NCBI GenBank assembly: GCA_964522405.1
Contig: CAZFTR010000001.1
Location: forward strand, 116,686-180,685
Origin: an uncultured Gammaproteobacteria bacterium
Lineage (GTDB): Bacteria > Patescibacteriota > Patescibacteriia > Magasanikbacterales > UBA922
DNA: 64,000 nucleotides
Direction: 5' to 3'
Within the stretch, counting starts at the first letter, position 1. Every line of letters starts with the position of its first letter. The notes beneath the pieces were generated by a model, which was not told where the DNA came from, ran no database searches, and worked only from the letters and a program-made list of their open reading frames with translations. Made by a program: the position numbers and the translations under genes. This document shows positions 1 to 64,000 of the stretch, one piece after another.

Positions 1-33
1 CCCGGCATATCCGGGGGTTTATTTTTGAATTTG
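1..33 (+). terminator. Rho-independent terminator hairpin (CCCGGCATATCCGGG + T-run) ending a gene upstream of the window
   Basis: Seen directly: 5-bp GC stem cccgg/ccggg, 5-nt loop, followed by gggtttattttt. Confidence 0.5.
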
Positions 34-39
34 GGCGTT

Positions 40-302
40 CGCAGAGCGAGCGCCCGGGTAACCAGTCCGCCATGAACGTCTCGCCCGGTCAGGGGTGAGG
101 AAGTTTCTAGGCGATCCGGGGCTGATGAGGAGTTGCTTGTGCGGGCTGTTTGCCCGACTTGCCGCTCCCCGAGTTGTCGGGGACGCTGAAGGCTGGGGTG
201 CCTTCGCGCACACAGATCGGCTGGCCGCCACCTCGCGGGAACAGTACGTCCCCAAATATGGTGCCGCCAGCAGTATCATCCACTACTACCAGAGAACTCA
301 TG
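40..302 (-). other. GC-rich transcribed segment of unknown function behind a consensus promoter; either a leaderless small ORF (about 64 aa from ATG at 301) or an ncRNA
   Basis: Sharp compositional switch from AT-rich to GC-rich. On the minus strand there is TTGACA (332-337), a 17-nt spacer, then TATACT (309-314). A 5'-terminal ATG sits about 7 nt after the -10. No long ORF in any frame. Confidence 0.35.
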
Positions 303-308
303 AGCAAA

Positions 309-337
309 AGTATACATAAAAAAATTCACTTTGTCAA
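309..337 (-). promoter_or_regulatory. Sigma70-like promoter (TTGACA-17-TATACT) reading into the GC-rich segment at 40-302
   Basis: Hexamers and spacing read directly from the sequence. Confidence 0.5.
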
Positions 338-410
338 TAATAGATCTTGATATTATTTAGTTATTTTGCTAAAGTAAGTACAGTTTTTAAGAATAAATTA
401 AAATGAAAAT

Positions 411-1604
411 ATGCAAATAAGTACTGATCAGGAGAAAATAAATGAATTATTGTCGCGCGGAGTAGAGAATATCTATCCAACCAAAGAATTTTTAGAAGAT
501 CGCCTTGAATCAGGAGAGCAATTGTCACTTTATACTGGTTATGATCCAACTGCACCAACTCTTCATATAGGTCATGGGATTACTCTTCTTAAACTTCGCC
601 AGTTCCAAGACCTAGGCCATAAGATAATCATGTTAATTGGGGATTTTACTGCCATGATAGGAGATCCTACTGACAAAGGCGCTGCCAGACAGAAACTAAC
701 CAAGGATCAAGTAATGGCTAATTGCCAAGAATATCAAAAACAAGCCAGTAGAATTTTGGACTTTGAAGGAGAAAATCCAGCAGAATTGCGCTACAATAGT
801 GAGTGGTTGGCTGATATGAGTTTTGCCGACGTGCTGGAGTTAACTTCTCATTTTACAGTACCTCGTTTACTAGAGCGCGATATGTTTCAAGAGAGAATAA
901 AGCAAGAAAAAACAATTTACTTGCATGAATTTATGTATCCAATTATGCAGGGATATGATTGTGTGGCTATGGATGTTGATGGGGAAGTGGGTGGTAATGA
1001 TCAAACTTTCAATATGCTTGCTGGAAGAACCCTAATGAAAGATCTCAAAGACAAAGAAAAATTTGTTTTAACTTCAAAACTTCTTACTGATAGTTCTGGA
1101 AAGAAAATGGGAAAAACTGAAGGAAATATGATTTCATTTTCAGATTCTCCCCAAGATGTTTTTGGAAAGGTTATGAGTTGGACAGATGAGATGATTGTTG
1201 TTGGGATGGAGCTTTGTACCAGAGTTTCAATGTCAGAAATAGAGGAAATTGAAAAGAAAATGAAAGCTGGAGAAAATCCTAGAGATTTTAAATTGCAGCT
1301 TGCATATCAGATTACTAAAACTTTTTTAGGTGAAGAAGCAGCAGAAAAAGGTAAAACACATTTTGAAAATGTTATCCAAAGCAGTGGTAAACCTGATCAA
1401 ATTCCAGAACTTAAACCAAGCTCAAATGACATTATCACCGTTCTTGTAGAAGCTGGTTTTGCTAGTAGTAAGGGTGATGCCAGAAGAGCGATTGATGGTG
1501 GAGGAGTAAAGATAAATGATCAGAAAATAGACAAACATGATGTGCAAGTCAATTCCGGAGACTTAATACAAAAAGGTAAAAGATTTTTTGTAAAAATCGC
1601 CTAG
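411..1604 (+). CDS. tyrS: Tyrosyl-tRNA synthetase
   Basis: Class I HIGH motif (TLHIGHG), KMSKS-like KMGKT, and a C-terminal S4-like RNA-binding tail (GGGVKINDQKI...). Confidence 0.9.
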   Translation: MQISTDQEKINELLSRGVENIYPTKEFLEDRLESGEQLSLYTGYDPTAPTLHIGHGITLLKLRQFQDLGHKIIMLIGDFTAMIGDPTDKGAARQKLTKDQVMANCQEYQKQASRILDFEGENPAELRYNSEWLADMSFADVLELTSHFTVPRLLERDMFQERIKQEKTIYLHEFMYPIMQGYDCVAMDVDGEVGGNDQTFNMLAGRTLMKDLKDKEKFVLTSKLLTDSSGKKMGKTEGNMISFSDSPQDVFGKVMSWTDEMIVVGMELCTRVSMSEIEEIEKKMKAGENPRDFKLQLAYQITKTFLGEEAAEKGKTHFENVIQSSGKPDQIPELKPSSNDIITVLVEAGFASSKGDARRAIDGGGVKINDQKIDKHDVQVNSGDLIQKGKRFFVKIA

Positions 1605-1608
1605 CTTT

Positions 1609-3336
1609 ATGATTGAAATTGTAAAAAAAGAAATACAAGAATTATTAAAATCAGCAGGAGTAACTGGAGAGCTTGAAATTACTTCCCCACCAAAAAAGGA
1701 AATGGGAGATTTTGCTTTTGGCTGCTTTGCTTTGTCAAAAGAGTATGGGCGACCTGAGGGTCATCCACTTTCAGGGAAAAACCCAGCAGAAATTGCTGCT
1801 GAACTTGCTAAAAAAATTGAGCCCAAGGGACTTATCAGTAGGGTTGAAGCTGTTGGGCCTTATATAAATTTTTATATAAATAGTAGTAAATTTGCAGAAG
1901 AATTATTCAAAGGATTGGATCAGACAACAGAAAAATATGGAAAATCAGACAAAAACGCAGGAAAAAAACTAATGTTTGAATTTGCCCATCCAAATACTCA
2001 CAAAGCATTTCATATTGGACATCTGCGAGGTGTCATAACCGGAGAGAGTATTATTAGAATTTTAGAAAATTCAGGATATCAAGTAGTTCGGACAAATTAT
2101 CAGGGAGATGTGGGTATGCATATAGCCAAATGTTTCTATGGTTTGAGTCAGATGCAAGATGAATATCAATCAGTAAAAGACTTAAGCTTAGAAGAAAAAG
2201 TTTCATTTTTGGGTAAAGCTTATGCACATGGTGGTCAAGCATTTGAGGACAGTGAAGACGCTAAGGCTGAAATTATTTCATACAATGATAAGATTTATTC
2301 GCGAGATTCTTCAATAGAGAAGATGTACAAGACAACCAGAGATTGGAGTTTGGAATATTTTGATAAAATTTACCAAAGATTGGGGACTCATTTCGATAGA
2401 TTGTATTTTGAATCAGAAGTTTATGAAAGGGGGCTTGAGCTGGTAGATCAATTTCTGGAAAAAGGAATTTTCAAAAAGAGTGAAGGCGCTATAATTTTTG
2501 AAGGAAGCAGGCATGGACTTCATGATCGAGTTTTTGTGAACAGCAAGGGATTTCCAACTTATGAGGGAAAAGAAATGGCACTTGCTGAAATGCAGCTTAG
2601 TGAATATAAAATAGACAAAGTAGTTCATCTAACTGGAAAAGAACAAGCTGATTATTTCAAAGTGGTTATAAAAGCAATAGAAAGTATTTTTCCTGATTCA
2701 GTAGGAAAAGAAGAACATATTACTTATGGATGGGTTAGACTAAAACATGGGAAAATGAGTTCAAGAACCGGCCAAGTGGTTCTAGGAGAGTGGCTACTCG
2801 ATGAAATTGAAAAAAAGATTGAAGAAACCATGAAAGATCGGCAAATAAAAGACAAAGAAGATTTGCTTAGAAAAATCGGAGTGGCTGCAACAAAATATTC
2901 AATGCTCAAAACCGGAGTTCAGAGCGATATTGCTTTTGATATAGATGAAACAGTTAGTACCACAGGAGATAGTGGTCCTTATCTCTTGTATATAATCACC
3001 AGAATCAAAAGTATTCTAAAAAAGGCAAATCTTGAATCTGATTTTGAATATCCACCTCAGCAAGAAATTAAAAAAGAAGAAAAACAATTATTACTTGATC
3101 TTGCCAAATTTCCAGAAATAGTCCTAGAATCTGCACAAGATTATGATCCATCACAAATTGCCAGGTATTTATTTGGATTGGCACAGGATTTTAATGCTTT
3201 TTATCAAGAATGTTCAGTGGTAAATGCAGAAACAGAAGAAATCAAAAAAGCTCGAGTCAAACTTATCCAAGCAGTGGAGATGATTATGGAGAGAGGTCTG
3301 TTCTTGCTTGGTATTGAGCATGTGGAGGAGATGTAG
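1609..3336 (+). CDS. argS: Arginyl-tRNA synthetase
   Basis: HIGH motif (FHIGHLRG), ArgRS-type MSSRTG motif, 575 aa with an anticodon-binding C-terminal region. Confidence 0.88.
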   Translation: MIEIVKKEIQELLKSAGVTGELEITSPPKKEMGDFAFGCFALSKEYGRPEGHPLSGKNPAEIAAELAKKIEPKGLISRVEAVGPYINFYINSSKFAEELFKGLDQTTEKYGKSDKNAGKKLMFEFAHPNTHKAFHIGHLRGVITGESIIRILENSGYQVVRTNYQGDVGMHIAKCFYGLSQMQDEYQSVKDLSLEEKVSFLGKAYAHGGQAFEDSEDAKAEIISYNDKIYSRDSSIEKMYKTTRDWSLEYFDKIYQRLGTHFDRLYFESEVYERGLELVDQFLEKGIFKKSEGAIIFEGSRHGLHDRVFVNSKGFPTYEGKEMALAEMQLSEYKIDKVVHLTGKEQADYFKVVIKAIESIFPDSVGKEEHITYGWVRLKHGKMSSRTGQVVLGEWLLDEIEKKIEETMKDRQIKDKEDLLRKIGVAATKYSMLKTGVQSDIAFDIDETVSTTGDSGPYLLYIITRIKSILKKANLESDFEYPPQQEIKKEEKQLLLDLAKFPEIVLESAQDYDPSQIARYLFGLAQDFNAFYQECSVVNAETEEIKKARVKLIQAVEMIMERGLFLLGIEHVEEM

Positions 3337-3356
3337 AAGGAGTTATTATTTATATT

Positions 3357-4394
3357 ATGAGTACAAGTAGGAAAATCAATAGTGAATCTTTTTTTGAATT
3401 GGATACTTTTTCAGAAAGATGTAAATTTTTATTAAACTACGCAGTATTAGCTCCATCAACCCACAATAGCCAACCATGGCTATTTAAAATTACAGATAAT
3501 TCTTGCAAAATTTACTATGATCCATCAAAAGCTCTTGAATATGCAGACCCAATCAAAAGAGATCTGTTTATAAGCATTGGTTGTTGTGTTGAAAATTTTT
3601 TAATATCTGCAAAATATTTTAAAATGTTTGATGGTCTAAATTATGATTTTCAAAATGATGATAATTTAGTGGTAGAAATATTTCTAAAAGAAAATAATCA
3701 AAATCTAGTAGACGATAATTACTTAGAATTATTAGAGGCGATACAAAATAGATATAATGCCAGAGGATTTTTTGATAAAAGTTCTCTAGGTTTGGAAGAG
3801 ATTGAAAGTTTAACTGACAAAGCAAGTTCGCAAGTAGATCTACCTAAACAAATTGAGATTACTTGTCTTTCAGAGCAGGGGAAAATAGCTGATATAGCAG
3901 ACTTAACAGCAGAAGGGATAAAAATAGCTAATAACAATATTAATTTCAGAAAAGAATTCAATAATTGGTTTCATTCAAGCTATACAAAGAAAAAATATGG
4001 AATTCCCGGATTTGCAGTAAATATGCCTGGAGTTTTATCTCTTTTTATTCCAACTTTGGCCAAGTTTTTTAATCTGGGAAAAATTTTAGCAAAATTAAAT
4101 AGTAAAAGTATAGAATCATCACAATATATTTTTGTCTTTAGCTCAAAGCAAAGTGGGAAATCAGATTGGTTAAGTGTTGGTATGGTTTGTCAGAGATTAA
4201 TGCTGGAATTAGTTTCAAAAGGATTGCAAAATTCAATTTTTGCTGCATCAATTGAAATGGGTAACTTAAATAAAAAACTCAAAGAAATCATAAGTCTGAA
4301 TACTGAACCACATTTTTTATTTGTTTCAGGTTTGATCAAGAATGCAAAAAGATTTACTCCACGATATCAAGTTGAAAATAAAATAATTAAATAG
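3357..4394 (+). CDS. Nitroreductase-superfamily FMN oxidoreductase-like protein (long, Acg/SagB-like pseudo-dimer size)
   Basis: N-terminal nitroreductase signature ...AVLAPSTHNSQPWLF...; 345 aa is about twice a single nitroreductase fold; the C-terminal half is also nitroreductase-like. Confidence 0.55.
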   Translation: MSTSRKINSESFFELDTFSERCKFLLNYAVLAPSTHNSQPWLFKITDNSCKIYYDPSKALEYADPIKRDLFISIGCCVENFLISAKYFKMFDGLNYDFQNDDNLVVEIFLKENNQNLVDDNYLELLEAIQNRYNARGFFDKSSLGLEEIESLTDKASSQVDLPKQIEITCLSEQGKIADIADLTAEGIKIANNNINFRKEFNNWFHSSYTKKKYGIPGFAVNMPGVLSLFIPTLAKFFNLGKILAKLNSKSIESSQYIFVFSSKQSGKSDWLSVGMVCQRLMLELVSKGLQNSIFAASIEMGNLNKKLKEIISLNTEPHFLFVSGLIKNAKRFTPRYQVENKIIK

Positions 4395-4398
4395 AAAT

Positions 4399-5466
4399 AT
4401 GCCAATGATCCAGTTAGGAGAAGATTATTTAAAAAGATTCAAAGAGTTTGATTCACATAGTTCAGTCTTTAAAATTGATGAACCAAAATATGGATTCAAA
4501 GCCTTTATAGCCATTCATCGAGAGAAGAAAAATATCCCAGCATTTGGCGCAACTCGATATCGTTCTTATAAGACTGAAGAAGATGCAATTGCCAATGTTT
4601 TGAATTTATCTAAACTCATGTCTTATAAATCTGCTTTTGCTAGCTTTCCATTTACAGGTGGGAAAGCAGTAATTGTTCCAGAGGATGGCATTAAAGAAGA
4701 TAAAAAAGAGTTGATTTTTTCTGTTTATGCAGACTATTTAAATCAATTAAATAGGAGATTTGTAACAGGATCAGATATAGGAGTAAGTAAAAAAGATGTA
4801 GAAATAATGCGTAGGCAATCTGATTTTATAGTTGGCTTAACAGTTTTTCCTGCTCTTTATACTGCAATTAGTGTGTACCAGTCTATTGAAGTTGCTCTCA
4901 AAGATGTTTTTGGGTCTGCAGATATCAAGGGTAAAACCATAGCTATTCAGGGTCTTGGAAAAACCGGTTTTTGGATTATGGAGAAATTAGCCAATGCCGG
5001 GGCAAATTTGATAGTCAGTGATTTTAACCAAGATATTTTAGACAAAGTTAAAAATGATTTTAAAAATGTTTCAGTAGTTGATCCTGATAAAATCATTGAG
5101 CAAGAAGTCGATATATTTTGTCCCTGTGCTATTGGCGGAGTTATAAATAATCAAATAATTGATAAATTAAAATCTAAAATCATTGTAGGTAGTGCAAACC
5201 TTCAATTAGAAGATGATTCTGTTGATGAGATTCTCTATCAAAAAGGAATTACTTATATACCAGATTATATTGCAAATGCCGGAGGATTAATCTCAGTTGT
5301 CGATGAATACCAAAATGGTCTTGGCGAAGAGAGTCGAATAATCAAAAAGATTTATCAAAATACAGATAAATTATCTGAGGCCATAAAAAAGAGTAAAATT
5401 AACAAAGTTTCAATTTTGAAAAGCTCAAAAGAAATCACTTTTGAAAATTATGAATTAAATTCTTAG
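4399..5466 (+). CDS. Glu/Leu/Phe/Val dehydrogenase-family protein (leucine/phenylalanine dehydrogenase-like)
   Basis: Blockwise similarity to Bacillus leucine dehydrogenase: KAFIAIH, GATRYRSYKTEEDAI, FTGGKAVIV, GKTIAIQGLGKTG (Rossmann), DIFCPCAIGGVIN, IVGSANLQLED, YIPDYIANAGGLI. Confidence 0.75.
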   Translation: MPMIQLGEDYLKRFKEFDSHSSVFKIDEPKYGFKAFIAIHREKKNIPAFGATRYRSYKTEEDAIANVLNLSKLMSYKSAFASFPFTGGKAVIVPEDGIKEDKKELIFSVYADYLNQLNRRFVTGSDIGVSKKDVEIMRRQSDFIVGLTVFPALYTAISVYQSIEVALKDVFGSADIKGKTIAIQGLGKTGFWIMEKLANAGANLIVSDFNQDILDKVKNDFKNVSVVDPDKIIEQEVDIFCPCAIGGVINNQIIDKLKSKIIVGSANLQLEDDSVDEILYQKGITYIPDYIANAGGLISVVDEYQNGLGEESRIIKKIYQNTDKLSEAIKKSKINKVSILKSSKEITFENYELNS

Positions 5467-5469
5467 TAT

Positions 5470-6966
5470 ATGGATATAATAAATATCCAAAAAAAATTGA
5501 GAAGAGAAGATCAGCAAAGCTGGAAAAGAGCTGGTGAAAAAAAAGTTTTAGAATTATTTCATGCCATGTCTGAAAGAGTTCCAGCTTATAGAGATTTTCT
5601 GCAAAAAAATCAGATCAAGTATCAATCAATAAACAGAATAGAGGATTTAAATAAAATCCCAACTATTGATAAGGATAATTATCTTAGAAGATACCCATTA
5701 AAAGATCTGTGTTGGGATGGCATTTTTGATAAGGGTCAATATACAATATCTTCCACTTCCGGATCAACAGGCAAAGCTTTTTATTTTCCAAGAACAAGTA
5801 AGCAGGTTGAAGACTATGCATTGCTTGCTGAGTTGTATCTTTTAGAAAATTTTGAAATTGACAAAAAAACAACTCTTTATATAAATGCTTTTCCTATGGG
5901 ACCTTGGATTGGTGGAGTTTTTACTTATGAAGCTGTGCGATTAGTTGCTGAAAGAGGAAAATATCCTATTAGTATTATCACTCCAGGTATAAATAAAAAG
6001 GAAATATTAAATGAAATAAAGGAATTTGGAAATCAATTTGAGCAGATTCTAATTGGAAGCTATGGTCCGTTTCTAAAAGACATGATTGATGAGGGGATTG
6101 AGCAAGGAATGGACTTTGGTCAGTATAATTTTGGCTGTATTTTTTCAGCAGAAGGTTTTACAGAAGGTTTTAGAGATTATGTTATTGAAAAACTCAGTCT
6201 AAAAGACAAGTATAAAATGACTTTGAATCATTATGGAACTGTTGATCTCGGAACAATGGCTCATGAAACTCCAATAAGTATTCTGATTAGAAGGCTGGCA
6301 ATAAAAAACAGTAGTCTTTACCAGGAATTATTTGGCAATATACATAAGCTACCAACACTTTGCCAATACATGCCTGATTTGTTTTATTTTGAGAGTATTG
6401 ATAATAGATTGATTTGTAGTGCTGACAGTGGAATTCCTCTTTTGAGATATGATCTAAAGGATCATGGAGGTATTTTTACTATAGAAAATCTAGAAAAAAA
6501 ATTTAAAAAGTTTGGCCTTGATCTATATCAGGAAATGGAAGAAGTTGGATTACAAGATTCTCTATGGAATTTACCTTTTGTCTACGTCTATGAGCGAAGT
6601 GATTTTTCTGTTAGTTTGTATGCATTTCAGATTTATCCGGAAACATTGAAGCGAGCTCTACAAAATCATGATTTGCATGAACAGATTACAGGTAAATTTC
6701 ATATGTTGGTCAAATATGATCAAGAACAAAATCAATTTCTTGAAATAAATATTGAATTGAAAAAAAACCAAAAAGAGACAGATCAGCTCCGGGAAAAAAT
6801 AGAAGGTTTTATTATTGACGCCCTTTTGAAAGAAGTTTCTGAATTTGCAGAAACCTATAAGCATAATCCTCAAAAAATGAAGCCAAGTATAGTTTTTTGG
6901 CCCTATGAGGATCAGAAATATTTTAAATCAGGTATTAAGCAAAAATGGAGTAGTAAAATAAATTAA
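5470..6966 (+). CDS. PaaK / coenzyme F390 synthetase-like adenylate-forming enzyme (ANL superfamily)
   Basis: TISSTSGSTGKAFYFPRT adenylation motif preceded by the conserved PaaK-like N-terminal block (VPAYRDFL...IEDLNKIPTIDKDNYLRRYPL). Confidence 0.7.
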   Translation: MDIINIQKKLRREDQQSWKRAGEKKVLELFHAMSERVPAYRDFLQKNQIKYQSINRIEDLNKIPTIDKDNYLRRYPLKDLCWDGIFDKGQYTISSTSGSTGKAFYFPRTSKQVEDYALLAELYLLENFEIDKKTTLYINAFPMGPWIGGVFTYEAVRLVAERGKYPISIITPGINKKEILNEIKEFGNQFEQILIGSYGPFLKDMIDEGIEQGMDFGQYNFGCIFSAEGFTEGFRDYVIEKLSLKDKYKMTLNHYGTVDLGTMAHETPISILIRRLAIKNSSLYQELFGNIHKLPTLCQYMPDLFYFESIDNRLICSADSGIPLLRYDLKDHGGIFTIENLEKKFKKFGLDLYQEMEEVGLQDSLWNLPFVYVYERSDFSVSLYAFQIYPETLKRALQNHDLHEQITGKFHMLVKYDQEQNQFLEINIELKKNQKETDQLREKIEGFIIDALLKEVSEFAETYKHNPQKMKPSIVFWPYEDQKYFKSGIKQKWSSKIN

Positions 6967-6967
6967 T

Positions 6968-8047
6968 ATGGAAAATTTCACCAAACCTCTAATTTTCAAG
7001 GAAGGTTCTTACTCAAAGCAAGATATAGAGGGTTTTCATAAGAATCAGAAAATAAATAAAATTATTGATATTTATCAGGAACAGATAAGAGAGTTGTTTG
7101 AAATCAATAATCCAGGTCTAATCGGCTCAGATCAGTTTGATTTTAAACTTAAGGAATTTTCTGATTCCAAGATCGGCTCAGAGCAAATTCTGGCAGGTAA
7201 TTGGGTTTTTTTCCCTTGGAATGGTAATTTTGTCCATATGGTGGTCGAGGAGGATTATTTTTCTCTTAGGACAAATAGAAATAAAAACCTAATAACAAAA
7301 GAAGAACAATTAGCTTTATCAGAATTTACAGTAGGTTTTGTTGGTCTTTCAGTTGGCTCAGATATGGCTATAAATATGACTTATTCTGGTATAAGTAATT
7401 CCATGAAATTGGCTGAATTTGACACTCTTGAAACCACAAATTTGAATCGGCTTAGAGCAAGAGTTGATCAAATCGGCGGTAAGAAAATTGATATTACTAT
7501 GGAGAAAATTTATCAGGTTAATCCCTATGCTAATTTGATAGATTTTTCTCAAGGTATAAATAAGGAAAATTTAGATTTATTTATAAAGGGAAAAAAGAAT
7601 TTAGATTTAATTTTTGAGATTATTGATGATTTTGAAATGAAAGTACTTTTGAGAATAGCAGCCAAACAAGCAAAAATACCAATTATAATGCTAACCAATT
7701 TGGGGGATAATGTACTTATTGATATAGAGAGATATGATTTGGATCAGGAATTAAAGCCTTTCAATGGTAGGGCAGATCATGTGGTTGATCTGGTAAAATC
7801 AGGTTCCTTGACCAAGGAAGAGGTTCATAAGTATGCCATAGAAATTGTTGGAAAGGAAAATGTGCCGGAAAAAGCCCAAGATTCAGTAAAAGAAATAGGT
7901 AATACTCTGGTTGGTAGACCGCAACTTATGAGTACGGTAAGTATTTCAGGTGGTTTGGCTTCTTTTCTTTCTCGCAAGATTGCGCTTGGTAACAGTTTGC
8001 CAAGTGGTAGATATAAGTTTTCAATTGAGAATATAATTCAAAATTAG
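6968..8047 (+). CDS. ThiF/MoeB/E1-like adenylyltransferase-family protein with an extra N-terminal domain
   Basis: Rossmann plus E1 signature VGFVGLSVGSDMAINMTYSGISNSMKLAEFDTLETTNLNRL (GxGxxG ... D.D.ve.sNLnRq). Confidence 0.65.
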   Translation: MENFTKPLIFKEGSYSKQDIEGFHKNQKINKIIDIYQEQIRELFEINNPGLIGSDQFDFKLKEFSDSKIGSEQILAGNWVFFPWNGNFVHMVVEEDYFSLRTNRNKNLITKEEQLALSEFTVGFVGLSVGSDMAINMTYSGISNSMKLAEFDTLETTNLNRLRARVDQIGGKKIDITMEKIYQVNPYANLIDFSQGINKENLDLFIKGKKNLDLIFEIIDDFEMKVLLRIAAKQAKIPIIMLTNLGDNVLIDIERYDLDQELKPFNGRADHVVDLVKSGSLTKEEVHKYAIEIVGKENVPEKAQDSVKEIGNTLVGRPQLMSTVSISGGLASFLSRKIALGNSLPSGRYKFSIENIIQN

Positions 8048-8052
8048 ATTCT

Positions 8053-8931
8053 ATGAATGCTGAGGATAGTTTGCTAAATTCAATTGCAGCAGAATTGGTT
8101 ATTGATTCAATTGTTGTTGATGACAAAAAAATTAATTTTGTAGTTGCTGGGCATGGTCCTGATTTACTGCTTTTGCATGGGGCTAATATTGGTTGGGGAC
8201 AATGGTATAAAAATATAGCTGTTTTTTCAAAAAAATTTAGAGTTTATGCTATTGATTTGCCAGGCTCAGTAGGTTCTTCTCCTGTAAACTACTCAGATTT
8301 TGATCTAAATAGAGATTTGCTGGAAATAGTGGAGAAATTTATACTTGAAAAAAAACTAAAAAAACCAGTGATTGTAGGCCATTCAATAGGTGCCTGGATA
8401 GCCGCTTCAATTGCAGTTAGAGGTAAAATAGATCTTAAATCATTAGTTCTGGCACATCCTATAGGATTTTCTAAAAAAACCCCAATTAAGCAAATTCCAC
8501 TTTCAATAAAATTTATAGCAAAGTTTATCTCTAAGTTTCTGTTTAAACCTACCAAAATCAATCTAGAAAAATTTATAAGAAGTGAAATTAAACAAAAAAA
8601 ATCAATTGATCCTATTTTTGTTGATTATTATTTTGAATCAGTTAATAAAAATGAGTTATCGCATCCTTTTTTATTTATAAGTTCTCTGATGAAGCCTTTT
8701 AGGTTAAACAAACAGCTAAATTTAGTTGATGATCTTCAGAAAATAAAAAAACCAACACTAATTTTGTTTGGAAAAGATGACAAATTGGTAAAACCAAGAT
8801 ATAATTATAGCAATGCTAGTAAAATTCCCAATTCTAAGATAAAAGTTTTTGATTCTGTAGGTCATGTTTCTCCAATAGAGGCTGCAGAAGAATTTAATCG
8901 CATAGTTTTAAATTTTGCCATGCAAAGTTAA
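8053..8931 (+). CDS. Alpha/beta-fold hydrolase
   Basis: HG oxyanion motif (LLLHGANIGW), nucleophile elbow VGHSIGAW (GxSxG), C-terminal His region (VGHVSPIE). Confidence 0.7.
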   Translation: MNAEDSLLNSIAAELVIDSIVVDDKKINFVVAGHGPDLLLLHGANIGWGQWYKNIAVFSKKFRVYAIDLPGSVGSSPVNYSDFDLNRDLLEIVEKFILEKKLKKPVIVGHSIGAWIAASIAVRGKIDLKSLVLAHPIGFSKKTPIKQIPLSIKFIAKFISKFLFKPTKINLEKFIRSEIKQKKSIDPIFVDYYFESVNKNELSHPFLFISSLMKPFRLNKQLNLVDDLQKIKKPTLILFGKDDKLVKPRYNYSNASKIPNSKIKVFDSVGHVSPIEAAEEFNRIVLNFAMQS

Positions 8932-8932
8932 C

Positions 8933-10549
8933 ATGAAGATTAGCCTGTCAGTACAATTTTCTATTTTGATTATAACTACACTTATTAATTTTCTTTTGTT
9001 ACATTCAGTTTACAATGCTAAACCTAGAAAAATATCAAATAAAATCTTCGCTCTTTTAAGTTTTGTAACTAGTCTTTGGTTTATTGCCATGTATGCCTCA
9101 GTTCAGCCCGGATTAGTTGATTATGGATTGCTGATTTTAAGAGCCACTTTCTTTTTGGCTGCTCCCATGAGCATGCTTCTTTTTCTTTTGGCTCATGTTA
9201 TGCCGGAAAACAAGATAACTTTTAAGAAATCTACCTTATATTCTGTCTATTCAATAACTGTATTGATGATGTTTTTATCATTCACTGATCTGATGTTTAG
9301 TGGAGTAACAGTAATAAATGGTTCAATTCAACCAATTCCTGGTTTGGGTATGTTATTTTTCTCGCTGGTTTCTACTTTTTTCAGTGTTTCAGCTGTATAC
9401 ATTCTTATCAGAAAGTACTTTAGGTTTGTCGAGGCTAAGCGCAAGCAAGTAAGATTGATTCTTGCGGGAATATTTATTATGTTGTCTTTGATTATTTCAA
9501 CTATCATGGTCCCGGTTGCCCTATTTGAAAATAATTATTTTGTATCTTTTGCGCCTTTTTATGTATTACTTTTCCTAGTTTTTACTGCGGCTGCAATTAT
9601 GAAGCACAGGCTATTTAATATAAAATTAATTGCCACAGAATCATTTATCGCTATACTGATAATAGTTGTTTTGTTTGAAGGTATGCTTTCTGATTCTCTA
9701 GTGCAGTTAGTATATAAAATTTTATTTGCAATTTTTATCGGATTTCTAGGAAGATTACTCATAAGGAGTGTGAAGAGAGAAATAAGACAAAGAGAAAAAT
9801 TAACCATAATGACCAAGAATTTGGAAACTGCAAATTTACGACTAAAACAGCTTGATCAGCAGAAGACAGAATTTCTTTCAATTGCCTCTCATCAACTTCG
9901 TACACCACTTTCCATTATCAAAGGATATCTTGAACTTATAAAAGATGGAGCTTATGGAAAAGTAACCAAGGCCACAGTTGAGATTTTAGATAATATGGAT
10001 ACTAGCAATGAAAGGCTGGTCAAATTGGTTGATGAATTTCTTGATGTTACCAGAATTGAACAGGGGAGGACCAAGTATAATTTTGAAAAACATAATATGT
10101 CTGATCTTATTTCCGGAGTGGTAGAGGAATTAAGAGATAGGGCAACACAAAAAGGTTTGAAATTAAATTGGAAAAAACCCAGTAAATTTCCTGAGTTTAA
10201 AATTGATGAGGAAAAAATTCGTCATGTAGTTTTTAATTTTATTGATAATGCTACAAAATACACTGAAAGAGGAAAAATAGATGTCAGCTTGGAGAAGGAT
10301 GCCAAGGGTGTAAGTTTTAAAGTAAAAGATACTGGTATAGGTTTTAACAAAAAAGATCAAGTAAATTTCTTTCAGAAGTTTTTTCGGGGTACAAATGTAA
10401 AAACAGTAAATGTAGGTGGTACAGGACTTGGTATTTATGTTTGTAAAAAATTTATAGAAAACCATAAAGGTAAAGTTTGGGCCAAAAGTCCTGGCTTGGG
10501 GAAGGGTGGAGAATTTGGTTTTTGGATACCTTTCAAGAGAAAAAAATAA
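8933..10549 (+). CDS. Sensor histidine kinase with a polytopic N-terminal membrane domain (no response regulator nearby)
   Basis: Multiple TM helices, H-box SIASHQLRTPLSIIKGY, HATPase G-boxes (DTGIGF, GGTGLGIYVCKKF). The likely start is the ATG at 8933, immediately after the upstream stop. Confidence 0.8.
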   Translation: MKISLSVQFSILIITTLINFLLLHSVYNAKPRKISNKIFALLSFVTSLWFIAMYASVQPGLVDYGLLILRATFFLAAPMSMLLFLLAHVMPENKITFKKSTLYSVYSITVLMMFLSFTDLMFSGVTVINGSIQPIPGLGMLFFSLVSTFFSVSAVYILIRKYFRFVEAKRKQVRLILAGIFIMLSLIISTIMVPVALFENNYFVSFAPFYVLLFLVFTAAAIMKHRLFNIKLIATESFIAILIIVVLFEGMLSDSLVQLVYKILFAIFIGFLGRLLIRSVKREIRQREKLTIMTKNLETANLRLKQLDQQKTEFLSIASHQLRTPLSIIKGYLELIKDGAYGKVTKATVEILDNMDTSNERLVKLVDEFLDVTRIEQGRTKYNFEKHNMSDLISGVVEELRDRATQKGLKLNWKKPSKFPEFKIDEEKIRHVVFNFIDNATKYTERGKIDVSLEKDAKGVSFKVKDTGIGFNKKDQVNFFQKFFRGTNVKTVNVGGTGLGIYVCKKFIENHKGKVWAKSPGLGKGGEFGFWIPFKRKK

Positions 10550-10550
10550 C

Positions 10551-10612
10551 CCAGACAAGCCTTTCTTTGAATACAATTTATGCTCAAAGAAGGGCTTGTT
10601 TTTTTTATAATT
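10551..10612 (+). terminator. Long hairpin terminator after the histidine kinase gene
   Basis: acaagcctttctttg ... caaagaagggcttgt followed by a T8 run. Confidence 0.6.
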
Positions 10613-10662
10613 TTAATTTATAATAAAAAAACTATAATTTATCTCTAAAATGCAAATTTAAT

Positions 10663-11133
10663 ATGTTTAAATCATCAGAACCTCAAATCTCAAAACAAGA
10701 TACACAAGCAAAATCTTCTTCTGATAGTGTTGAGACAGTAGTAGGGCCATCAGTGGTGGTGGAGGGTGATTTTTCTTCTGAGGGTAATATTTTAGTAAAA
10801 GGAACAGTTTCAGGAAATGTAAAAACAGCGCAACTGCTCACTGTTGAGGCTGGGGCAAAGATTTTGGCAAATGTAAAGGCACATGATGCTCTGATTTCCG
10901 GAGAAGTAAAAGGTAATGTCCGAGTAAATGAGAAGCTTGAACTAACAGAATCAGCAAGAATTAGAGGAGATATATCTTGTAAGGTTTTGGTTGTTGCCGG
11001 CGGAGCACTTTTACAAGGAAAAGTCGGTATGAAAGGAATTGAGATTGCAGGCTCTGGAGCAGAAAAGAAAAAAACTCCAAAAGCCAAACCGAGTAAATCT
11101 GTTTCTGATTTAGAGATCAAACCATCTTCATAA
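10663..11133 (+). CDS. Bactofilin-family cytoskeletal protein
   Basis: Repeating beta-helical pattern (VVEGDFSSEGNILVKGTVSGNV ... ISGEVKGNVRV ... IRGDISCKVLVVAGGALLQGKV) and a Lys/Pro-rich C-terminal tail. Confidence 0.7.
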   Translation: MFKSSEPQISKQDTQAKSSSDSVETVVGPSVVVEGDFSSEGNILVKGTVSGNVKTAQLLTVEAGAKILANVKAHDALISGEVKGNVRVNEKLELTESARIRGDISCKVLVVAGGALLQGKVGMKGIEIAGSGAEKKKTPKAKPSKSVSDLEIKPSS

Positions 11134-11177
11134 AATAGATTGATTCTATTTTATTATCATCTTTCTAAAGGATAGAT

Positions 11178-11939
11178 ATGTACGTATACCTATATGACAA
11201 TTTTCTCAAGCAAAAACGCTATGAGAATGTTTTGAAGTCAATTGAAACCAAATTGACTGATTATGGTATTGCTGGTAAGATTATCCGACTGCAAAATTTC
11301 ACTAATGCCGAGTGGGTAATAGAAGATGAAATTAGAAAAGGTGCCAAAACAGTAGTAATTGTGGGTAATGATGTTACTTTTGGACATGTTTTATCACGAG
11401 CAGCTGCAAGCAATGTAATTTTTGGATTTCTTCCGATAGGTCCGCAAAATTCTATTGCTGAAGTTCTTGGAATTCCCACTGATGAAACTGCTGCAGATGT
11501 TTTGGCAAGAAGAAGAAAAGTAAGACTTGATGTGGGTTGGTTTAACAATCGTTATTTTATTTCTCAGCTGTATATAGAGCCAAGTAATATTGCAGTTGAA
11601 TATGATGAGAAATTTAAAGTTTCCAGTAAAAGTAAAAAAATGGAATTAGTAGTTTGCAATCTCCAGCCTTTTCATTGGAAGAAAAAGGGTAAGGACAATG
11701 TAGTTCATCCGCAAGACGGTAAACTTGAGGCATTTCTACGGCCAATGGTAAAAACTAAGCTTTTTAGAAAAGCAGAATTTGAAGATCCAAGTATTTTTCC
11801 ATTTGAAGAAATGATAGTTAGCAGTAAAACTCCTTTTCCTGTAAAAGCAGATGGGAAATTATCCAAAGAGACAAAAATAACAATTAAGCTAGCCAAGAAG
11901 AGAATAAATATGATTGTTGGTGGAGCCAGGAAGTTTTAA
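11178..11939 (+). CDS. DAGK_cat / YegS-like lipid kinase-family protein
   Basis: VVIVGNDVTFGHVL (GGDGT-like) and LPIGPQNSIAEVLGIP (lP.GtgNdfar.lgip-like) motifs. Confidence 0.55.
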   Translation: MYVYLYDNFLKQKRYENVLKSIETKLTDYGIAGKIIRLQNFTNAEWVIEDEIRKGAKTVVIVGNDVTFGHVLSRAAASNVIFGFLPIGPQNSIAEVLGIPTDETAADVLARRRKVRLDVGWFNNRYFISQLYIEPSNIAVEYDEKFKVSSKSKKMELVVCNLQPFHWKKKGKDNVVHPQDGKLEAFLRPMVKTKLFRKAEFEDPSIFPFEEMIVSSKTPFPVKADGKLSKETKITIKLAKKRINMIVGGARKF

Positions 11940-11958
11940 GAGTTTATAATTAAATTAA

Positions 11959-12041
11959 GCGCGAGTGGTGGAACGGTAGACACGCAGGCTTGAGGGGCCT
12001 GTGCTCGCAAGGGTGTGGAGGTTCAAATCCTCTCTCGCGCA
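11959..12041 (+). tRNA. tRNA-Leu (anticodon GAG), type II with a long variable arm
   Basis: Hand-folded: acceptor GCGCGAG/CTCGCGC, 3-bp D stem, anticodon stem CAGGC/GCCTG with loop TTGAGGG, long variable arm, T arm GGAGG-TTCAAAT-CCTCT, discriminator A. No encoded CCA. Confidence 0.8.
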
Positions 12042-12097
12042 CAAAAAAAGCAAGGTTTCTGGCCTTGTTTTATTATTTACGAGATAAATTGGGAGTC

Positions 12098-12136
12098 GGG
12101 CGACGCGTCTGAGGGGAACCTCAGACGCGTCGCCAC
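12098..12136. repeat. Perfect 16-bp GC-rich hairpin (GGCGACGCGTCTGAGG-GGAA-CCTCAGACGCGTCGCC) at the distal edge of island 2
   Basis: Read directly; marks the AT/GC boundary next to the tRNA-Leu. Confidence 0.6.
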
Positions 12137-12422
12137 ACTCGCCGTCCTTGCCTGCGCTGTTGCGCAGACCCGCGTGGTTGGGGCGCCGTGCACCCCTTCC
12201 TTGCCTGGCCGCCGAAGCGACCTGTCGGTGCCCGGTATGGTACCGGAGCACTCCTGGCGTCGAAGCGCTCATCGTGGTGTCTCGCCGTTGCGATTCACCG
12301 GAGTCGGCGCGCTGGCGTGCGCCATTCTCGAGATGACCCTTGCAGTCGGTGCCGTCAGCAGGTGACGGCGGTTCCGTTGCCTTGAGCGATCATCTGTGCC
12401 CCCGAAGAGGCCTTCGGCGTGG

Positions 12423-13286
12423 CTACCAGCTGAAGCAGAAGTCGCTGCTCGTCGCCGTGTAGCCCGCCTCGTCGCAGCAGCCCGCGGTCACCCCGTTCGG
12501 GTTGTCGCCGCCCGCGCCGTAGTCGGTGTTCACGTCCTCGTTGGTCGCCGCCGTCACGTTCTCCGCCGCCGCGGTGGCCGTCTGGTTCAGGTTGTGCGGG
12601 AAGTCGCCCGTCGCAGCCGTCGCCGTGTTGGTCATGCCCGAGTTGCCAGTCTCCACCGTCTCGCCGCCGCCCGCGCCGTAGTCGGTGTTGCCCAGGTTGG
12701 CCTTGTTCGCGTCGAAGTCCGCCGTACCGCCGGTGTCGTTCGCCGCGTTCGCGCCGTAGTCGGTGTTCACCACCATCTCGATCTGGGTCGCGCCGTAGTC
12801 CACCAGGAAGGGGATGTCCACAGCCAGCGTGGTGTCCACCCGCATCAGGATCGCGGTCGCGCCGTGCTCGCCGTAGTTGTCCAGCATGGTCGCCCAGATC
12901 GCCGTCGCGTTCTCCGTCGCTGCACCCGCGTTGTCGTGCATCCACTGCCAGCCGTCGAAGGCCACCGTCTCGCGCGCCGCGCCGTAGTCGGTGTTGGTGC
13001 CCATGATGAGGTGCGCCAGCTCGTCGTCGGTCAGGGCCGCCTCCCGGTTCATGGCGAACCAGTTGTTGGCCGCGTCCAGCAGAACCCGGTTGCTGTTGCC
13101 GTCGTCGACGAAGGTCAACAGCAGGTTGCCGTTGAAGTCCACGTCCACCGTCAGGGTGGTGTGGGCCGGGGCGTCGACCTGATCGATGGTCGGCGTGTCC
13201 GGCTCGGCAGCCGCGATGCTGGTGGGCAGCACCAGCAGAAGCAGGACCGCGAATGCGGCCGTCAGGAACGAAAGTCTCCGTCTCAT
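12423..13286 (-). CDS. Secreted protein with six copies of an N(T)DYGA motif; high-GC codon usage
   Basis: N-terminal signal peptide (MRRRLSFLTAAFAVLLLLVLPTSIAAAEP). Repeated GTNTDYGAA, NTDYGANA, NTDYGAGG (x2), VDYGAT, DNYGEHGA. C-terminal Cys cluster CCDEAGY...FCFSW. RBS GGAGG sits 10 nt before the ATG. Third codon positions are almost all G/C, unlike the flanking genes. Confidence 0.7.
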   Translation of the reverse strand: MRRRLSFLTAAFAVLLLLVLPTSIAAAEPDTPTIDQVDAPAHTTLTVDVDFNGNLLLTFVDDGNSNRVLLDAANNWFAMNREAALTDDELAHLIMGTNTDYGAARETVAFDGWQWMHDNAGAATENATAIWATMLDNYGEHGATAILMRVDTTLAVDIPFLVDYGATQIEMVVNTDYGANAANDTGGTADFDANKANLGNTDYGAGGGETVETGNSGMTNTATAATGDFPHNLNQTATAAAENVTAATNEDVNTDYGAGGDNPNGVTAGCCDEAGYTATSSDFCFSW

Positions 13287-13351
13287 CTTAGGAATTCCTC
13301 CACAAGGTCATCAACTTCCCGCGCCAGGTTTGGTTCGGGATTGCATTATCC

Positions 13352-13380
13352 ATTATATGATTTTTTTTGAGAGTGTGCAA
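13352..13380 (-). promoter_or_regulatory. Consensus sigma70 promoter (TTGCAC-17-TATAAT) driving the secreted repeat protein
   Basis: Minus strand: -35 at 13375-13380, -10 at 13352-13357, 17-nt spacer, located in AT-rich DNA. Confidence 0.55.
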
Positions 13381-13481
13381 GTATTGTAAGAGAAAGCGAT
13401 TTTCCAACAATGAAATTTGTCAAATGATTTGTTTTTTCTTAACTGAATTTTTATTATTTGCTATAATGATAATATTAAAAA

Positions 13482-13870
13482 TTGAAAATTCAAGCATTGA
13501 GATTTCAATTAGAAGATTTTTTAAATTTTATGGATGAATATTCAACAGCTGGTCAAATTATGTATTGGCTAGTTATGCTCGCTCTCTATCTTTATCAGGG
13601 TTATGCATTTTTGATAATTGCCAAAAGAACAGGTACTGCCAATGGCTGGATGGCATTTATACCGATCCTAAATGTTTTTTTGATGCTAAGAATTGCTAAA
13701 AAGCCTCTATGGTGGTTTCTTTTGCTTTTAGTTCCTCTTATAAATATTATTTTTAATTTTGTTGCTTATTGGACTGGCAAGATCTCTGAATAAATCTCCA
13801 TGGTTTGGGATTTTATTGATGGTTCCAATTGTTAATTTAGTTGCTCTCGGGTATTTGGCTTTTAGTGAGA
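13482..13870 (+). pseudogene. Small multi-TM membrane protein gene interrupted by a frameshift near 13790
   Basis: The 103-aa ORF ends at 13793. The downstream +1-frame text translates to ...KSPWFGILLMVPIVNLVALGYLAFSEN*, a hydrophobic continuation typical of this small membrane-protein family. Confidence 0.45.
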
Positions 13871-13887
13871 ATTAGAAAAAATAAATT

Positions 13888-13918
13888 AAAAAACCACGGA
13901 TTAAACCGTGGTTTTTTA
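13888..13918. terminator. Bidirectional hairpin terminator (AAAACCACGGATTAAACCGTGGTTTT)
   Basis: Perfect stem flanked by A/T runs on both sides. Confidence 0.6.
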
Positions 13919-13921
13919 ATG

Positions 13922-14318
13922 CCTTGTCCATTAAATAAGCCGAATTCTGTATCCTTGCAAGCAAGGTAATGATCATTTCTCTGGTTCCAGTGTTGCCACT
14001 AGAATCTAACGAGCTAACTTTTCGAATTCTGAAATTCAGAAAACGCTGCTCTTTCTCCAGGTAGGGTTTACCACCCTGACATAATGTCAGGTAGTATGGT
14101 AGCTTTTGACTCGAGATCAAAAACATCCATACTCTTTTCACCTTTCATTTTGCGAAGCAAAATTAGTATAGTCTCTGCGGCACTTTCCCGTCCATACTTG
14201 TCACCAAGCCGGAGGTGGGCGTTACCCACTACCATGACCCCGAAGAACTTCGGGGGGAGTTCGGACTTTCCTTCCAGCTCCCAAAAGGAGCCAGGCGATC
14301 ATTTATAATGAACAAGAC
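13922..14318 (-). ncRNA. rnpB: RNase P RNA (bacterial type)
   Basis: On the minus strand: GGAAGGAAAGTCCGAACTCC (CR-I/P4 5' strand), GGTGAAAAGAGTATGG, and ACAGAATTCGGCTTAT (CR-V/P4 3' strand). The 5' and 3' ends pair as P1 (GTCTTGTTCATTATAAAT with ATTTAATGGACAAG). Confidence 0.75.
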
Positions 14319-14423
14319 AAAGCTTAATATAGCATATTTTGGAGAGTTTGTCAAGTTGACCAAAGGCCTTTATTTAGGTAAAATAGCCTAGTAAGTAATA
14401 TTTTGTTGGTATAAAAGAAACCC

Positions 14424-15842
14424 ATGAAACGTTCTCAGGTGATACTAATGGTACTTCAGGTGCCGATCGACTATATTGTCTTGATTTTAGCAGGTATTTC
14501 AGCTTTTTATCTGCGTTTTTCTGATTGGGCTATTTCCATGCGACCGGTTGTTTTTGATATAACTCTTAGTGAGTTTACTGCTTTTGTTTCAGTTATATCC
14601 ATTGTTTGGCTAGTTATTTTTGCTATTGCCGGGCTCTATTCTGTAAATCCAAATAGGAAATTTTCCGCAGATATTACTCGTATTATTTTTGCTTGTTCTT
14701 CTGCGCTTGCTCTTGTTGCTGTTTATGTTATGTTCGCTCAGCAATTGTTTGATTCACGTTTTCTCGTAGCAGCTTCTTGGGGTTTTGCAATTGTCTATAT
14801 GATAATTGCCAGACTGCTTATGAGGGGTGTTAAATCTCTTATGTATCGACTTGGTTTTGGACAAAGACGAGTGGTTATAGTTGGTTCAGAAGAAGTTGCA
14901 GAAGCTATTAAAAATGAATTAGAAAAAAGACCAGAACTCGGATATAAATTTCTGGGTCAATTTAAGAAATTTGAAAAATCAATTATCCCTAAATTAAAAA
15001 GATTAAGATTAGATGAGTTGCTTTTTATAAATCCAAGAGCAGATGAACTTGAAAGTTTGCAAGCATTGGATTTTTGCAATGAAAATCATATTGTTTTTAA
15101 ATATTCTGCAGACCTTTTTGCGACTTACAGCGCAAATATGAGTGTGCATCCAGTGGCTGGAATTCCAATTGTTGAACTCAGAAGAACCAGGCTTGGTGCA
15201 TGGGGTAGAGTAATCAAAAGAATTTTTGATATTTTTATGAGTTTGTTTTTAATTGTTTTGTTTAGCCCATTGATGCTTTTGGTTGGTATTTTAATTATGG
15301 TTGAATCCGGTCGACCAGTTATTTACAAAAACGAAAGAGTTGGATTTAAGACTAGGAACTTCACTGCCTATAAATTTCGTTCGATGTTACAGAAGTATTG
15401 TACAGGTTCACAGTTTGGAAATGCTGGGAAAAAAGCAGAAAAGCATGAAGAAAAATTAATTGAAAAACAAAACTCAAAAGCAGGCCCGATTTACAAAGTA
15501 AAAGACGATCCCAGAATTACTAGGATTGGAAGTTTTATTCGCAGATTTAGTATTGATGAGTTACCACAATTTTTTAATGTTTTGATGGGAAATATGAGTT
15601 TGGTTGGACCGCGCCCTCATCAGCCGAGAGAAGTTGCTGGTTATGAAAAACAGCATAAATCAGTTTTCAATGTTAAGCCTGGAGTTACCGGCTTGGCGCA
15701 GATTTCCGGTAGAAGTGATTTGAGTTATGAAGAGGAGATGAAGTTGGATATTTTGTATATTGAGAGATGGAGTATTATGCTTGATTTGGTTATTTTGCTC
15801 AAAACTCCCTTTGTCATATTTAAGAGTAGGAAAGTTGTTTAG
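14424..15842 (+). CDS. Polyprenyl-phosphate hexose-1-phosphate transferase (WbaP/WcaJ-like initiating sugar transferase)
   Basis: N-terminal TM helices and a C-terminal bacterial sugar transferase domain (PRPHQPREVAGY...VKPGVTGLAQISGRSDLSYEEEMKLDILYIERWSIMLDLVILLKT). Confidence 0.85.
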   Translation: MKRSQVILMVLQVPIDYIVLILAGISAFYLRFSDWAISMRPVVFDITLSEFTAFVSVISIVWLVIFAIAGLYSVNPNRKFSADITRIIFACSSALALVAVYVMFAQQLFDSRFLVAASWGFAIVYMIIARLLMRGVKSLMYRLGFGQRRVVIVGSEEVAEAIKNELEKRPELGYKFLGQFKKFEKSIIPKLKRLRLDELLFINPRADELESLQALDFCNENHIVFKYSADLFATYSANMSVHPVAGIPIVELRRTRLGAWGRVIKRIFDIFMSLFLIVLFSPLMLLVGILIMVESGRPVIYKNERVGFKTRNFTAYKFRSMLQKYCTGSQFGNAGKKAEKHEEKLIEKQNSKAGPIYKVKDDPRITRIGSFIRRFSIDELPQFFNVLMGNMSLVGPRPHQPREVAGYEKQHKSVFNVKPGVTGLAQISGRSDLSYEEEMKLDILYIERWSIMLDLVILLKTPFVIFKSRKVV

Positions 15843-15844
15843 AT

Positions 15845-16990
15845 ATGAAAATAGCACTTGTACACGATTACCTGTCACAGCACGGAGGAGCAGAACGAGT
15901 TCTCGAGGCTTTTTCTGAAATTTGGCCAGAGGCGCCAATTTTTGTGCTTTTTCATGACAAAAAGAAAATAAAAGATTTTCAAGACAAAGATATTCGTCAG
16001 TCTTTTATACGCAGAATGCCCTTTGCCAAGAGTAAGTATCAATGGTATCTGCCTTGGATGCCTCTTGCGACTGAGCGTCATAATCTTCATGAATTTGATA
16101 TTGTATTGTCATCAACCAGCGCTTTTGCCAAGGGTGTTTTAACTAGACCTGATACTCTTCATATTTCCTATTGTCACACTCCGACCAGATATCTTTGGAC
16201 TGATACTCATGAATATATTGCTGATCTTAAGCATAATAAGTTGATAAAATCTGTTTTGCCCAGATTGATTCACAGACTTCGCTTATGGGATACCATGAGT
16301 ATTGATCGAGTTGATAATTTTATTGCAAATTCTCGAACAGTACGCGGTCGGGTTCAGAAATATTACCGACGCGACAGCCAGGTAATTTATCCGCCGGTTG
16401 ATATTGAGAAATTTTATATTTCCAATGATATTGGTAGTTATTTTGTTTCCGGAGGAAGGCTAGTGCCTTACAAACGTTTTGATTTGCTTATTCAAACATT
16501 TAATAGATTGGGCACACCTCTGAAGATTTTTGGGACAGGACCAGAGAGAGAGCGTTTGGAGAAAAAAGCTAAGAGAAATATACAATTTTTAGGTCATTTA
16601 TCTGAAAAAGATAAAGCCGATTTGCTTAGTAGGGCAAAAGCATTTATTCACCCCCAAGTTGAAGACCTGGGCATCACACCAATTGAATCCATGGCATGTG
16701 GTAGGCCAGTGATTGCTTATGGGGTTGGTGGAGTAACAGAAACAGTAATTCCCGGCAAAACCGGTGTATTTTTCGATGAGCAAACCTGGGAATCTCTTCT
16801 TGATACTGTTATTCATTTTGATCCCCACGAGTGGGATACCCAGGCAATTCGTGAATGGGCTGAGCGTTTTGATATTAAGCATTTCAAAAAAAGAATAAAA
16901 AATTATGTTGAAGATAGTTATGGTCAATTTCAGCAAGATCTAAATCAGTGTGTGCTAGATTTTCATGTAGACAGTAGTCAGAGAAAATAG
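15845..16990 (+). CDS. Glycosyltransferase family 4
   Basis: GT-B fold; C-terminal ESMACGRPVIAYGVGG (E-x7-E-like) motif. Confidence 0.75.
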   Translation: MKIALVHDYLSQHGGAERVLEAFSEIWPEAPIFVLFHDKKKIKDFQDKDIRQSFIRRMPFAKSKYQWYLPWMPLATERHNLHEFDIVLSSTSAFAKGVLTRPDTLHISYCHTPTRYLWTDTHEYIADLKHNKLIKSVLPRLIHRLRLWDTMSIDRVDNFIANSRTVRGRVQKYYRRDSQVIYPPVDIEKFYISNDIGSYFVSGGRLVPYKRFDLLIQTFNRLGTPLKIFGTGPERERLEKKAKRNIQFLGHLSEKDKADLLSRAKAFIHPQVEDLGITPIESMACGRPVIAYGVGGVTETVIPGKTGVFFDEQTWESLLDTVIHFDPHEWDTQAIREWAERFDIKHFKKRIKNYVEDSYGQFQQDLNQCVLDFHVDSSQRK

Positions 16991-16993
16991 TTT

Positions 16994-18133
16994 ATGAATA
17001 TTGCCATAGATATACGTTGCCTGATGAGCACTCAAAAAACAGGTGTTGCTGAATATACTTCAAGATTCTTGGATTCACTTTTAAGACAGAATACTGAAAA
17101 CCAGTATTTTTTGTTTTATAATTCACAGAATTTAGAGAATAAGAAAATTGAAAAATGGCAGGGAGAAAATATACATTATATAAAAACTGATTTTCCCAAT
17201 AAATTATTTAATTTAGGTATTTTTTTGTTTGGTTTTCCTAAGTTGGATAAATTGATTGAGTCTAAAATTAAAAAAGATTTGGCAGAGCCAGATTTTAAAT
17301 TAGACAGTTTTATTTCTCCAAATTTAAATTATACAGAAGTTTCCAAATCAGTTAAGTACGTCCTGGTAATTCACGATCTTAGTTTTGAGTTATTTCCTGA
17401 TACTTATTCTGCAAAGAGGCGATTGTGGCATAAAATTGTTTTTCCTAAAAAACAATGTCAGCGCGCAGATTTGATTTTAACTCCTTCTGAAAATACTAGG
17501 CAGGACTTGATAAAATATTTCAAATTAGATCAAAATAAAATTAAAGTATCTTATCCCAATCATCTATTTGGCTCAGAAAGTTCAGTAGGTTTTGAAAAAT
17601 TAAAAGAAAAATATCAATTGCCGGAAAAATATATTCTCTATCTAGGTACTCTTGAGCCCAGAAAAAATTTAGAGGCATTATTAACTGCATTTTCAAAAAC
17701 TAAAGCTAGGGATGGGGGATTTAAATTAGTAATTGCCGGCTCAAAGGGTTGGAAGTATAAAAAAATTCTAGAAGAAATTAAAAAAACAGATGGAGTAAAA
17801 TATATTGGCTATGTAGATGATGAAGATAAGGATGGATTATATAAAAATTCAAAATTATTTGTTTACCCTAGCCTGTATGAAGGTTTTGGTTTGCCAGTGC
17901 TTGAAGCCATGAGTAGTGGAGTTGCTGTGATTACCAGTAACAGATCTTCACTTGTTGAGGTCGGTGGTAATGCAGTGCATTATATAAACCCACTGAATAT
18001 TTCTGATATGATAATAGCTATAGATGAGGTTTTGGAGAATTCAGAATTAAATCAGGAATTGGTAAATAGGGGATATGAGCGGGTTGAGAAGTTTAATACT
18101 GAAGTTAGATTATTGGAATTATTGAGTAGGTAA
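16994..18133 (+). CDS. Glycosyltransferase family 4
   Basis: PSLYEGFGLPVLEAMSSGVAVITS motif. Confidence 0.8.
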   Translation: MNIAIDIRCLMSTQKTGVAEYTSRFLDSLLRQNTENQYFLFYNSQNLENKKIEKWQGENIHYIKTDFPNKLFNLGIFLFGFPKLDKLIESKIKKDLAEPDFKLDSFISPNLNYTEVSKSVKYVLVIHDLSFELFPDTYSAKRRLWHKIVFPKKQCQRADLILTPSENTRQDLIKYFKLDQNKIKVSYPNHLFGSESSVGFEKLKEKYQLPEKYILYLGTLEPRKNLEALLTAFSKTKARDGGFKLVIAGSKGWKYKKILEEIKKTDGVKYIGYVDDEDKDGLYKNSKLFVYPSLYEGFGLPVLEAMSSGVAVITSNRSSLVEVGGNAVHYINPLNISDMIIAIDEVLENSELNQELVNRGYERVEKFNTEVRLLELLSR

Positions 18134-18189
18134 GTTGGGTAGGAAAAAATATGTTATAATTTATTGGCTATTGGTTATTCACTAATAAT

Positions 18190-19320
18190 ATGAAAATTGG
18201 AATAGATGCTCGCATGTTCGGACCAGAACAGGCCGGACTGGGGAGGTACATAGAACAATTGATTTTACATCTTGAACACATTGATAAAAGCAATCAGTAT
18301 ATTTTGTTTTTAAAAAAAGATAATTTTGAAAAATATATTCCCAAGAATCCAAATTTTGAAAAAGTACTTGCAGATATAAGTTGGTATTCATGGGCAGAGC
18401 AATTTAAATTCAAGAGAATAATAAAAAAACAAAAATTAGATTTGATGCATTTTCCACATTGGAATGTTCCAATTTTTTATCGAGATCCATTTGTGGTTAC
18501 TATCCATGATTTGATTATGTATCACTATCCGCGTCATGAGGCAAGTACACTTGGACCAATTAGTTATTGGTTCAAAGACAGAGCTTCACGAGTAGTTTTG
18601 AATCATGCCATAAAAAAATCAAGGAAGATTTTTGTGACCAGTGAATTTACCAAACATGACTTAAACAAAACACTGGGGGTGAATTTGAATAAAATGGTTA
18701 CACTTTATCAGGCCCCATTTTTCAAAGAGCAAAGAAAAAGAACAAAAGAAGATCAAAAAGAATTTTTTGAAAAATTGAAAATTGAAAAACCTTACTTGCT
18801 CTATGTTGGAAATGCTTATCCTCATAAAAATCTAGAGAGGTTGGTACAAGCTTGGAATCTTTTTACTCGACAACATGGATTACATTTTCAATTAGTATTG
18901 GCAGGAAAAAGAAATTTTTTTTATGATCGCCTGTTTGAAAGTGAAACAGTAAAATCAAGTAATGGAATTATTTTTACAGATTTTCTAGCAGATGATGATT
19001 TACAATTATTGTATGATCATGCTCAGGCTTTTATTTTTCCTAGTCTTTATGAGGGATTTGGACTTCCTCCAATAGAAGCTATGTACCATGGTCTGCCGGT
19101 TGCCTCTTCAAATCAAACTTCTTTGCCAGAAGTATTGGGACGCTCAGCAATTTATTTTGATCCAACTAATATCGAGTACATGGCAACAAGTATTTATAAG
19201 ATACTTACTGATCAGAATTTAAGGCTAAATCTACAGCAAAATTCAAAGTATGAACTTAGACGTTTTTCTTGGGGATCTCTCTCAAGTAGGGCAGTAAAAG
19301 TTTATCAATCAATAGTTTAA
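18190..19320 (+). CDS. Glycosyltransferase family 4
   Basis: PSLYEGFGLPPIEAMYHGLPVASS motif. Confidence 0.8.
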   Translation: MKIGIDARMFGPEQAGLGRYIEQLILHLEHIDKSNQYILFLKKDNFEKYIPKNPNFEKVLADISWYSWAEQFKFKRIIKKQKLDLMHFPHWNVPIFYRDPFVVTIHDLIMYHYPRHEASTLGPISYWFKDRASRVVLNHAIKKSRKIFVTSEFTKHDLNKTLGVNLNKMVTLYQAPFFKEQRKRTKEDQKEFFEKLKIEKPYLLYVGNAYPHKNLERLVQAWNLFTRQHGLHFQLVLAGKRNFFYDRLFESETVKSSNGIIFTDFLADDDLQLLYDHAQAFIFPSLYEGFGLPPIEAMYHGLPVASSNQTSLPEVLGRSAIYFDPTNIEYMATSIYKILTDQNLRLNLQQNSKYELRRFSWGSLSSRAVKVYQSIV

Positions 19321-19412
19321 TTTTTTTTCAAATATTTATAAACAGGTAGAGGGCTGCCTGTTTTTTAATAATAGCAATTTTATGCTATAATATAATAAAA
19401 TTTAAACTTATC

Positions 19413-21998
19413 ATGGCTAAAAATACCAAACAAAAAGGAGTCACAGCTCGAACCAGAAAAATTCAAAAGAGGGCAGCTTTGAGAAGGTGTTCTCTTTGTG
19501 CTCGTGTAGGTCATAATAAGAAGACTTGTCTAGAAAATGTAGTTTCTGCCACCAAAAAACCAATCAAAAAAACTAATAACCAATTTAGCAGAAAAAAAAT
19601 ATCTACTCCAAAAGAAAATATTCAAAAAAAATCAGCCAGCAAAGTTTCGCATATTTTTGTAAACGCTCATCAGAAAACTCAAGAGTCAAAACATATAATT
19701 GATTTGAGTAAGAACAAAAAAGATATTTGGTCTTCGATAAAAGCCTACAGTGAAGAGCCGGCCAAGAAAACTAAACGTCATACTTTAAATTTTGCTCAGC
19801 TTGTAAAAAGTGCAAATAGTCAAAAAACTAAAGTAGCAAAAAATTTACCAAAAACTGCTGAGAAAAGAATACATAGCAAACCATTGGCGCTAAATTCTTT
19901 TTTCAGAGTAAAAGAATTTTTATCAGATGCTTTTTTTTCAATTCAAAATTTTTTCACTATTCCTGCCAAGTATTTTGATTTCAAAAAATTTGCATACAGC
20001 ATGGTAGTTTTTTTATTTTTGGTTTCAATTCCATTTCCAGCTGCCGGAGTTTATCGACAAGTAAAGGATGATACAAATTATATTGTGCAGAGAAGTACAG
20101 ATGCTTTTTTGGCTTTACAGTCTTCAACAGTGGCAGCGCTCTCAACCAATATTGAACAAGCTCAATTTGATTTAAATGAAGCACTGAGTGCTTTTACAGA
20201 TGCGCAATCACTTATAGATCGAGAGTACAAAGCATTGACTTATGTTGCCAGTGCTTTGCCTGTTGTTGGAAAACGAGTTCAGAGTAGACAGCAGTTGCTA
20301 GTGGCAGGACATCATATAGCGCTTGGAAATACTTATCTGGTAAAAGGAATCGAAGAAGCAAGTGAAAAAGAAGATTTAAATAATACTGACAGAATTTCAA
20401 TTTTAAAAGTTCACTTGAGAAGCGCTTTGCCACAGTATCAAGAAGCATTACTTAATCTTGCCAATGTTGATCACAGTGCTTTGCCAGTTGAGTTTCAAGA
20501 ATCTTTTTCTGAATTTAAAATACTTTTTGCAACTTTTATAGATGATATCAATGATCTTTCTGAAGTTATGAGTGGGATAGAGAAAATTCTTGGCTCAGAT
20601 CAGTTTAAACGATACTTGGTTTTATTTCAAAATCATCATGAGCTTCGAGCTACTGGGGGATTTGTAGGAAGCTTTGCTATTGTTGATGTTCAGAAAGGAA
20701 GAATTTTAAACATAGAAATTCCAGGGGGTGGTAGTTATGATTTACAAGGATACTTGGATACTTATCTGGCTCCGCCGTTGCCACTTCAGATTGCCAATGG
20801 AAGATGGGAATTTCAGGACTCAAATTGGTTTGCTAGTTTTCCAGCATCAGCCGAGAAAGCTTCTTGGTTTTATGAGCATTCTAGTGGTCGGACTGTTGAT
20901 GGGGTAATTGCAATAAATGCTTCAGTTTTGGAGAGGTTGGTAAAAGTTATGGGCCCGGTTTACAATGAAAATTATGATTTACTTATTAATTCAGAAAATG
21001 CCTTGTCGCAAATACAAAGAGAGGTAGAGGTTGAATATGATCGAGAAATCAATCAACCGAAGGCTGTCCTTTCAGAACTTCTGGATCAGATGTTAGCTGG
21101 ATTAAAAGATATACAACCTGTTCGTTTGGTTGATTTGCTTTCACAGATGCATAGTGCTTTGACAGAAAAAGAAATTCAAATTTATATGACAGATGATTCT
21201 CTCCAAAGAGATCTTTCAGAATTTGGATGGACAGGAGAATTGCTAGAAGAAAATCAAAATCAGGATTATCTTATGGTGGTAAATACCAATATTGGCGGAG
21301 AAAAAACTGATGCCAAAATAGATCAAGCTATTGACCATCAATCTCATGTTCAGTCCGATGGATCAGTAATTAATACAGTTATTGTCAGGCGTGAGCATTC
21401 TGGTAATTCAGGAGAGCTTTTTTATGGAAAAGAAAATATAAATTACTTAAGAGTTTATGTTCCAGAAGGATCAGAGTTGATAGAGGCAGGAGGATTTAGT
21501 TATCCAGAAGAAGAATCTTTTATGGTGCCTGAACCATGGTATGAAGATGATCAGGATTTGGAAGAGATCGCTCAAACTGAGACTATTCACGTAGGAAGTG
21601 GTACCAGAATTACCAATGAGTTTAAGAAAACGGCTTTTGCAAATTGGATTGTAACCAATCCTGGAAAAACTACAGAAGTATATTTTGTTTACAGACTTCC
21701 TTTCAAAGTGTTGGATACAGAGATGGCTGAAAATAGTGATAGAAATATTATCGAAGATATAGCTATGCTGGCTGGAAACAAGCTTGAGAATAGTCAATTA
21801 TCGCATTATTCTCTACTTTCTCAGAAGCAATCAGGAACAAATGCAAAATTAAATTCAACAATTATTTATCCTGATGGTTGGAATCCGGTTTGGCGTACAA
21901 ATGATGATGTGCATGTTACCTTGAATGGCGCAACTTATAATACTGGTTTAAATACAGACAAGGTATACGGAGTAGTTATGAAAAAAATAGAAGAATAA
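19413..21998 (+). CDS. Large membrane-anchored extracytoplasmic protein (DUF4012-like) with an N-terminal CCHC zinc-knuckle-like motif
   Basis: Lys-rich N-terminus containing CSLCARVGHNKKTC (CX2CX4HX4C), a single TM segment (FAYSMVVFLFLVSIPFPAAGVY), and about 650 aa after the TM. The gene context matches the DUF4012 proteins found next to CPR glycosyltransferase genes. Confidence 0.45.
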   Translation: MAKNTKQKGVTARTRKIQKRAALRRCSLCARVGHNKKTCLENVVSATKKPIKKTNNQFSRKKISTPKENIQKKSASKVSHIFVNAHQKTQESKHIIDLSKNKKDIWSSIKAYSEEPAKKTKRHTLNFAQLVKSANSQKTKVAKNLPKTAEKRIHSKPLALNSFFRVKEFLSDAFFSIQNFFTIPAKYFDFKKFAYSMVVFLFLVSIPFPAAGVYRQVKDDTNYIVQRSTDAFLALQSSTVAALSTNIEQAQFDLNEALSAFTDAQSLIDREYKALTYVASALPVVGKRVQSRQQLLVAGHHIALGNTYLVKGIEEASEKEDLNNTDRISILKVHLRSALPQYQEALLNLANVDHSALPVEFQESFSEFKILFATFIDDINDLSEVMSGIEKILGSDQFKRYLVLFQNHHELRATGGFVGSFAIVDVQKGRILNIEIPGGGSYDLQGYLDTYLAPPLPLQIANGRWEFQDSNWFASFPASAEKASWFYEHSSGRTVDGVIAINASVLERLVKVMGPVYNENYDLLINSENALSQIQREVEVEYDREINQPKAVLSELLDQMLAGLKDIQPVRLVDLLSQMHSALTEKEIQIYMTDDSLQRDLSEFGWTGELLEENQNQDYLMVVNTNIGGEKTDAKIDQAIDHQSHVQSDGSVINTVIVRREHSGNSGELFYGKENINYLRVYVPEGSELIEAGGFSYPEEESFMVPEPWYEDDQDLEEIAQTETIHVGSGTRITNEFKKTAFANWIVTNPGKTTEVYFVYRLPFKVLDTEMAENSDRNIIEDIAMLAGNKLENSQLSHYSLLSQKQSGTNAKLNSTIIYPDGWNPVWRTNDDVHVTLNGATYNTGLNTDKVYGVVMKKIEE

Positions 21999-22002
21999 TT
22001 TT

Positions 22003-24012
22003 ATGGAAGAAAAATCAGCCCCATCTGCTGACAAGCAGGAAGAAAAAAATATAATTGAAAGTGGTAAACATCATTTTGTAAAAAAAACAATTGAGAGCAG
22101 TGAAGATCCAGAATCATCTGCAGATTTTATTGAACAGGAAAATTTGCAAGAGCAGAGTCAAGAGGATTTAAAAGAAAAAGAAGAAATTATGGAAAAACCC
22201 GAAAAACAAAAAACTAGAAAAAAAACTAGAAAAGTAAAAAGAAAAAAAAGAAGTTTAGAAAAGCAGGTTGAGTCAGATCTAGCTGATATTTACAAGGATT
22301 CTGACGGAAATATGCCAGACATGAAAAAGATCAAAAAGGTTAAGCATAGCAGTTTAATCAAGGCTTTTTTTGTTTTAATTTTTTCTTGTATATTTTTGGC
22401 TAGTGTTGCTTGGTTAGGTTTTTTTGTTATGCAACCAGATACTGAATTTTCTCAGGAGGATGTTATAGTTTCAATTTCAGGGCCAGATCAAATCGGAATT
22501 GGTCAAGAAGTAAAATATCGAATTAGATATAGAAATGCCCAAAATGTATTGCTCAACAATGTCACTATCGAAGTTAGATATCCGCAATCTTTTGAATTTG
22601 CCACCAGTACTGTTCAGCCATCAGGTGAAAGTATGGATCGATGGGAGTTGGGTAATTTGCAAGCTGATGACAGTGGCTATATAGATGTAGAGGGATTTAT
22701 TGAGGCAGATATTGATAGTGATCATTCTTTTAGATTGTTTTTCAATTACACCCCACAAAATTTTAGTTCTCCATTTCAAAAAGTACACTCAACTGAAACT
22801 AAAATCTCTGAGTCGCCAGTGATCATGTCTGTCCAAGGTCCAGAAGAATCTATCTCTGGCTCAGTAGTAGAGTACAAAGTTGTGGTTGAGCTTGAAGATG
22901 AGGATTTTACAGGTCAGAAATTTTTGGTTATGGAGCCGGGACTTAATTTTTCTGTCAAAGAAAGTAATCTTGAGCCAATAGATCATGGTGCATATGAGTG
23001 GTTGCTCGCCTCAACTACAACTGAGACAGTGGTGATTCAAGGAGTTTTGCTTGGCGGAGAAACAGGTGGTCAAGAGTCGATCAAGTTTATGGTTCAAGCC
23101 CGTGACCAGGAAGGTGAATATTATACTTTGGCACAAGAAGAGAAAACTATAAAAATAGTAGAAAATGGAGTTTCAGCAAATTTAATTATAAATGGCGCAA
23201 TAGATAGTTTAACAGCTTTTCCCGGAGACATACTAAATGCCAGTATAGTGGTAGAAAATACCGGAAGCAAGACTCTCGAAGATCTTAATACTAAATTGGT
23301 TTTTGAAGCACCTTCATATAAAAAGAAAAGCATATTTGCCTGGAGTAGGATTGATGACTTGTTTGATGGAGACATTCGTGGTGAACAGCTAACTGACTCA
23401 ATTCGTTTGGGTGAGATTACATGGGCAAAAAAACATATAGAAGATTTTAAGAAATTTGAACCGGGTGACAAAGTAGTCATTGATTTAATTTTACCAGTTA
23501 AAACCAGTGATGATATTGATCTAAGCGCTTTTGAAGATTTTGCTGCTCAAGCTTATCTTGATTTGAAATTTGAACAAGATGGAGGAGTCGATACATTGAG
23601 CAGTAGTCATCTGAATATTGTTTTTAATTCAGATATGGATCTGGAAGTTAGAGATGAAATTGGCACAAGTAATGGAAAAGAAAAACATACTATTACTTGG
23701 CTTTTAACCAATAGTTTTCATGAGCTGAATAATGTTGTACTGGAAGCAGATTTATATGGTGATTTTAATTTTGATCCTGAAGATGTTTCAGTACCGGCTG
23801 GAGAGATTGAATACAATGAAACAGATCAGAAATTGCTTTGGAAAATAGAAACCATGCCAACTAATTTGGATGTGCTTGCTTTGCAGTTTGATTTAATTTT
23901 AAATAAGAAAAATCCATCTCAAACAAATTTAACTTCCAGAGTTCGTGGAACTGCAATTGATAGCAAAACTGGTGAAGAGGTCTTAGCAGTAGGGGATGAG
24001 GTGTTGTTTTAA
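22003..24012 (+). CDS. Large membrane-anchored, predicted extracellular beta-rich protein
   Basis: Acidic/Lys-rich N-terminal 110 aa, a single TM (AFFVLIFSCIFLASVAWLGFFV), and an approximately 530-aa C-terminal domain with no recognisable catalytic motifs. Confidence 0.4.
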   Translation: MEEKSAPSADKQEEKNIIESGKHHFVKKTIESSEDPESSADFIEQENLQEQSQEDLKEKEEIMEKPEKQKTRKKTRKVKRKKRSLEKQVESDLADIYKDSDGNMPDMKKIKKVKHSSLIKAFFVLIFSCIFLASVAWLGFFVMQPDTEFSQEDVIVSISGPDQIGIGQEVKYRIRYRNAQNVLLNNVTIEVRYPQSFEFATSTVQPSGESMDRWELGNLQADDSGYIDVEGFIEADIDSDHSFRLFFNYTPQNFSSPFQKVHSTETKISESPVIMSVQGPEESISGSVVEYKVVVELEDEDFTGQKFLVMEPGLNFSVKESNLEPIDHGAYEWLLASTTTETVVIQGVLLGGETGGQESIKFMVQARDQEGEYYTLAQEEKTIKIVENGVSANLIINGAIDSLTAFPGDILNASIVVENTGSKTLEDLNTKLVFEAPSYKKKSIFAWSRIDDLFDGDIRGEQLTDSIRLGEITWAKKHIEDFKKFEPGDKVVIDLILPVKTSDDIDLSAFEDFAAQAYLDLKFEQDGGVDTLSSSHLNIVFNSDMDLEVRDEIGTSNGKEKHTITWLLTNSFHELNNVVLEADLYGDFNFDPEDVSVPAGEIEYNETDQKLLWKIETMPTNLDVLALQFDLILNKKNPSQTNLTSRVRGTAIDSKTGEEVLAVGDEVLF

Positions 24013-24032
24013 GTGGAATTTATATAAATAAA

Positions 24033-24060
24033 AAAACCGCTGTGAAGCGGTTTTTTGCTA
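24033..24060. terminator. Bidirectional terminator (AAAAAACCGCTGTGAAGCGGTTTTTT)
   Basis: Perfect 7-bp stem with A6 and T6 flanks between convergent genes. Confidence 0.7.
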
Positions 24061-24070
24061 CTTTACTAAT

Positions 24071-25240
24071 TTACTCTTGTTCAATCAGTTGTAATTTATA
24101 TTGATCCAGTTCTATTTGGCTTAAATCTTTTCCAGTTACCTCCATGGTGTCACGAGCTGCTGTTATTTGTTCCCAACCCTGTTCTATGTGCATTAACCAT
24201 TCTTTGTAAGAGGTAAATTTTCTTTTTACATCTTCAAAATATTTTTTAAATGCCTTAATTTTTTGATCGTCTGTTCTTTTCTCACCTTCTGGCAGGTCAT
24301 GATCAAACAATATCTTATCTGTAGTTTGTGTGAATCTGCTTGGTTTATATTGATCAGAGGATTTGACAGCCTCCTCAAAGACGCTCATTGCCTTGCCTAT
24401 GAGTTCATATCTGGCGTTTCTTGCTCTCTGTTTTCTAAACAGTTTTGGCATTTTCATTTTTGCAGCTTGTTCTAAAATTGGAAATGCTTCATCAATTTTT
24501 TTAATCTTTTCTTTAACTATCTCGCGAGCTCTCTCTAATTCAGTATTGCGTCTTTTTGGATCCATCTTTGCTAAAGCCTCTAAATTAACTTCTGTATCTG
24601 GCATATCTGTATTAAGTCCAAATCCAGTGTAACCTATGTCCTGTCTTCTATCTTCGGATAATCCGAGCGCGTCATAAAGCTGTTTTTGCTTAGTATCAAA
24701 CTCGGCTGGTTTTTCTTTGTGGAGTTTTGCTCGTAATTCTGACCATAACTCATTTTTCACTTGCGCTTTCAAATTTTCAGAATCTGGGATCTCGTCAAAA
24801 GTGGAGTTTAATCTTTCTACATATAATTTTACTTCTCGAGCTGCTGAATCAGATGTAGAGTATCGTCCAGCTTTGAAATGTAAAATAAGTGAATCCAGTG
24901 ACATATTTGTACCACCTACTTTGTATTGGCTTCTCCACCATGCAGGTCCTAATTCTTTATGTGTTTCATCGTCTATGCCTTCAATGTTCACTGCGTATGC
25001 TGGGGATGTTCCAATCTCTTCTCCTTCTTGGATGTGTTTGTTCATAAATCTGTCAACATCTGCAGTTGAAAGTCGTCGCTCTCCTCCTTCTGATTCAGAT
25101 AGTACAGGTCTTACTTTTTTAGCTGTATCGCCTGAATGAAGATGAATACGATCAGTATACCCATCCTTAGTGTTCACATTTTCAAAAAAATCTCTAGCTT
25201 TTTTTTGTGCATCTGGATTGCCTCCGCGTCTTGGTTTCAT
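24071..25240 (-). CDS. Hypothetical charged protein, monocistronic, no recognisable domain
   Basis: 389-aa ORF, Lys/Glu-rich, with its own terminator and an AT-rich upstream region. Confidence 0.4.
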   Translation of the reverse strand: MKPRRGGNPDAQKKARDFFENVNTKDGYTDRIHLHSGDTAKKVRPVLSESEGGERRLSTADVDRFMNKHIQEGEEIGTSPAYAVNIEGIDDETHKELGPAWWRSQYKVGGTNMSLDSLILHFKAGRYSTSDSAAREVKLYVERLNSTFDEIPDSENLKAQVKNELWSELRAKLHKEKPAEFDTKQKQLYDALGLSEDRRQDIGYTGFGLNTDMPDTEVNLEALAKMDPKRRNTELERAREIVKEKIKKIDEAFPILEQAAKMKMPKLFRKQRARNARYELIGKAMSVFEEAVKSSDQYKPSRFTQTTDKILFDHDLPEGEKRTDDQKIKAFKKYFEDVKRKFTSYKEWLMHIEQGWEQITAARDTMEVTGKDLSQIELDQYKLQLIEQE

Positions 25241-25391
25241 ATTTAACTCTTAATAAAATTAATTTAAAAATTCTCTTATATGATTATTGTATCATATTTG
25301 TTCTTTTGGTAAATATTTTAATTCAAAAAGAGAGAGGTTTGTATGCAGCTTATTTTGCTTGCTGGTAGATAATTTCCATTAGTTTTTAGTG

Positions 25392-25463
25392 TGCCCCCGC
25401 CAGGAATCGAACCCAGATCAACGGTTCCGAAGACCGTTGTGTTATCCGTTACACCACAGGGGC
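25392..25463 (-). tRNA. tRNA-Arg (anticodon TCG)
   Basis: Hand-folded: acceptor GCCCCTG/CGGGGGC (one G-U pair), D arm GTGT-AACGGATA-ACAC, anticodon stem ACGGT/ACCGT with loop CTTCGGA, T loop TTCGATT. The T stem has two G-U pairs. Confidence 0.6.
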
Positions 25464-25551
25464 ATATAAACAATTAAACAACTAACAATTAACAACTAAC
25501 AAGTCAATTTAACGAGCATGTTAATTATTAATCAATTAGTTGTTAATTGTT

Positions 25552-25627
25552 TGGTGCGCCGTAAGGGATTCGAACCCCTGACCGTTTGGTTAAGAGCCAA
25601 CTGCTCTACCGACTGAGCTAACGGCGC
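25552..25627 (-). tRNA. tRNA-Lys (anticodon CTT), CCA encoded
   Basis: Textbook cloverleaf: GCGCCGT-TA-GCTC-AGTCGGTA-GAGC-A-GTTGG-CTCTTAA-CCAAC-GGTC-AGGGG-TTCGAAT-CCCTT-ACGGCGC-A-CCA. Confidence 0.85.
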
Positions 25628-25636
25628 TTTTCCGGA

Positions 25637-26437
25637 TTATCCCAAAGGATCTTCCGGTTTTCTTTCTAAAATTTCAACTTTTGGTCCTTTCCATTTTTTT
25701 ACTTCTATGGCGTTTTCTGCTGCTACGATCTGCGCTTCTTGCTTGCTTCCGCCAATTCCTTCAGCAATCTGTTCTCTGCCTAGGTAAATTCCCACTGTAA
25801 ATTCCTTGGCATGATCTGGTCCTTCTTCTTTTAGTACTTTGTAAGTAGGTGTTAGACCAACAATTTCCTGAGAAGCTTCTTGAAATCTAGACTTTGGATC
25901 CATCCACAGACCTAGCTCTAGTACTTCTCCCAATTTGCTAATAACCCATCTGGTAATAAATTGTTTGGCCAAATCCCAGCCTTTATCTACATATATTGAT
26001 CCGATTACAGCTTCAAGTGCATTGGCCAGTATATAATCACGCGCTTTGGTGTTTTCATCTTTTGACTCTCCATGACTTAGAAAAAGATAAGGTTCAAACC
26101 CGATCTCTCTTGCTACTGAAGCACACATTTTTGAATTTACCAGTGCTGCTCTCCAGTTGGTTAGTTCACCTTCTGGGTTTAAGTAGTTTTCAAAAAGATA
26201 TTCTGTAACTACAAGCTCAAGTACGGCATCGCCCAAAAATTCTAATCTCTCATTGTGAGCCAAAGGAAAATCACGATTTTCATTTAGAAATGAACGGTGT
26301 ACCAGCGCTTGTACAATATGATTTTTGTTGGTGAATTCTACACCAATGGCTTTTTCTAATTCTGCAAAGCCCTTTTGAGTATATTCAGGAATTGTTTCCA
26401 TATTTGCTGTGTTTAGCACACAGTTTGTAGTAACCAA
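25637..26437 (-). CDS. rnc: Ribonuclease III
   Basis: RNase III signature ERLEFLGDAVLELVVTEYLF and a C-terminal dsRBD (GSKQEAQIVAAENAIE). Confidence 0.88.
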   Translation of the reverse strand: MVTTNCVLNTANMETIPEYTQKGFAELEKAIGVEFTNKNHIVQALVHRSFLNENRDFPLAHNERLEFLGDAVLELVVTEYLFENYLNPEGELTNWRAALVNSKMCASVAREIGFEPYLFLSHGESKDENTKARDYILANALEAVIGSIYVDKGWDLAKQFITRWVISKLGEVLELGLWMDPKSRFQEASQEIVGLTPTYKVLKEEGPDHAKEFTVGIYLGREQIAEGIGGSKQEAQIVAAENAIEVKKWKGPKVEILERKPEDPLG

Positions 26438-26496
26438 ATATGGTAGGTAAGTTCTACTATTTAGATACTAGAAACTGAGCGAGTTTACTAATTAAA

Positions 26497-26961
26497 TTAA
26501 TCCTTTTTTTCCTCTGAAAGAGGTTGTTCTGTGGATGTTGATTGTTTAAATAATTGATTATACATTGCCCCTAGAATTCCATTTATGAATTTCCCGGATG
26601 ATGGTCCACCATAAGTTTTGGCCAATTCAATCGCTTCGTTTATGGCAACTTTGGGAGGAATATCTTCATTATATTTCATTTCATAAATGCCTAGTCGCAG
26701 AATATTTCTATCAACCAAAGTCATTTGTTCAAGAGGCCAATTGGAAGCATATTTTTCTATCAATTTGTCTATTTCTTTTTGTTTATCAATGATTCCGCTT
26801 ACGCTGTTTTCAATAAAATCCTTGGTTTCTTCAATTCCAGAACCAAATTCCTCTATGTTTTGCTCAATAATTGCAGGCAAAGCAGCCGTCGGTCCTCCGC
26901 GGAAGTCCCATTGATAGAGAGATTGCATTATTATTTCTCTTGCCAAGTGACGCTTTGCCAT
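26497..26961 (-). CDS. nusB: Transcription antitermination factor NusB
   Basis: [18 protein letters not shown]-terminal motif; 154 aa. Confidence 0.8.
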
Positions 26962-26970
26962 ACAAATATA

Positions 26971-27192
26971 TTAAGCTGCTTTTTTGTTGCGAAGAGTTCG
27001 CGCAGCGCGTTTTTGAGTATTTACTGCCTTTTTGCCTTTGTAAGATCCGCATTTTGGACATGCTCGATGAGCAAGAAGTTTTGTGCCACATTCTTTGCAA
27101 CTAACCAATGCGATTTTCTTAAGTGCAAAATGAGACGCACGCTGTTTTTTGGAAGTGCTAGTCCTCTTTTGTGAAGGTAATCCCATATACAA
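26971..27192 (-). CDS. rpmF: 50S ribosomal protein L32
   Basis: KRTSTSKKQRASHFALKK...CKECGTKLLAHRACPKCGSYKGK (Zn-ribbon bL32). Confidence 0.8.
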   Translation of the reverse strand: MYMGLPSQKRTSTSKKQRASHFALKKIALVSCKECGTKLLAHRACPKCGSYKGKKAVNTQKRAARTLRNKKAA

Positions 27193-27347
27193 ATAATTCT
27201 TATATAACGGAAATATTATAGCTTATTTGTTAAAAAAAATCAATAGTCTGGGCAAACTAGCTTTTTTTGACTTATTTTAGCAAATTATATAAAATATATA
27301 ACTAAAATTAGTTTGATAATTTAGTAGGTTTTAGCTATAATCTCTCT

Positions 27348-28349
27348 ATGAGAATAACTGAAATTAATTCTAGAAATGAGTGGGAAAAAGCAGTAAGTCA
27401 GTCAGAGATGATTGAATTTTTGCAATCCTGGAATTGGGGTGAGTTTCAAAAAACAGCAGGAAATCGTCCAATACGCTTGAGTTTTGTTGATCAGCAGAAA
27501 CAAATCCGCTGCCTTCAATGTTTTGAACATAGAATTGGATCTAATTTTAAATATCTTTATTTGCCAAGAATTGTTGCTAATGCAGAAATTATAGAATCTT
27601 TGAAAAGTTGGGCAGCTGAAAAAAACTTTGTCTTTTTAAGAGTTGAACCTGCCAGAGAATTTAGTATAGATAAATTTAATCTAAAAAATGTTATAATAAA
27701 AAATAGACAACCAAGACATACTAGTATTTTAAATTTAGAAAAAACAGAAGATGATTTGCTTTCAGCAATGCATAGCAAGACCAGATATAATATTCGTTTG
27801 TCAGGCAGAAAAGGGGTTGATATAAAAGACCGAAAAGATCTGGGTATTTTTTGGAGATTAAATCAGCAAACCACGCAGAGAGATAAGTTTCGCAGTCACC
27901 AGAAATCTTATTATGAGAAGATGCTTGCGTCAGATATGTGTTATCAGCTTACTGCCTGGTATGATCACTTGCCAATTGCTTCAAATCTTTATTTATCTCA
28001 TGACAGGAGAACAACTTACCTGCACGGCACTTCGTCAAATCAGCATCGATCAGTTATGGCGCCGTATTTATTGCAATGGCAGGCCATAAAAAAAGCCAAG
28101 CAAGATGGACATAGGGAATATGATTTTTGGGGGGTAGCAGAGCCGGCAGAGCGAATAGAACATCCTGATTTAGAAAGTTTTCACAAGAACACTTGGAAAA
28201 AATCAGATCCTTGGAGTGGAGTGACCAGGTTCAAGGCTGGATTTGACGGTCAGGTTGCGGCTTATCCAGATGCTTTTGATGTTCCTGTTAAATCATCTTT
28301 TTATAAAATGTATAGGTTTCTAAGGAAGGTTTTGAGAAAAGGAGAATAA
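27348..28349 (+). CDS. FemAB-family peptidyltransferase (peptidoglycan interpeptide bridge formation, FemX-like)
   Basis: N-terminal ...FLQSWNWGEFQ... block and overall size are typical of FemAB / lipid II aminoacyltransferases. Confidence 0.55.
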   Translation: MRITEINSRNEWEKAVSQSEMIEFLQSWNWGEFQKTAGNRPIRLSFVDQQKQIRCLQCFEHRIGSNFKYLYLPRIVANAEIIESLKSWAAEKNFVFLRVEPAREFSIDKFNLKNVIIKNRQPRHTSILNLEKTEDDLLSAMHSKTRYNIRLSGRKGVDIKDRKDLGIFWRLNQQTTQRDKFRSHQKSYYEKMLASDMCYQLTAWYDHLPIASNLYLSHDRRTTYLHGTSSNQHRSVMAPYLLQWQAIKKAKQDGHREYDFWGVAEPAERIEHPDLESFHKNTWKKSDPWSGVTRFKAGFDGQVAAYPDAFDVPVKSSFYKMYRFLRKVLRKGE

Positions 28350-28379
28350 TATAATTTTATTGGCTGTCAGTTATTAATT

Positions 28380-28982
28380 ATGAAAATTATAAAAGAGGAA
28401 AATTTAAATTTAGATGAAATTGTTGAGGAGTTGCGACAGGGTGCTGTTATTGTTTACCCGACAGAAACTTGTTATGGTTTGGGTTGTGATGCTAGCAATC
28501 AGGCTGCGGTTGATAAAATTTTTGCTATCAAAAAAAGACAAAAAGACAAGGCATTGCTGGTAATTGCTGATGATCCTTCCACCATGATCAATTATGTAGA
28601 ATGGAACGAGCAGTTAGAACAAATTTCAGAAAAATATTGGCCAGGTCCACTAACAGTTGTAGTTGAAACTCGACCAAATTGTGGATTGGCAACTGGTGTT
28701 GAGGCTGAAGACAAGACTGTGGCTTTTAGAATAACAGATCATCCTCTGGCTTCCACACTTAGCAAGGTACTTGGAAAGCCAATTGTATCGACTTCAGCAA
28801 ATATTGCAGCAGCAGAAAGTCCATATGATATAGAATCTGTTAGAAAAATGTTTGAAGGAATGGACCAGCAACCAGATGTAGTCATTGATTCAGGTATCTT
28901 ACCTCATAAAATACCATCAACAATTATCAAATTAAACAATGGAAATTTTGAAGTGATTAGACAGGGCGAGGTGGTAGTTTAA
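28380..28982 (+). CDS. tsaC: L-threonylcarbamoyladenylate synthase (TsaC/YrdC type)
   Basis: VIVYPTETCYGLGCDASNQAAVDKIFAIKKRQKDKALLVIADD; about 200 aa, single YrdC domain. Confidence 0.8.
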   Translation: MKIIKEENLNLDEIVEELRQGAVIVYPTETCYGLGCDASNQAAVDKIFAIKKRQKDKALLVIADDPSTMINYVEWNEQLEQISEKYWPGPLTVVVETRPNCGLATGVEAEDKTVAFRITDHPLASTLSKVLGKPIVSTSANIAAAESPYDIESVRKMFEGMDQQPDVVIDSGILPHKIPSTIIKLNNGNFEVIRQGEVVV

Positions 28983-29169
28983 AATAACTAATAATTAGCA
29001 ACTAACAATTAACAAGTGATTGGTGATTGAATGCTGTCAATTGAATTAAACCGCTTGCCAAACACAAGGGATCCCTCGATTACGTTTTTCTTTCAGAAAA
29101 CTTCACTCGGGATGACAGTGCTGTCATCCGCATAATCAGGATTATCCGTAAATCCGAATACCCCAACAC

Positions 29170-30384
29170 ATGAAAAAAAGGAGAGCTAAACAATTGCAAA
29201 GAAATTTTTCTCGGATGTTTTGGATTCGAGCTTTTTTGAATCTCAAGGTTATAAATATTGTCTTGTCACTTTTTTATCTGCACAGGGGAGCAACACTAGC
29301 TGAGATTTTTTATCTTGGACTTTTTTGGGCGACAGGTGCCTTGCTGTTTGAAATACCCTCAAGCTATCTGGCAGACAAATGGGGGAGAAAGAGAACCATA
29401 ATTTTGGGTGCGATTTTCATGTCTATTTATTTGTTTGTTTTTATATTTGCTCAGGGTTTTATCTGGTTGGCGGTAGCCATGGTTTTCTACGGTCTTAGCT
29501 TTGCTTGTTTTTCCGGTACAGATCATGCACTTCTCTATGATACAGAAAAAGAATTAAGAGGAGAGGAAAAAACTTTATCCAGGCTTGGTTCTTATGATTC
29601 AGCCCAAAATATATTTAAGATTTTTACTCCGATCATCGGGGCATTGATTGCTCATGATTTAAGCTCTATTCAATTTGTTATTGTTATAGTAATTGATTTT
29701 ATCGGAACACTTGTGGCTTTGTATTTGTCATTTAGAATTGTTGAGCCAAATCATCATATGGATTTAGAAAAACAAGAAGCCGGAATAATTATGGATGCAA
29801 TTAAGATTTTTAAAACTCACAAGATGTTGGCCAGGGTGATCTTGAACAGTGAGTTAGTATTTTTTGCAAGCTTAATTATTTTCCTTTATTATCAGAAAAT
29901 ATTTGTTGATCTTGGGTTAACAATTATATTTATTGGTGTTGGTTGGGGTTTTTCTCATCTCTTGAGATTTTTGGTAAAAAGGAATATTCATTTATTGATG
30001 CCCAAAATATCAATTTACAAAAGAATAAATATTTTAAACCACATAGCTTTTGCGTTTTTAGCCAGTTTTATAGTTGTTTGGTTTTCTGTTAAGTTTGCGG
30101 TTCTGCTATTTATACTTTATATAATATTTTCAGTCACTGAAGGAGCCAGAAAACCTCTATTTGCTGAAATATACAATAAATATAGTCATTCATATAACAG
30201 GTCAACTACATTGTCTCTGGCAAACTTTACTCATAGTATTCTTGAGTTCCCAATTTTTATTTTTGCTGGGATTTTGATTACAAAAAATATCATATTTCCA
30301 ATTATCTTTGGATTATTTTTAATATTATTTACTTTAGTGTTTTTGACATTAAAGCAACCACAAGGTAAATTAAAGAGACTATGA
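29170..30384 (+). CDS. MFS transporter
   Basis: About 12 predicted TM helices; loop 2-3 motif region GRKRTIILGAIFMS. Confidence 0.7.
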   Translation: MKKRRAKQLQRNFSRMFWIRAFLNLKVINIVLSLFYLHRGATLAEIFYLGLFWATGALLFEIPSSYLADKWGRKRTIILGAIFMSIYLFVFIFAQGFIWLAVAMVFYGLSFACFSGTDHALLYDTEKELRGEEKTLSRLGSYDSAQNIFKIFTPIIGALIAHDLSSIQFVIVIVIDFIGTLVALYLSFRIVEPNHHMDLEKQEAGIIMDAIKIFKTHKMLARVILNSELVFFASLIIFLYYQKIFVDLGLTIIFIGVGWGFSHLLRFLVKRNIHLLMPKISIYKRINILNHIAFAFLASFIVVWFSVKFAVLLFILYIIFSVTEGARKPLFAEIYNKYSHSYNRSTTLSLANFTHSILEFPIFIFAGILITKNIIFPIIFGLFLILFTLVFLTLKQPQGKLKRL

Positions 30385-31538
30385 ATCATCAACATCCCAA
30401 ATTATATTTTATAATTTTTCTGGGCATTGCCCTGCTTGCTTCTATTGGAATTGGCTGGCAATGGACTCAGACTCTTCATGCAGTAGAGATTTCTTCTTTA
30501 ACTTCTCAAATAACTCCGGTTGTAAATAGAAGGCCGGAAGTTATGCTCAAACAGCAGCAAACCAAACCTCTAAAAAGAGAAGTAAAAGGAGTTTATCTAA
30601 CAGCTTATTCAGCGGGAAATACCAAAACAGTCGATGGTATTATTGATCTTATCAATCGAACAGAATTAAACGCAGTTGTTGTTGATATAAAAGATTATAG
30701 CGGAAAAGTCTTATATGATAGTGATTTAGAAATTATAAATAACTTAGAGCTTGAAGATGATCGAATCGGAGATGTGCGAGCACTTATCAAAAAATTACAT
30801 GATCATGATATATATGTAATAGCCAGACAAACTGTTTTTCAGGATCCAATTTTGGCCGAGAAAAAACCAGAACTGGCAATTCACAGCAAAAATGGAGGTC
30901 TTTGGAGAGATAATCTAGGTTTGGCTTGGGTAGATCCAACTCAAAAACAGGTTTGGGAATACAATGTAGCGCTTGCCAAAGAAGCAATTAGGCTAGGTTT
31001 TGATGAGATACAATTTGATTATGTTAGATTTCCATCAGATGGAAATATGGGTTTAGTAATTTATACTAATGGAGAATTACAAATACATGAGGTGATGGCT
31101 GGCTTTTTCGCCTTTTTGGGTCAAGAGTTGACTAGTCAACCAGCCTGGATATCTATAGATATGTTTGGTTTTGTTATGGAGCGCCATGATGGTATGTCTA
31201 TTGGCCAGCGTCTTGAAGATGCTGTTGATCATATTGATTATATTTCCCCGATGATGTATCCATCACATTATCCGAGTGGGCATCTTGGCTTGGCAAATCC
31301 TGCTGATCATCCAGGCTTGGTTATAGACAATGGTATGAAAAAGGGAATGCCTTCTTTTGCAGACAAAAGAGCAAAACCAAGACCTTGGATCCAAGCCTTT
31401 CATATTGGTGCATATTATGACGGACCGAAAATACGAGCTCAGATAGATCATGTTGAAAAATATACAGATGGTGGCTGGTTATTATGGAATCCAATAAATA
31501 GATATAGTACAGATGGTTTGAAGCTGTCTTCAAATTAA
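30381..31538 (+). CDS. Putative glycoside hydrolase-like TIM-barrel protein (GHL/DUF4015-like)
   Basis: N-terminal signal/TM, then VKGVYLTAYSAGNTKTVDGIIDLINRTELNAVVVDIKDYSGKVLYD, which is typical of this family. Confidence 0.5.
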   Translation: MNHQHPKLYFIIFLGIALLASIGIGWQWTQTLHAVEISSLTSQITPVVNRRPEVMLKQQQTKPLKREVKGVYLTAYSAGNTKTVDGIIDLINRTELNAVVVDIKDYSGKVLYDSDLEIINNLELEDDRIGDVRALIKKLHDHDIYVIARQTVFQDPILAEKKPELAIHSKNGGLWRDNLGLAWVDPTQKQVWEYNVALAKEAIRLGFDEIQFDYVRFPSDGNMGLVIYTNGELQIHEVMAGFFAFLGQELTSQPAWISIDMFGFVMERHDGMSIGQRLEDAVDHIDYISPMMYPSHYPSGHLGLANPADHPGLVIDNGMKKGMPSFADKRAKPRPWIQAFHIGAYYDGPKIRAQIDHVEKYTDGGWLLWNPINRYSTDGLKLSSN

Positions 31539-31547
31539 GCAGTAGCT

Positions 31548-32369
31548 ATGCAAACTGATTTGCTCAAACCGACCTATCTCAAAGAACTTTGTCAGAAATA
31601 TCATCTCCGACCTTCTAAAAGCTATGGACAAAATTATCTGATTTCATCATCTCCTATTCTTAAGATGATAGAAGCAGGAAGTCTTACCAAAAAGGATACA
31701 ATTATAGAAATTGGTCCGGGTTTTGGTGTTTTAACTTTGGCTATTGCTCCAAAAGTGAAGAAAGTCATTGCTTTTGAAATTGAGCAAAAATTAAGAGAAT
31801 ATTGGCAGCAAAAACAAGGGGAATTTCAGAATATAGAAATTGTTTGGGGTGATGTGCTCAAGCAGATTGAAAAGACTAAACTTCCTGCTAAATACAAAGT
31901 TCTTGCCAATCTTCCTTATCAAATTACTTCTTATATTTTACGAAAAATATTTGAACTAAAAAATCCCCCGGAACAGATAATTGTTATGGTTCAAAAAGAA
32001 GTAGCAGATCGGATTTGTGCTAAGCCCGGGGAAATGAGTATTTTAGCTGTGTCAGTTCAATATTTTGGAAATCCAAAAATTATAACCAAAGTACCAAGGG
32101 GAAGTTTTTGGCCTTCTCCAAAAGTAACATCAGCTGTGGTAAGTATTTCAAATATACAAAACAGATCTCAAGCAGAAGTTTTTTTTAGATTTGTTAGAGC
32201 TGGTTTTTCTCATAAACGAAAACAACTTTGGAAAAATCTTTCAAGTGCTCTCTCTATAGAGCCGACATTGGTCAAAAAATCTCTTGAAAGGTTATTTGCA
32301 AATCATAAGATTAGAGCAGAAGAGTTGGGAGTGGGTGATTGGGAAAAATTAGTCGATGATCTTGGATAG
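31548..32369 (+). CDS. rsmA: 16S rRNA (adenine1518/1519-N6)-dimethyltransferase
   Basis: SKSYGQNYLISS ... IIEIGPGFGVLT (SAM-binding) ... NLPYQITS. Confidence 0.88.
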   Translation: MQTDLLKPTYLKELCQKYHLRPSKSYGQNYLISSSPILKMIEAGSLTKKDTIIEIGPGFGVLTLAIAPKVKKVIAFEIEQKLREYWQQKQGEFQNIEIVWGDVLKQIEKTKLPAKYKVLANLPYQITSYILRKIFELKNPPEQIIVMVQKEVADRICAKPGEMSILAVSVQYFGNPKIITKVPRGSFWPSPKVTSAVVSISNIQNRSQAEVFFRFVRAGFSHKRKQLWKNLSSALSIEPTLVKKSLERLFANHKIRAEELGVGDWEKLVDDLG

Positions 32370-32534
32370 AGAGCGGGGATTGTCAATAATACTTTTTTTG
32401 TTTCGCTTCACTATTGCGGATTTTTTTAAATATGAGATAATCAATTGTTAAAATTGGTTATGCCCAGTTTAAATGTATTGCTGATTGTTGTTATTTGGTT
32501 TTTTTGATATAATGTATTTACAATATAACTCATT

Positions 32535-33218
32535 ATGCAAGACAAATTTGCAGAATCGCAAGCACTATCTCGAGAAAGAAAAATAGGTTTTGTTTTCCTA
32601 TTGATTTTTGCTATTTTGACAGTAAGTCTGGGAGTGCTTCAGCTCAGAAATACTATTTACGGACCTTATGCAATTAAAGTCGCCAAAAAAGATAGTGTTG
32701 AGAGTCTTCTACTAAAAGACGAAGATGCCAGATTGCAACAAATCGATACAGACCATGATGGAATAAATGATTATGAAGAATTGTTTTTTTATGAAACCAG
32801 TCCGTATATTCCAGATACTGATTCAGATGGTATAAGTGATAAGGAAGAATTAGAAGATGGAACTGATCCGCTTTGTCCAAAGGGACAGGATTGTGGTGAA
32901 GTTCAGAGCGAGGCAATTTCAGATCAAGCACCAAAACAAGAAGTTATTGGATCTCCGATTGTTGGAAATGTCAAAACAGCTGCTGAATTGTTGGGTGGCG
33001 CTACTACTGACCAGCCTCCAGAAGTGGATATTGCCAGTGAATTGGCAACCATTGCCACTGATGCTGATATACTTAGAGAGATGCTTTTGGCAACAGGAAA
33101 TATAACCCAAGAAGAACTTGATAAAGTAACAGATGAACAACTATTAGAATCTGCTAAAAACCTTCTTTCTACGCAGGGTACTGCTCCAGTAGCTACCGAA
33201 GAAGAATCCAGTCAATAA
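32535..33218 (+). CDS. Membrane-anchored acidic protein with Ca-binding-like DxDxDG repeats
   Basis: TM segment IGFVFLLIFAILTVSLGVL; DTDHDGINDYEE and DTDSDGISDKEE (thrombospondin-type-3/EF-like) repeats; stop codon abuts the start of the giant ORF. Confidence 0.5.
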   Translation: MQDKFAESQALSRERKIGFVFLLIFAILTVSLGVLQLRNTIYGPYAIKVAKKDSVESLLLKDEDARLQQIDTDHDGINDYEELFFYETSPYIPDTDSDGISDKEELEDGTDPLCPKGQDCGEVQSEAISDQAPKQEVIGSPIVGNVKTAAELLGGATTDQPPEVDIASELATIATDADILREMLLATGNITQEELDKVTDEQLLESAKNLLSTQGTAPVATEEESSQ

Positions 33219-33219
33219 C

Positions 33220-36200
33220 TTGCTGATTTTTATGTTTAAAAATCAAAATAGAAAATTAAAAACCTCATTGATAATACTGTTATCAAGTTTTGTTATTTTG
33301 GTTCCGGTTCTTGCCGGTTTACTAAAAATTGATCAGGCTCATGCTCAGGCCGCTGCAGCAGCAAAAGCAGCAGCAAAAGTTGCCACAGAAGCAGCATCAG
33401 GAGCAGCAAATTCAGCTCCGGCAGTGCCAACTCATGAGTTGAGTAGTGTTCCGAAGAAAATGCAAAAAATAGAAGATACTCTAGACGATACTTTTTTATC
33501 TACAGGACTTTCAGCTCTTATTAGTGGAGCTTCATATTTTTTAAACCGCCTTGCTTATGATGGTGCTAGGTGGATTGCTTCGGGTGGAAAAGGGCAGGGA
33601 GCACTTGCTTTTCAAGATGGATTTGGAGAGTACATCTTAAAAGTTGGAGGAGACAGTGTTGCTGATGCTGTTCAGCAGTTGGGAAATCCCTATGGATTAA
33701 ATCTCTGTAAACCCTCAAATTTAGATGTGCAGGTTTACCTGCAACTAGGATATAGAAAAGTTTATGATGGGCTTGGTGGAGAAGGTGGTCCTAAACCAAA
33801 ATGTTCATGGTCAGAGCTCAAGGATAAAATTGAATTTCAAACTTCAGGCGACGGAGTGCGATATTTTGGAGACACTATTGTCGAAGGTTTCCAAAACTCT
33901 TTTAGAGTTGAAGATAGTGATTTTGGAATTGCACTTGGAGCAGCTGGACAGCTAGACAGAATATATGCCCAAAAACAACAAGAAGCAGAGGGTGAACAAT
34001 TGGTTGGTGAAGGGTTTAAGCCACTTAAGAGTATGTTGTCTGGAAAAACTCTAACTCCGGCACAGATAATAAAAGAAGAAGCAAAATCTATTACTGCCAA
34101 ACATCAGGGTCAGATGACGGCTAATCAGATATCTGGAGTTTATGGCTCAGGAAGTATTGAGGCTCTGGTGGGTGCTGCTTCAATTTTTTTGACTACACTT
34201 ATATCTGATCTTTCCAAAAATATTTTAACTGATGGTTGGTTGACAGATCCTGGTTCAGGTGGAGGGGGTAGTTTATCTTCAAATACAGAAGTTGTAATCA
34301 ACGAATTTGCTTCAGCCATAAACCAAAATAGAAGAGCTGCAGAAAATGCCTTTAAATTTTTGTTTACAGCAGTTCCTGTTAAGCAGAGTTCCAGTTATCC
34401 GCTTTTGGATGATTTTGCCTCATGTCCTGATGATCCTGCTTTAAACCATCCTAAATTAACAAATTGTGTTATTGACCGAGCCTTTAGAGAAGCAATAGAT
34501 CGTGGAAACCAGGGGAGTAGTTTGACTATAAGAGAAGCCATGCTAAAGGAAAACGGAGAACTTCTCCACGGAGGTTGGCCTCTAATATCTCCTCTGAGAG
34601 AAGAAGAACATACAGAAGTAAAAGATTGTTATAGAAATGGATATTGCTACTCAAATATACAGAAATTGAGAAAAGCTCGTATCCTTCCTCTTGGTTTTGA
34701 GATCGCAGCCCTTCGTTCTGATCCGGATCAGCCCTGGACTCTTAAGCAGGTTGTAGATGGATTCAACGATTGTGCGGTTGATCCTGATTCTGGAAATATT
34801 GTCCAAAGTTCAAAAAAACCTTTTTGTCATTTGATTGATCCAAATTGGATTATACGCTTACCTGATCCGCGTTGTGAATCACTTGTTTATGGGCCAAATT
34901 TGATTTCCAATGCTGCGCCTACAAGACATAGTGAATGTGCTGATATTTCTACTTGTTTACTTGAAGATGAAAATGGCCAATGTATTGGTCAATATGGTTA
35001 TTGTCTAAAAGAAAAAAATGTCTGGAATATGCCGGGTCAATCTTGCCCTGCTCAGTTTAGCACTTGTGACACTTATACCAATACTAAGACTGGGAAAATA
35101 GAAAGCTTTTTATCAAGAACTGTAGACTATGATCAATGTACTAGTGATGCTGCTGGCTGTAGAGCATATAGTATTTACCAGGAAGACGGTGCATGGAGAA
35201 ATAGTAGTCAAACAGATGAGCTTTTAAAAACCAAAGGAGAGGCGCAAACCATGTATTTTGGAAAACTGGCAAGCCATGCAACTTGTCCTATTGATGTTGA
35301 TTTAAATGCTGATGGTTGTTCTGCATTTCTTCAGGTAACTTTTGACAGCGAAGTTGGTAATTATCAGAAAATAGCAGCTGCCACACCTCTTTATATGCAA
35401 AAGGCTCCAAATTATCTAGGTTGTTATGATACTGATTTATCTACCAAAGAAATTATAGATTGGCCAATTTCAGAAACTGATTTAACCCTTCTGACTGATA
35501 GACCTGAACAATGTGCAGACTATGCTCAGGTTTGTGTAGAAGATGAAGCAGGTTGTAGAAAATATCGCGCAGCTGAATCCGGAGTTCAAGACGTGGTTGG
35601 TATTGTGGGAGCAAATTCTTGTCCTGCTGAATGCGTAGGTTATGATACTTTCAAACAGGAAGAAAGTAATTTTGAACCTTCAATATTCCCAATGTATTTT
35701 ATTGCTGACGGTGTTGGGTCTAGAAGTTGCCCAGGACAGTATTCCAGCTGTTCAGAATTTACCAATATTGGCGCTGCCGGAGAAGGTGGAGAAGAGCTTG
35801 AGTATTTTGTTGATATTAAATATTGTGAAAAACCAGAAGAGGACAATGAAAAAACCTATTATTCTTGGGAAGGATCTGACAGTGCTGGATATGTTTTGAA
35901 AGTTCACAAAATGAAACAAATTGATCAAGAGGAATATACTTCTTATATTTTTAAAGTGGGTCAAGCAATTCAATTTAATCCTGGAGATAATTTAAGTTTT
36001 TATGAGATTGGATCACCGGCATATGCCAAAGATTCAGTAGAAAACTTAGAAGAATATTATCATGCTTGTAATGAGGAAAATTATAAGCAACTCATAAATG
36101 GAGAAAATCAGTTAGGAGATATAGACGAAGGTTGTGCTGCAATTTATGATAATGATGGAAATATTTATTATAGAATTTTATCAGAAACTGTAACTGTATC

Positions 36201-39200
36201 TGATCAATGTACACCTTATAGAAAAACTAATACTTATCTTGAATTGGATTCAGATTTAAATACTAGTGAACTTTGTTCATACAAATCAGGACTTTGGTCA
36301 GATGCTAATCTCAGTTGTGAGAGATGTTTCAATGGCGGAGAATATCTAGATGGGTCTTGTGTTTATTGGACTATTCCAAGTGAGTCTCTTTCATGTCAAG
36401 GTCCTGCAGGACAAGAAAATTTGTACAATGGTTGTCGAACTTATACTGGAAATGCAGTAAATGATCCTGTTCAGAAAATATTCTTTGATTTTGAACCTCA
36501 GCCATCTGATGATGATCCTGATGGTTTGAACAATGCCAAAGATGGTTGGTCTGTAGGAGAAATTACTCTTGACGCACAGCAAGTGGGACTTCATTCATTG
36601 CAAATTGATTCTGGTATTGTTGCTTTAGATGTGCCTGCTGAGATATTTACTGAGGATAAATGGTATGAATTAACTTTTTGGGCTAGAAGCGCTGTTGAAC
36701 AAAACCTAGTTGTGAAACTGATTCAGATTGCTCAGGATGTTGGCAATTTCAATTCTAATCCAAATATAGAAGGTGGGGAGATCCCAGTTAAAATAAATAC
36801 CAATTGGCAGGAATATAAATTAGGTCCGGTTCAATTTGCTGGAAGTACTGACTTGGAGGTGACGGCTATGTTCCAGGCAGTTTCTCTTGGGGTGAGTAGT
36901 GCTTATTCAATTGATAATGTTCGTATAGTGGAAGTTCCAAAATTTCACCGCATTAAAAATTCATGGCAACAAAAAGATACTGGTCCACTTGGTGAAGAGG
37001 TTGTTTTGGATGTTCCTTTGCTCTGTGACACTACACCTACTGATCCGTTCCCAGGTGAACATCTTGGCTGTAGTGCATATACGGACAAGACTGCAGATCC
37101 TGATCTGCCAGTCTATACTTCTGGATTTGAAAAATTGTGCAGAGTCAAAGCAGAAGGTTGTCGTCCTATAGTAGATACTTTTAATACAGTGAGCCATGAA
37201 GATCCGGGCAATCAAGATAATACCTTAACTCATGTATACAATGCATGGTGTGAGGAATTGGCAGAGGACATTTGTCAGGTTAAACACATTGATCAGGTAT
37301 TGGGAGAATGTCAGGTTGGAAAAGGTAAAAATGGTTGTTATATTCCAAAAATTGTCATTCCTGCCGGTGTGGAATTCAAAGATTTGTTAAATACCACAGA
37401 TTCAACAGTGGTTGTACCTGCTGATACAGAGGAAACTACACCAATTTATCTAACCTACAATACTGAGTATGCATGTTCTTCCAGCTTTATGGGTTGTAAA
37501 GCTGGTGCTCTTGAAGAGCAATCTCTACCAACAGAAAATCAAATTTCCTATGAGTTTAGTGAGCAAATGGTCTATGATAATCCGACTTTTTATGAACAAA
37601 CTCTTTGTAAATCAGAGGAGTTAGCTTGTGAAGAATACCGACATGGTAACAGTTTGGCTTACTTCAAAGATCCATATCTTACTGGTTCCAAACTGTGTAA
37701 ATATCGAGAAAATTTAGACTCAGGTGAGAACTATGGATGGTTTATGGAGGGTATAGGAAAATGTACTGGAACAGAAGATCTCTGTAGTTCAAGTGATGAT
37801 TGTTCTGAGGATGTTGCTTGTGATCTTGAGATAGATGTTCCTTGTTATGATAATTATCTGCAGGCTGGTGGAGAAAATGGCATTTGGTCAAATGATGCCT
37901 TATTTCATCCAATAACAGGAGAGAGTTTGTATGATGGTTTTGTTGGATTATGTGAATCACAATATAATAATTGTACTGAATATTTGGATCCACAGGATAG
38001 TTCTGGAGCTGATCCAGATGGTAAACCTTATTACGTTATAGCAGACAACCAATTGATTTCCGGTCAGTCTGAGTGTGCCGGACAGGTTAGTTTGCACGAG
38101 GGTTGTGTCTTGTTTGATCAAACAGACAACCCAAATAAGTTTTATGACAGTGAAGCAAGTTATAAGAAAAGCGCTGCTACAGATAATCCAAAATATCAAC
38201 CGGTTACACCAATTACCAGTGGTAATCTGGACGCAAATGTAGTATTGAAAGTTGAAGCTAATAGAAGCTGTAGCGAATGGTTGTCATGTAAAAATAGTAT
38301 CAAGATTACTGATGAAAATGGAATTCCAAAAAATGTTTGTAATGAATTCAAAGCTTGCAAGGAATCAGATGGTTCAGCGGGCTGTGCTAATTGGGCTGTT
38401 GATTCTGCTTACGAAACAGAGCCTTTGACTCAAGAGAAATATATTAAGCGTGATACATCCTGGTATGGAGAAGAATACACAGGATATTCACTGTTTGATA
38501 AATATCAGATTAGTAGTATTGCTTATGTTTCTGTAGAAGACGAGCCATTTTCATATATGGCTTACGAATTACATCCTGGAGTTGCTCCAAATAATAACTG
38601 TATAGGACAAGCTGCTTGGAGTAAATGTGGTTTTGATAATGGTGGTAGATGTCATAATGAAAAATGTATCTATACTATGAGCGGTCCTTTTTTACCTGAC
38701 TCTGATACAAAAGATGAAATCGTGGCAGAGTTAGAGGGCGGAACTTGTAAGGCTTTCCCAGAGGATAGTTCACCATATGATTTTAGTTTTGCAGAGCAAC
38801 CAACGCTTCATGAGACTGCCTATGATGACGGGCCTGATAGATATACTTTTGAAACCAAGAAAAAAGGATATGGTGGAGCAAATATTTGTCAGAGTGGAGA
38901 GAATTGCTCCTGTGAGTACAAGAAAATAGCTTATGGTAATGGTACAACTGATTACTTGAGCTATAGTGAAGATAAATATGCCAAAGGTGTTTGTACGGGA
39001 GGAGATTTTGCTCAGAAATCTTGTAGAATAAATTCTGACTGTGGTGCGGGTGGTTCTTGTAGTAGGATCACGAGTATTGAAACTCATATAGGTTTGAGGG
39101 GTCTGTGTATGGAATATGATTTGAGCAGACCAATAGACAAAGATAAGGATATTTACCCGTGTCTCACTTGGTTGCCGGTGGATACTGCGGCGACAGTTCT

Positions 39201-42200
39201 TGATCCATATAACAATGATCCAAAAGCAGGTTATCTACCACGGCTTGATGCCAGTGTTACTCTAGCCAATGGTTTTAAGAGTGAGTATGGACAAGTTTAT
39301 TGTAGCGAGGCATCAGGAAATGCCAAGGGTGCCTATGACATAGATGGATACAGAGAGATAACAAATGCAATTAACCAATCTACAGTTCCAAAATTTTCAG
39401 CCATATGTGATGGTAATCCAGATACTTTTGTTTGTAACAAGGACCTGTATAGTAATATGTTCAATGAGTATGGAGATTATATCTTTGATGAGAAAAAATG
39501 GGTAAGTATTACTGGTAATCCAGAGATAGCTTATGATGTTGGTGATGCAAATGCAGAATTTCCATTTACAGAAAAACTGCCTGTATTGCGTGATCCATTT
39601 AATGCTGGTTGGGGTGATAATTTTTCTTCTTTTAATACTTGGGAAGATGTGGAAGGATCCAAAACCACTATAATGCAAGGATTTTTTGAATGGCAAACTC
39701 GTCCACCGGCTACACCTGGTTCAGATGTGCTTACTGGCGCTAGTTTGTATCCTGATGATGACCAGAACAAGAATATATATAATTATCCGGATTTTGTCTA
39801 CTCCTTGGTTCAGCAATGGGCCTGGCATGGTGGTATGTATGGCAGAGGGTTGGCAGAAACCAAGGAATCCAAGAATATTATTTTGAATACCAAGAGTATA
39901 TCTGATCTGTGTGGAGATTTGATAGGTAAGGGGCAGCTATATACCGGTTGTGCAGACCTCTATAATTTTGCTGTAAATGCTCCAACTAAAACTCAGCAGG
40001 TTGAGTTATTAAAAGCTCTTCTTAACGCTCGAGTCAGTAGAATTTTAGCTGAAGATACCGAGGAAATTAAGCAGCAAGAAATAGTCAATCCAAATTCAAC
40101 TGTATTATTTACCTCAGCTCTTTATTTTAGGGATTACTTATATACTTCTTTGAAAAAAGTAGAAGAGATTGCGCCTGTAAAGGGTCTTGAAAGTAAAGGT
40201 CAGGATAAGAATAAATGGTATCTAGAAGATGAAGAGATGACCGAAGACTTGAATGGGGATGGTAAGGTTGATTATAAAGATATCACTGATCCTGAGTCTA
40301 TATTTTTGAGAGTAAGTTATGAACCGGTAGATTTTCATAGTTATACTCCGGGAACAATTGAAAAGGTCTTTGATTTTACAGGCGGCAGTAATAAAAGCAC
40401 AGATAAAGATGATCCAAATAATTATTTTTACAAGAGCTCAATTTGGGGGCATGCTACCAAGAAACTACGTGGTTATCATCCGGTCTTTTACAATTATGAA
40501 GCAGCAATAGAGGTTGTAGAAGATGAGATCAGTAAATTGCACTATGGACCAATGATGGCTCCAAATGGGATTGAAAGAGTTCTTACTATTGATTTTGATA
40601 CTCTTAATAATAGTCTGCCGCTTGAGTCAATCACAGCAAATGATGGGGTTTTGTACGATCTTAACTATTATTCAGAGGCTGTAAAAGGAGTTTATGTTTT
40701 TAAGGTAAGCCCAAGAACAGGTCCTAGAGCAGGTTGGTCACGATATATTATTATATCTATGGAAGACGGGGGATTTAGCGAAGATAAACCAGTGACTGAT
40801 TTGAGTCTTGATTTCTTTGTGGAGCTTCTTGACGAGTGGGCTGGAGATTCAAAATCCAAGTGGTCAAAGGGTGTGGATTGGATTGACGAGGATTTGGGAA
40901 ATAGATCACTTATTTGGGTCTGGGCTGATTTTGATGAGAAAGGTAATATGTCCGATGATTTCATAAAATCAAACTACCAAGCTTGGTATCAAAATACTAA
41001 AAGTATTTTTGTCTACAGTTCAGAGTTCAATGCCAAAGATGGAAAAACTCCTTTCTTGGCAGTTGTAGCAGAGACACATCCAAGATGTACAGAATTCCAG
41101 GTTGTTTATGATAGTGAAACCGAAGGGCTGGGCGGTTCAACTAACAAGGCTTGGACTGATAGAGTTTGGAATTATTCTAATTATCAACCGGGAACTACCT
41201 TTTTCTTTGGTAATAAATTAACTAAGCCGGCCTTTTCTCGACCTTTTGGTTCATTGCAATTAACTGCTGATTCTTTTGAAGGTACAAATGCATCAGGTTT
41301 GAGTTGGGAAGATGCCAGACGCAGATACACCTTTAGATCACCTGAGTTTGATGGTATACCTTATTCATGTGACGCAACAGCTCTAGAGTCAGAGCAGACC
41401 GCATTCAATCAAGGTAACTTTTTTAATGAAGGTTTGATGTATGATAATCCAGATTTTATTGGGCTTATAGAGTGGGGTGAACAAAAATGTATAGCGTCTT
41501 ATGGTGGAAATAATGAACTATATAACACCATGTCTTTTGTTGAGGCTGAAAATGGTATAGATATGCTATCTCAATTATTTAAAAAATCATTTACCTCTAT
41601 TAGAGCAAATGAACAGGGAGAAAATAAATTTGGTATTAAAGGAGCAATTGATCCACAGAATTCACTCTTTGTGAAGGAAGTTGGATTTGATGGTTCATCT
41701 ACTGCTGAGGCAGGTCTAATTCCTCCACAAATATATTCACTAAATCCAACCACTTGTTATGATTATACCGGTGGTAAAATTAATTGTACTATTGGAGAAG
41801 CAGATAATATAACCATAAACAGAAGAAATTTCATGTTAGAAGATTATGATGATGATGGATTTTATGATGAAGATCTAAATGGTGATGACTTGCCTGATCT
41901 GATAATTGCAGAAAATTCATTTACTGCTGTTGCTCATTTCTTTGCTTATGCTGATCATAACCGCATGCCTATTCGAAGAGTAATGGTTGATTGGGGAGAT
42001 GGAGATATTTCAAATCAAGATAGAAAGGGAATGTATAAGAATAGAAAACCATATTGTATTGGTGTTGGTAATGAGCAGAGTCCAGATATTGGAGAGTGTT
42101 CTCAGTCTGAGCAATTAACTTGTCTCAAAGATTCAGATTGTCCTTTGGCAGGAGAAACTTGTGATTTGAATGCAGCCAGGCATTTTGGAAATTCAGATAG

Positions 42201-42624
42201 AGCTTGTGTGCCGGAATATTTTGAATTTATGCATGGTTATTCTTGTTCGCAGTTTGATCTTCAATTGAGTGAGCTTGATAATGTTGATTTCTTGGAATAT
42301 ATGATTGAGTTTGATCAGCTTGATGAGTATCTGGGTAGGCCGGACGTAGAGCAAACTCTTAAGAATAGGGGTTATACTCCAGAAGTAAATACCAAGGTCT
42401 GTGTATTCCAGCCAAAAGTTCAGATATTGGATAATTGGGGGTGGTGTAATGGAACGTGTGATTATAAAGGTCCTGGAAGTGGGTGCTATTCCGAAGATGA
42501 GCTTAGTGGAGATTTTTGCGAAGTGAGTTCAGACAAGCCTTGGACAGGTTATGGTGAAGAGACAGTAGACAGTCTGGGTAATACGATTAGAAGTGGTTCA
42601 ATTATAGTAATTCCGACATCATAA
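33220..42624 (+). CDS. Giant (3134 aa) cysteine-rich predicted cell-surface protein
   Basis: Single uninterrupted 9.4-kb ORF with an N-terminal TM/signal (LIILLSSFVILVPVLAGLL), an Ala-rich linker, then a Cys- and Asp/Gly/Asn/Tyr-rich extracellular sequence with no catalytic motifs. Confidence 0.7.
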   Translation: MLIFMFKNQNRKLKTSLIILLSSFVILVPVLAGLLKIDQAHAQAAAAAKAAAKVATEAASGAANSAPAVPTHELSSVPKKMQKIEDTLDDTFLSTGLSALISGASYFLNRLAYDGARWIASGGKGQGALAFQDGFGEYILKVGGDSVADAVQQLGNPYGLNLCKPSNLDVQVYLQLGYRKVYDGLGGEGGPKPKCSWSELKDKIEFQTSGDGVRYFGDTIVEGFQNSFRVEDSDFGIALGAAGQLDRIYAQKQQEAEGEQLVGEGFKPLKSMLSGKTLTPAQIIKEEAKSITAKHQGQMTANQISGVYGSGSIEALVGAASIFLTTLISDLSKNILTDGWLTDPGSGGGGSLSSNTEVVINEFASAINQNRRAAENAFKFLFTAVPVKQSSSYPLLDDFASCPDDPALNHPKLTNCVIDRAFREAIDRGNQGSSLTIREAMLKENGELLHGGWPLISPLREEEHTEVKDCYRNGYCYSNIQKLRKARILPLGFEIAALRSDPDQPWTLKQVVDGFNDCAVDPDSGNIVQSSKKPFCHLIDPNWIIRLPDPRCESLVYGPNLISNAAPTRHSECADISTCLLEDENGQCIGQYGYCLKEKNVWNMPGQSCPAQFSTCDTYTNTKTGKIESFLSRTVDYDQCTSDAAGCRAYSIYQEDGAWRNSSQTDELLKTKGEAQTMYFGKLASHATCPIDVDLNADGCSAFLQVTFDSEVGNYQKIAAATPLYMQKAPNYLGCYDTDLSTKEIIDWPISETDLTLLTDRPEQCADYAQVCVEDEAGCRKYRAAESGVQDVVGIVGANSCPAECVGYDTFKQEESNFEPSIFPMYFIADGVGSRSCPGQYSSCSEFTNIGAAGEGGEELEYFVDIKYCEKPEEDNEKTYYSWEGSDSAGYVLKVHKMKQIDQEEYTSYIFKVGQAIQFNPGDNLSFYEIGSPAYAKDSVENLEEYYHACNEENYKQLINGENQLGDIDEGCAAIYDNDGNIYYRILSETVTVSDQCTPYRKTNTYLELDSDLNTSELCSYKSGLWSDANLSCERCFNGGEYLDGSCVYWTIPSESLSCQGPAGQENLYNGCRTYTGNAVNDPVQKIFFDFEPQPSDDDPDGLNNAKDGWSVGEITLDAQQVGLHSLQIDSGIVALDVPAEIFTEDKWYELTFWARSAVEQNLVVKLIQIAQDVGNFNSNPNIEGGEIPVKINTNWQEYKLGPVQFAGSTDLEVTAMFQAVSLGVSSAYSIDNVRIVEVPKFHRIKNSWQQKDTGPLGEEVVLDVPLLCDTTPTDPFPGEHLGCSAYTDKTADPDLPVYTSGFEKLCRVKAEGCRPIVDTFNTVSHEDPGNQDNTLTHVYNAWCEELAEDICQVKHIDQVLGECQVGKGKNGCYIPKIVIPAGVEFKDLLNTTDSTVVVPADTEETTPIYLTYNTEYACSSSFMGCKAGALEEQSLPTENQISYEFSEQMVYDNPTFYEQTLCKSEELACEEYRHGNSLAYFKDPYLTGSKLCKYRENLDSGENYGWFMEGIGKCTGTEDLCSSSDDCSEDVACDLEIDVPCYDNYLQAGGENGIWSNDALFHPITGESLYDGFVGLCESQYNNCTEYLDPQDSSGADPDGKPYYVIADNQLISGQSECAGQVSLHEGCVLFDQTDNPNKFYDSEASYKKSAATDNPKYQPVTPITSGNLDANVVLKVEANRSCSEWLSCKNSIKITDENGIPKNVCNEFKACKESDGSAGCANWAVDSAYETEPLTQEKYIKRDTSWYGEEYTGYSLFDKYQISSIAYVSVEDEPFSYMAYELHPGVAPNNNCIGQAAWSKCGFDNGGRCHNEKCIYTMSGPFLPDSDTKDEIVAELEGGTCKAFPEDSSPYDFSFAEQPTLHETAYDDGPDRYTFETKKKGYGGANICQSGENCSCEYKKIAYGNGTTDYLSYSEDKYAKGVCTGGDFAQKSCRINSDCGAGGSCSRITSIETHIGLRGLCMEYDLSRPIDKDKDIYPCLTWLPVDTAATVLDPYNNDPKAGYLPRLDASVTLANGFKSEYGQVYCSEASGNAKGAYDIDGYREITNAINQSTVPKFSAICDGNPDTFVCNKDLYSNMFNEYGDYIFDEKKWVSITGNPEIAYDVGDANAEFPFTEKLPVLRDPFNAGWGDNFSSFNTWEDVEGSKTTIMQGFFEWQTRPPATPGSDVLTGASLYPDDDQNKNIYNYPDFVYSLVQQWAWHGGMYGRGLAETKESKNIILNTKSISDLCGDLIGKGQLYTGCADLYNFAVNAPTKTQQVELLKALLNARVSRILAEDTEEIKQQEIVNPNSTVLFTSALYFRDYLYTSLKKVEEIAPVKGLESKGQDKNKWYLEDEEMTEDLNGDGKVDYKDITDPESIFLRVSYEPVDFHSYTPGTIEKVFDFTGGSNKSTDKDDPNNYFYKSSIWGHATKKLRGYHPVFYNYEAAIEVVEDEISKLHYGPMMAPNGIERVLTIDFDTLNNSLPLESITANDGVLYDLNYYSEAVKGVYVFKVSPRTGPRAGWSRYIIISMEDGGFSEDKPVTDLSLDFFVELLDEWAGDSKSKWSKGVDWIDEDLGNRSLIWVWADFDEKGNMSDDFIKSNYQAWYQNTKSIFVYSSEFNAKDGKTPFLAVVAETHPRCTEFQVVYDSETEGLGGSTNKAWTDRVWNYSNYQPGTTFFFGNKLTKPAFSRPFGSLQLTADSFEGTNASGLSWEDARRRYTFRSPEFDGIPYSCDATALESEQTAFNQGNFFNEGLMYDNPDFIGLIEWGEQKCIASYGGNNELYNTMSFVEAENGIDMLSQLFKKSFTSIRANEQGENKFGIKGAIDPQNSLFVKEVGFDGSSTAEAGLIPPQIYSLNPTTCYDYTGGKINCTIGEADNITINRRNFMLEDYDDDGFYDEDLNGDDLPDLIIAENSFTAVAHFFAYADHNRMPIRRVMVDWGDGDISNQDRKGMYKNRKPYCIGVGNEQSPDIGECSQSEQLTCLKDSDCPLAGETCDLNAARHFGNSDRACVPEYFEFMHGYSCSQFDLQLSELDNVDFLEYMIEFDQLDEYLGRPDVEQTLKNRGYTPEVNTKVCVFQPKVQILDNWGWCNGTCDYKGPGSGCYSEDELSGDFCEVSSDKPWTGYGEETVDSLGNTIRSGSIIVIPTS

Positions 42625-42636
42625 AAATTTTCAAAA

Positions 42637-42666
42637 ACAAAAAATGACCTACAAGGTCATTTTTTA
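42637..42666. terminator. Bidirectional terminator (AAAAAATGACC-tacaa-GGTCATTTTTT), copy A
   Basis: Perfect stem with A/T runs on both sides. Confidence 0.65.
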
Positions 42667-42697
42667 TTTAAAATATTTTTGATTTTTTTAATAAAAA

Positions 42698-42798
42698 GGG
42701 CCGTGCCGAAGCGCGTCCACGAGTTCACCGAAGTGAGACTTGTGGGCGCGCTTGGCTTGGCGTGCGACTGCTGAGAAAACGAGTTCGACTGCCGTGTA
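42698..42798 (-). other. Conserved GC-rich structured 3' element, copy A (nested about 60-nt helix with a CGAA tetraloop)
   Basis: gccgaagcgcg / ccacgag / tcac-CGAA-gtga / cttgtgg / cgcgcttggc nested pairing; about 75 nt identical to copy B at 43657-43761. Confidence 0.5.
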
Positions 42799-43326
42799 CT
42801 ACGGCTTGAGCTCCAGCGTGTAGTCGGGGCCGTCGTTGTCGAAGATCGTGATCTCGATTCCCTCGGAGGTCTTGATGACCTCGTAGTACCAGCCTGCCGG
42901 CTTGTCGAGGGGGAAGACCACAGCGGCCTCCTCGGGGTTGTCGTGCCAGGTGATCAGCGGACCGGTGATCATGGGCTTCTTGCCGAAGCCGATCATGGTC
43001 ACCTCACAGGTGTGACCACCGAACCCGTTCTCGATCATCTTGGTCGTGATCTCCTCGCCCCAGCCCTTGAAGTGCTTCCACTTGCCCGCGATGTTCGGGC
43101 AGATGTCCACCACGGGGATGGGCTCAGGGGCAGGCTCTTCTTCCGGGGTGGGCTCTTCAGGTCGCGGGATCGTGTCCGGCTCGACGAACCGGGGCTGTTG
43201 GGCTGTGTCTTCTGGGATCTGATCTCGGTTAGTGCTCCGAGGGTAGTTGGAGCTACAGCTGGTAAAAAGAAAAGCCACGAGCGTGGCCACGAGAATGAGG
43301 ATGTTTTTCCTCTCCATGGTGGCCAC
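42799..43326 (-). CDS. Lipoprotein paralog A with a conserved C-terminal domain; high-GC codons
   Basis: Lipobox LFTSC, Pro/Glu-rich linker, conserved block VVDICPNIAGKWKHFKGWGEEI...GFGGHTCEV...WHDNPE...GWYYEV.KTSEGIEIT. RBS AAGGAGGTG upstream. Confidence 0.7.
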   Translation of the reverse strand: MATMERKNILILVATLVAFLFTSCSSNYPRSTNRDQIPEDTAQQPRFVEPDTIPRPEEPTPEEEPAPEPIPVVDICPNIAGKWKHFKGWGEEITTKMIENGFGGHTCEVTMIGFGKKPMITGPLITWHDNPEEAAVVFPLDKPAGWYYEVIKTSEGIEITIFDNDGPDYTLELKP

Positions 43327-43500
43327 CTCCTTGCAGTAGCAGCCGGAGCTATAGTGGAATTTCCACTACACTTCTAGCTACCACTAGCAGGAGTTTTTTG
43401 TCGCACGCTATAGATCTTGCCTTTTGGCTAGGTTTAGCCAAGCAGACAAAGATATTGAAAAGAGCTTTTAGTCATCAAAGACTGATAAATATTAGACTAT
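43327..43500 (-). promoter_or_regulatory. Conserved 5' leader, copy A, with palindromes (TAGTGGAA-A-TTCCACTA; GCTAGTGGTAGC; TTGGCTAAACCTAGCCAA) and an upstream TTGACA-17-TCTAAT promoter-like site
   Basis: Nearly identical to 44278-44450. The palindromes were read directly; the promoter call is weaker (the -10 is non-consensus). Confidence 0.45.
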
Positions 43501-43586
43501 ATTTTTGTAATTTTGTCAAGTTTTCTATAGTAAAATAAAACTATTAGAAATGGTCAAATTAGGGTAATCCTTGTTTTTCAAATTTA

Positions 43587-43616
43587 AACAAAAAATGACC
43601 TGGTGGGTCATTTTTT
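43587..43616. terminator. Bidirectional terminator, copy B (AAAAAATGACC-tggtg-GGTCATTTTTT)
   Basis: Same stem as copy A but with a different loop. Confidence 0.6.
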
Positions 43617-43656
43617 GTTTAAGTAATTTTTCACATTTTTTAAAAAATCATTTAAG

Positions 43657-43761
43657 GGGCCGTGCCGAAGCGCGTCCACGAGTTCACCGAAGTGAGACTT
43701 GTGGGCGCGCTTGGCTTGGCGTGCGACTGCGAGGAAAAAACGAGAGTTCGACTGCCGTGTA
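43657..43761 (-). other. Conserved GC-rich structured 3' element, copy B
   Basis: See copy A. Confidence 0.5.
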
Positions 43762-44277
43762 CTACGGCTTGAGCTCGGCCCAGATGTCGGGCTTGGCCTC
43801 GTTGTCGAATCGCGTGATCTCGATCCCCTCGGAGGTCTTGACGACCTCGTAGTACCAGCCCACCGGAGCCGGAATCGGGAAGACCACGGCGGTCTTCTCG
43901 GGGTTGTCGTGCCAGGTTGAAGCCGGACCGGGGAACATCGGCTTCTTGCCGAAGCCCGTGATGGTGACCTCGCAGGTGTGGCCACCGAACCCGTCCTCGA
44001 TCATCTCGGTCACGATCTCCTCACCCCAGCCCTTGAAGTTTTTGTACTTGCCCGCGATGTTCGGGCAGATGTCCACCACGGGGGTGGACTCTTCGGGGGC
44101 AGGATCCGCGGGCTTGTCGAGCCGCGGGGTCTCGACCGGCTCGACGAACCGGGGTTCCTGTGCGGCGTCTTCCGGGACGTAGTCCCGATCTCCCCCACGC
44201 TGAGGGGTGAAGCCGCAACCGGTGGAAAGCAAAGCCACGAGCGTGGCGACCATGAGCAGATTGCTCTTCTTCATCAT
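43762..44277 (-). CDS. Lipoprotein paralog B (about 65-70% identical to A); high-GC codons
   Basis: Lipobox LSTGC, Pro-rich linker, and the same conserved C-terminal domain as copy A. Confidence 0.7.
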   Translation of the reverse strand: MMKKSNLLMVATLVALLSTGCGFTPQRGGDRDYVPEDAAQEPRFVEPVETPRLDKPADPAPEESTPVVDICPNIAGKYKNFKGWGEEIVTEMIEDGFGGHTCEVTITGFGKKPMFPGPASTWHDNPEKTAVVFPIPAPVGWYYEVVKTSEGIEITRFDNEAKPDIWAELKP

Positions 44278-44450
44278 GGCGCCACCTCCTTGCAGTAGCA
44301 GCCGGAGCTATAGTGGAATTTCCACTACACTTCTAGCTACCACTAGCAGGAGTTTTTTGTCGCACGCTATAGATCTTGCCTTTTGGCTAGGTTTAGCCAA
44401 GCAGACAAAGATATTGAAAAGAGCTTTTAGTCATCAAAGACTACTATCCA
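44278..44450 (-). promoter_or_regulatory. Conserved 5' leader, copy B
   Basis: See copy A. Confidence 0.45.
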
Positions 44451-44713
44451 TTAAGTATTAGACCATGTTTTACCAGTTTTGTCAAGCTCTCTATAGTGAA
44501 AAGGTTAATAATTTGTGTATAAAAAGATCAGTTTTTGCTTAATTTAGCCTAGATTTTGATTTTAATAAAATTTAATCTAGGACTTGCATAGTTGCAAAAA
44601 AGCCTGTTTTTGCTAAAATAGAAGGACTTTTATAGAGTTGGTTTATAGTCAGTAATTAGTGAAAAATTTCCTAAACTACTAACTGTCAACTGTTAACTAC
44701 AAACTATTTAAAT

Positions 44714-46474
44714 ATGTACAAAACAAACACATGTGGAGAATTAAGAAAAGAGGCTGTTGGGCAAGAAGTTACCTTATCGGGTTGGGTTCATAAGAGAAGA
44801 GATCTTGGTGGTCTGGTTTTTGTTGACTTGCGAGATAGATATGGTATTACTCAGATTGTTTTTAATCCTGATCAGGTTGAGGATTTTTCTATTGCTGAAA
44901 GTTTGAAATATGAATTTGTCATAAAAATTTCCGGAACTGTTGCAGAGAGATCAGCTGAGACTGTTAATCAGGAAATTGAAACTGGCCAGATTGAAGTTCA
45001 AGCCAAAACTGTAGAAGTTCTAAGCAAAGCCAAAGCAATGCCTTTTGAGATCTTTGAAACCAAAAAAGGTGAAGAAGATGAAGAGCTTCGTCTTAAGTAT
45101 AGATTCCTAGAACTTCGCAGACAAAAACTAAAAAATAATATTTTGTTTCGTTCAAAGATGACTAAATATATTCGGGATTTTATGGATAAGAATGATTTTG
45201 TACATATTGATACTCCTATTCTTACAGTTAGTTCTCCAGAGGGTGCTCGAGATTTTCTTGTTCCAAGTAGAATTCATCTTGGAAAATTTTATGCGCTTCC
45301 TCAAGCTCCACAACAATACAAACAACTTCTAATGGTGGCTGGTTTTGATCGATATTATCAAATTGCCGCTTGCATGCGTGATGAGGATCCTCGGGCTGAC
45401 AGATCGCCGGGAGAATTTTATCAGCTTGATTGTGAAACCAGTTTCCATACTCAAGATGAATTTTTTGAACTTATGGAACCTCTTTTTGTTGAGCTTACTG
45501 AGAAAGTGGCTGGCAAAAAAGTTAAACAATCTCCTTTTCCTAGAATTCCTTTCAAAGAAATTATGGAAACCTATGGAAGTGATCGGCCTGATTTACGTTA
45601 TGATTTAAAATTACAAGAAGTTACTGATTGGGCCAAGACCACTGAGTTCAAAGTTTTTGCAAGTGCTGATCATGTTCGTGCACTTCATGTGCCGGGCGGA
45701 GCAGAGTTTAGCAGAAAAGAAATTGATGATCAGTTCACTGATGTGGCAGTTCGAGCTCATGCCAAAGGCCTTGCTTGGATGAAATTTGTAGATGGAAAAT
45801 TTGAAGGTAATATTGCTAAATTTTTCAATGAGGAAAAATTAGATCAATTAAGAGAATTATTAAATCCAGAAGAGGGGAGTATTATATTTTTTGGGGCAGA
45901 TGAATGGCAAGTTTCTTGTGAGGCTCTTGGTGCTGTTCGTGCTTTGGTTGCCAAGAAACAAAATTTAGCTGATCCAAACTTAATAGCCTGGGCTTGGATT
46001 GTTGATTTTCCTATGTATGAAAAAGACAAGGAAACTGGAAGAATAGATTTTGGGCATAATCCTTTTTCTATGCCTCAAGGTGGTATGGAATCTCTAGAAA
46101 CAAAAGATCCACTTGATATTCTTGCTTTTCAATATGATATTATAGCAAATGGACTTGAACTTAGCTCTGGGGCTGTTAGAAACAAAGATCCGGAAATTAT
46201 GTACAAGGCTTTTGAGATTGCCGGCTATTCAAAAGCTGATGTTGATGCAAAATTTGGTCACATGATAAAAGCTTTTGAATTTGGAGCTCCACCCCATTGT
46301 GGATTTGCTCCAGGTATTGAGAGGTTGGCCATGCTTCTTCTTGGAGAAGAAAATATTCGTACTGTTGTGCCCTTTCCGAAAAACCAAAAAGCAGAAGAAC
46401 CTATGATGGGTAGTCCAAGTGAGGTTGATGAGGCTCAATTAAAAGAACTTGGACTTAAAATTTATAAAAAATAA
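44714..46474 (+). CDS. aspS: Aspartyl-tRNA synthetase (bacterial type)
   Basis: N-terminal OB anticodon-binding domain (VTLSGWVHKRRDLGGLVFVDLRDRYGITQIVF), class II motifs (FRNEG-like ...ACMRDEDPRADRSPGEFYQLD..., GGMESLETKD, C-terminal GFAPGIERL). Confidence 0.88.
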   Translation: MYKTNTCGELRKEAVGQEVTLSGWVHKRRDLGGLVFVDLRDRYGITQIVFNPDQVEDFSIAESLKYEFVIKISGTVAERSAETVNQEIETGQIEVQAKTVEVLSKAKAMPFEIFETKKGEEDEELRLKYRFLELRRQKLKNNILFRSKMTKYIRDFMDKNDFVHIDTPILTVSSPEGARDFLVPSRIHLGKFYALPQAPQQYKQLLMVAGFDRYYQIAACMRDEDPRADRSPGEFYQLDCETSFHTQDEFFELMEPLFVELTEKVAGKKVKQSPFPRIPFKEIMETYGSDRPDLRYDLKLQEVTDWAKTTEFKVFASADHVRALHVPGGAEFSRKEIDDQFTDVAVRAHAKGLAWMKFVDGKFEGNIAKFFNEEKLDQLRELLNPEEGSIIFFGADEWQVSCEALGAVRALVAKKQNLADPNLIAWAWIVDFPMYEKDKETGRIDFGHNPFSMPQGGMESLETKDPLDILAFQYDIIANGLELSSGAVRNKDPEIMYKAFEIAGYSKADVDAKFGHMIKAFEFGAPPHCGFAPGIERLAMLLLGEENIRTVVPFPKNQKAEEPMMGSPSEVDEAQLKELGLKIYKK

Positions 46475-46518
46475 ATAATGTTAGTCACTAATTGTTGTTT
46501 ATTGGTCACTGAATAAAT

Positions 46519-48264
46519 ATGCCTGAGATTTTTAGTTTTGCAGAAGTACAAACTATTATAGCTATTAAATTTTGTTTGTTCTTGTTTCTGGCTATGGGTA
46601 TTGCAGCGGTTTTCAGCAGATGGAAACCGTTTGTTTTCTTGTTTTTTAGTGGTTTATTTGCTGCAATTGCCTATGGAATTTTTTCAAATGATCTTGTGCT
46701 AATGCTCTGGGGTCTTGAGGGGGATGAGGTAACTATTGCTGCCATGTATCAGGGATTTGCTCATGGAAGCTTTTTTTCTGATTTTAGCTATGCTGGTTTG
46801 CCACCATTTTATCCACCATTATTTTTTTGGATATTTAGTTTAGTAGGCAGATTCTTTAGTTGGAATGGGGTTCAAATTGCTAAATTTGCTGCTTCAGCTT
46901 CTATTTTTATTTTTCCTTTGCTGGTCTATAGTTTCCAGGCCTGGTATTGGGGTGTAAGCAAAAAAAGAAAACTTTCCAAAGAAAAAACTCCGGGTCAAAT
47001 TGCCTGGCTTTTGGCACCACTTCTTGTTTGGATTTTTATTGATTGGGATGCTTTTATTCTTAAGCCTTATGAAGTTATCGCTGCTAGCTTTAGTGTTCTT
47101 TGGATAGGTTTTTTGGTGCGTGATCTTTTACAAAGAAGATATTCATGGAGAAGATTTTTGCTTTATGGAATTAGTGGGGGATTGATTTTCATGACTTATT
47201 ATCTCTGGTTAGTTTTTGGCGCTATTGCCATTGCTATTTCTGCTTTCTGGACCAAGAGAGGTCATAAATTAAAATATTATGGCTCACTTGTTTTTATTGC
47301 TGTTGTGGCCTTGCTTATTGCTCTGCCTTATTTGGGTCCATTGGTTTCATCTTACGCAGAACATGGATCAGAAAATTGGCAGCTTGGTTTGATGACTGCC
47401 AAGGGCATTTCTTTTTATGCTCCCATGTTTCAGTATTTTAGATGGGAGAGCTTGCTGATGCTGGTTGGTTTTGGATCTTTGGTATTATTTTGGAAAAATA
47501 AATACATTCGAACTCTGCTAATTTTGTTTGTCACTTCATATATTTGGCAGATCATGGGTCTTGTCACTGTTTATTTTTTTGAATCGCCACTTCAGGAATT
47601 CAAAGGGTTTTATTTCTTGAATAGAACTATTTTAGCTTTTGCTCTTGCTTATGGAATTGAATATTATTGGAAATTAAGTTCTCAGGTCAGACATGGAGTT
47701 AGATGGCAGAAACCAGCTATGATTATTGGATTATTTTTCTTGAGTACTCAGATGTTTTTTGGATTTTTTATAGATGATCCCAAAGTACAAGAAAGATTGG
47801 TTGAATCTAGAAATTTGGAACCTGAATTACATGGTTTAGTTGATTATTTAAGACATGATCCAAAGCAAATTGAAAGGCCACTTACGCTTAGTGCTGGAAT
47901 AAATGAATTATATGCCTTTGTGCCTATGAATACTTTTATATATTTTAATCAGCATAATTCCCATCCAGGAGCTTTGTTTTCTGAGAGAAAATTAGCGATT
48001 GAAGATGTGGCTAATAGTAAAAATATCGAAGAGTTTTATGATCTTAGTCAGTACAATCAATTTGGGTCTATAAAGAGATTAATTTTTTATGAGAATAAAG
48101 AGATTGATGTTTATGAAGTTTTTCTGACAGTTGATGGCTTTCCAAATTCTACAGAGGGAGAAGTAATAAGTATTCCAAAGGAATTTTTCCAGGCTCCATA
48201 TTTTGAAAAAGTTTTTGAAAATAAAAGGTATGTGGTTTGGGATAGGATTTCAGGGATCAATTAA
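46519..48264 (+). CDS. Polytopic integral membrane protein, possibly a GT-C-type glycosyltransferase
   Basis: More than 12 predicted TM helices; sits immediately upstream of a GT2 polyprenyl-phosphate sugar synthase and a GT-C-like protein. Confidence 0.35.
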   Translation: MPEIFSFAEVQTIIAIKFCLFLFLAMGIAAVFSRWKPFVFLFFSGLFAAIAYGIFSNDLVLMLWGLEGDEVTIAAMYQGFAHGSFFSDFSYAGLPPFYPPLFFWIFSLVGRFFSWNGVQIAKFAASASIFIFPLLVYSFQAWYWGVSKKRKLSKEKTPGQIAWLLAPLLVWIFIDWDAFILKPYEVIAASFSVLWIGFLVRDLLQRRYSWRRFLLYGISGGLIFMTYYLWLVFGAIAIAISAFWTKRGHKLKYYGSLVFIAVVALLIALPYLGPLVSSYAEHGSENWQLGLMTAKGISFYAPMFQYFRWESLLMLVGFGSLVLFWKNKYIRTLLILFVTSYIWQIMGLVTVYFFESPLQEFKGFYFLNRTILAFALAYGIEYYWKLSSQVRHGVRWQKPAMIIGLFFLSTQMFFGFFIDDPKVQERLVESRNLEPELHGLVDYLRHDPKQIERPLTLSAGINELYAFVPMNTFIYFNQHNSHPGALFSERKLAIEDVANSKNIEEFYDLSQYNQFGSIKRLIFYENKEIDVYEVFLTVDGFPNSTEGEVISIPKEFFQAPYFEKVFENKRYVVWDRISGIN

Positions 48265-48272
48265 GGAGTTTT

Positions 48273-49016
48273 ATGAGTGAAGAACAAACATTAACTTTGC
48301 TGATTCCGGTTTTCAATGGAGAAAACTATCTTAAAAAGACTTTTTTAGAACTTGAAGATTTTTTTGCTGATAAAAAATATTTAGATCAGATAATTTTTAT
48401 AGATGATGGCAGTAATGACAATAGTTTTGAATTGATTAGTAATTTCAAAGAAGTCTCTAATTTAAATATTAAAATTGCCAGAATAGAAACTAATTCAGGT
48501 AAGGGTGCTGCTCTGAAAAAAGGTATGACACTGGTAGGGGATTCAGATTTTGTTGGTTTTACAGATATTGAACTTCCTTTTGGTTTAGAAGTTTTAGACC
48601 AGATTCTAGATAAATTTGATAAAGATCTTGATACTAAATTGGTTTCTGGCAATAGAAAACTGGGTAGCAAAAAGCAATATTCATTTTATAGAAAATTTTA
48701 TACAGTTTGTTTTAGGGTATTTATTCCCAAGAAGTTAAGAAAAATTCCTGATACCCAATGTGGGTTAAAAGTATTTAGAGCTAGTGAAGCAAAAAAGATT
48801 TTTAGCAAAATTAAAACCAATAGATGGGTATTTGATCTGGAATTATTCTTAATTGCACTTGAAAATTCCTATAAAATAGATTTTGTTCCGGTAAGTATTA
48901 AATCTAGTTGTGTTGATGGAAAGGGTGGGGTTTCTTTTTTGCGTCATGGAGCCTTTATTATTTCAGATTTAAATAGAATACGTAAATATCAGAGAAATGG
49001 ATACTACAGTCTTTAA
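48273..49016 (+). CDS. Glycosyltransferase family 2 (polyprenyl-phosphate mannose/glucose synthase, DPM1/GtrB-like)
   Basis: LLIPVFNGENYL ... IIFIDDGSNDNS ... (DxD) GT-A motifs; 247 aa. Confidence 0.75.
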   Translation: MSEEQTLTLLIPVFNGENYLKKTFLELEDFFADKKYLDQIIFIDDGSNDNSFELISNFKEVSNLNIKIARIETNSGKGAALKKGMTLVGDSDFVGFTDIELPFGLEVLDQILDKFDKDLDTKLVSGNRKLGSKKQYSFYRKFYTVCFRVFIPKKLRKIPDTQCGLKVFRASEAKKIFSKIKTNRWVFDLELFLIALENSYKIDFVPVSIKSSCVDGKGGVSFLRHGAFIISDLNRIRKYQRNGYYSL

Positions 49017-50451
49017 GAAAATTATTAAAAATCAGTGGTTTACTGTCATTGCCTTGATCATTTTTAATTTTGCTATCTATAGTCATTTGATTGGACACTT
49101 TTTTTATTCAGATGATTTTGTTTGGCTTTATTATGGTGAGCTGATAAATGAGGATATTTTAAATACTTTTAAGCTTCATGTTACAAGCTTTTTTTCACCG
49201 GTTGTAAATGCTTATTTTGGATTTGGACAAGCAGTTTTTCCTTTTAATGCCAAAGCTTTTCATATCTTGGGAATTTTGATACATGCGGTAAATGTAGTTT
49301 TGGTATATTTTCTTGCTTTGAAAATTACTAAACATCGAATCGCTTCCCTCATTGCTGCGCTTTTCTTTTCTTTTGCTGAATATCATTATGAAGCTGTGAT
49401 CTGGATAAGTGCCATCATGCATGTTCTGGTAAGCTCCTTTGTTTTGTTAGGATTGTTAGCTTATACCAAATTTAGAGAATCAAAAAAATATACTTATATT
49501 CTTCTTTCAATCCTTGCCGGTTTACTTGCTTTTTTTGCAAAGGAAAATGGAATTGTCTTTGTTCCTCTGGTGGTTGGTCTATATTTATATTTTGAAGATC
49601 GTAGTTTTTGGAGGTTTAAAAACTGGAGACATCTTTTGCCGTATGCAGCATTGCTTTTGTTTGTGCTCGGGTATACTTATTTAAATCAGAGAAATTCCAT
49701 GTGGATTGAAAATGGAATTTACAATATTCATATTAAGGCTCTTTATCCTCTGCTTGCTTCTTTTTTTGCTTTGTTTGATATGGATTCTGCTAAATATCTT
49801 ATTGCCAGACCTAAGATTTTCCTGGCTAGTTTTCTTGCCTTATTATCATTTTTTGTTTTGGTTTTCAGAAAAAATCAAAAAGAGGCAAAATTGTTTTTGT
49901 TGGGTTGCTATATGGCATTAGTTAGTTTTACTCCTGTGATGTTTTTTTATTTTGGCACTTGGAGAGAGATAAGTCAGAATAGATACTCTTATTTGCCGGC
50001 CCTCGGAGCAGCTCTGGTTTTTTCAAGTTTTGCTCTGTTAATCAAGAAAAAATTTGGGTATAATAAGGTAGTTATTAGCTTAGCGCTTGTAGTTTTTTGT
50101 TTATATGGATTATTCCAAATATCAAGTTTTATAAAATTCTACAATGGTGAATACGATTATATTGATCAACAAATGAGGGGAATGGAAATGAGTTTTGATC
50201 TGTTGGAAGAAAAACTAACTGATCATAAAAACATAATTTTAACTGGTCATTATCCCTTTGGAGGTAATGAGTATTATCGTTACATGTATAGATATTTTAC
50301 TGATCCAAATATGAATAAGAGTGTTGATGATTGGAGTTCTATGATTGATTATCACCAGGCCATAGAAAAATTTGGTTCTGATCCAAAATATCTTTTGCTA
50401 GGATGGGATGACCTGGAAAAAGAAATTTACATAATACCTACCAAAGAATAA
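48997..50451 (+). CDS. GT-C fold membrane glycosyltransferase (PMT/ArnT/YfhO-like)
   Basis: First extracytoplasmic loop carries YSDDF (a DD/DE motif); about 11 TM helices and a large C-terminal soluble domain. Confidence 0.5.
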   Translation: MDTTVFKKIIKNQWFTVIALIIFNFAIYSHLIGHFFYSDDFVWLYYGELINEDILNTFKLHVTSFFSPVVNAYFGFGQAVFPFNAKAFHILGILIHAVNVVLVYFLALKITKHRIASLIAALFFSFAEYHYEAVIWISAIMHVLVSSFVLLGLLAYTKFRESKKYTYILLSILAGLLAFFAKENGIVFVPLVVGLYLYFEDRSFWRFKNWRHLLPYAALLLFVLGYTYLNQRNSMWIENGIYNIHIKALYPLLASFFALFDMDSAKYLIARPKIFLASFLALLSFFVLVFRKNQKEAKLFLLGCYMALVSFTPVMFFYFGTWREISQNRYSYLPALGAALVFSSFALLIKKKFGYNKVVISLALVVFCLYGLFQISSFIKFYNGEYDYIDQQMRGMEMSFDLLEEKLTDHKNIILTGHYPFGGNEYYRYMYRYFTDPNMNKSVDDWSSMIDYHQAIEKFGSDPKYLLLGWDDLEKEIYIIPTKE

Positions 50452-50452
50452 A

Positions 50453-51139
50453 ATGGATTTTAAAACAGAAAAATTTAATGGACCACTTGATCTGCTTTTA
50501 AGCTTGGTTCAAGAAAATGAGTTTAGTATCAATGATGTTGCTCTTTCAGAAGTAACAGAGCAGTATCTAGATTATGTAGATCAATTTTCAGAAATTGATG
50601 CAGATGAATTGTCTGATTTTTTGTTAGTAGCCAGCAGACTGCTTTATCTCAAGTCAAGAGCATTATTGCCACAGCTTATGCCAGAAGAAGAAGCAGGGCA
50701 AGATCTGGCTGATCAATTGAAATTATATAAAAAGTTTCTTGAGGCAAGCAAAAAAATTAATGATATTTGGCTTAATCCCAGTATGTCATTTTCTAGAATT
50801 GAGCCTGCTCGAATTCCTGAAATTCCAGAGATGCCCAAGAACTTAAAGAAAAAAGAACTTAAGCAGTCCATGTTAAATTTATTGCATCGTATAAAGCCGC
50901 CAAAACCAATCCCAAGAGCATATATAGATAAAGCAGTTAGTTTAAAAGAAACAATTACCAAAATGCGAAATTTTTTGAAAAATAGAAAGTCATTTAATTT
51001 TTCAGAAGTGCTCAGTAGTTCTGAAAATAAAACTGAATTAATTGTAGGCTTTCTAGCAGTTCTTGAATTGGTTAAACAGAAAACCGTCATGTTAAAGCAA
51101 GATGATATGTTTGGAGAAATTTTAATCGAACGTTTTTAG
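50453..51139 (+). CDS. scpA: Segregation and condensation protein A
   Basis: FNGPLDLLLSLVQENEFSINDVALSEVTEQYLDY N-terminal block. Confidence 0.8.
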   Translation: MDFKTEKFNGPLDLLLSLVQENEFSINDVALSEVTEQYLDYVDQFSEIDADELSDFLLVASRLLYLKSRALLPQLMPEEEAGQDLADQLKLYKKFLEASKKINDIWLNPSMSFSRIEPARIPEIPEMPKNLKKKELKQSMLNLLHRIKPPKPIPRAYIDKAVSLKETITKMRNFLKNRKSFNFSEVLSSSENKTELIVGFLAVLELVKQKTVMLKQDDMFGEILIERF

Positions 51140-51246
51140 CTAGCTAACAGTTTACAGTTGATAGTTTTCAGTTTAAAAAATGTTTTTTAAAATTTCCAAT
51201 TAATAACTGTAAACTGTTAACTGATTACTACTAACTAATAAAAAAT

Positions 51247-51792
51247 ATGAATCTAAAATCAAAAATCGAATCAATACTTTTCGTGGCTTCACGCCCGCTG
51301 ACAATCAAAAAAATTGCCAAAGAATTAAAAGAAAAAGAATCTGATATCCAAGATGTTATTGAGCAGATCAAGGAAAAATTTGATAATCCGGAATCTGGCA
51401 TACATTTGATAATTACTGGAGATCAAGTTCAGTTTTCAACAAATTCCGATAATGCAGAATTTGTAGAGAAGTTTATAAAAAGTGAGTTAATGGGGGAGTT
51501 GACCAGAGCTCAATTGGAAACACTTACTGTTATTGCTTATCAAGAACCAATTACTAGACCTGAAATTGAACAAATCAGAGGTGTTAATTGTGCTGTGATT
51601 TTGCGAAATCTTATGCAGAGAGGTTTGTTGGGTGAAGAAGGATCAGAAGCGCTTATGCCGGTTTATAGATTGTCTGTTAAGGCTCTGCAACATCTTGGGG
51701 TCAGTTCTCCGCAGGAGTTGCCAGATCATGGGGAGCTACATGGTCATGATTATCTAGAGGTGAGGAAAGCTGGAATAGGAGATCAAGAATAA
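51247..51792 (+). CDS. scpB: Segregation and condensation protein B
   Basis: IESILFVASRPLTIKKIAKEL ... TLTVIAYQEPITRPEIEQIRGV (tandem winged helix). Confidence 0.8.
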   Translation: MNLKSKIESILFVASRPLTIKKIAKELKEKESDIQDVIEQIKEKFDNPESGIHLIITGDQVQFSTNSDNAEFVEKFIKSELMGELTRAQLETLTVIAYQEPITRPEIEQIRGVNCAVILRNLMQRGLLGEEGSEALMPVYRLSVKALQHLGVSSPQELPDHGELHGHDYLEVRKAGIGDQE

Positions 51793-52830
51793 TTGGTTTA
51801 TAAAACTTTGATAAATATGTACGATGGTAATTTTATTATAGAAGTGAGGAACAATGAAAATAGAGTCAGAAATTGGATTTTTGGATTTTTGGTTGTTGCA
51901 GGAGCAGTTTTCTTTTTTGGTAAAGATCAGATTTTATTGAATTTAAATTCTTTTGAAGTCAAATTGACCAAGGCCGGTTCTGTTGATTCTGAACAGACGC
52001 AGGGTGGAGATATAAATTTTGATAATTTTGAGCCGGCTGTCACTGCTCCTCAGAAGCTCGGTAATCAGGAATTGGATAAGTCTATTTTTACAGCAAATAA
52101 AATTTTAGTTAAGGATACAGAGAGTGGGGCAGTGCTTTTTTCCAAAGACGAATATGAGTATCATTCTCTTGCTAGTATTACCAAATTGATGAGCGCACTG
52201 GTACTTATGGATCAGGGAATAGCTTGGAATTCTACTACAACTGCAACTGGAAGTGGGCTTTTTGATACTATTATCCAAAAAGATTTTGATTATCTAATTG
52301 AAGATCTTTGGAATGCTGGCTTAATAGCTTCTTCAAATAGATCAATTATCACCTTGGTTGATGCCAGTGGTTTATCAGAAGAGCAGTTTGTAGAAAAAAT
52401 GAATCAAAAAGCTCGGGAGCTAGGCATGATGGACACGGTTTTTATTGACCCAACCGGATTAGCTATTAATAATATTTCAACAGCTTCGGACATAATCCTA
52501 CTTTTGAATGAAGCGCTAAGAAATGATACAATAAATAAAACACTATTAAGAAACGAATACCATCTTGCTACAGTAGATGGAGAGCATGATCGACAAATGT
52601 GGAATACTAATTGGTTACTGCTTGGTTGGATTCCGCATGGTTTTGAGGCTTTGCAGGCTGGCAAAACCGGTTTTATACCAGAGTCTGGTTATAATTTTGT
52701 CACCAAAGTTGCAGATCAATTTGGAAATCAAATAGATATTGTAATTTTGGGCGCCATTGATCATGAATTGCGTTTTTCTGAGGCAAGAGATATCGCTGAA
52801 TGGGTTTTTAAGAATTATTCATGGCAATAA
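51793..52830 (+). CDS. Serine-type D-Ala-D-Ala carboxypeptidase (peptidase S11, low-MW PBP)
   Basis: SITK (SxxK), SSN (SxN) and KTG motifs in the correct order; N-terminal TM anchor. Confidence 0.75.
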   Translation: MVYKTLINMYDGNFIIEVRNNENRVRNWIFGFLVVAGAVFFFGKDQILLNLNSFEVKLTKAGSVDSEQTQGGDINFDNFEPAVTAPQKLGNQELDKSIFTANKILVKDTESGAVLFSKDEYEYHSLASITKLMSALVLMDQGIAWNSTTTATGSGLFDTIIQKDFDYLIEDLWNAGLIASSNRSIITLVDASGLSEEQFVEKMNQKARELGMMDTVFIDPTGLAINNISTASDIILLLNEALRNDTINKTLLRNEYHLATVDGEHDRQMWNTNWLLLGWIPHGFEALQAGKTGFIPESGYNFVTKVADQFGNQIDIVILGAIDHELRFSEARDIAEWVFKNYSWQ

Positions 52831-52840
52831 GCAAATTAAT

Positions 52841-53341
52841 ATGAGTTTAAATCCAGTAGATTGGTTTGTAAATCTCCCACCAGAATGGGCAACCTTTTTT
52901 ATTTCTATGATTCCGATTACCGAGTTGAGGGCTTCTATCCCAATCGGTATAGAAGTTTATCATTTGCCGATAATTAAAGTCTGGCTTATAGCTGTGGCAG
53001 GAGATTTTATACCAGCAATTTTTATTTTATTCCTTTTGCCCCATGTTCATGATTGGATGGTTAAGACCAAATTTTTGGGACATCATCTTACTCGAGAGTT
53101 AAAAAAAGCAGAGAAAAAATTCTCTGGCAAATATGCCAAATACGGCGCTATTGCCTTGATAGTTTTTGTGGGAATTCCTTTGCCATTTACAGGTTCTTGG
53201 ACTGGATCTTTTGCCTCTTTTGTATTCAATATTCCTTTCAAGAAATCCGCGCCATTAATATTTGCCGGAGTTTGCATGGCAGCAACTCTAGTAACTTTGA
53301 TTACAATTTTTGCTGGGAATGGGCTTAGGTGGTTGTTGTAG
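52841..53341 (+). CDS. Small polytopic membrane protein (COG2426-like)
   Basis: Four predicted TM helices. The likely start is the ATG at 52841 (MSLNPVDW...), not the upstream ATG that overlaps the preceding gene. Confidence 0.45.
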   Translation: MSLNPVDWFVNLPPEWATFFISMIPITELRASIPIGIEVYHLPIIKVWLIAVAGDFIPAIFILFLLPHVHDWMVKTKFLGHHLTRELKKAEKKFSGKYAKYGAIALIVFVGIPLPFTGSWTGSFASFVFNIPFKKSAPLIFAGVCMAATLVTLITIFAGNGLRWLL

Positions 53342-54300
53342 GTATGGATGAGTACCAAGATAAAAAAATTTTTGTAACTTCTTATAAAAATCCTGATTTA
53401 GATGGTTTTGGTTCTGCATATGCTTATGCAGAATTTTTAAATTTACAAGGAATTGATGCTGTTCATGGAGTTTTTGGAACTCCTAGAAATGAAGTCGGAT
53501 TTGTTTTGAAAGAATTTGATATTAAATATGATCAAAAATCAGAGAATCTACTAGGAGACTATCCAGAAGTGGTTTTGGCTGATGCCAGTTCATTGCCGGG
53601 GTTGCCTTCGCAAATTAATCCCAAGAGTGTGGTGGAAATCATTGATCACAGAAAAGTACATGAGGCAGAAAATTTTCCAAATGCAAAGGCACAATTAGAG
53701 TTGGTAGGAGCTGCTGCTACACTTATTGCTGAGAAATTTTACCATGCAGGTATAGAGCCATCAAAAGAATCTGCAGTCTTATTATTTTTTGGTATTGTTT
53801 CAAATACTATTAATTTTAAAAACAATGTAACCACAGATCGAGATAGGAAGATAGGAGAGTGGTTAAAAGTTTTTTTTGAATTCAAAGAAGGTCAAATAGA
53901 TAGATTTTTTGAGAGTAAAGTAAAAATATCTGACTCAGTTGAGAAGAGTTTGGATTATAAAATCATAAGCTATGCTGTACCCTTTGATTTTGGAGGCAAT
54001 AGTATTGGTATAGCACAGCTTGAAATGGTTGATGTTGAAAATTTTATAAATTCAAATTTGGATGAAATTGAAAAAAGATTAGAGGAATTAAAAAAAGATC
54101 GTGATATAGATCTAGTATTTTTAACTTGTGTTGATCTTAAGGAATATTTTAATTTGTATGTTTGTTTTGAAGAAAAAATGAAAACCATTTTGTCTACTAC
54201 TCTTGGTTTGGAATTCACTGGGGCTCTAGCAAAAAAAGATGGAATTTTAATGAGAAAGGAAATTGCTCCAATTCTAAAAGAGTATTTAGAAAAAAATTAA
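53329..54300 (+). CDS. DHH-family phosphoesterase (NrnA-like)
   Basis: N-terminal DHH motifs (KIFVTSYKNPDLDGFGSAYAY ... LADAS ... IIDHRKVHE) and a C-terminal DHHA1-like region. Confidence 0.7.
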   Translation: MVVVGMDEYQDKKIFVTSYKNPDLDGFGSAYAYAEFLNLQGIDAVHGVFGTPRNEVGFVLKEFDIKYDQKSENLLGDYPEVVLADASSLPGLPSQINPKSVVEIIDHRKVHEAENFPNAKAQLELVGAAATLIAEKFYHAGIEPSKESAVLLFFGIVSNTINFKNNVTTDRDRKIGEWLKVFFEFKEGQIDRFFESKVKISDSVEKSLDYKIISYAVPFDFGGNSIGIAQLEMVDVENFINSNLDEIEKRLEELKKDRDIDLVFLTCVDLKEYFNLYVCFEEKMKTILSTTLGLEFTGALAKKDGILMRKEIAPILKEYLEKN

Positions 54301-55265
54301 TAAACTTCCAGCAAAACAATCTCTGGAAGATTAAACAGTCTCGCTCTTGCTCCACTTTCTCCAACTCCACTAGTGACAAAAACTTTTAGACTGTCATGTT
54401 CATACCAACCTTTGTACCATTTATCTGGTATTACGCCATCAACTTTTCCAATTGGTCCAAGAAATGGAAGTCTAATTTGCCCGCCATGAGTATGGCCAGC
54501 AAGCATTAAATCAATACCGTGCTTAGAGGCTTCCCAGGTTGCAGCAGGATTGTGAACCAGTCCTATTACGGCTGTTTCTTTTTGTAGATTTTCAAGGACA
54601 GAAAAATCAGTATTTCCTGACCACCAAGCATCTGATCCATAGAGAAAGAATTCCTGGTCTTGTACTTGGATTTCTTCTAATTCATTTACTAAATAGCGTA
54701 CCCCAAGCTCTTCCATAGCTTTTTTGGTTTTTTGGCTGTTGTCCGGATAACGAGCAGATTTATCATTGATAGATCCAGGGCCCCAAATACCATATTCATG
54801 ATTTCCATGTACTGCATAAACCGGAATTTTTTTTGCCAGCTCTTCGAGAGGTTTAAGATACTTTGTTTCATCTGTTTGTTGATCATATAAATTGTTATCA
54901 ATTTGATCTCCAGCTATTAAAACCAGATCAGGATCTGATTTAAGAATTTTCCTGACAGTCCTTTCTACAAATTGATCTTTTTTGTAAGGTCCGACCTGAT
55001 AATCTGCAACCAAAGCTATTATAACTGGTTTTTCAATGTACTCGAGGTCAATTTTTTCTTTTTTTACAATTATAATTTTTGGTTCTATAAAACTTCCCCA
55101 AACTAGAGTGATAGTTCCAATCAAGAAAAAGCTTGCCATCAGATGAAGAAGCTTTTTTTGATTTTTTGATTTTCTAGCAACCAAAAACAAAATCATGGCT
55201 GGCAAGGCAGTCATGATTATTCCGAGAGCTATGATTAGGTCAAATTGGCTATGAGAGAAGTTCAT
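54297..55265 (-). CDS. Membrane-anchored metallophosphoesterase (calcineurin-like)
   Basis: N-terminal TM helices; GDQIDN, GNHEY and GHTHGGQ metallophosphatase motifs. Confidence 0.8.
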   Translation of the reverse strand: MNFSHSQFDLIIALGIIMTALPAMILFLVARKSKNQKKLLHLMASFFLIGTITLVWGSFIEPKIIIVKKEKIDLEYIEKPVIIALVADYQVGPYKKDQFVERTVRKILKSDPDLVLIAGDQIDNNLYDQQTDETKYLKPLEELAKKIPVYAVHGNHEYGIWGPGSINDKSARYPDNSQKTKKAMEELGVRYLVNELEEIQVQDQEFFLYGSDAWWSGNTDFSVLENLQKETAVIGLVHNPAATWEASKHGIDLMLAGHTHGGQIRLPFLGPIGKVDGVIPDKWYKGWYEHDSLKVFVTSGVGESGARARLFNLPEIVLLEVY

Positions 55266-55419
55266 GATATTTTTTAAGTTTTTGTAATTATATTTGAAAT
55301 TTTATGTTTCGTCAAAGGGGTTGTTTTTTTATCTTTTTTATGTTAATATTTTTTTGCATGAAAGAGAACGTTAGCGTTTCTCAGAGGACCATAACCGGCT
55401 AAAGAGAGCTAAGACGGAT

Positions 55420-55600
55420 TTTTTTCAGCATCATGCTGGGGGAGGTCACTTGTGACCATGATTTTCGACGCAAAGCGTGGGTCGAAGAAATAAGGGTTGC
55501 GCCGACCAGAACCGGAACAAGGGGGAACGGGGGTTGCCACCGGATATGAAATCTCGACTTGCAAAAGTCGTAGACGAACAACCGAGTGGTCACCCCCAAG
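55420..55600 (-). ncRNA. Candidate structured GC-rich ncRNA or cis-regulatory leader (unclassified)
   Basis: About 180 nt, GC-rich within an AT-rich locus. The minus-strand RNA begins GGGGGUGACCACUCGG and folds back on CCGGUGGCAACCCCC. Further hairpins are UUCGACCCACGC..GCGUCGAA, GGUCACAAGUGACC and CAGCAUGAUGCUG. There is no credible ORF. It lies between the tRNA-Leu terminator and the phosphoesterase promoter region. Confidence 0.4.
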
Positions 55601-55602
55601 AC

Positions 55603-55630
55603 CCAATAAAATAAAACCGCATAAAGCGGT
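55603..55630. terminator. Hairpin terminator (AAAACCGCATAAAGCGGTTTT) downstream of tRNA-Leu(CAA)
   Basis: Perfect stem with flanking A/T runs. Confidence 0.6.
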
Positions 55631-55638
55631 TTTATTAG

Positions 55639-55720
55639 TGCCGAAGAAGGGAATCGAACCCTTACTCCCGAAGGAACACGATTTTGAGTCGTGCGCGTCT
55701 ACCAGTTCCGCCACTTCGGC
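55639..55720 (-). tRNA. tRNA-Leu (anticodon CAA), type II
   Basis: Acceptor GCCGAAG/CTTCGGC, anticodon stem CACGA/TCGTG with loop CTCAAAA, long variable arm, T arm AGGG-TTCGATT-CCCT. Confidence 0.8.
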
Positions 55721-55799
55721 ATATCTGAAATATTTGCTTAGTAGAGCATATTATATTCTATATTGTTGATTTTGTCAATTTGCGATATAATATAGATAT

Positions 55800-56564
55800 A
55801 TGTCGCGAATTATATCTATTGTTAATCAGAAGGGTGGAGTAGGAAAGACAACTTCAGCAGTAAACATAGCAGCAGCCCTCGCAGAGATGGGCAAATTTGT
55901 TTTATTAGTAGACATGGATCCGCAGGGCAATGCTACTAGCGGTCTAGGATTGGATAGAAAGACAGATCTGTTGGGAATTTATCAGGCTTTGTCAGGCCAG
56001 AATAGGCTTCATGATACTATTTACAACACTCCTCATGAAGGTCTGCGAATTTCTCCGGCAACACAAGACTTGGCAGGCGCAAATGTTGAACTTGTGAGTG
56101 TTGAGAATCGTGAGCATCAGTTGTCGGGTATTTTACAAGAAGCCAGACATGCCTATGATTATATTATCATAGATTGTCCGCCTTCTCTAGGTCTTCTTAC
56201 GATAAATGGCTTAGTTGCTGCAGATGAATTGCTTATTCCGGTTCAGGCTGAGTATTATGCGCTTGAGGGGCTAGGACAGCTTCTTGAAACAGTTAATTTG
56301 GTCAAAACCCATGTTAAGCCGGATTTATCAGTGCTGGGCGCAGTTATCACTATGTTTGATAAGCGTACCAAACTTTCAGAAGAGGTTATGCATCAGCTTT
56401 ATCAATATTTTCCAGATACGATCTTTCGCTCAGTAATTCCAAGAACTGTTCGTTTGGCTGAAGCACCAAGTTTTGGACAATCAATTTTTCATTATGATCC
56501 TCGCAGCAAGGGAGCTCGAGCTTATGAGAAACTTGCTCGAGAAATTTTAGATAAATATAATTAA
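55800..56564 (+). CDS. parA: ParA/Soj chromosome partitioning ATPase
   Basis: Deviant Walker A KGGVGKTT; 254 aa. Confidence 0.88.
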   Translation: MSRIISIVNQKGGVGKTTSAVNIAAALAEMGKFVLLVDMDPQGNATSGLGLDRKTDLLGIYQALSGQNRLHDTIYNTPHEGLRISPATQDLAGANVELVSVENREHQLSGILQEARHAYDYIIIDCPPSLGLLTINGLVAADELLIPVQAEYYALEGLGQLLETVNLVKTHVKPDLSVLGAVITMFDKRTKLSEEVMHQLYQYFPDTIFRSVIPRTVRLAEAPSFGQSIFHYDPRSKGARAYEKLAREILDKYN

Positions 56565-56581
56565 AAGATAATTTTACCACT

Positions 56582-57442
56582 ATGGCTCTAGGAAAAGGCC
56601 TAAATTCTCTTATTCCCAGCAAATCCGGGAAATCAAGAAAAATAACCAGAAAAGAGACTGGAACTCCATCAAAGGATCGACTTTGGCATATTCCAATTTC
56701 AGAAATTTCTCCGAATTCAGAACAGCCTCGTAAGCATTTTTCTCATGCTGAACTTGAAAATTTGGTTACTTCCATAAAGGCTCATGGTATTTTGCAGCCA
56801 ATCACTGTTACTGAAAAAGACGATGGCGGTTATGAGCTGATAGCTGGTGAGAGAAGATTTAGGGCTTCGCAGATTGCCGGGCTGGCAACTGTTCCGGCAT
56901 TGGTGCGAGTTGCCACAGAACAAGAAAAATTAGAACTTGCTCTTATTGAGAATATTCAGCGTGAAAATCTTAATCCAATTGAAGAAGCTTTTGCATATTC
57001 CAGGTTAATTGAAGAGTTTGGTTTGACTCAACAGCAGGTTGCAGAGCAAGTAGGGAAGAGTAGACCGGTAATTACCAATACTATCAGACTTTTAAATTTG
57101 CCTGATGTTATTCAGAAAGCCTTGATGGATGGAAAGCTCAGCGCAGGAAAAGCTCGAGCATTGCTTAGTTTAAAAGATGAAAAAGAGCAGATTGAAATGT
57201 TTGAAAGTATGCAGGGCGAAAGGATGAGTGTGCGTGATGTTGAGTCAGCAGTTGAGAGAAAGGGTAGTAAATCTAGAAAAGGTTCTGTTAGAAGAGATCC
57301 AAATATTCTAGCTCAAGAAGAAATCCTTGAGGAAAGATTAGGCTCAAAAGTAAGAATTCTTATTCGGGGTGATCATGGAAAAATTGAAATTAGTTTTCAT
57401 TCCCGTGATGAACTTAAGCGACTGCTTGAAGAGCTTTCCTAA
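56582..57442 (+). CDS. parB: ParB/Spo0J partition protein
   Basis: ParB N-terminal box (GERRFRASQIAGL), HTH region, C-terminal dimerisation domain. Confidence 0.85.
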   Translation: MALGKGLNSLIPSKSGKSRKITRKETGTPSKDRLWHIPISEISPNSEQPRKHFSHAELENLVTSIKAHGILQPITVTEKDDGGYELIAGERRFRASQIAGLATVPALVRVATEQEKLELALIENIQRENLNPIEEAFAYSRLIEEFGLTQQQVAEQVGKSRPVITNTIRLLNLPDVIQKALMDGKLSAGKARALLSLKDEKEQIEMFESMQGERMSVRDVESAVERKGSKSRKGSVRRDPNILAQEEILEERLGSKVRILIRGDHGKIEISFHSRDELKRLLEELS

Positions 57443-57532
57443 ATTTAACCACCCCTTGTTCCCCTCCCTGAAAAAGGGGGGCCATGCCACGTCAGTCGCG
57501 ACTGACGTGGTTAGAGGGTGGTTCACCTTAGA
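57443..57532. terminator. Nested palindromic structure between convergent parB and rel (inner CCACGTCAGTCGCGACTGACGTGG; outer AACCACCC/GGGTGGTT)
   Basis: Perfect 12-bp inner inverted repeat with an 8-bp outer pairing. GC-rich. Confidence 0.5.
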
Positions 57533-59023
57533 TTATTTCTTGTTAGGCAATACAGATTTGAGCCAGCGAGTTAGAGCTTTCTTTTCTTCTTGTTTGAGCT
57601 CTGTACGAATATGGTATCTGGCTGTGTGAGTTTTTACAAAGTTTAACCAATCTTGGCTTGGACCTTTTCTATTCTTGTCAGTATTTATATCCACCACATC
57701 TCCGTTTTTGAGTTCTGTATTTAGTGGTACCATTTTATCATTTACTATGGCGCCGGTGCATTTGTTGCCAATTTCTGTATGTATATGATAGGCAAAATCA
57801 ATTGGTGAAGCTCCTTCAGGTAGATCTATAACATCGCCTTTTGGAGTAAATACAAATATTCTGGTTTGGAGGAAATCAACTTTCATTTCTTCTAAATCTG
57901 AAAGTCTGTTTAAAATATCTTTTTGAATTTCAGCTAGCTCTTGTGCCCATTTTACTTCGCGTTTTGGTAAGCGAGAACCATGTTCATCATAATGCCAGTG
58001 TGCTGCAACACCGTACTCAGCTTCTTCATGCATCTCTACAGTTCTAATTTGAAATTCGATAATTTCCCCATCTTCTCCAAAAATAGTGGTATGTAGAGAT
58101 TGATAGCCATTTGGTTTTGGTTGAGAAATATAATCTTTGATTCGTCCTTTTACCGGTTTCCAGATATTGTGAAGTATTCCAAGTGTGGCATAACAATCAG
58201 CAATAGAGCTTACAATAATTCGAATGGCTACCATGTCATAAATTTTAGCAAGTTGGTTATCTTTTCTCAGGAGTTTTTGATATAGACTATAAAGACGTTT
58301 ATTTCTGCCATAAATTGAAACCGGTTTTAGTTTTGATTTGGTTAATTCTTTTTTAGCTTTTTCAATTGTCTTTTTAAAATATTCTTCTTTTCCTTTTAGT
58401 TTGTCATCTCTGATTTTCTTCACTCGTCTAAATTCTTTGGGATAAACATATTGAAAAGAAAGATCTTCAAGTTCTCCTTTCATCTCGTCCATGCCAAGTC
58501 GGTTGGCAATCGGCGCGTAAATCTCCAGGCTTTCAAGGGCAATTCTATATCTTTTTTGAGGAGGTAGTGCTGAGAGTGTTCGTAGATTGTGAATTCTGTC
58601 AGCAAATTTAATAATCATTACCCGGACATCCTCTGCCATGGCTAAAAACATTTTTCGCAGATTTTCTATGTATCTTTCAACGCCACGATATTTCAGTTTT
58701 CCAAGTTTGGTAATTCCTTCCACCATTGAAGCAATTTCATTCCCAAAATTTTTCTCTAGTTCTTCTAAAGTCACTTCTGTATCTTCTGGTACATCATGAA
58801 GAAGGGTGGCGCAGATAATCACAGGATCAATTTTTTGATTTGCCAGATAATGAGCAGCTTCCAGTGGATGAATTATATAGGGTTCGCCTGATTTTCTGGT
58901 TTGTCCTTTGTGTGCTTCTTTGGCAAAATCATAAGAAATGCGCACTAAGTCAGTATCAGCTTTGGGATGATATTTTTTGATTTTTTCTATAAGTCCGTCA
59001 ATTGTCAGTTTCTTTTTTGCCAT
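57533..59023 (-). CDS. Short bifunctional RelA/SpoT-homolog (HD hydrolase plus (p)ppGpp synthetase, 496 aa)
   Basis: HD motif HPLEAAHYLA...LLHDVPEDT; synthetase motifs DMVAIRIIV, YISQPKPNGYQSLHTTIFG, EFQIRTVEMHEEAEYGVAAHWHYDE. Too short to carry the full TGS/ACT regulatory tail. Confidence 0.8.
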   Translation of the reverse strand: MAKKKLTIDGLIEKIKKYHPKADTDLVRISYDFAKEAHKGQTRKSGEPYIIHPLEAAHYLANQKIDPVIICATLLHDVPEDTEVTLEELEKNFGNEIASMVEGITKLGKLKYRGVERYIENLRKMFLAMAEDVRVMIIKFADRIHNLRTLSALPPQKRYRIALESLEIYAPIANRLGMDEMKGELEDLSFQYVYPKEFRRVKKIRDDKLKGKEEYFKKTIEKAKKELTKSKLKPVSIYGRNKRLYSLYQKLLRKDNQLAKIYDMVAIRIIVSSIADCYATLGILHNIWKPVKGRIKDYISQPKPNGYQSLHTTIFGEDGEIIEFQIRTVEMHEEAEYGVAAHWHYDEHGSRLPKREVKWAQELAEIQKDILNRLSDLEEMKVDFLQTRIFVFTPKGDVIDLPEGASPIDFAYHIHTEIGNKCTGAIVNDKMVPLNTELKNGDVVDINTDKNRKGPSQDWLNFVKTHTARYHIRTELKQEEKKALTRWLKSVLPNKK

Positions 59024-59088
59024 ATCTTTTTAGGGTAACATGTTTTTTTATACTTGACAAATGAGCTTTCTTATGCTACTATAGGGTC

Positions 59089-59160
59089 GGTGATATAAAG
59101 GCAGGACCTATATGTCCTGAGATAACCTCAGCCAACTTGGCTGGGGTTTTCTTATTTTAT
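59089..59160 (+). ncRNA. Candidate small RNA 1 (promoter TTGACA-17-TACTAT; internal hairpin GGACCTATATGTCC; terminator CAGCCAACTTGGCTG + T-run)
   Basis: The promoter, about 70-nt body and intrinsic terminator were all read directly. No ORF. Confidence 0.35.
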
Positions 59161-59237
59161 GCTAAAATTAGCATTTTTTTAGTTTTTTGAAGTAGATATC
59201 AAATAGACAAAAGAAATTTCTATGTTATAATGCCTGC

Positions 59238-59328
59238 GTGGCGGGTGAGGGGCCTTTGTATCACCTTAGGCATTGAGGTTACCCTCCTTGCCACATAAAA
59301 AAACCCAATTTTGTTGGGTTTTTTATTT
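59238..59328 (+). ncRNA. Candidate small RNA 2 (extended -10 TGTTATAAT; body GCCTGCGTGGCGGGTGAGGGG...CCCTCCTTGCCAC; terminator shared with topA)
   Basis: TAGACA-16-TGTTATAAT promoter-like site. The GC-rich body pairs with itself (GTGGCGGGTGAGGGG with CCCTCCTTGCCAC). It is followed by AAACCCAATTTTGTTGGGTTTTTT. Confidence 0.3.
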
Positions 59329-61633
59329 ATTTGGGATCTTCTTCTTTTTCTGTCTTTTTTGTAAATTTTCTCCGTCCTTTTGGTTTGGCATCTTTGAGTA
59401 TCTCTTCACATTCTTCCAGGGTTAGTTTTTTGGGATTTGCCTCTTTGGGGATTTTTCCATTTTTTTCACCATCTGTCACATATGGTCCATATCTTCCATT
59501 GAGAACTTGAATTCCTTTTTCCGGGAAATCTTGAATGATTTTTTCTGCTTCTGCTTTTTTCTTAGCTGTTATTACTTCCAGAGCTCTTTCAAGTGTAATT
59601 GTGTAGGGATCATCATCTTTTGTGGAATAAAATTTTGATTTTACTTTGACATAAGGACCAAAACGACCAATATTGGCAATTATATCTTCTCCTTCTTGAT
59701 CTTGTCCAAGTGTCCTTGGTAAGGAAAGGAGATGAAGTGCATCTTCAAGAGTTAAGCTGTCAATTGTTTGTCCTTTTTGTAATGATGCAAATCTGGGTTT
59801 TTCTTCGTCGTCTTTGGTTCCCAACTGAACAAATGGACCGTATCTTCCAATACGTGCTGAAATAGGTTTTTTTGTTTTCGGGTCAATTCCAATTTCTCTG
59901 CTATGAAGTACATCTTCTTTTTTTATATTTTCTTCTGCTTTTTCAATTGTGCTGTGAAATGGCTTGTAGAATTCTGAAATAATCGGTTGCCATTCTTTTT
60001 CACCTTCAGCAATATGGTCTAGATCCTGTTCCATCTTTGCTGTGAATTCATAATTAAGAATGTCTCCAAAATGTTTAACCAGAAGATCGTTTACCACCAT
60101 AGCTATATCTAATGGCTTTAAGCGTTTATTGTCATCACGTTCTACATATTTTCTAGCTTCTATGGTTGCTATTGTCGGTGCATAAGTAGAAGGTCTACCA
60201 ATTCCATGCTCTTCCAAAACTTTTACTAGGGTAGCGTCAGAATAGCGGGCAGGGGGTTGGGTAAAATGTTGTTCCGGTTTTAGTTCAGTACAATCCAGCT
60301 GATCTTCTTTTTTTATTTCCGGCAACATTTCTTCTTTTACTGACTCAGGATAAAGTTTTAACCAACCATCAAAAAGCATAGATTGTCCATTTGCGCGGAA
60401 CATATACTTTTTTGATTTGATATCTATATTGGTTTTGTTAAGTCTTGCTTCTGCCATTTGAGTAGCCATGGCTCGTTTCCAAATTAGACTGTATAGTTTG
60501 AATTGATAAGGGTCAAGAAAAGCTTCAATTGATTCAGGTGTTAGATCTGCATGAGTTGGACGGATAGCTTCGTGAGCTTCTTGTGCTCCTTTAGATTTTG
60601 ATTTGTAAACCCTTGGCTTTGTAAGTGTATATTTATCTCCATATTCAGATTTTACAAATTGATTACTTTCCTTTAGAAACTTATCTGAGAGATTTGTAGA
60701 GTCAGTTCTCATATAAGTTATAAGACCAACTTGTCCGCGGGTGCCAAGTTTTATTCCTTCATAGAGTTGTTGGGCAACTCGCATGGTCTGTTTGGAGGAA
60801 TAACCAAATTTTTGATTGGATTGCTGCTGCAGTGTGGAAGTTCGGTAAGGTGGGGGAGGAGTACGTTTGGTTTCTTTTTGTTCGATACTGTCTACTGTAT
60901 ATTTTGCTCCATCAAGATCTTTTAAAATTTGATCAACTTGTTCTTTGTTTTCCAGATCAAGTTTTTTTAGTTTTTTGTCATCAATACTGTGCAGCTTGGC
61001 AGGAAAAATATGATCTATATTTTTTTCTTTGAACATGCCCTCTAGGCTCCAGTATTCGTCTGAAACAAATGCTTCGATTTCTCTTTCTCGTTCTACGATG
61101 AGTCTAACTGCTACTGATTGGACTCGGCCGGCAGAAAGACCTCTGGCAACTTTTTTCCAAAGAAGAGGAGAAAGCTCGTATCCAACCAATCTATCAAGTA
61201 TTCGTCTGGCTTGCTGTGCATCTACAAGTTTCTGATCAATATGTCTCGGTTCTTGAAGAGCTTGCTCAATTGCATGTTTGGTAATTTCATGAAAAACTAT
61301 ACGTTTGCTTGATTTTGGTTTAACTCCTAGAATTTCAGCAAGATGCCAACTAATGGCTTCTCCTTCTCGGTCTTCATCTGTGGCAAATATAATTTTGTCA
61401 CATTTTTTGGCTACTTCTTTTAGTGTTTTAACTTGTTTTGATTTATCTTTTGGAACTCTATAAGTTGGTTCAAAAGTCCCACCTTCTATATCTATGCCCA
61501 TTTTACTTTTGGGAAGGTCTCGAAGATGACCAAAAGAGGACTCTACTTTGTAGTCCTTGCCAAGAAATTTACTAATTGTTTTTGCTTTTGTTGGTGACTC
61601 AACAATTACAAGAGTTTTACTCATATGGCGCAC
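59327..61633 (-). CDS. topA: DNA topoisomerase I
   Basis: N-terminal TOPRIM (LVIVESPTKAKTISKFLG), active-site region, C-terminal topo-I repeats with a Lys-rich tail. Confidence 0.9.
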   Translation of the reverse strand: MRHMSKTLVIVESPTKAKTISKFLGKDYKVESSFGHLRDLPKSKMGIDIEGGTFEPTYRVPKDKSKQVKTLKEVAKKCDKIIFATDEDREGEAISWHLAEILGVKPKSSKRIVFHEITKHAIEQALQEPRHIDQKLVDAQQARRILDRLVGYELSPLLWKKVARGLSAGRVQSVAVRLIVEREREIEAFVSDEYWSLEGMFKEKNIDHIFPAKLHSIDDKKLKKLDLENKEQVDQILKDLDGAKYTVDSIEQKETKRTPPPPYRTSTLQQQSNQKFGYSSKQTMRVAQQLYEGIKLGTRGQVGLITYMRTDSTNLSDKFLKESNQFVKSEYGDKYTLTKPRVYKSKSKGAQEAHEAIRPTHADLTPESIEAFLDPYQFKLYSLIWKRAMATQMAEARLNKTNIDIKSKKYMFRANGQSMLFDGWLKLYPESVKEEMLPEIKKEDQLDCTELKPEQHFTQPPARYSDATLVKVLEEHGIGRPSTYAPTIATIEARKYVERDDNKRLKPLDIAMVVNDLLVKHFGDILNYEFTAKMEQDLDHIAEGEKEWQPIISEFYKPFHSTIEKAEENIKKEDVLHSREIGIDPKTKKPISARIGRYGPFVQLGTKDDEEKPRFASLQKGQTIDSLTLEDALHLLSLPRTLGQDQEGEDIIANIGRFGPYVKVKSKFYSTKDDDPYTITLERALEVITAKKKAEAEKIIQDFPEKGIQVLNGRYGPYVTDGEKNGKIPKEANPKKLTLEECEEILKDAKPKGRRKFTKKTEKEEDPK

Positions 61634-61745
61634 AGCATAATTGAAATTGAGAAAATTGTCAAATATCAGGCGAAAAATTTTATTTCTTATTCAATATTTT
61701 CAATACATTATTCTTTCATTTTATCGGCTGCTCCAACACCAAATC

Positions 61746-62051
61746 CTACTTCAATTCCTGTTTTTTGTCTCTGGCAGTTCCGCTTATTTGTCTTTTGTAT
61801 AAGCCTGTACCATGATCTGCGATTGTGTATACATTCTCTGAATATAGGCTTGTTTCAAGATCATGCTCAGAAAATGCCTGTGTTAGTGCTTCTACAAAAG
61901 CTCTATTGCCAGGTAGAAAATTACCTGCTGCGTCATCTTCGGCATAGTCATCTCCCAGTGTTTGAGATGCTTCTAAAAAAGCTGTTTGTACTCTGTCATG
62001 AACTTCAGCCTCTACTTTATTTATTTCTGCTGCGTGATGTTTGAATGTCAT
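61746..62051 (-). CDS. Small acidic hypothetical protein
   Basis: 101-aa ORF between folC and topA, co-directional with both; no recognisable motif. Confidence 0.35.
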   Translation of the reverse strand: MTFKHHAAEINKVEAEVHDRVQTAFLEASQTLGDDYAEDDAAGNFLPGNRAFVEALTQAFSEHDLETSLYSENVYTIADHGTGLYKRQISGTARDKKQELK

Positions 62052-62081
62052 ATTTTTAATTTAATTATAATAAATATTGAT

Positions 62082-63368
62082 TTAAATTTTTCTTAATTCT
62101 CCACTAAGAAAAATTGAGCCTGTGGTTAGTACTGTACTTTTGATTTGTGCTTGAGATCTGCTCCAAATCAATGCGTCTTTTGGGTCTGAAAAAACTCTGG
62201 TTTTGATTTTGGGAAGTTGTTTTTTGAATAGTTTTGCGATTTCATATGGATGGGCAACTTTTCGAAATTGATTTACTGTGTTTCGAGTACAAGCAATAGA
62301 TTTTAGATCTAATCTGGAGAGTAATTTAATCATCTGAGAAATATCTTTGTTTTGGCAAAATCCTATAATCAGATGTATATTTTTTACGCCATCCATTGCT
62401 TCAACTGTTGTTTTCATTTTATCAAAATTATGTGCACTGTCTAGAATGATATCTGGTTTCTTGGATACAAGTTCCATGCTCGCCACTTGTTTTGCAGTTC
62501 TAAGTCCTGAAAGTAGGGAAGCTTCGTTGATTTTCAGATGTTTAGCAATGTCTATGGCTAAGATGGCGTTTGCTATTTGGTGTTGTCCAATACTTGAGAT
62601 TTTGCAATATAGGCTTTGGTAAATAAATTCTGATCCATTTTTGTCATAATTTATCAATTCAAATTTTGGTTTGGATATAAACAGTGAGTTGGGTTTGCTG
62701 GCTTTTTTGATTACTTCCAAAATTTTCTTATCCTTTTCTTGGGTAAAAACAGCACATCCTTTTTTGATTATTCCGGATTTTTTGTCTGCTATTTCTGCTT
62801 TTGTGTTTCCCAGTATGTGGGTGTGATCAAGTCCTACATTGGTGATGACTGCGATGTCTTTTTGGGGAATTATATTTGTTGAGTCGTAGCGCCCACCGCA
62901 GCCGGCTTCTAGAATTACCCATTTTACTTTTTGTTTGGCAAACCAATAGAGCGCTATTGCAGTGGTCATATCAAAAAAAGATGGTGGGCCATATGGTGAA
63001 GTTTCCAGATATTTATCCAATGCTTTTTTGAAAGTAGAAATAATTTCAGAGAATTCTTTTTTGGTCATTTGCTTCTTGCCAATCTTCCAGCGTTCTGTAA
63101 TTTCTGTAGGATGTGGTGAAATATATGACCCTGTCTTCAGTCCACTTGAGTCCAGAATAGAATGAAGAAAATTTGCCAATGATCCTTTTCCGCTAGTTCC
63201 TGCTATATGAATATAATGTGGAATTTTCTTTTCCGGATTTCCAATTAAATCTAAAAAAAACTGCATCCTCTTCAGATAATTCTTACAATCTCTTGGGTCT
63301 TTCATGTATTCTTTACGTGGTAGATTGGAGAGAGAATACAAAAATTGTTCAGCTTCTTGAAAATTCAT
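62082..63368 (-). CDS. folC: Folylpolyglutamate synthase / dihydrofolate synthase (Mur ligase family)
   Basis: FLDLIGNPEKKIPHYIHIAGTSGKGS P-loop characteristic of FolC; 428 aa. Confidence 0.75.
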   Translation of the reverse strand: MNFQEAEQFLYSLSNLPRKEYMKDPRDCKNYLKRMQFFLDLIGNPEKKIPHYIHIAGTSGKGSLANFLHSILDSSGLKTGSYISPHPTEITERWKIGKKQMTKKEFSEIISTFKKALDKYLETSPYGPPSFFDMTTAIALYWFAKQKVKWVILEAGCGGRYDSTNIIPQKDIAVITNVGLDHTHILGNTKAEIADKKSGIIKKGCAVFTQEKDKKILEVIKKASKPNSLFISKPKFELINYDKNGSEFIYQSLYCKISSIGQHQIANAILAIDIAKHLKINEASLLSGLRTAKQVASMELVSKKPDIILDSAHNFDKMKTTVEAMDGVKNIHLIIGFCQNKDISQMIKLLSRLDLKSIACTRNTVNQFRKVAHPYEIAKLFKKQLPKIKTRVFSDPKDALIWSRSQAQIKSTVLTTGSIFLSGELRKI

Positions 63369-63418
63369 AATTCAAAATCTCCCCGGCTTGTTTTATGTAA
63401 GCCGGGGAATTAAATAAT

Positions 63419-64000
63419 TTAGTTTAATTGTGGAATTGGATCTCCATCCTCATCTTTGCCGGGTTTTTTCAACCATTTAACTAGAGCATAGACAAATGGC
63501 GTATCAATTACTGCAAAAGTTATCTTGAATAACCAGTAGCTCAGACATAGCTGAAGTATAAACGCAACTGTGAATTTGGGACTGACTCCATAAAAAGCAA
63601 TAAACATAAAGAGAAGTGTATCTATGGCCTGACTCCCAAAAGTTGATAGGTTGTTTCTAAGCCAGAGGTATCTTCCTTTGGTTTTTCTTTTCCAGAATTC
63701 GAATGCCCAAATATCATGTAGCTGACTGATAATAAAGGCAATCAAACTGGCGATAATCATGCGCAGACTTCCGCTAAATACTTTTACATATTCTTCGTTC
63801 AGGTGATATCGATCAGCTGCCGGAAGTTTGATTGAAATGTAAACTAGAAATAAAACCAGAACTTGAGCAATCAGTGCTGAGTATACGACTTGTTTGGTTT
63901 TTTTCTTACCATAGACTTCTGAAATGGCATCTGTAATCAGAAAGGTGAGGGGATAGGCAAATATTCCAACTGAAACTGCAATTCCGAATAGTACTGTAAT
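63419..64000 (-). CDS. YhhQ/DUF165 (VUT-family, queuosine-precursor transporter-like) membrane protein, 5' end beyond the window
   Basis: The ORF is open to the window edge in frame (…PLTFLITDAISEVYGKKK…WLRNNLSTFGSQAIDTLLF…), which matches the YhhQ family. Confidence 0.55.
   Translation of the reverse strand: MTVLFGIAVSVGIFAYPLTFLITDAISEVYGKKKTKQVVYSALIAQVLVLFLVYISIKLPAADRYHLNEEYVKVFSGSLRMIIASLIAFIISQLHDIWAFEFWKRKTKGRYLWLRNNLSTFGSQAIDTLLFMFIAFYGVSPKFTVAFILQLCLSYWLFKITFAVIDTPFVYALVKWLKKPGKDEDGDPIPQLN

Follow-up and report, generated by a model that had tools for sequence, protein, structure and literature searches.

The window analysed here, a stretch of 64 kb, is part of the AT-rich chromosome of an uncultivated, ultra-small, Magasanikbacteria-like CPR bacterium. 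Its overall GC content is 36.5%, and it contains three islands that reach 60-69%, with switches in composition that take only 20-40 nt (Table 1). All three islands lie on the minus strand among core plus-strand genes, the flanking genes being those for TyrRS, ArgRS, a DAGK-like protein, tRNA-Leu, RNase P RNA, AspRS and a 3134-aa surface protein, and every island has a sigma-70-like promoter upstream and a bidirectional terminator at its 3' end. An earlier reading made without database searches (hereafter the sequence-only reading) had proposed that such islands have their edges at transcription-unit boundaries, begin downstream of near-consensus promoters located in AT-rich DNA, and, in islands 2 and 3, encode exported proteins with GC-biased third codon positions and end in structured GC-rich 3' segments followed by AT-rich terminators. 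Our measurements bear out each of these points. Its claim of a shared architecture holds for the generic layout, which is all that the islands have in common: no sequence similarity between islands was found, and island 1 lacks coding periodicity. Counting one unit located just upstream of the window, four such units are present in ~70 kb, and the 2.2 kb past the window end contain no additional island.

Table 1 Features of the three GC-rich islands and their boundaries. Positions are counted from the first nucleotide of the window; promoter scores are matches to the consensus hexamers.
Feature	Position	Strand	Description
Island 1 terminator	1-25		Bidirectional, intrinsic; ends the island 1 transcript and also that of the HATPase_c gene upstream on the plus strand
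Island 1	~26-300	-	GC 0.62-0.63
Island 1 transcribed segment	26-301	-	Predicted; GC 0.62-0.63
Island 1 promoter	309-337	-	TTGACA-17-TATACT, 11/12
tRNA-Leu(GAG)	11959-12042	+	Adjoins island 2
Island 2 terminator	12047-12071		Bidirectional; common to tRNA-Leu(GAG) (plus) and the island 2 transcript
Island 2	12076-13340	-	GC 0.67
Island 2 3' segment	12085-12422	-	Non-coding, 338 nt, GC 0.67, 8-9 hairpins
Gene B	12423-13286	-	287-aa protein, predicted to be secreted; orphan
Gene B 5' UTR	13287-13345	-	~60 nt, GGAGG ribosome-binding site
Island 2 promoter	13352-13380	-	TTGCAC-17-TATAAT; same site as TGCACA-16-TATAAT (13379-13352), 10/12
Unit 1 terminator	42636-42672		AT-rich bidirectional hairpin; ends the 3134-aa gene (plus) and island 3 unit 1 (minus)
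Island 3, first block	42691-43250	-	GC 0.61
Unit 1 3' element	42695-42798	-	Small hairpin over the stop codon, long GC-rich imperfect hairpin, U-run
Gene C1	42799-43317	-	172-aa lipoprotein, lipobox LFTSC, orphan
Unit 1 leader	43318-43485	-	~165 nt, 45% GC
Unit 1 promoter	43491-43519	-	TTGACA-17-TCTAAT, 11/12
Unit 2 terminator	43586-43624		AT-rich hairpin, duplicated copy (family D7)
Island 3, second block	43651-44305	-	GC 0.63
Unit 2 3' element	43654-43761	-	Copy of 42695-42798, 94-95% identity
Gene C2	43762-44277	-	171-aa lipoprotein, lipobox LSTGC
Unit 2 leader	44278-44450	-	Copy of the unit 1 leader
Unit 2 promoter	44457-44485	-	TTGACA-17-TCTAAT, 11/12

Nine minus-strand sites score at least 11/12 in the 64 kb, three of them at the islands and two at RNase P RNA and tRNA-Leu; with three of the nine best sites at islands, the association between promoters and islands is not due to chance. 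In the promoters of island 3 the second base of the -10 element is not the common A, and their two copies have kept the hexamers and diverged in the spacer. Between different islands, the promoter regions have nothing in common beyond the hexamers. Random sequence readily yields promoters (bioRxiv 10.1101/111880); we infer ourselves, not from that work, that AT-rich DNA is especially favourable for their emergence.

Island 1 shows no GC3 periodicity over its codon positions (0.66/0.55/0.65). It is possibly a structured small RNA of ~310 nt, with a fold at z = -3.3, or a leaderless mRNA, as a possible 64-aa ORF (ORF A, 107-301) has its ATG at the predicted transcription start. Rfam, searched on both strands in E-value mode, returned only weak chance-level matches and no family, and ORF A gave nothing meaningful against Pfam, NCBIfam, PHROGs and PADLOC. 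Island 1 does not align with a GC-rich element that precedes tyrS in a different CPR genome (L013), and we claim no homology between the two. The terminator hairpin of the island runs past the window start, and its complete palindrome, aaaaacccccggcatatccgggggtttattttt, is found in L003 (6668-6700). In two related Magasanikbacteria genomes (L005 and L009) the ValRS and TyrRS genes are adjacent, ~6 nt apart in L005, and in the window genome three extra genes and island 1 lie between them; the island 1 site thus appears empty in these genomes, although the closest relative available has only 75% TyrRS identity.

Island 2 carries gene B, whose codon positions have GC contents of 0.60/0.48/0.95. 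Its product has the signal peptide MRRRLSFLTAAFAVLLLLVLPTSIAAA and contains five repeats of the (N)TDYGA type. The 5' UTR is without notable structure (fold z = 0.24). The 3' segment folds at -185.7 kcal/mol (z = -7.1 against shuffled controls), has no codon periodicity in any frame and ends in a near-perfect hairpin with 22-nt arms (12093-12140). Rfam in E-value mode yielded only weak chance-level matches for island 2. Likewise, its boundaries show nothing beyond weak matches at chance level when examined for inverted repeats or for direct repeats derived from the tRNA.

Island 3, first described as a single island starting a few nucleotides downstream of its promoter, resolves into a tandem duplication of a unit of ~960 bp that includes promoter and terminator. 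The two units are kept apart by AT-rich promoter and terminator DNA, and the rise in GC starts ~60-100 nt past the promoter because the leader itself is only 45% GC. By inspection, the N-terminal signal peptides of C1 and C2 (MERKNILILVATLVAFLFTS-C and MMKKSNLLMVATLVALLSTG-C) fit the PROSITE PS51257-type pattern and close with a lipobox whose Cys is invariant. GC1/GC2/GC3 are 0.55/0.42/0.83 in C1 and 0.59/0.44/0.87 in C2. The two proteins are 64% (BLASTP) or 67% (MAFFT) identical, with dN 0.215 and dS 0.482; the coding sequences are 77% identical, the promoter and terminator DNA ~80%, and the terminator hairpins 79%, with changes in the loop and the stem top. Moreover, 115 of the 507 sites compared between C1 and C2 differ, and 75% of the differences are exchanges between GC and AT. 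C1 is richer in Ile and Asn than C2 and poorer in Ala, Gly and Val. In composition, both proteins (Lys > Arg, Ile 5-9%, Ala 5-7%) resemble an AT-rich proteome more than a typical 65% GC proteome.

The leaders of the two units are 100% identical over 162 nt (44281-44442 in unit 2), an identity that could result from gene conversion rather than function. In the predicted fold of the unit 1 leader (-62.8 kcal/mol, z = -5.3), the ribosome-binding site GCAAGGAGG is engaged with CUCCUGC in a long hairpin, so that translation of both lipoproteins is probably gated. The ~102-nt 3' segment of unit 1 is also strongly folded (z = -6.6 against shuffled controls), and its long hairpin carries a UUCG loop. 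For the leader, Rfam in E-value mode gave only weak chance-level matches. The leader pattern has 0 matches in GTDB representative genomes and the 3' element pattern 0 matches in JGI metagenomes; both elements are present only in the two tandem copies and absent from the remaining window and from 71 CPR loci.

Compositional jumps this abrupt could stem from an assembly or binning chimera, or from contamination by fragments of a high-GC genome, and contigs of the Logan assemblies do break inside island 2, at 12095-12117. Palindromes typically break de Bruijn graphs, and the break falls on the palindrome with 22-nt arms. For islands 1 and 2, Logan contigs assembled independently from three runs (SRR8146440, SRR8146441 and SRR31802803), with accession ranges that lie years apart, match across both edges at 100%, and for these two islands a chimera is excluded. 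A literature search returned no publication on these run accessions. Furthermore, the island edges fall on promoters and terminators, and island 3 has its AT/GC junctions in duplicate, in two copies that have since diverged. An artefactual origin of the islands, already judged unlikely in the sequence-only reading, is hardly conceivable. An exact-protein look-up in Logan returned no record for C1, C2 or the DUF5684 neighbour.

Homology searches were carried out at large scale. No homologue of B or C outside this genome was found in 5.8 billion clustered proteins, and an exhaustive HMMER search with B against 1.84 billion representatives returned B alone. Word-indexed searches with B, C2 and a C1+C2 profile retrieved the query genome only, and no homologue of C1 other than C2 was found. 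B, C1 and C2 gave nothing meaningful against Pfam, NCBIfam, PHROGs and PADLOC, and no match was obtained with the island proteins in a PDB sequence search, with tblastn against phage records or in viral-contig scans. The only metagenome match of the C profile lies in eukaryote-like low-complexity DNA and was discarded as spurious. The AlphaFold2 models of B (pLDDT 36) and C (pLDDT 48) are too poor for fold searches. No donor lineage with identifiable B or C homologues was found in the collections searched, and this absence is surprising for B, whose GC3 of 0.95 betrays hardly any drift.

These searches bear on the idea that surface-protein genes were captured directly, and very recently, from the high-GC host of an epibiont. 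CPR bacteria are often epibionts, the island products carry export signals, and the composition of B is extreme and almost undecayed; horizontal transfer into Patescibacteria is documented (PMC12455944). However, assemblies of the very same runs (Logan) are part of the protein collections searched; in them gene B is found on AT-flanked contigs only, never in a GC-rich context, and the collections gave no homologue of B or C from any other organism. B prefers GCG and CTG, C prefers GCC and CTC, and this difference suggests different sources. The timing fits B only, since the copies in island 3 have reached dS ~0.48 and 64-67% identity since their duplication. Capture from the host of an epibiont, as put forward in the sequence-only reading, is in our view unlikely.

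The same reading had raised the possibility of an undescribed cassette-type mobile or expression element. On such a model, GC-rich payloads would be taken up or exchanged by expression sites already in place, each consisting of promoter plus leader and 3' element plus terminator, much as happens with integron cassettes or at loci for variable lipoproteins. The general layout does recur four times in ~70 kb, island 2 adjoins a tRNA gene, and in island 3 the flanks are conserved (identical 162-nt leader, 3' element at 94-95%), with far more diverged coding sequences, an arrangement reminiscent of conserved-flank, variable-core loci. But different islands share no promoter flank beyond the hexamers, and the leader and 3' element are confined to the two tandem copies throughout the window, the 71 CPR loci, GTDB (leader) and JGI (3' element). 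No boundary direct repeats, attC-like sites or sequence common to the island ends were found, and no recombinase, integrase or transposase is encoded among the flanking genes scanned. In addition, the duplicated unit of island 3 spans promoter and terminator, as simple tandem duplication predicts. We regard a cassette element as very improbable.

Native genes of the window have a GC3 of ~0.25, as compared with 0.83-0.95 in the island coding sequences, and the codon choice in the islands is the inverse of the host's for every amino acid. The foreign look attributed to the islands from the start is sustained by this inversion and by the apparently empty site of island 1 in two relatives. Alternatively, the genes could be native or long resident, with their high GC upheld by selection or by a biased process, for example because very stable, highly structured transcripts or resistance to AU-specific RNases are favoured; composition would then track the transcription unit because the transcript is the selected entity. 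Several observations are in line with this: the GC-rich zone follows the transcription-unit edges, including the strongly folded non-coding 3' RNA, the promoters match those of stable RNA genes in strength, C1 and C2 have host-like amino acids with GC-rich synonymous sites, GC3 is still at least 0.83 after a dS of ~0.48 between copies with host-type promoters, and no donor was found anywhere searched. On the other hand, the differences between C1 and C2 are mostly between GC and AT, and the lower-GC copy is shifted towards AT-type amino acids, as in decay; the island proteins have no native paralogues among all window ORFs (blastp); and the 5' UTR of gene B is unstructured. RNase P RNA (GC 0.43-0.59) and the tRNAs of this genome, the only families reported by Rfam at gathering score over the whole window, stay below 0.67. 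We know of no mechanism that lifts GC3 to 0.95 in single genes. Maintained high GC is improbable, in our estimation. A related and somewhat more doubtful possibility is that the lineage keeps dedicated, strongly promoted, antisense GC-rich mini-units for lineage-unique exported proteins and structured RNAs, in which high GC, leader and 3' elements would be functional; such units could provide hyper-stable or specially regulated transcripts, or modules swapped between expression sites for surface variation when the bacterium interacts with its host.

The explanation that we favour, with a probability of about 0.6, is that the islands represent distinct segments of high-GC DNA of foreign origin, acquired horizontally from donors absent from public data and retained as moron-like monocistronic units that drift AT-ward. 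GC3 falls in the order B (0.95), C2 (0.87), C1 (0.83), which we count for such drift. The absence of similarity between islands, together with their differing codon preferences, would point to independent origins. Each island lies where an insertion is harmless, past the terminator of a plus-strand core gene and ahead of the promoter of the following gene, and would be transcribed antisense to its neighbours as its own unit, from a strong host-type promoter to the neighbour's bidirectional terminator. Island 1 would produce either a small GC-rich RNA or a leaderless protein of very small size, island 2 an exported secreted repeat protein, and island 3 two exported paralogous lipoproteins, presumably cell-surface factors, whose translation is probably gated by one signal, be it temperature or a trans-acting RNA or protein. 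The GC-rich 3' hairpin arrays most likely accompanied the genes on their arrival, being terminators or UTRs of donor type, and may now protect the 3' ends. In island 3, acquisition would have been followed by tandem duplication of the whole unit, the copies now drifting AT-ward. The sequence-only reading had held that the pattern does not fit ordinary horizontal transfer, where the foreign promoter would come too. We disagree: only with a promoter of host type will a GC-rich gene be retained, and the islands are therefore compatible with ordinary transfer; their position between a terminator and the next promoter makes insertion harmless, the same logic that applies to phage morons (PMC3594210). 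A precedent is found at another Magasanikbacteria locus (L009), where genes are GC-elevated and one of them lies directly behind an AT-rich promoter, and for Patescibacteria both horizontal transfer and genomic islands have been described (PMC12455944). The locus looks like ordinary gene acquisition in unusually clean form, and not like a new kind of mobile element. Some observations sit uneasily with this explanation, among them that no donor can be named and that the amino acids of C1 and C2 resemble those of an AT-rich proteome.

Similar arrangements are found in known systems. Phage morons are independent transcription units inserted between phage genes (PMC3594210); as in the islands, a single gene lies between two unrelated genes with its own promoter and terminator and a GC content unlike that of the neighbours, a difference that implies horizontal transfer. 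Unlike morons, the islands are not in a prophage, their neighbours being aminoacyl-tRNA synthetases, a tRNA and RNase P RNA, and they have no matches in PHROGs or phage records; the GC contrast is also much larger, and the island promoter is host-like in composition where the payload is not. The genomic islands and individually transferred genes of Patescibacteria (PMC12455944) are likewise found in CPR hosts and have atypical composition and accessory genes, and one of the present islands lies beside a tRNA gene. Those transfers came to light by way of homologues that other genomes carry (PMC12455944), whereas the islands here are of 0.3-1.3 kb with one gene each, and no mobility genes, donor or homologue were found.

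Island 3 also recalls the vlp/vsp genes of Mollicutes, which are tandem families of variable surface-lipoprotein genes: paralogous lipoprotein genes in tandem, a reduced AT-rich genome, near-identical 5' non-coding regions and more divergent coding sequences. It differs from them in having two copies only, signal peptides that are not conserved, no phase-variable repeats or invertible promoters, and genes that are GC-rich instead of host-like in composition. The predicted pairing of the CUCCUGC anti-SD with the ribosome-binding site resembles SD-sequestering leaders such as RNA thermometers and riboswitch expression platforms, although, unlike known leaders of this kind, it has no Rfam family match. 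The GC-rich 3' stem-loop ahead of the U-run resembles 3' stabiliser hairpins. In contrast to integron gene cassettes, the islands have no shared attC-like end site, and no integrase is found among the flanking genes scanned.

CPR bacteria rely on other cells, and probably do so with the help of their surface and secreted proteins. The strongly promoted, foreign-looking and putatively exported orphans described here are concrete candidate host-interaction factors, located to the nucleotide, and the identical 162-nt leader is a candidate new regulatory RNA. The locus also illustrates, in a clean natural setting, how foreign GC-rich genes may come to be expressed in an AT-rich genome, by a promoter of host type and a terminator borrowed from the neighbour, followed by duplication and a slow drift towards AT. 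An almost undecayed gene for which no homologues were found would point to unsampled donors or to something less ordinary. Finally, with their density, uniform antisense orientation and near-consensus promoters, the units are denser and more regular than would be expected of sporadic transfer.

The 300-nt GC profile bears out three high-GC islands on the minus strand, set in a background of about 0.27-0.45, and profiling at 40-nt and 60-nt resolution shows that the switch between AT-rich and GC-rich DNA takes 20-40 nt. The promoters named in the sequence-only reading are all present. Across the whole window, just nine sites on the minus strand reach at least 11/12 of the sigma-70 consensus; three of these nine best sites are the island 1 promoter and both island 3 promoters, which argues that the association of promoters with islands is not due to chance. 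A further two belong to RNase P RNA and tRNA-Leu(CAA); going by their match to the consensus, this CPR bacterium appears to use the canonical -35/-10 code. At the 3' end of every island lies a hairpin followed by a T-run, which is also the terminator of the upstream plus-strand gene.

Features of the islands and their surroundings (window positions unless another locus is named)
Feature	Position	Strand	Description
Island 1	1-300	-	GC 0.61 (300-nt profile)
Island 2	12001-13200	-	GC 0.61-0.69 (300-nt profile)
Island 3	42901-43200 and 43801-44400	-	GC 0.58-0.63 (300-nt profile)
Island 2 promoter	13380-13352	-	first in minus-strand order
Island 2 5' UTR		-	~60 nt, unstructured; between promoter and gene B
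Gene B	13286-12423	-	287 aa, signal peptide, TDYGA-type repeats
Island 2 3' segment		-	338 nt, non-coding GC-rich RNA, then shared terminator
Island 3 repeated unit		-	terminator, 3' element, CDS, leader, promoter
Candidate leader ORF	43458-43419; copy 44417-44378	-	13 codons
RNase P RNA promoter	14326-14354	-	11/12 sigma-70 consensus
tRNA-Leu(CAA) promoter	55750-55778	-	12/12 sigma-70 consensus
TyrRS	411-1604		
ValRS-TyrRS interval	L003 3330-6648, window 1-410		AT-rich genes of 317 aa, 331 aa and 447 aa (HATPase_c domain), and island 1
Fourth GC-rich mini-unit	L003 1-215, ~6.5 kb upstream of window position 1	-	contig end there
Giant protein	33220-42624	+	3134 aa
TSP3-repeat gene	32535-33218		
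GC-elevated genes	L009 665-1264 and 8103-9192		GC 0.55-0.57 vs 0.38
tyrS-upstream element	L013 1225-1420		~200 nt, 69% GC
GC-rich intergenic stretch	55370-55610		~240 nt
Nested hairpins	57446-57535		
Candidate small-RNA unit	59054-59150	+	promoter TTGACA-17-TACTAT
Candidate small-RNA unit	59204-59330	+	promoter TAGACA-16-TATAAT

An assembly artefact as the origin of islands 1 and 2 is ruled out by independent contigs across their junctions in Logan, a set of assemblies of public sequencing runs. Island 1 and its flanks are fully spanned, at 100% identity, by contigs of SRR8146440 and SRR8146441. The promoter-side junction of island 2 is spanned by contigs of SRR8146441 and SRR31802803, while its tRNA-side junction is covered to 12116/12117 by contigs of SRR8146440 and SRR8146441. 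The sole contig break falls inside a palindrome (12093-12140), which is typical de Bruijn graph behaviour, and on all contigs found to carry gene B, the island 2 CDS, the flanking DNA is AT-rich. Within the window sequence, a single assembly, the AT/GC junctions of island 3 are the same in both of its diverged copies.

The window has a GC content of 36.5% and consists in bulk of plus-strand core genes; its proteins include TyrRS, ArgRS, AspRS, bactofilin, a sugar transferase and a giant surface protein, and its RNA genes are RNase P RNA and four tRNAs. TyrRS shares 75% identity with its counterpart in a Candidatus Magasanikiibacteriota genome, and 60-70% with the enzymes of other Magasanikbacteria and Patescibacteria. 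The neighbours of island 2 are tRNA-Leu and a DUF5684 gene, and those of island 3 are the giant gene and AspRS. The records holding the proteins are one 187-kb NCBI contig and Logan assemblies. The giant protein, encoded directly upstream of island 3, is Cys-rich and secreted, and the neighbouring gene contains a bacterial TSP3 repeat.

Island 1 spans about 310 nt; its fold signal is moderate (z = -3.3), and no GC3 periodicity was found in it. A 64-aa ORF, with its AUG at 301, starts exactly at the predicted transcription start, so that the transcript may be a leaderless mRNA. ValRS and TyrRS are direct neighbours in two related Magasanikbacteria genomes (L005, L009); in this chromosome they are separated by three AT-rich genes and island 1, a stretch that lies partly upstream of the window (L003). 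Judged by gene order, the locus would be a lineage-specific hotspot for insertions.

In island 2, gene B has a GC1/2/3 of 0.60/0.48/0.95, and the 3' segment, in which no codon periodicity was found, folds into 8-9 hairpins (z = -7.1). Island 3 consists of two tandem copies of a unit of about 960 bp. Its paralogous CDSs, C1 and C2, encode lipoproteins that share 64% (BLASTP) to 67% (MAFFT) identity, with dN 0.215, dS 0.482 and dN/dS 0.45. Between the copies, 162 nt of the leader match perfectly; identity is 94-95% in the 3' element, 77% in the CDS, and about 80% in the DNA of promoter and terminator. In the predicted leader structure (fold z = -5.3) CUCCUGC is paired with the ribosome-binding site; the 3' element forms a long GC hairpin that is capped by a UUCG loop and followed by a U-run. 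Near the leader's 5' end lies a candidate upstream ORF (AUGACUAAAAGC...UAA, MTKSSFQYLCLLG) with no obvious ribosome-binding site ahead of it, which may be a coincidence.

No family in Rfam, Pfam, NCBIfam, PHROGs or PADLOC matched the islands, and structure models of their proteins were too poor for use. Homologues of B and C were found in no other organism (for B, a full HMMER pass included), and native paralogues were absent from the window. The leader and the 3' element have no further copies in the window or in related loci; one 24-27-nt pattern of the former had no match among GTDB representatives, and one of the latter none in JGI metagenomes. Neither boundary repeats nor recombinases were found at the islands.

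The codon usage of the islands is inverted relative to the host which, together with the lack of an insert between ValRS and TyrRS in two relatives, points to acquisition from outside. Moreover, B and C differ in codon preference and no sequence common to different islands was found, which points to independent events for the two. The earlier interpretation is borne out in part: the islands are real and foreign-looking, but neither a cassette element nor capture from the host of an epibiont has evidence in its favour. Ordinary horizontal transfer, earlier considered a poor fit, is compatible with the data; both such transfer and genomic islands have been described in Patescibacteria before (PMC12455944). 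Nor is the capture recent in island 3, whose AT-rich promoter and terminator were duplicated too and have since diverged between the copies. Changes between C1 and C2 are mostly GC<->AT, with AT-shifted amino acids in the lower-GC copy, and the divergence looks like slow drift toward host composition.

The islands share the layout of phage morons but sit in the chromosome instead (PMC3594210). A foreign payload sits behind a host-type promoter and ends at a borrowed bidirectional terminator, the whole placed antisense inside a harmless intergenic gap; such an arrangement would result from selection for expression without harm to neighbours. New promoters easily arise out of random sequence (bioRxiv 10.1101/111880). 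By our own reasoning, AT-rich DNA should favour their emergence. A minority reading assigns a function to the GC richness or to the RNA elements at the flanks. It is kept alive by the lack of homologues for a gene that has hardly decayed, by amino-acid compositions in C1 and C2 that resemble the host's, by the perfect identity of the leaders over 162 nt, and by the density of such units, including a fourth 6.5 kb upstream of the window.

This fourth unit has a promoter (TTGACA-17-TATTAT), a GGAGG ribosome-binding site, a GC-rich hairpin and a hydrophobic 29-aa ORF (MRFLEGALWGLLYQIFIAVFPWLRLLSFA, ~79% GC3); by resemblance, it is a candidate type I toxin. Two GC-elevated genes in L009, the second beginning right behind an AT-rich promoter-like site, suggest that unusual-GC islands may be recurrent in Magasanikbacteria. 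In another CPR genome (L013) a non-coding element with its own terminator lies directly upstream of tyrS; it neither aligns with island 1 nor matches Rfam. The moderately GC-rich intergenic stretch beside tRNA-Leu(CAA) ends in a bidirectional terminator, and neither of its strands matches Rfam; it may represent a small RNA that has not been described before. Two candidate small-RNA units, flanked by two minus-strand genes, each combine a near-consensus promoter, a 60-70 nt hairpin RNA and an intrinsic terminator. Finally, nested GC-rich hairpins lie between convergent genes, with aaccaccc...gggtggtt enclosing two inner stems.

Follow-up and report, generated by a model that had tools for sequence, protein, structure and literature searches.

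A GC-rich islet upstream of tyrS in a Magasanikbacteria genome as a possible orphan small-RNA gene on acquired DNA

Analysis of a 64,000-nt stretch of bacterial DNA (hereafter the window) revealed a short GC-rich islet, island 1, at its start, which we read, with a probability of about 0.45, as an orphan non-coding transcript of ~305 nt on compositionally foreign DNA. A near-consensus sigma-70 promoter (337–309) would start minus-strand transcription at about position 301, RNA polymerase would cross a 263-nt non-coding body of 64% GC, and transcription would stop at a bidirectional intrinsic terminator shared with a convergent histidine-kinase–like gene. The product would be an RNA of ~305 nt folded as a chain of short G-C hairpins. 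The foreign composition and the position of the islet at the end of a 3.8-kb insertion lead us to read it as an orphan small-RNA gene that may have been brought in on acquired DNA.

The islet body occupies positions 33–295 on the minus strand (263 nt) and has 63.9% GC, compared with ~30–40% across nearly all of the 64 kb (~35% GC genome); it contains neither 3-nt periodicity nor a recognizable homologue. The GC-rich block and its lack of long ORFs, both reported in the preliminary description, were confirmed, since the longest ORF inside it has 86 aa (19–279, minus strand). The block fits exactly between the promoter and the terminator, which themselves have the AT-rich composition of the host. 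A GC-rich 10-bp hairpin, GGGCGCUCGC-UCU-GCGAACGCCC in the predicted transcript (33–55, minus strand), forms the 3′ edge of the body, appears in both the MFE and the centroid folds, and is followed by an A-rich linker between hairpin and terminator. Logan contigs assembled from two separate runs, SRR8146440 and SRR8146441, carry the islet without a single base difference, and the two Logan contigs and the NCBI contig agreed in sequence and junctions; the presence of the same islet in independent assemblies argues against assembly noise. Longer contigs, L001 included, were found through exact look-up of the TyrS protein, and both extend leftwards past the window start. Composition alone is no pointer to an RNA gene, since in this genome both foreign DNA and structured RNA are high in GC.

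The promoter, TTGACA-17-TATACT on the minus strand (337–309), matches the sigma-70 consensus at 11 of 12 positions and points into the block, as had been described; it is not perfect, as had also been stated, because the −10 hexamer TATACT matches at five of six positions. Only ~10% of the sequence is intergenic here, and the 6.3 kb of intergenic DNA contains six promoter matches of at least 11/12, versus 0.48 ± 0.59 in composition-preserving shuffles, which corresponds to an enrichment of ~12-fold and an expected false fraction of roughly 8%. In the whole window, 11 such matches were found versus about four in local shuffles. The excess of intergenic matches over the shuffle expectation makes it unlikely that the islet promoter arose by chance. 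The five other intergenic matches lie immediately upstream of RNase P RNA (14354–14326), immediately upstream of a tRNA (55778–55750; 12/12), 6 nt before the ATG of a 333-aa leaderless-type gene at 27348, 22 nt before the gene at 54297–55265, and in front of a small hairpin-plus-terminator unit (59238–59330); three of these five drive non-coding RNAs. Judged from these positions, the promoter class is largely functional. Since the class is enriched and drives RNase P RNA, a tRNA and leaderless genes, transcription of the islet from about 301 to the terminator is likely. Promoter geometry places the predicted start at 299–303 on the minus strand, 6–9 nt downstream of the −10 element, and the A of an ATG at 301 is the likeliest start purine.

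The hairpin plus T-run reported at the other end of the block is a real terminator, but its description needed correction in that it is bidirectional and truncated by the window edge. Within the window it covers positions 1–26 on both strands (10-pair stem, seven G-C pairs). The full hairpin, AAACCCCCGG-CATAT-CCGGGGGTTT, lies at 6668–6692 of L001, which corresponds to window positions −5 to 20, and was called on both strands when the full contig was scanned. Its T-run for the plus strand is located at 18–26, and the U-run for the minus strand falls immediately outside the left edge of the window. The terminator closes both the convergent histidine-kinase–like gene (plus strand) and the predicted islet transcript (minus strand); with a start at ~301, the transcript would measure about 305 nt. 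The arrangement of an 11/12 promoter with a 17-nt spacer upstream, a GC-rich body and a minus-strand intrinsic terminator downstream supports a separate minus-strand transcription unit. A weak candidate for a divergent tyrS promoter, TTGATA-17-TAAAGT with a TG extension (347–375, plus strand; 9/12 matches), is situated on the other side, and the −35 hexamers of the two promoters are only 9 bp apart.

Comparison with RNA families gave no assignment. The 4227 covariance models of Rfam 15, applied to the whole window at the gathering threshold, detected nothing at 1–420, and at E ≤ 10 the only match on either strand of 1–420 was that of the terminator hairpin to the anti-hemB 3′ end (E = 1), so that the cmscan comparison proposed earlier yielded no family on either strand for the islet itself. 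ARAGORN detected no tmRNA on L001 and no tRNA in the islet. Both the MFE and the centroid structures consist of a chain of six or seven short local G-C hairpins, with a folding z-score of −2.5 to −2.9 that is nearly equal on both strands; one to four of 100–200 shuffles folded as stably. This value lies inside the spread of same-length GC-rich coding windows (+0.9 to −4.7) and is far weaker than those of RNase P RNA (−5.5) and of the non-coding tail of island 2 (−7.5). The modelled structure is thus compatible with an RNA gene yet not distinctive. When the islet was compared with the 46 translation-start regions in the window by RNAduplex, the best energy was within the shuffle range. Searches by DNA similarity provided no homologues for a covariation comparison. 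A structured ncRNA, which had been offered as the alternative to a peptide, is the better, though unproven, reading in view of the missing coding signal, despite the lack of an Rfam match and a z-score of −2.8 that GC-rich coding DNA also reaches; sequence evidence therefore favors RNA over peptide mainly by exclusion.

Among known systems, the islet resembles sigma-70/Rho-independent sRNA genes (enterobacterial trans-acting sRNAs, 6S RNA) in that it is a stand-alone intergenic unit that shows no coding signal, has a near-consensus promoter, ends in a G-C hairpin with a U-run and would yield an RNA of a few hundred nt; it differs from them in having no curated family and no detected target complementarity. 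6S RNA, which binds the RNA polymerase holoenzyme and serves as template for pRNA synthesis, has ~160–200 nt and forms one long irregular hairpin with a 5′/3′ closing stem and a large central bubble, whereas the islet folds as a local hairpin chain without an end-to-end rod or central bubble; with ~305 nt predicted and no Rfam 6S match, a 6S-like RNA was rejected. tmRNA, SRP RNA and RNase P RNA, recognizable by a tRNA-like domain with a tag ORF, the SRP domain IV motif and the P4 core, respectively, were likewise rejected, as Rfam matched none of them and ARAGORN found no tmRNA; the RNase P RNA of this genome is located at 13920–14315, and its 45% GC is far below the 64% of the islet. The T-box leader, which carries a specifier loop and a conserved T-box/antiterminator and is transcribed into the synthetase gene on the same strand, is the classic regulator of tyrS in Firmicutes, and the islet is similarly a structured-looking element of ~270 nt directly upstream of tyrS; however, its only strong promoter faces away from tyrS, the candidate tyrS promoter (347–375) lies downstream of the block, the plus-strand terminator precedes the block, and RF00230 was not matched at E ≤ 10, so that this candidate was discarded. 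A hammerhead was suggested by CUGAUGAG on the plus strand at ~122–129, but the motif lacks the GAAA that must follow stem II, and no hammerhead model matched. A retron msr-msd RNA, which would adjoin a reverse-transcriptase gene, was excluded since no RT domain was present among the neighbours, namely a histidine-kinase–like ATPase, two HTH paralogues, valS, tyrS and argS. GC-content screens for ncRNAs in AT-rich hyperthermophiles were reportedly carried out by Klein, Misulovin and Eddy in 2002. The islet resembles the GC-rich RNA genes of AT-rich genomes in forming a sharp GC peak without an ORF signal; in contrast to those screens, the other GC peaks here are protein genes (GC3 0.84–0.95) and there is no sign of thermophily. 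Because the other peaks are protein-coding, high GC in this genome does not by itself indicate a structured RNA.

Searches on the DNA level gave no homologue of the islet. Blastn against phages gave no match and against plasmids only matches at E ~0.8, and no exact 24–25-mer of the islet was present in viral contigs. One 22-mer had three matches in JGI metagenomes, all in contigs of 67–69% GC and none extending past the 22-mer, which we attribute to chance. Nhmmer against all fetched loci (75 related) and the rest of the window found no homologue, and local alignments with islands 2–4 of the window and with the GC-rich islets of two other Magasanikbacteria (L006 and L007) scored at shuffle level. 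The literature on Magasanikbacteria or CPR in connection with GC-rich islands, ncRNA or leaderless genes yielded nothing relevant.

The gene next to the islet is tyrS (tyrosine–tRNA ligase; 411–1604, plus strand), as had been assumed, and it is followed by argS (1609–3336). TyrS places the genome in Candidatus Magasanikbacteria, a CPR lineage; the nearest TyrS sequences show 75% identity (best species representative) and 76% identity (best of 5.8 billion proteins), and the genome has no close relative in which the tyrS upstream region could be compared as had been proposed. The order valS–tyrS–argS is widespread among related CPR loci, and in the nearest genomes (L003, L077 and L078) tyrS follows valS directly or with one small gene between. 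The valS–tyrS gap here measures 3.76 kb and contains three genes, with the islet at the right-hand end. These lineage-specific genes lie left of the window (L001 3330–6648). Two of them encode paralogous HTH proteins (317 and 331 aa, 26% identical) with weak sigma-70/ECF and HTH_23 matches, and the third, which ends 25 nt before window position 1, encodes a histidine-kinase ATP-binding domain within a soluble protein of 447 aa. Tblastn of the three proteins against more than 70 related loci gave no match, PADLOC gave marginal matches only, and a PDB sequence search was uninformative beyond the histidine-kinase ATP-binding domain. Since valS and tyrS are adjacent or nearly so in the relatives and the inserted proteins have no match there, the islet belongs to, or abuts, a lineage-specific insertion.

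In its composition (64% versus ~35% GC), its absence from relatives at the conserved valS–tyrS–argS junction and its lack of a recognizable function, the islet resembles the horizontally acquired islets and ORFan inserts of CPR genomes. It differs from these in that its promoter and terminator are host-like and that the analysis revealed no donor, mobility gene, terminal repeat or duplicated target site: mobility-gene families were absent among the neighbours in Pfam, PADLOC, PHROG and NCBIfam; no flanking repeats were seen around the islet by eye; and scans of phages, plasmids, viral contigs and metagenomes gave no matching donor DNA.

The window contains four sharply bounded units of 60–70% GC, each with a host-style promoter and terminator, and all four lie on the minus strand, compared with 8 of 43 native ORFs. 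The genes in these islands carry a GGAGG Shine-Dalgarno (SD) sequence, whereas native genes mostly lack one. The islands other than island 1 (12085–13330, and the tandem pair 42695–43500 and 43654–44460) are protein-coding and have SD sites, signal peptides and AT-rich promoters and terminators. Island 2 (12085–13330, minus strand; 65–70% GC) directly follows a tRNA gene (11959–12041). Its minus-strand ORF (12423–13286) encodes a 287-aa secreted protein with a GC3 of 0.95, NTDYGA repeats and the SD sequence GGAGG, which had no match in Pfam, PHROG or NCBIfam, and its GC-rich non-coding tail (12085–12422; 338 nt) has a folding z-score of −7.1 to −7.5 and a perfect 16-bp hairpin. The tandem cassettes, with a period of ~960, contain paralogous lipoprotein genes on the minus strand (ORFs 42799–43326 and 43762–44277; GC3 0.84–0.87), and a search of 5.8 billion proteins found no homologue of the lipoprotein tested besides its paralogue. 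The two copies have diverged to a dS of ~0.48 with a dN/dS of ~0.45, and high GC3 is kept in both despite this old divergence. Their AT-richer 5′ leader of ~173 nt is 97% identical between the copies and has a folding z-score of −5.7 to −5.9, which suggests a conserved cis-regulatory leader or gene conversion. Immediately upstream of the cassettes lies a giant ORF of 3134 aa (33220–42624), whose predicted product has many Cys-rich stretches and begins with a signal or membrane segment.

Other Magasanikbacteria also carry sharply bounded GC-rich inserts. The one in L006 (1110–1600; 34% GC genome) contains a 64-aa CxxC ORF with a perfect TTGACA-17-TATAAT promoter and a GC-rich terminator hairpin, and the one in L007 (2700–3200) contains an apparently truncated fragment of a metallo-beta-lactamase–fold gene with a HEHHDH motif. 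Intergenic units without an Rfam assignment were also observed elsewhere in the window. The ~250 nt at 55358–55604 (51% GC), between the gene at 54297–55265 and the tRNA at 55639–55720, had no Rfam match, showed a folding z-score of −4.0 on the plus strand and end at a bidirectional terminator (55605–55635); this region is a candidate for an unannotated RNA. Between two minus-strand genes, the region 59053–59330 holds two small plus-strand units, neither of them significant in Rfam: in the first, TTGACA-17-TACTAT precedes a hairpin RNA of ~75 nt and its terminator (z = −5.4); in the second, TAGACA-16-TATAAT precedes a 59-nt hairpin of 56% GC (59238–59296; z = −3.1) and a terminator.

The preliminary description had also considered that the transcript is a leaderless mRNA for a Gly/Pro-rich peptide. 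Leaderless small-protein genes are common in Actinobacteria and other groups, and the islet shares with them a start codon at the predicted transcription start and a host that is poor in SD sequences and has leaderless-type genes. The placement of the ATG held: it lies at 301–299, 7 nt after the −10 hexamer, so that a start on its A, as judged from promoter geometry, is plausible, and it opens a frame of 64 codons plus stop (107–301, minus strand; coding part 301–110, TAG at 109–107), whose predicted product, MSSLVVVDDTAGGTIFGDVLFPR..., contains 10 Gly and 7 Pro. Most native genes lack an SD sequence and at least two of them (starts 27348 and 55800) have TATAAT, 6 nt and ATG in succession, so the leaderless idea fits the expression grammar of the genome. 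The 64-aa CxxC ORF of the L006 islet, which has a perfect promoter, shows a similarly weak GC3 bias (0.60/0.48/0.66). However, the frame resembles leaderless genes in neither codon bias, conservation nor predicted fold. Its GC1/2/3 values are 0.66/0.55/0.65, a GC3 minus GC2 of only 0.09 (permutation p = 0.16), and 3-nt periodicity across the whole islet had p = 0.29, versus p < 0.0005 in three GC-rich genes elsewhere in the window; with neither local nor global periodicity, a pseudogene remnant was rejected as well. Under a codon model trained on the other GC-rich genes of the window, the frame scored −0.47 bit per codon, compared with +0.6 to +0.9 for real GC-rich genes, and all six frames of the islet were negative. 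By our base-composition estimate, an open frame of 64 codons arises by chance in ~15% of cases in DNA of 62% GC. Conservation of the frame, proposed as a check, was not found: a concatenated six-frame query had no match among 5.8 billion proteins, the islet frames matched no family in Pfam, PHROGs or NCBIfam, and of the 1.84 billion representatives scanned with phmmer only two matched the 64-aa frame; we discounted both because the same ~30-residue stretch was aligned to internal repeats of the targets, with single alignments of only 24–28 bits. Missing homologues are weak evidence against a peptide, since the other GC-rich islands also contain an orphan, namely the lipoprotein gene that was tested; codon statistics are the main argument. 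AlphaFold2 predicted no secondary structure for the product (pLDDT 48), and it has no signal peptide or membrane segment, unlike other island proteins. A leaderless 64-aa micro-protein is therefore unlikely.

A stronger competitor, though less likely than the small-RNA gene, is that the islet is inert or decaying foreign DNA, a high-GC non-coding scrap captured with or beside the 3.8-kb insertion; its promoter may fire, but on this account the result would be a functionless pervasive transcript stopped by the bidirectional terminator of the neighbour. The islet is missing at this site in every relative examined, has no homologue, family or target, and folds no more stably than some GC-rich coding DNA, and the genome and its relatives hold other sharply bounded GC-rich inserts, including the L007 gene fragment; these observations favor this reading. 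What speaks against it is that the near-consensus promoter comes from a class with ~12-fold enrichment and a false fraction of roughly 8%, and that the block exactly fills the interval between promoter and terminator. CPR genomes are moreover compact, with ~10% intergenic DNA here, and the AT bias of the genome should erode a block of 64% GC, unless the block arrived recently or is under selection. The sharp compositional boundaries and the fact that the organism is known from one study only could also point to high-GC reads chimerically joined into an AT-rich contig during assembly or binning; this is highly improbable given the agreement of the two-run Logan contigs with the NCBI contig, boundaries that coincide with promoter and terminator rather than with read-length breakpoints, and other GC-rich islands whose genes are intact, have promoters of their own and SD sites, and encode signal peptides.

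Taken alone, island 1 is a modest and unproven orphan outside curated families, for which every specific family considered failed a defining feature. It is conceivable, at long odds, that Magasanikbacteria maintain a class of high-GC expression cassettes in which island 1 is the RNA-only member; on this equally speculative account, the class would comprise stand-alone lagging-strand units with a consensus-type promoter, an AT-rich terminator and a body of 60–70% GC. Such a class is possible because the lipoprotein tested has no homologue beyond its paralogue among 5.8 billion proteins and L006 contains a similar cassette with a perfect promoter; and since the lipoprotein copies keep a GC3 of ~0.85 at a dS of ~0.5, high GC may be under active maintenance instead of being left over from a recent transfer. 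If this were true, the islet would encode a new structured RNA in which selection favors GC-rich stability and which may come from a high-GC host or imitate one. The presence of four units of 60–70% GC in a symbiont-type genome of 35% GC raises the questions of where they came from and why they have not eroded. To our knowledge, very little is known of the non-coding repertoire of CPR lineages; the putative islet RNA lies outside the curated RNA families, as do several other intergenic units in the window. If the transcript is real and functional, it would add an unclassified RNA gene to a CPR lineage.

Follow-up and report, generated by a model that had tools for sequence, protein, structure and literature searches.

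A conserved six-gene module of CPR bacteria, tentatively assigned to oxazolone-type chemistry beside a membrane-embedded histidine kinase

What do five enzyme genes packed behind argS in a CPR genome make together, and what is a membrane histidine kinase doing at their end? We analyzed a 64-kb stretch of DNA (the window), in which an ORF listing recovered the same five ORFs, all on the + strand between 3357 and 8931, that had initially been described as tightly packed and co-directional with 1-5-nt gaps (Table 1). The gaps are 4, 3, 1 and 5 nt, and 20 nt separate the end of argS (3336) from the first ORF. The kinase ORF overlaps the hydrolase gene by 17 nt if its TTG start is used; an alternative ATG at 8933 lies 1 nt past the hydrolase stop. 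Profile (Pfam, NCBIfam) and PDB matches bore out the earlier domain assignments for all five enzymes. We tentatively propose that the module builds a 5(4H)-oxazolone (azlactone)-type cyclic amino-acid derivative by two successive ATP-dependent carboxylate activations, and that this chemistry is tied to the membrane-embedded kinase.

Table 1. Genes of the module in the window and their predicted products
Product	Position	Strand	Length	Supporting matches
Double-length nitroreductase-fold flavin-dependent oxidase (FDO), predicted C-alpha/C-beta desaturase	3357..4394	+	345 aa	NF047509, Rv1355c model, PDB
NAD(P)-dependent Leu/Phe-type amino-acid dehydrogenase (DH), amino acid <-> 2-oxo acid	4399..5466	+	355 aa	Pfam ELFV_dehydrog_N + ELFV_dehydrog, PDB
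PaaK-fold adenylate-forming (ANL) ligase, module marker gene	5470..6966	+	498 aa	
ThiF-like adenylating cyclase, TrzS/Rv1355c type, with family-specific N-terminal ~100 aa	6968..8047	+	359 aa	
Alpha/beta-fold serine hydrolase, accessory	8053..8931	+	292 aa	Pfam Abhydrolase_1/6, Hydrolase_4
Polytopic histidine kinase, predicted sensor	8915..10549	+		Pfam HisKA_7TM, HisKA, HATPase_c

We surveyed 55 CPR loci that had enough flanking sequence, this one among them, using the PaaK-like gene as anchor. ThiF accompanies this gene in all 55, and the HisKA_7TM kinase is its second most constant partner (53/55). Either a Leu/Phe-type dehydrogenase or a class-I aminotransferase is found in 51 loci, never both, with the dehydrogenase present in 29 and the aminotransferase taking its place in 22. 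An FDO gene lies nearby in 42 of the 55 loci, fused to ThiF in 6, and is missing nearby in the remaining 13. The hydrolase is found in just 14 loci and is thus an accessory rather than the core member it had been taken for; wherever it appears in the gene-order strings, it is the gene immediately before the kinase and follows ThiF or FDO. The same gene set recurs in at least 13 named CPR lineages, and the co-occurrence holds although gene order and strand vary. Module-internal gaps have a median of 20 nt, and the genes also occur as predicted PaaK~ThiF, ThiF~PaaK, DH~PaaK and DH~PaaK~ThiF fusions, which rest on metagenomic gene calls and could in some cases be frameshift or stop-codon artefacts. 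No further gene family was found repeatedly adjoining the module across lineages, and among the 80 genome loci fetched the PaaK-like family is confined to CPR MAGs. This arrangement is far beyond chance. Homologues of these genes are clearly co-localized in other genomes across Patescibacteria, which supports the earlier reading of the set as a single functional unit whose chemistry starts from amino acids. From the co-occurrence, the short gaps and the predicted fusions we conclude that the enzyme genes encode one pathway, and that the five enzymes and the membrane histidine kinase make up a six-gene module kept across many CPR lineages.

The initial annotation regarded the combination as not a known cluster type, a view that the ThiF and nitroreductase-fold proteins do not support, as they match the two halves of a characterized enzyme. 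Rv1355c is TrzS, a ThiF-cyclase/flavin-dependent-oxidase fusion that produces N-acyl tryptazolones (PMC12856293); the N-acyl-oxazolone synthetases characterized besides it are OxzB and TyzB/TyzC (bioRxiv 10.1101/2020.06.11.147165; PMC10404671). The window ThiF protein, whose ThiF domain (residues 104-240) follows an extra N-terminal region of ~100 aa, scores 250.7 bits against positions 11-340 of the Rv1355c-family model NF005901, its N-terminal half. It aligns with TrzS-type ThiF over its full length, the N-terminal extension included, and a BLASTP comparison with a Rhodococcus TrzS-like protein gave 34% identity (1e-58). The FDO match is much weaker, with 50.5 bits on the C-terminal half of the model (positions 374-639) and 29% identity to the TrzS-like protein over just 63 aa. 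The window FDO is much nearer the Acg/Rv3131 type, scoring 172.8 bits on the Acg family model NF047509 (cut-off 199) with Acg (2ymv) as its top PDB match. It does align to the FDO portion of ThiF-FDO fusions from CPR bacteria and actinobacteria, and each of the residues A32, P33, S34, N37, Q39, P40, W41, G75, R132, G275 and G325 occurs in at least 95% of 65 homologues. In Saccharibacteria and Roizmanbacteria, ThiF and FDO form a single protein of 718-761 aa, which scores 351-381 bits on the Rv1355c model (positions 11-645), below the NCBI equivalog cut-off of 476 for that family. By homology, it is slightly more likely than not that ThiF and FDO work together as cyclase and desaturase, with an N-acylated amino acid as substrate. 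A 2025 review names no validated small-molecule reaction of ThiF proteins other than oxazolone formation (PMC12596934).

Could the ThiF protein instead serve E1-type protein conjugation or sulfur-carrier activation (MoeB/ThiF/Cap2/Bil-like)? It carries a Pfam ThiF domain, MoeB and Uba-type E1s are among its structural neighbors, and it gives weak PADLOC E1-E2 matches (best 7.4e-08). The residues invariant in the family are R104, GLSVG, D152, NLNR161, K173 and D220; the adenylation machinery is retained, whereas E1 features are missing. The window protein contains no Cys at all, none is conserved across 84 homologues, and the MoeB/ThiF equivalog models score 31-65 bits, far under their cut-offs of 152-376. 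No E2, JAB or rhodanese partner is present among the module genes, and no ThiS/MoaD/Ubl-like ORF ending in GG was found in 83 loci, so that we give this option almost no credence. A second suggestion was drawn from TOMM and microcin pathways, where an E1-like enzyme would activate the carboxylate of a precursor peptide and a SagB-like dehydrogenase would oxidize an azoline. The earlier observation that the locus has neither a precursor peptide nor a YcaO gene extends to the module gaps, the domains of the module genes and the recurrent neighbors: we found no conserved precursor-sized ORF, and merely 5 of 112 module-internal gaps reach 150 nt. The N-terminal region of ThiF is predicted to run beta-alpha-beta-alpha-alpha-beta-beta, a topology that by our own reading differs from an RRE, and it is common to TrzS, which acts on small molecules. 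Fusion of the dehydrogenase to the ligase and ThiF further implies free amino-acid substrates. A RiPP-like route is thus highly improbable, and the ThiF/nitroreductase-fold pair corresponds to the Rv1355c/TrzS halves rather than to a TOMM pair.

The dehydrogenase matches LeuDH (6acf, 2e-65), TrpDH (5b37, 2e-54) and PheDH (1e-35) in the PDB, and 38 of 40 module-linked homologues retain the catalytic residues K68/K80/D115 (1LEH numbering), the other two being gapped there. Compared with LeuDH, the pocket shows A113->G (38/38), V291->L (29/40) and L40->F (31/38). The G/L combination at positions 113 and 291 is what we take to be the PheDH-type pair, B. sphaericus PheDH G124/L307 (Seah et al.). 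The pocket thus points to an aromatic or bulky substrate. Natural oxazolones known so far all come from Tyr, Phe or Trp (PMC12856293); the known oxazolone pathways offer no explanation for the dehydrogenase or aminotransferase of this module.

The PaaK fold of the ligase is assigned with confidence, and all ANL motifs are intact. Source annotations call its homologues 'phenylacetate-CoA ligase', and together with a bona fide ELFV dehydrogenase with a PheDH-like pocket this would suit aromatic amino-acid catabolism or salvage, in which a Phe/Leu dehydrogenase yields a 2-oxo acid that becomes an arylacetate and then, by a genuine PaaK, aryl-acetyl-CoA, under two-component control. Such a route is very unlikely. 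The PaaK equivalog models give 32-39 bits against cut-offs of 646-700, in line with the earlier view that neither the ligase nor ThiF is a housekeeping PaaK or MoeB. No 2-oxoacid decarboxylase/oxidoreductase or paaABCDE-type gene is present among the six module genes, nor does another gene family recur beside them across lineages. The ever-present ThiF cyclase and the FDO have no place in the route, and the DH~PaaK~ThiF fusions argue for a single biosynthetic sequence. Close structural neighbors of the ligase include the PaaK-like ligase 6siw and ClxA; in benzoxazole pathways, ClxA and another PaaK-family ligase, NatL2, make ester or amide linkages independently of CoA (PMC7204872, PMC12519233). 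Sequence alone gives no means here of telling whether the ligase forms amides or CoA thioesters. Known oxazolone pathways use an OxzA/TyzA/TrzA acyltransferase; the CPR module lacks an enzyme of this type and has a PaaK-fold ligase instead, and a search of 83 loci at thresholds as loose as E <= 10 turned up nothing resembling TrzA. That the PaaK-like enzyme makes the N-acyl amino-acid substrate without an acyltransferase is, in our estimate, slightly less likely than not.

The module is best read as a variant oxazolone pathway driven by ATP, with its chemistry deduced by homology. The dehydrogenase or aminotransferase would supply one building block by converting between an L-amino acid, either aromatic or bulky and hydrophobic, and the corresponding 2-oxo acid. 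The ligase may then adenylate a carboxylic acid, possibly the 2-oxo acid or an arylacetate-like acid, and attach it directly to an amino acid at the amino group, yielding an N-acyl amino acid; it would stand in for the acyl-CoA-dependent N-acyltransferase (OxzA/TyzA/TrzA), with NatL2 and ClxA as precedents. ThiF would adenylate the carboxylate of this intermediate, and the amide oxygen would close the oxazolone ring, a ring closure shown biochemically for TrzS, TyzB and OxzB (PMC12856293, PMC10404671, bioRxiv 10.1101/2020.06.11.147165). By analogy to TyzC and the FDO domain of TrzS, the Acg-type oxidase may desaturate the C-alpha/C-beta bond, a step that is probably optional because 13 of the 55 loci have no FDO gene nearby. 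Either desaturation is not obligatory, or ThiF makes a different product in those loci. Known FDOs require O2, and many CPR bacteria are thought to be anaerobic. The hydrolase has HsaD/BphD as its nearest PDB relatives (5e-19) and carries a GHSIG nucleophile elbow, an Asp and a His; azlactone ring-opening or turnover and acyl transfer are candidate roles, and where present it might process or turn over the reactive azlactone. The same set of enzymes could in principle form another heterocycle such as a dehydro-diketopiperazine, with the ligase making a dipeptide, ThiF activating its C-terminal carboxylate, the N-terminal amine closing a six-membered ring and the oxidase acting like AlbA. Since a dipeptide formally counts as an N-acyl amino acid, the ThiF homology is compatible with it, and an amino-acid-supplying dehydrogenase or aminotransferase suits a product of two amino acids. 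AlbA, a nitroreductase-fold cyclic-dipeptide oxidase, desaturates cyclodipeptides in albonoursin biosynthesis, according to bioRxiv 10.1101/2020.06.11.147165, and the TrzAS authors count cyclic dipeptides as known cell-cell signaling molecules (PMC12856293). We consider this variant unlikely.

The initial annotation called the histidine kinase an orphan, and indeed no response regulator was found anywhere in the 64-kb window; yet its constancy shows that it is a partner and not an unrelated neighbor marking a boundary, and in the CPR loci it almost always closes the + strand array. Residues 1-283 form 8-9 hydrophobic segments joined by loops of at most 25 aa, with no extracytoplasmic domain. 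Comparison of 70 orthologues shows H326, N441/N445 and the G1/G2 boxes to be conserved, and aromatic or aliphatic side chains predominate among the conserved positions of the sensor (F45, W55, P97, F149, F220, I228). A CheY-like regulator adjoins the module in 37 of the 55 loci, and the regulators linked to it are single-domain proteins without any output domain. From adjacency, the 7TM kinase might detect the lipophilic product or a linked membrane state and would then phosphorylate the CheY-like regulator. That it senses the module product is possible but doubtful; its position is equally compatible with plain operon regulation or sensing of an external cue.

Rather unlikely, in our estimate, is that the chemistry is as proposed and the product is an envelope lipid, stress protectant, reactive acyl donor or antimicrobial, with kinase and regulator only timing the operon or sensing an unrelated membrane cue. 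Two-component systems beside the operons they regulate are commonplace, and 18 of the 55 loci, including this window, have no adjoining response regulator. Mycobacterium oxazolones were first described as lipids tied to oxidative-stress resistance, and their physiological role is unknown even there (PMC10404671; PMC12856293). However, CheY-like regulators without a DNA-binding output fit transcriptional control of an operon poorly, and in lineages that reshuffled all else the kinase is kept as faithfully as the enzymes. Its sensor lies wholly within the membrane and has a conserved core of hydrophobic residues, much like receptors that detect lipophilic autoinducers, among them CqsS and AgrC. 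Signaling genes also neighbor the known oxazolone loci, a feature they share with the CPR module: Mtb trzAS adjoins c-di-GMP genes (PMC12856293), and a GGDEF gene adjoins the Rhodococcus plasmid oxazolone locus. Although unproven, the constant pairing of these enzymes with a sensor suggests that their product is a signal.

We compared the module proteins with Pfam, NCBIfam and PDB, and the matches bore out all of the domain calls that the initial annotation had made for them. Gene 1 encodes a double-length nitroreductase-fold oxidase (FDO), which scores 172.8 bits on the Acg-family model NF047509 (cut-off 199) and finds its best PDB match in Acg (2ymv). Gene 2 encodes an ELFV dehydrogenase (DH), for which the PDB matches rank leucine dehydrogenase (6acf, 2e-65) before tryptophan dehydrogenase (2e-54) and phenylalanine dehydrogenase (1e-35). 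Gene 3 codes for a PaaK-like ligase, and in the product of gene 4 a ThiF domain (residues 104-240, Pfam) is preceded by ~100 extra residues. Gene 5 encodes an alpha/beta hydrolase whose nucleophile elbow reads GHSIG and whose closest PDB relatives are the C-C hydrolases HsaD/BphD (5e-19). The five genes are separated by 4, 3, 1 and 5 nt, the array begins 20 nt past argS, and the GC content is ~30% throughout the module region. The histidine kinase ORF overlaps gene 5 by 17 nt, or starts 1 nt past it if the ATG at 8933 is used. A scan for terminator-like sites found none between argS and the array, which suggests that the module is co-transcribed with the tRNA synthetase genes; the promoter/terminator scan of the module region as a whole performed no better than on shuffled sequence. 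The order (valS)-tyrS-argS-[module]-bactofilin-DAGK-like protein (411-3336 and 10663-11939 in the window) is fixed in this lineage (the window and loci L005, L010, L054, L069). The nearest syntenic loci come from Magasanikbacteria MAGs, where the kinase is 49-54% identical.

Positions of the module genes and of other features in the window
Feature	Coordinates	Strand	Basis or content
Gene 1, FDO	3357-4394	+	ORF listing
Gene 2, DH	4399-5466	+	ORF listing
Gene 3, PaaK-like ligase	5470-6966	+	ORF listing
Gene 4, ThiF-like protein	6968-8047	+	ORF listing
Gene 5, alpha/beta hydrolase	8053-8931	+	ORF listing
Histidine kinase	8915-10549	+	HisKA_7TM sensor, HisKA, HATPase_c (Pfam)
tRNA-Leu(GAG)	11959-12042
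GC-rich island	12080-13320		~1.25 kb, 64-70% GC
ORF in island	12396-13370	+	no Pfam match
ORF in island	12423-13286	-	no Pfam match
ORF in island	12355-12945	-	no Pfam match
Class A bacterial RNase P RNA (161.9 bits), tRNA-Arg(TCG), tRNA-Lys(CTT), tRNA-Leu(CAA)	13920-14315, 25391-25627, 55638-55720	-	ordinary features

Further downstream, the GC-rich island contrasts with a genome of ~31% GC. It follows immediately on the 3' side of tRNA-Leu(GAG) and precedes the RNase P RNA. Possible explanations are foreign DNA inserted at a tRNA gene, a chimeric assembly or a structured RNA absent from Rfam.

We investigated the conservation of the neighbourhood, starting from the PaaK-like protein. It has >2200 relatives at 90% clustering, the best 120 of which are all 53-59% identical to it and, where named, come from several CPR lineages; in a 50%-clustered set, 533 relatives pass E<=1e-30. 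Scanning a single genome for each species matched 147 species and returned 80 loci, with titles naming Woyke-, Magasanik-, Doudna-, Lipton-, Roizman-, Adler-, Kaiser-, Gottesman-, Woese- and Nomurabacteria, Paceibacterota and Saccharibacteria, and Levybacteria and 'Parcubacteria' occur among the ThiF homologues. HMMs built from the window proteins were run against all stop-to-stop segments of the loci, and partners were counted in the 55 loci where the PaaK-like gene is flanked by at least 4 kb of upstream and at least 6 kb of downstream sequence. A ThiF gene accompanies the ligase gene in all 55 loci, and a HisKA_7TM-type kinase gene in 53 of them. The Leu/Phe-type DH (29/55) and a class-I aminotransferase (AT; 22/55) never occur together, and one or the other is present in 51 loci. 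An FDO is found in 42 loci, fused to ThiF in 6, and is absent nearby in the remaining 13; a single-domain response regulator is present in 37/55 and the hydrolase in 14/55. The gene order varies from FDO-DH-PaaK-ThiF-hydrolase-kinase in the window to DH-PaaK-ThiF~FDO-hydrolase-kinase (~ denoting a fusion), ThiF-DH-PaaK-FDO-kinase, or a divergently transcribed regulator-AT pair next to PaaK-ThiF-FDO(either strand)-kinase. Tight packing is kept despite this reordering, with a median gap of 20 nt and 5 of 112 intra-module gaps reaching at least 150 nt. Further combinations are predicted as fusion proteins, namely PaaK~ThiF (863 aa), ThiF~PaaK (880 aa), DH~PaaK (847 aa) and DH~PaaK~ThiF (1242 aa). 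Co-localisation in other genomes, on which the initial proposal of a functional unit hinged, is thus decisively established. The limits of the unit shift, however: the kinase, originally left outside a five-gene unit, belongs to the module, and the hydrolase, counted as one of its core members, is an accessory.

Many loci with typical CPR gene content carry the titles 'uncultured Gammaproteobacteria' or 'Polyangiaceae' (L008, L013, L016, L019, L024, L029, L030, L043 and others). One of them, L030, is an SRP-derived MAG with a 0.94-Mb chromosome, and the ThiF homologue P0196 lies on a 1.07-Mb contig labelled 'Thermoplasmatales archaeon'. Such titles probably reflect placeholder names or mis-binning in the source records.

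The window ThiF finds its top NCBIfam match in NF005901 ('Rv1355c family protein'), aligning with model positions 11-340 at 250.7 bits; the runner-up among ThiF-type models scores 69 bits. The window FDO weakly matches positions 374-639 of the same 722-position model (50.5 bits). The two proteins cover separate stretches of one model, and their genes thus represent the two halves of one known fusion protein. ThiF~FDO fusions of 718 and 761 aa are indeed present in Saccharibacteria and Roizmanbacteria. They match model positions 11-645 with 351.5 and 381.5 bits, below the NCBI equivalog cut-off of 476 (a Rhodococcus control scores 839.8), and reach 196-229 bits on the Acg-family model. In BLASTP, the window ThiF is 34% identical over 338 aa to a Rhodococcus Rv1355c-family protein (1e-58), and the alignment with plasmid Rv1355c-family proteins spans the N-terminal W.(Y/F)(Y/F)PW...VH and the C-terminal PQL...GLG..L.SGR regions. 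Its best family match, its full-length homology including the N-terminal extension and its intact adenylation residues together place it in the TrzS/Rv1355c lineage. Residues kept in at least 95% of 84 homologues include R104, G126-L-S-V-G130, D152, N158-L-N-R161, K173 and D220. R104 corresponds to the arginine finger of MoeB and ThiF, residues 126-130 to their glycine-rich loop, D152 to their ribose-binding Asp, residues 158-161 to their NL(Q/N)R motif, K173 to their phosphate-binding Lys and D220 to their Mg/ATP Asp. This active-site reading uses canonical ThiF and nitroreductase motifs together with family conservation; the plasmid paralogues are numbered differently from TrzS(Msmeg), whose published residues are D217, R540 and Q651. 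The window FDO, encoded in the same operon three genes upstream of ThiF, is far more divergent from the FDO half of TrzS-like proteins (29% over 63 aa, BLASTP) and by HMM is closer to the Acg/Rv3131 type.

Rv1355c is TrzS, which converts N-acyl-tryptophan to N-acyl tryptazolone by an ATP-dependent cyclisation followed by an O2-dependent desaturation (PMC12856293). OxzB of Pseudoalteromonas rubra works like TrzS (bioRxiv 10.1101/2020.06.11.147165), and in M. tuberculosis the separate TyzB (ThiF) and TyzC (FDO) proteins perform TrzS-type chemistry (PMC10404671). A 2025 review lists the oxazolone type as the sole validated case of a ThiF-like enzyme acting on a small molecule (PMC12596934). By homology, the cyclase/oxidase core of the CPR module would be that of the oxazolone synthetases. 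TrzAS (Rv1356c/Rv1355c; Mycobacterium, Rhodococcus; PMC12856293) shares with it a ThiF cyclase with the same N-terminal extension and C-terminal region, the pairing or fusion with a double-length nitroreductase-superfamily flavin oxidase, and a tendency to adjoin signalling genes. The two systems differ in that separate genes that are not neighbours encode FDO (the first gene) and ThiF (the fourth) in the window, that a 7TM histidine kinase is a fixed partner, and that the hosts are CPR bacteria rather than mycolic-acid actinobacteria. For the tyrazolone/phenazolone pathways OxzAB (P. rubra) and TyzACB (Mtb Rv2336-2338c), the described logic is the same: an N-acyl aromatic amino acid undergoes ATP-dependent cyclisation by ThiF and flavin-dependent C-alpha/C-beta desaturation, with cyclase and oxidase separate in TyzB/TyzC as in the window (PMC10404671). 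Unlike the CPR module, these clusters contain no ligase, dehydrogenase, hydrolase or kinase, and their acyl-CoA donor comes from fatty-acid metabolism via a FeeM/AHL-synthase-like enzyme (bioRxiv 10.1101/2020.06.11.147165; PMC10404671). AclA from Tenacibaculum discolor (PDB 9egb/9egc, released 2025) differs from the module ThiF in consisting of a 250-265 aa core with no N-terminal region.

Two plasmid loci carry relatives of this ThiF. On a plasmid of Streptomyces sp. NBC_01471 (L089, 4830-6628), a stand-alone ThiF with the same N-terminal extension, 31% identical to the window ThiF over 368 aa (1e-60), is followed by a GNAT-family gene and has no FDO; like the 13 FDO-less CPR loci, it may represent a relative of the oxazolone systems that lacks the oxidase. 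On a plasmid of Rhodococcus sp. AQ5-07 (L087, 3863-7956), a TrzS-like gene lies between a GGDEF-domain gene, which parallels the c-di-GMP genes beside M. tuberculosis trzAS, and a divergent gene for a 259-aa hypothetical protein that has no Pfam match and is presumably a TrzA-type acyltransferase.

Pairs of E1-like and nitroreductase-fold proteins had initially been likened to TOMM and microcin pathways. This likeness does not extend to the module, which has neither a YcaO domain in any of its genes (Pfam) nor an adjacent precursor peptide. A search for short ORFs, as had been suggested at the outset, found all ORFs of 20-90 aa in the window module inside larger genes and none free-standing in the gaps of 1-5 nt; across loci, gaps of 150 nt or more are as rare as counted above. 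A RiPP/TOMM system is hence poorly supported. The same holds for E1-type conjugation or sulfur-carrier activation: the window ThiF has no cysteine at all, no cysteine is conserved in the 84 homologues, and small ORFs ending in GG do not recur, the three cases in 83 loci being non-homologous chance occurrences. Without a cysteine and a recurrent Gly-Gly ORF, thioester, persulfide and Ubl chemistry can thus be excluded. As candidates, a precursor-peptide or Ubl gene was rejected, there being no free-standing small ORF in the window module and no conserved gap or GG-ending ORF across loci, and so was a defence system, for which PADLOC models returned weak generic E1-E2 matches to the ThiF domain and nothing else.

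The PaaK-like protein has a two-domain PaaK fold of the ANL type, with a P-loop, a YGT/E motif, a hinge R..D and a C-terminal catalytic Lys, and its closest structural neighbours include ClxA and the PaaK-like ligase 6siw; the Pfam AMP-binding domain gave no match. A catabolic PaaK route is poorly supported, as the protein scores 32.0 bits on the PaaK equivalog TIGR02155 (cut-off 646.3) and 39.2 bits on NF041878 (cut-off 700). This also speaks against a housekeeping PaaK, in line with the initial annotation. The CPR protein is ~60 residues longer than PaaK and contains an extra helical segment (about residues 338-358, in the stretch ~336-368 at window 6475-6573) that separates the RYDLKD hinge motif from the C-terminal domain's ERSD motif, where the link in PaaK is much shorter. 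FAALs and NatL2 have elements close to the hinge that prevent the CoA-thioester conformation (PMC7204872). The CoA-independent PaaK-family ligases NatL2/BomJ and ClxA from benzoxazole biosynthesis transfer their acyl-adenylate directly to a small-molecule nucleophile (PMC7204872, PMC12519233, PMC9400959). These enzymes are 17% identical to the CPR ligase, lack its additional length and post-hinge helical insert, act on aminohydroxybenzoates and have an amidohydrolase rather than a ThiF protein as cyclase partner.

Non-CPR relatives were considered as a clue to function and set aside, as their context is variable and does not clarify it. A large actinomycete sister family of the PaaK-like protein, ~32% identical to the window protein, is represented by Nonomuraea gerenzanensis (L090/L092) and Lentzea (L093) loci; a Nonomuraea-seeded search gave 4600 matches at E<=1e-10, the best 120 nearly all from Streptosporangiales. 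No ThiF or FDO neighbour was found at L090/L092 or L093. The Nonomuraea ligase gene follows genes for a HisKA_3 kinase and a NarL-type regulator and precedes one for a 734-aa protein without a Pfam domain; the Lentzea context differs. On plasmid 1 of Gemmatirosa kalamazoonensis (L091, 6685-9287), a nitroreductase-fold FDO homologue immediately precedes a PaaK-like gene of 27% identity, and no ThiF is nearby; this is a pairing of FDO and ligase outside CPR.

All characterised oxazolone clusters begin with a FeeM/AHL-synthase-like acyl-CoA:amino-acid N-acyltransferase (bioRxiv 10.1101/2020.06.11.147165; PMC10404671; PMC12856293). Here the CPR module departs from TrzAS most clearly, having a PaaK-fold ligase and a DH or AT instead: Pfam detected no OxzA/TyzA/TrzA-type N-acyltransferase among the six module genes, and phmmer searches with the presumed, position-inferred Rhodococcus TrzA-like protein and the Streptomyces GNAT returned nothing from 83 CPR loci or the window at E<=10, within the sensitivity of single-sequence queries. 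We infer that the ligase and an enzyme interconverting amino acid and 2-oxo acid stand in the acyltransferase's place. The DH contains both ELFV domains (PF02812, PF00208), and all 38 aligned sequences retain the catalytic K68, K80 and D115 (1LEH numbering); its score on the ScyB equivalog (254.6) is below the cut-off of 600. Its pocket has Gly at LeuDH A113 in 38/38, Leu at V291 in 29/40 and Phe at L40 in 31/38 sequences. A Gly/Leu pair (PheDH G124/L307) is said, following Seah et al., to set phenylalanine dehydrogenase apart from leucine dehydrogenase. With this PheDH-type pair, the amino acid used by the module likely has a bulky or aromatic side chain, which would agree with the Tyr/Phe/Trp origin of all known oxazolones. 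The AT (PF00155, 3e-58) is divergently transcribed, usually together with the response regulator. It displaces DH in the same slot, which argues that the module needs the interconversion itself and not a particular enzyme.

In the mechanism we propose, DH or AT would supply the building block, and the ligase would use ATP to form an N-acyl, possibly N-2-oxoacyl or N-arylacetyl, amino acid. ThiF would then adenylate the carboxylate and close the oxazolone ring, and FDO would desaturate the ring product. The hydrolase, if present, may process or recycle the product, to which the kinase would respond. The ThiF and FDO steps are modelled on homologous enzymes with demonstrated activity, and the other steps are inferred. 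Several points weaken the proposal: the CPR proteins do not reach the curated Rv1355c cut-off, the FDO resembles Acg and is missing near 13 of the 55 loci, known FDOs use O2, and the role assigned to DH or AT is without precedent in oxazolone pathways. On the chemical side, the main alternative is that a dipeptide ligase, a ThiF cyclase and an AlbA-like oxidase together make a dehydro-diketopiperazine.

We analyzed the kinase in relation to the proposed oxazolone-type product. Its sensor region comprises 8-9 hydrophobic segments within residues 1-283, with loops of at most 25 residues and no extracytoplasmic domain. Across 70 orthologues, most of the sensor residues under conservation have aromatic or aliphatic side chains. 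The same orthologues keep the H-box (H326), the N-box (N441/N445) and the G-boxes, and the kinase is thus predicted to be catalytically competent. The response regulator found adjacent at other loci is a bare receiver domain of 120-130 aa; none was found in the 64-kb window. CqsA-CqsS, LqsA-LqsS and AgrBD-AgrC are pairs of an autoinducer synthase and a polytopic sensor kinase. The CPR module resembles them in placing small-molecule biosynthetic genes beside a histidine kinase with a transmembrane-helix-only sensor. It differs in chemistry and in its bare-receiver regulator, has no sequence relationship to them, and its signalling role is conjecture. A membrane-only sensor fixed beside genes for a putative lipophilic, hydrolytically labile heterocycle recalls such pairs; what the data show is the kinase's adjacency in 53/55 loci and its all-transmembrane sensor. 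A signalling role has also been raised in the oxazolone papers, and c-di-GMP genes adjoin trzAS (PMC12856293), much as a GGDEF gene stands next to the plasmid homologue in Rhodococcus. These parallels are suggestive but do not demonstrate sensing. Biologically, the main alternative is that the module performs this chemistry with no part in signalling.

A literature search found no paper tying CPR bacteria to oxazolones, or the PaaK-like ligase family to ThiF/FDO or a kinase; searches on HisKA_7TM and AclA found nothing relevant, and the supplement of PMC12856293 mentions neither CPR nor ligases. The cyclase/oxidase core is known; what is new here is the chemistry by which the pathway is entered, its constant link with a two-component sensor and its phylogenetic setting. 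ThiF-plus-flavin-oxidase oxazolone synthetases were first reported in 2020-2021, with M. tuberculosis following in 2023 and 2025 (bioRxiv 10.1101/2020.06.11.147165; PMC10404671; PMC12856293). The module joins this recent chemistry to a new entry route, with a PaaK-fold ligase and DH/AT rather than an acyl-CoA acyltransferase, and to a dedicated sensor kinase. With it, ThiF-like enzymes likely gain a second case of small-molecule chemistry, and the PaaK-fold ligases a new functional branch.

CPR bacteria are minute episymbionts, for the most part uncultured, that can synthesise very little for themselves. That a module of several enzymes persists in at least 13 of their candidate lineages, at 50-59% identity, makes it likely to matter for their lifestyle. 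CPR bacteria are not known to make fatty acids, and their acyl-CoA pools may be small; an acyltransferase-free entry would suit such organisms. We tentatively put forward, while considering it rather improbable as a whole, a CPR-wide autoinducer system, in which a CoA-independent route not seen before would lead from host-scavenged amino acids to an oxazolone-type or related dehydro-heterocycle, with the 7TM kinase as dedicated receptor and output via the CheY-like protein. If true, CPR/Patescibacteria would, as far as we know, have their first described native system of chemical signalling and oxazolones of any kind their first receptor, and it would answer what bacterial oxazolones are for. 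Their physiological role is explicitly open in the literature, and the conserved pairing of synthase and kinase offers a testable hypothesis, that the product controls kinase activity, in few genes. With its product and role proposed but unproven, the module is conserved, compact and tractable, and may provide a handle both on the role of oxazolones and on signalling in CPR bacteria.
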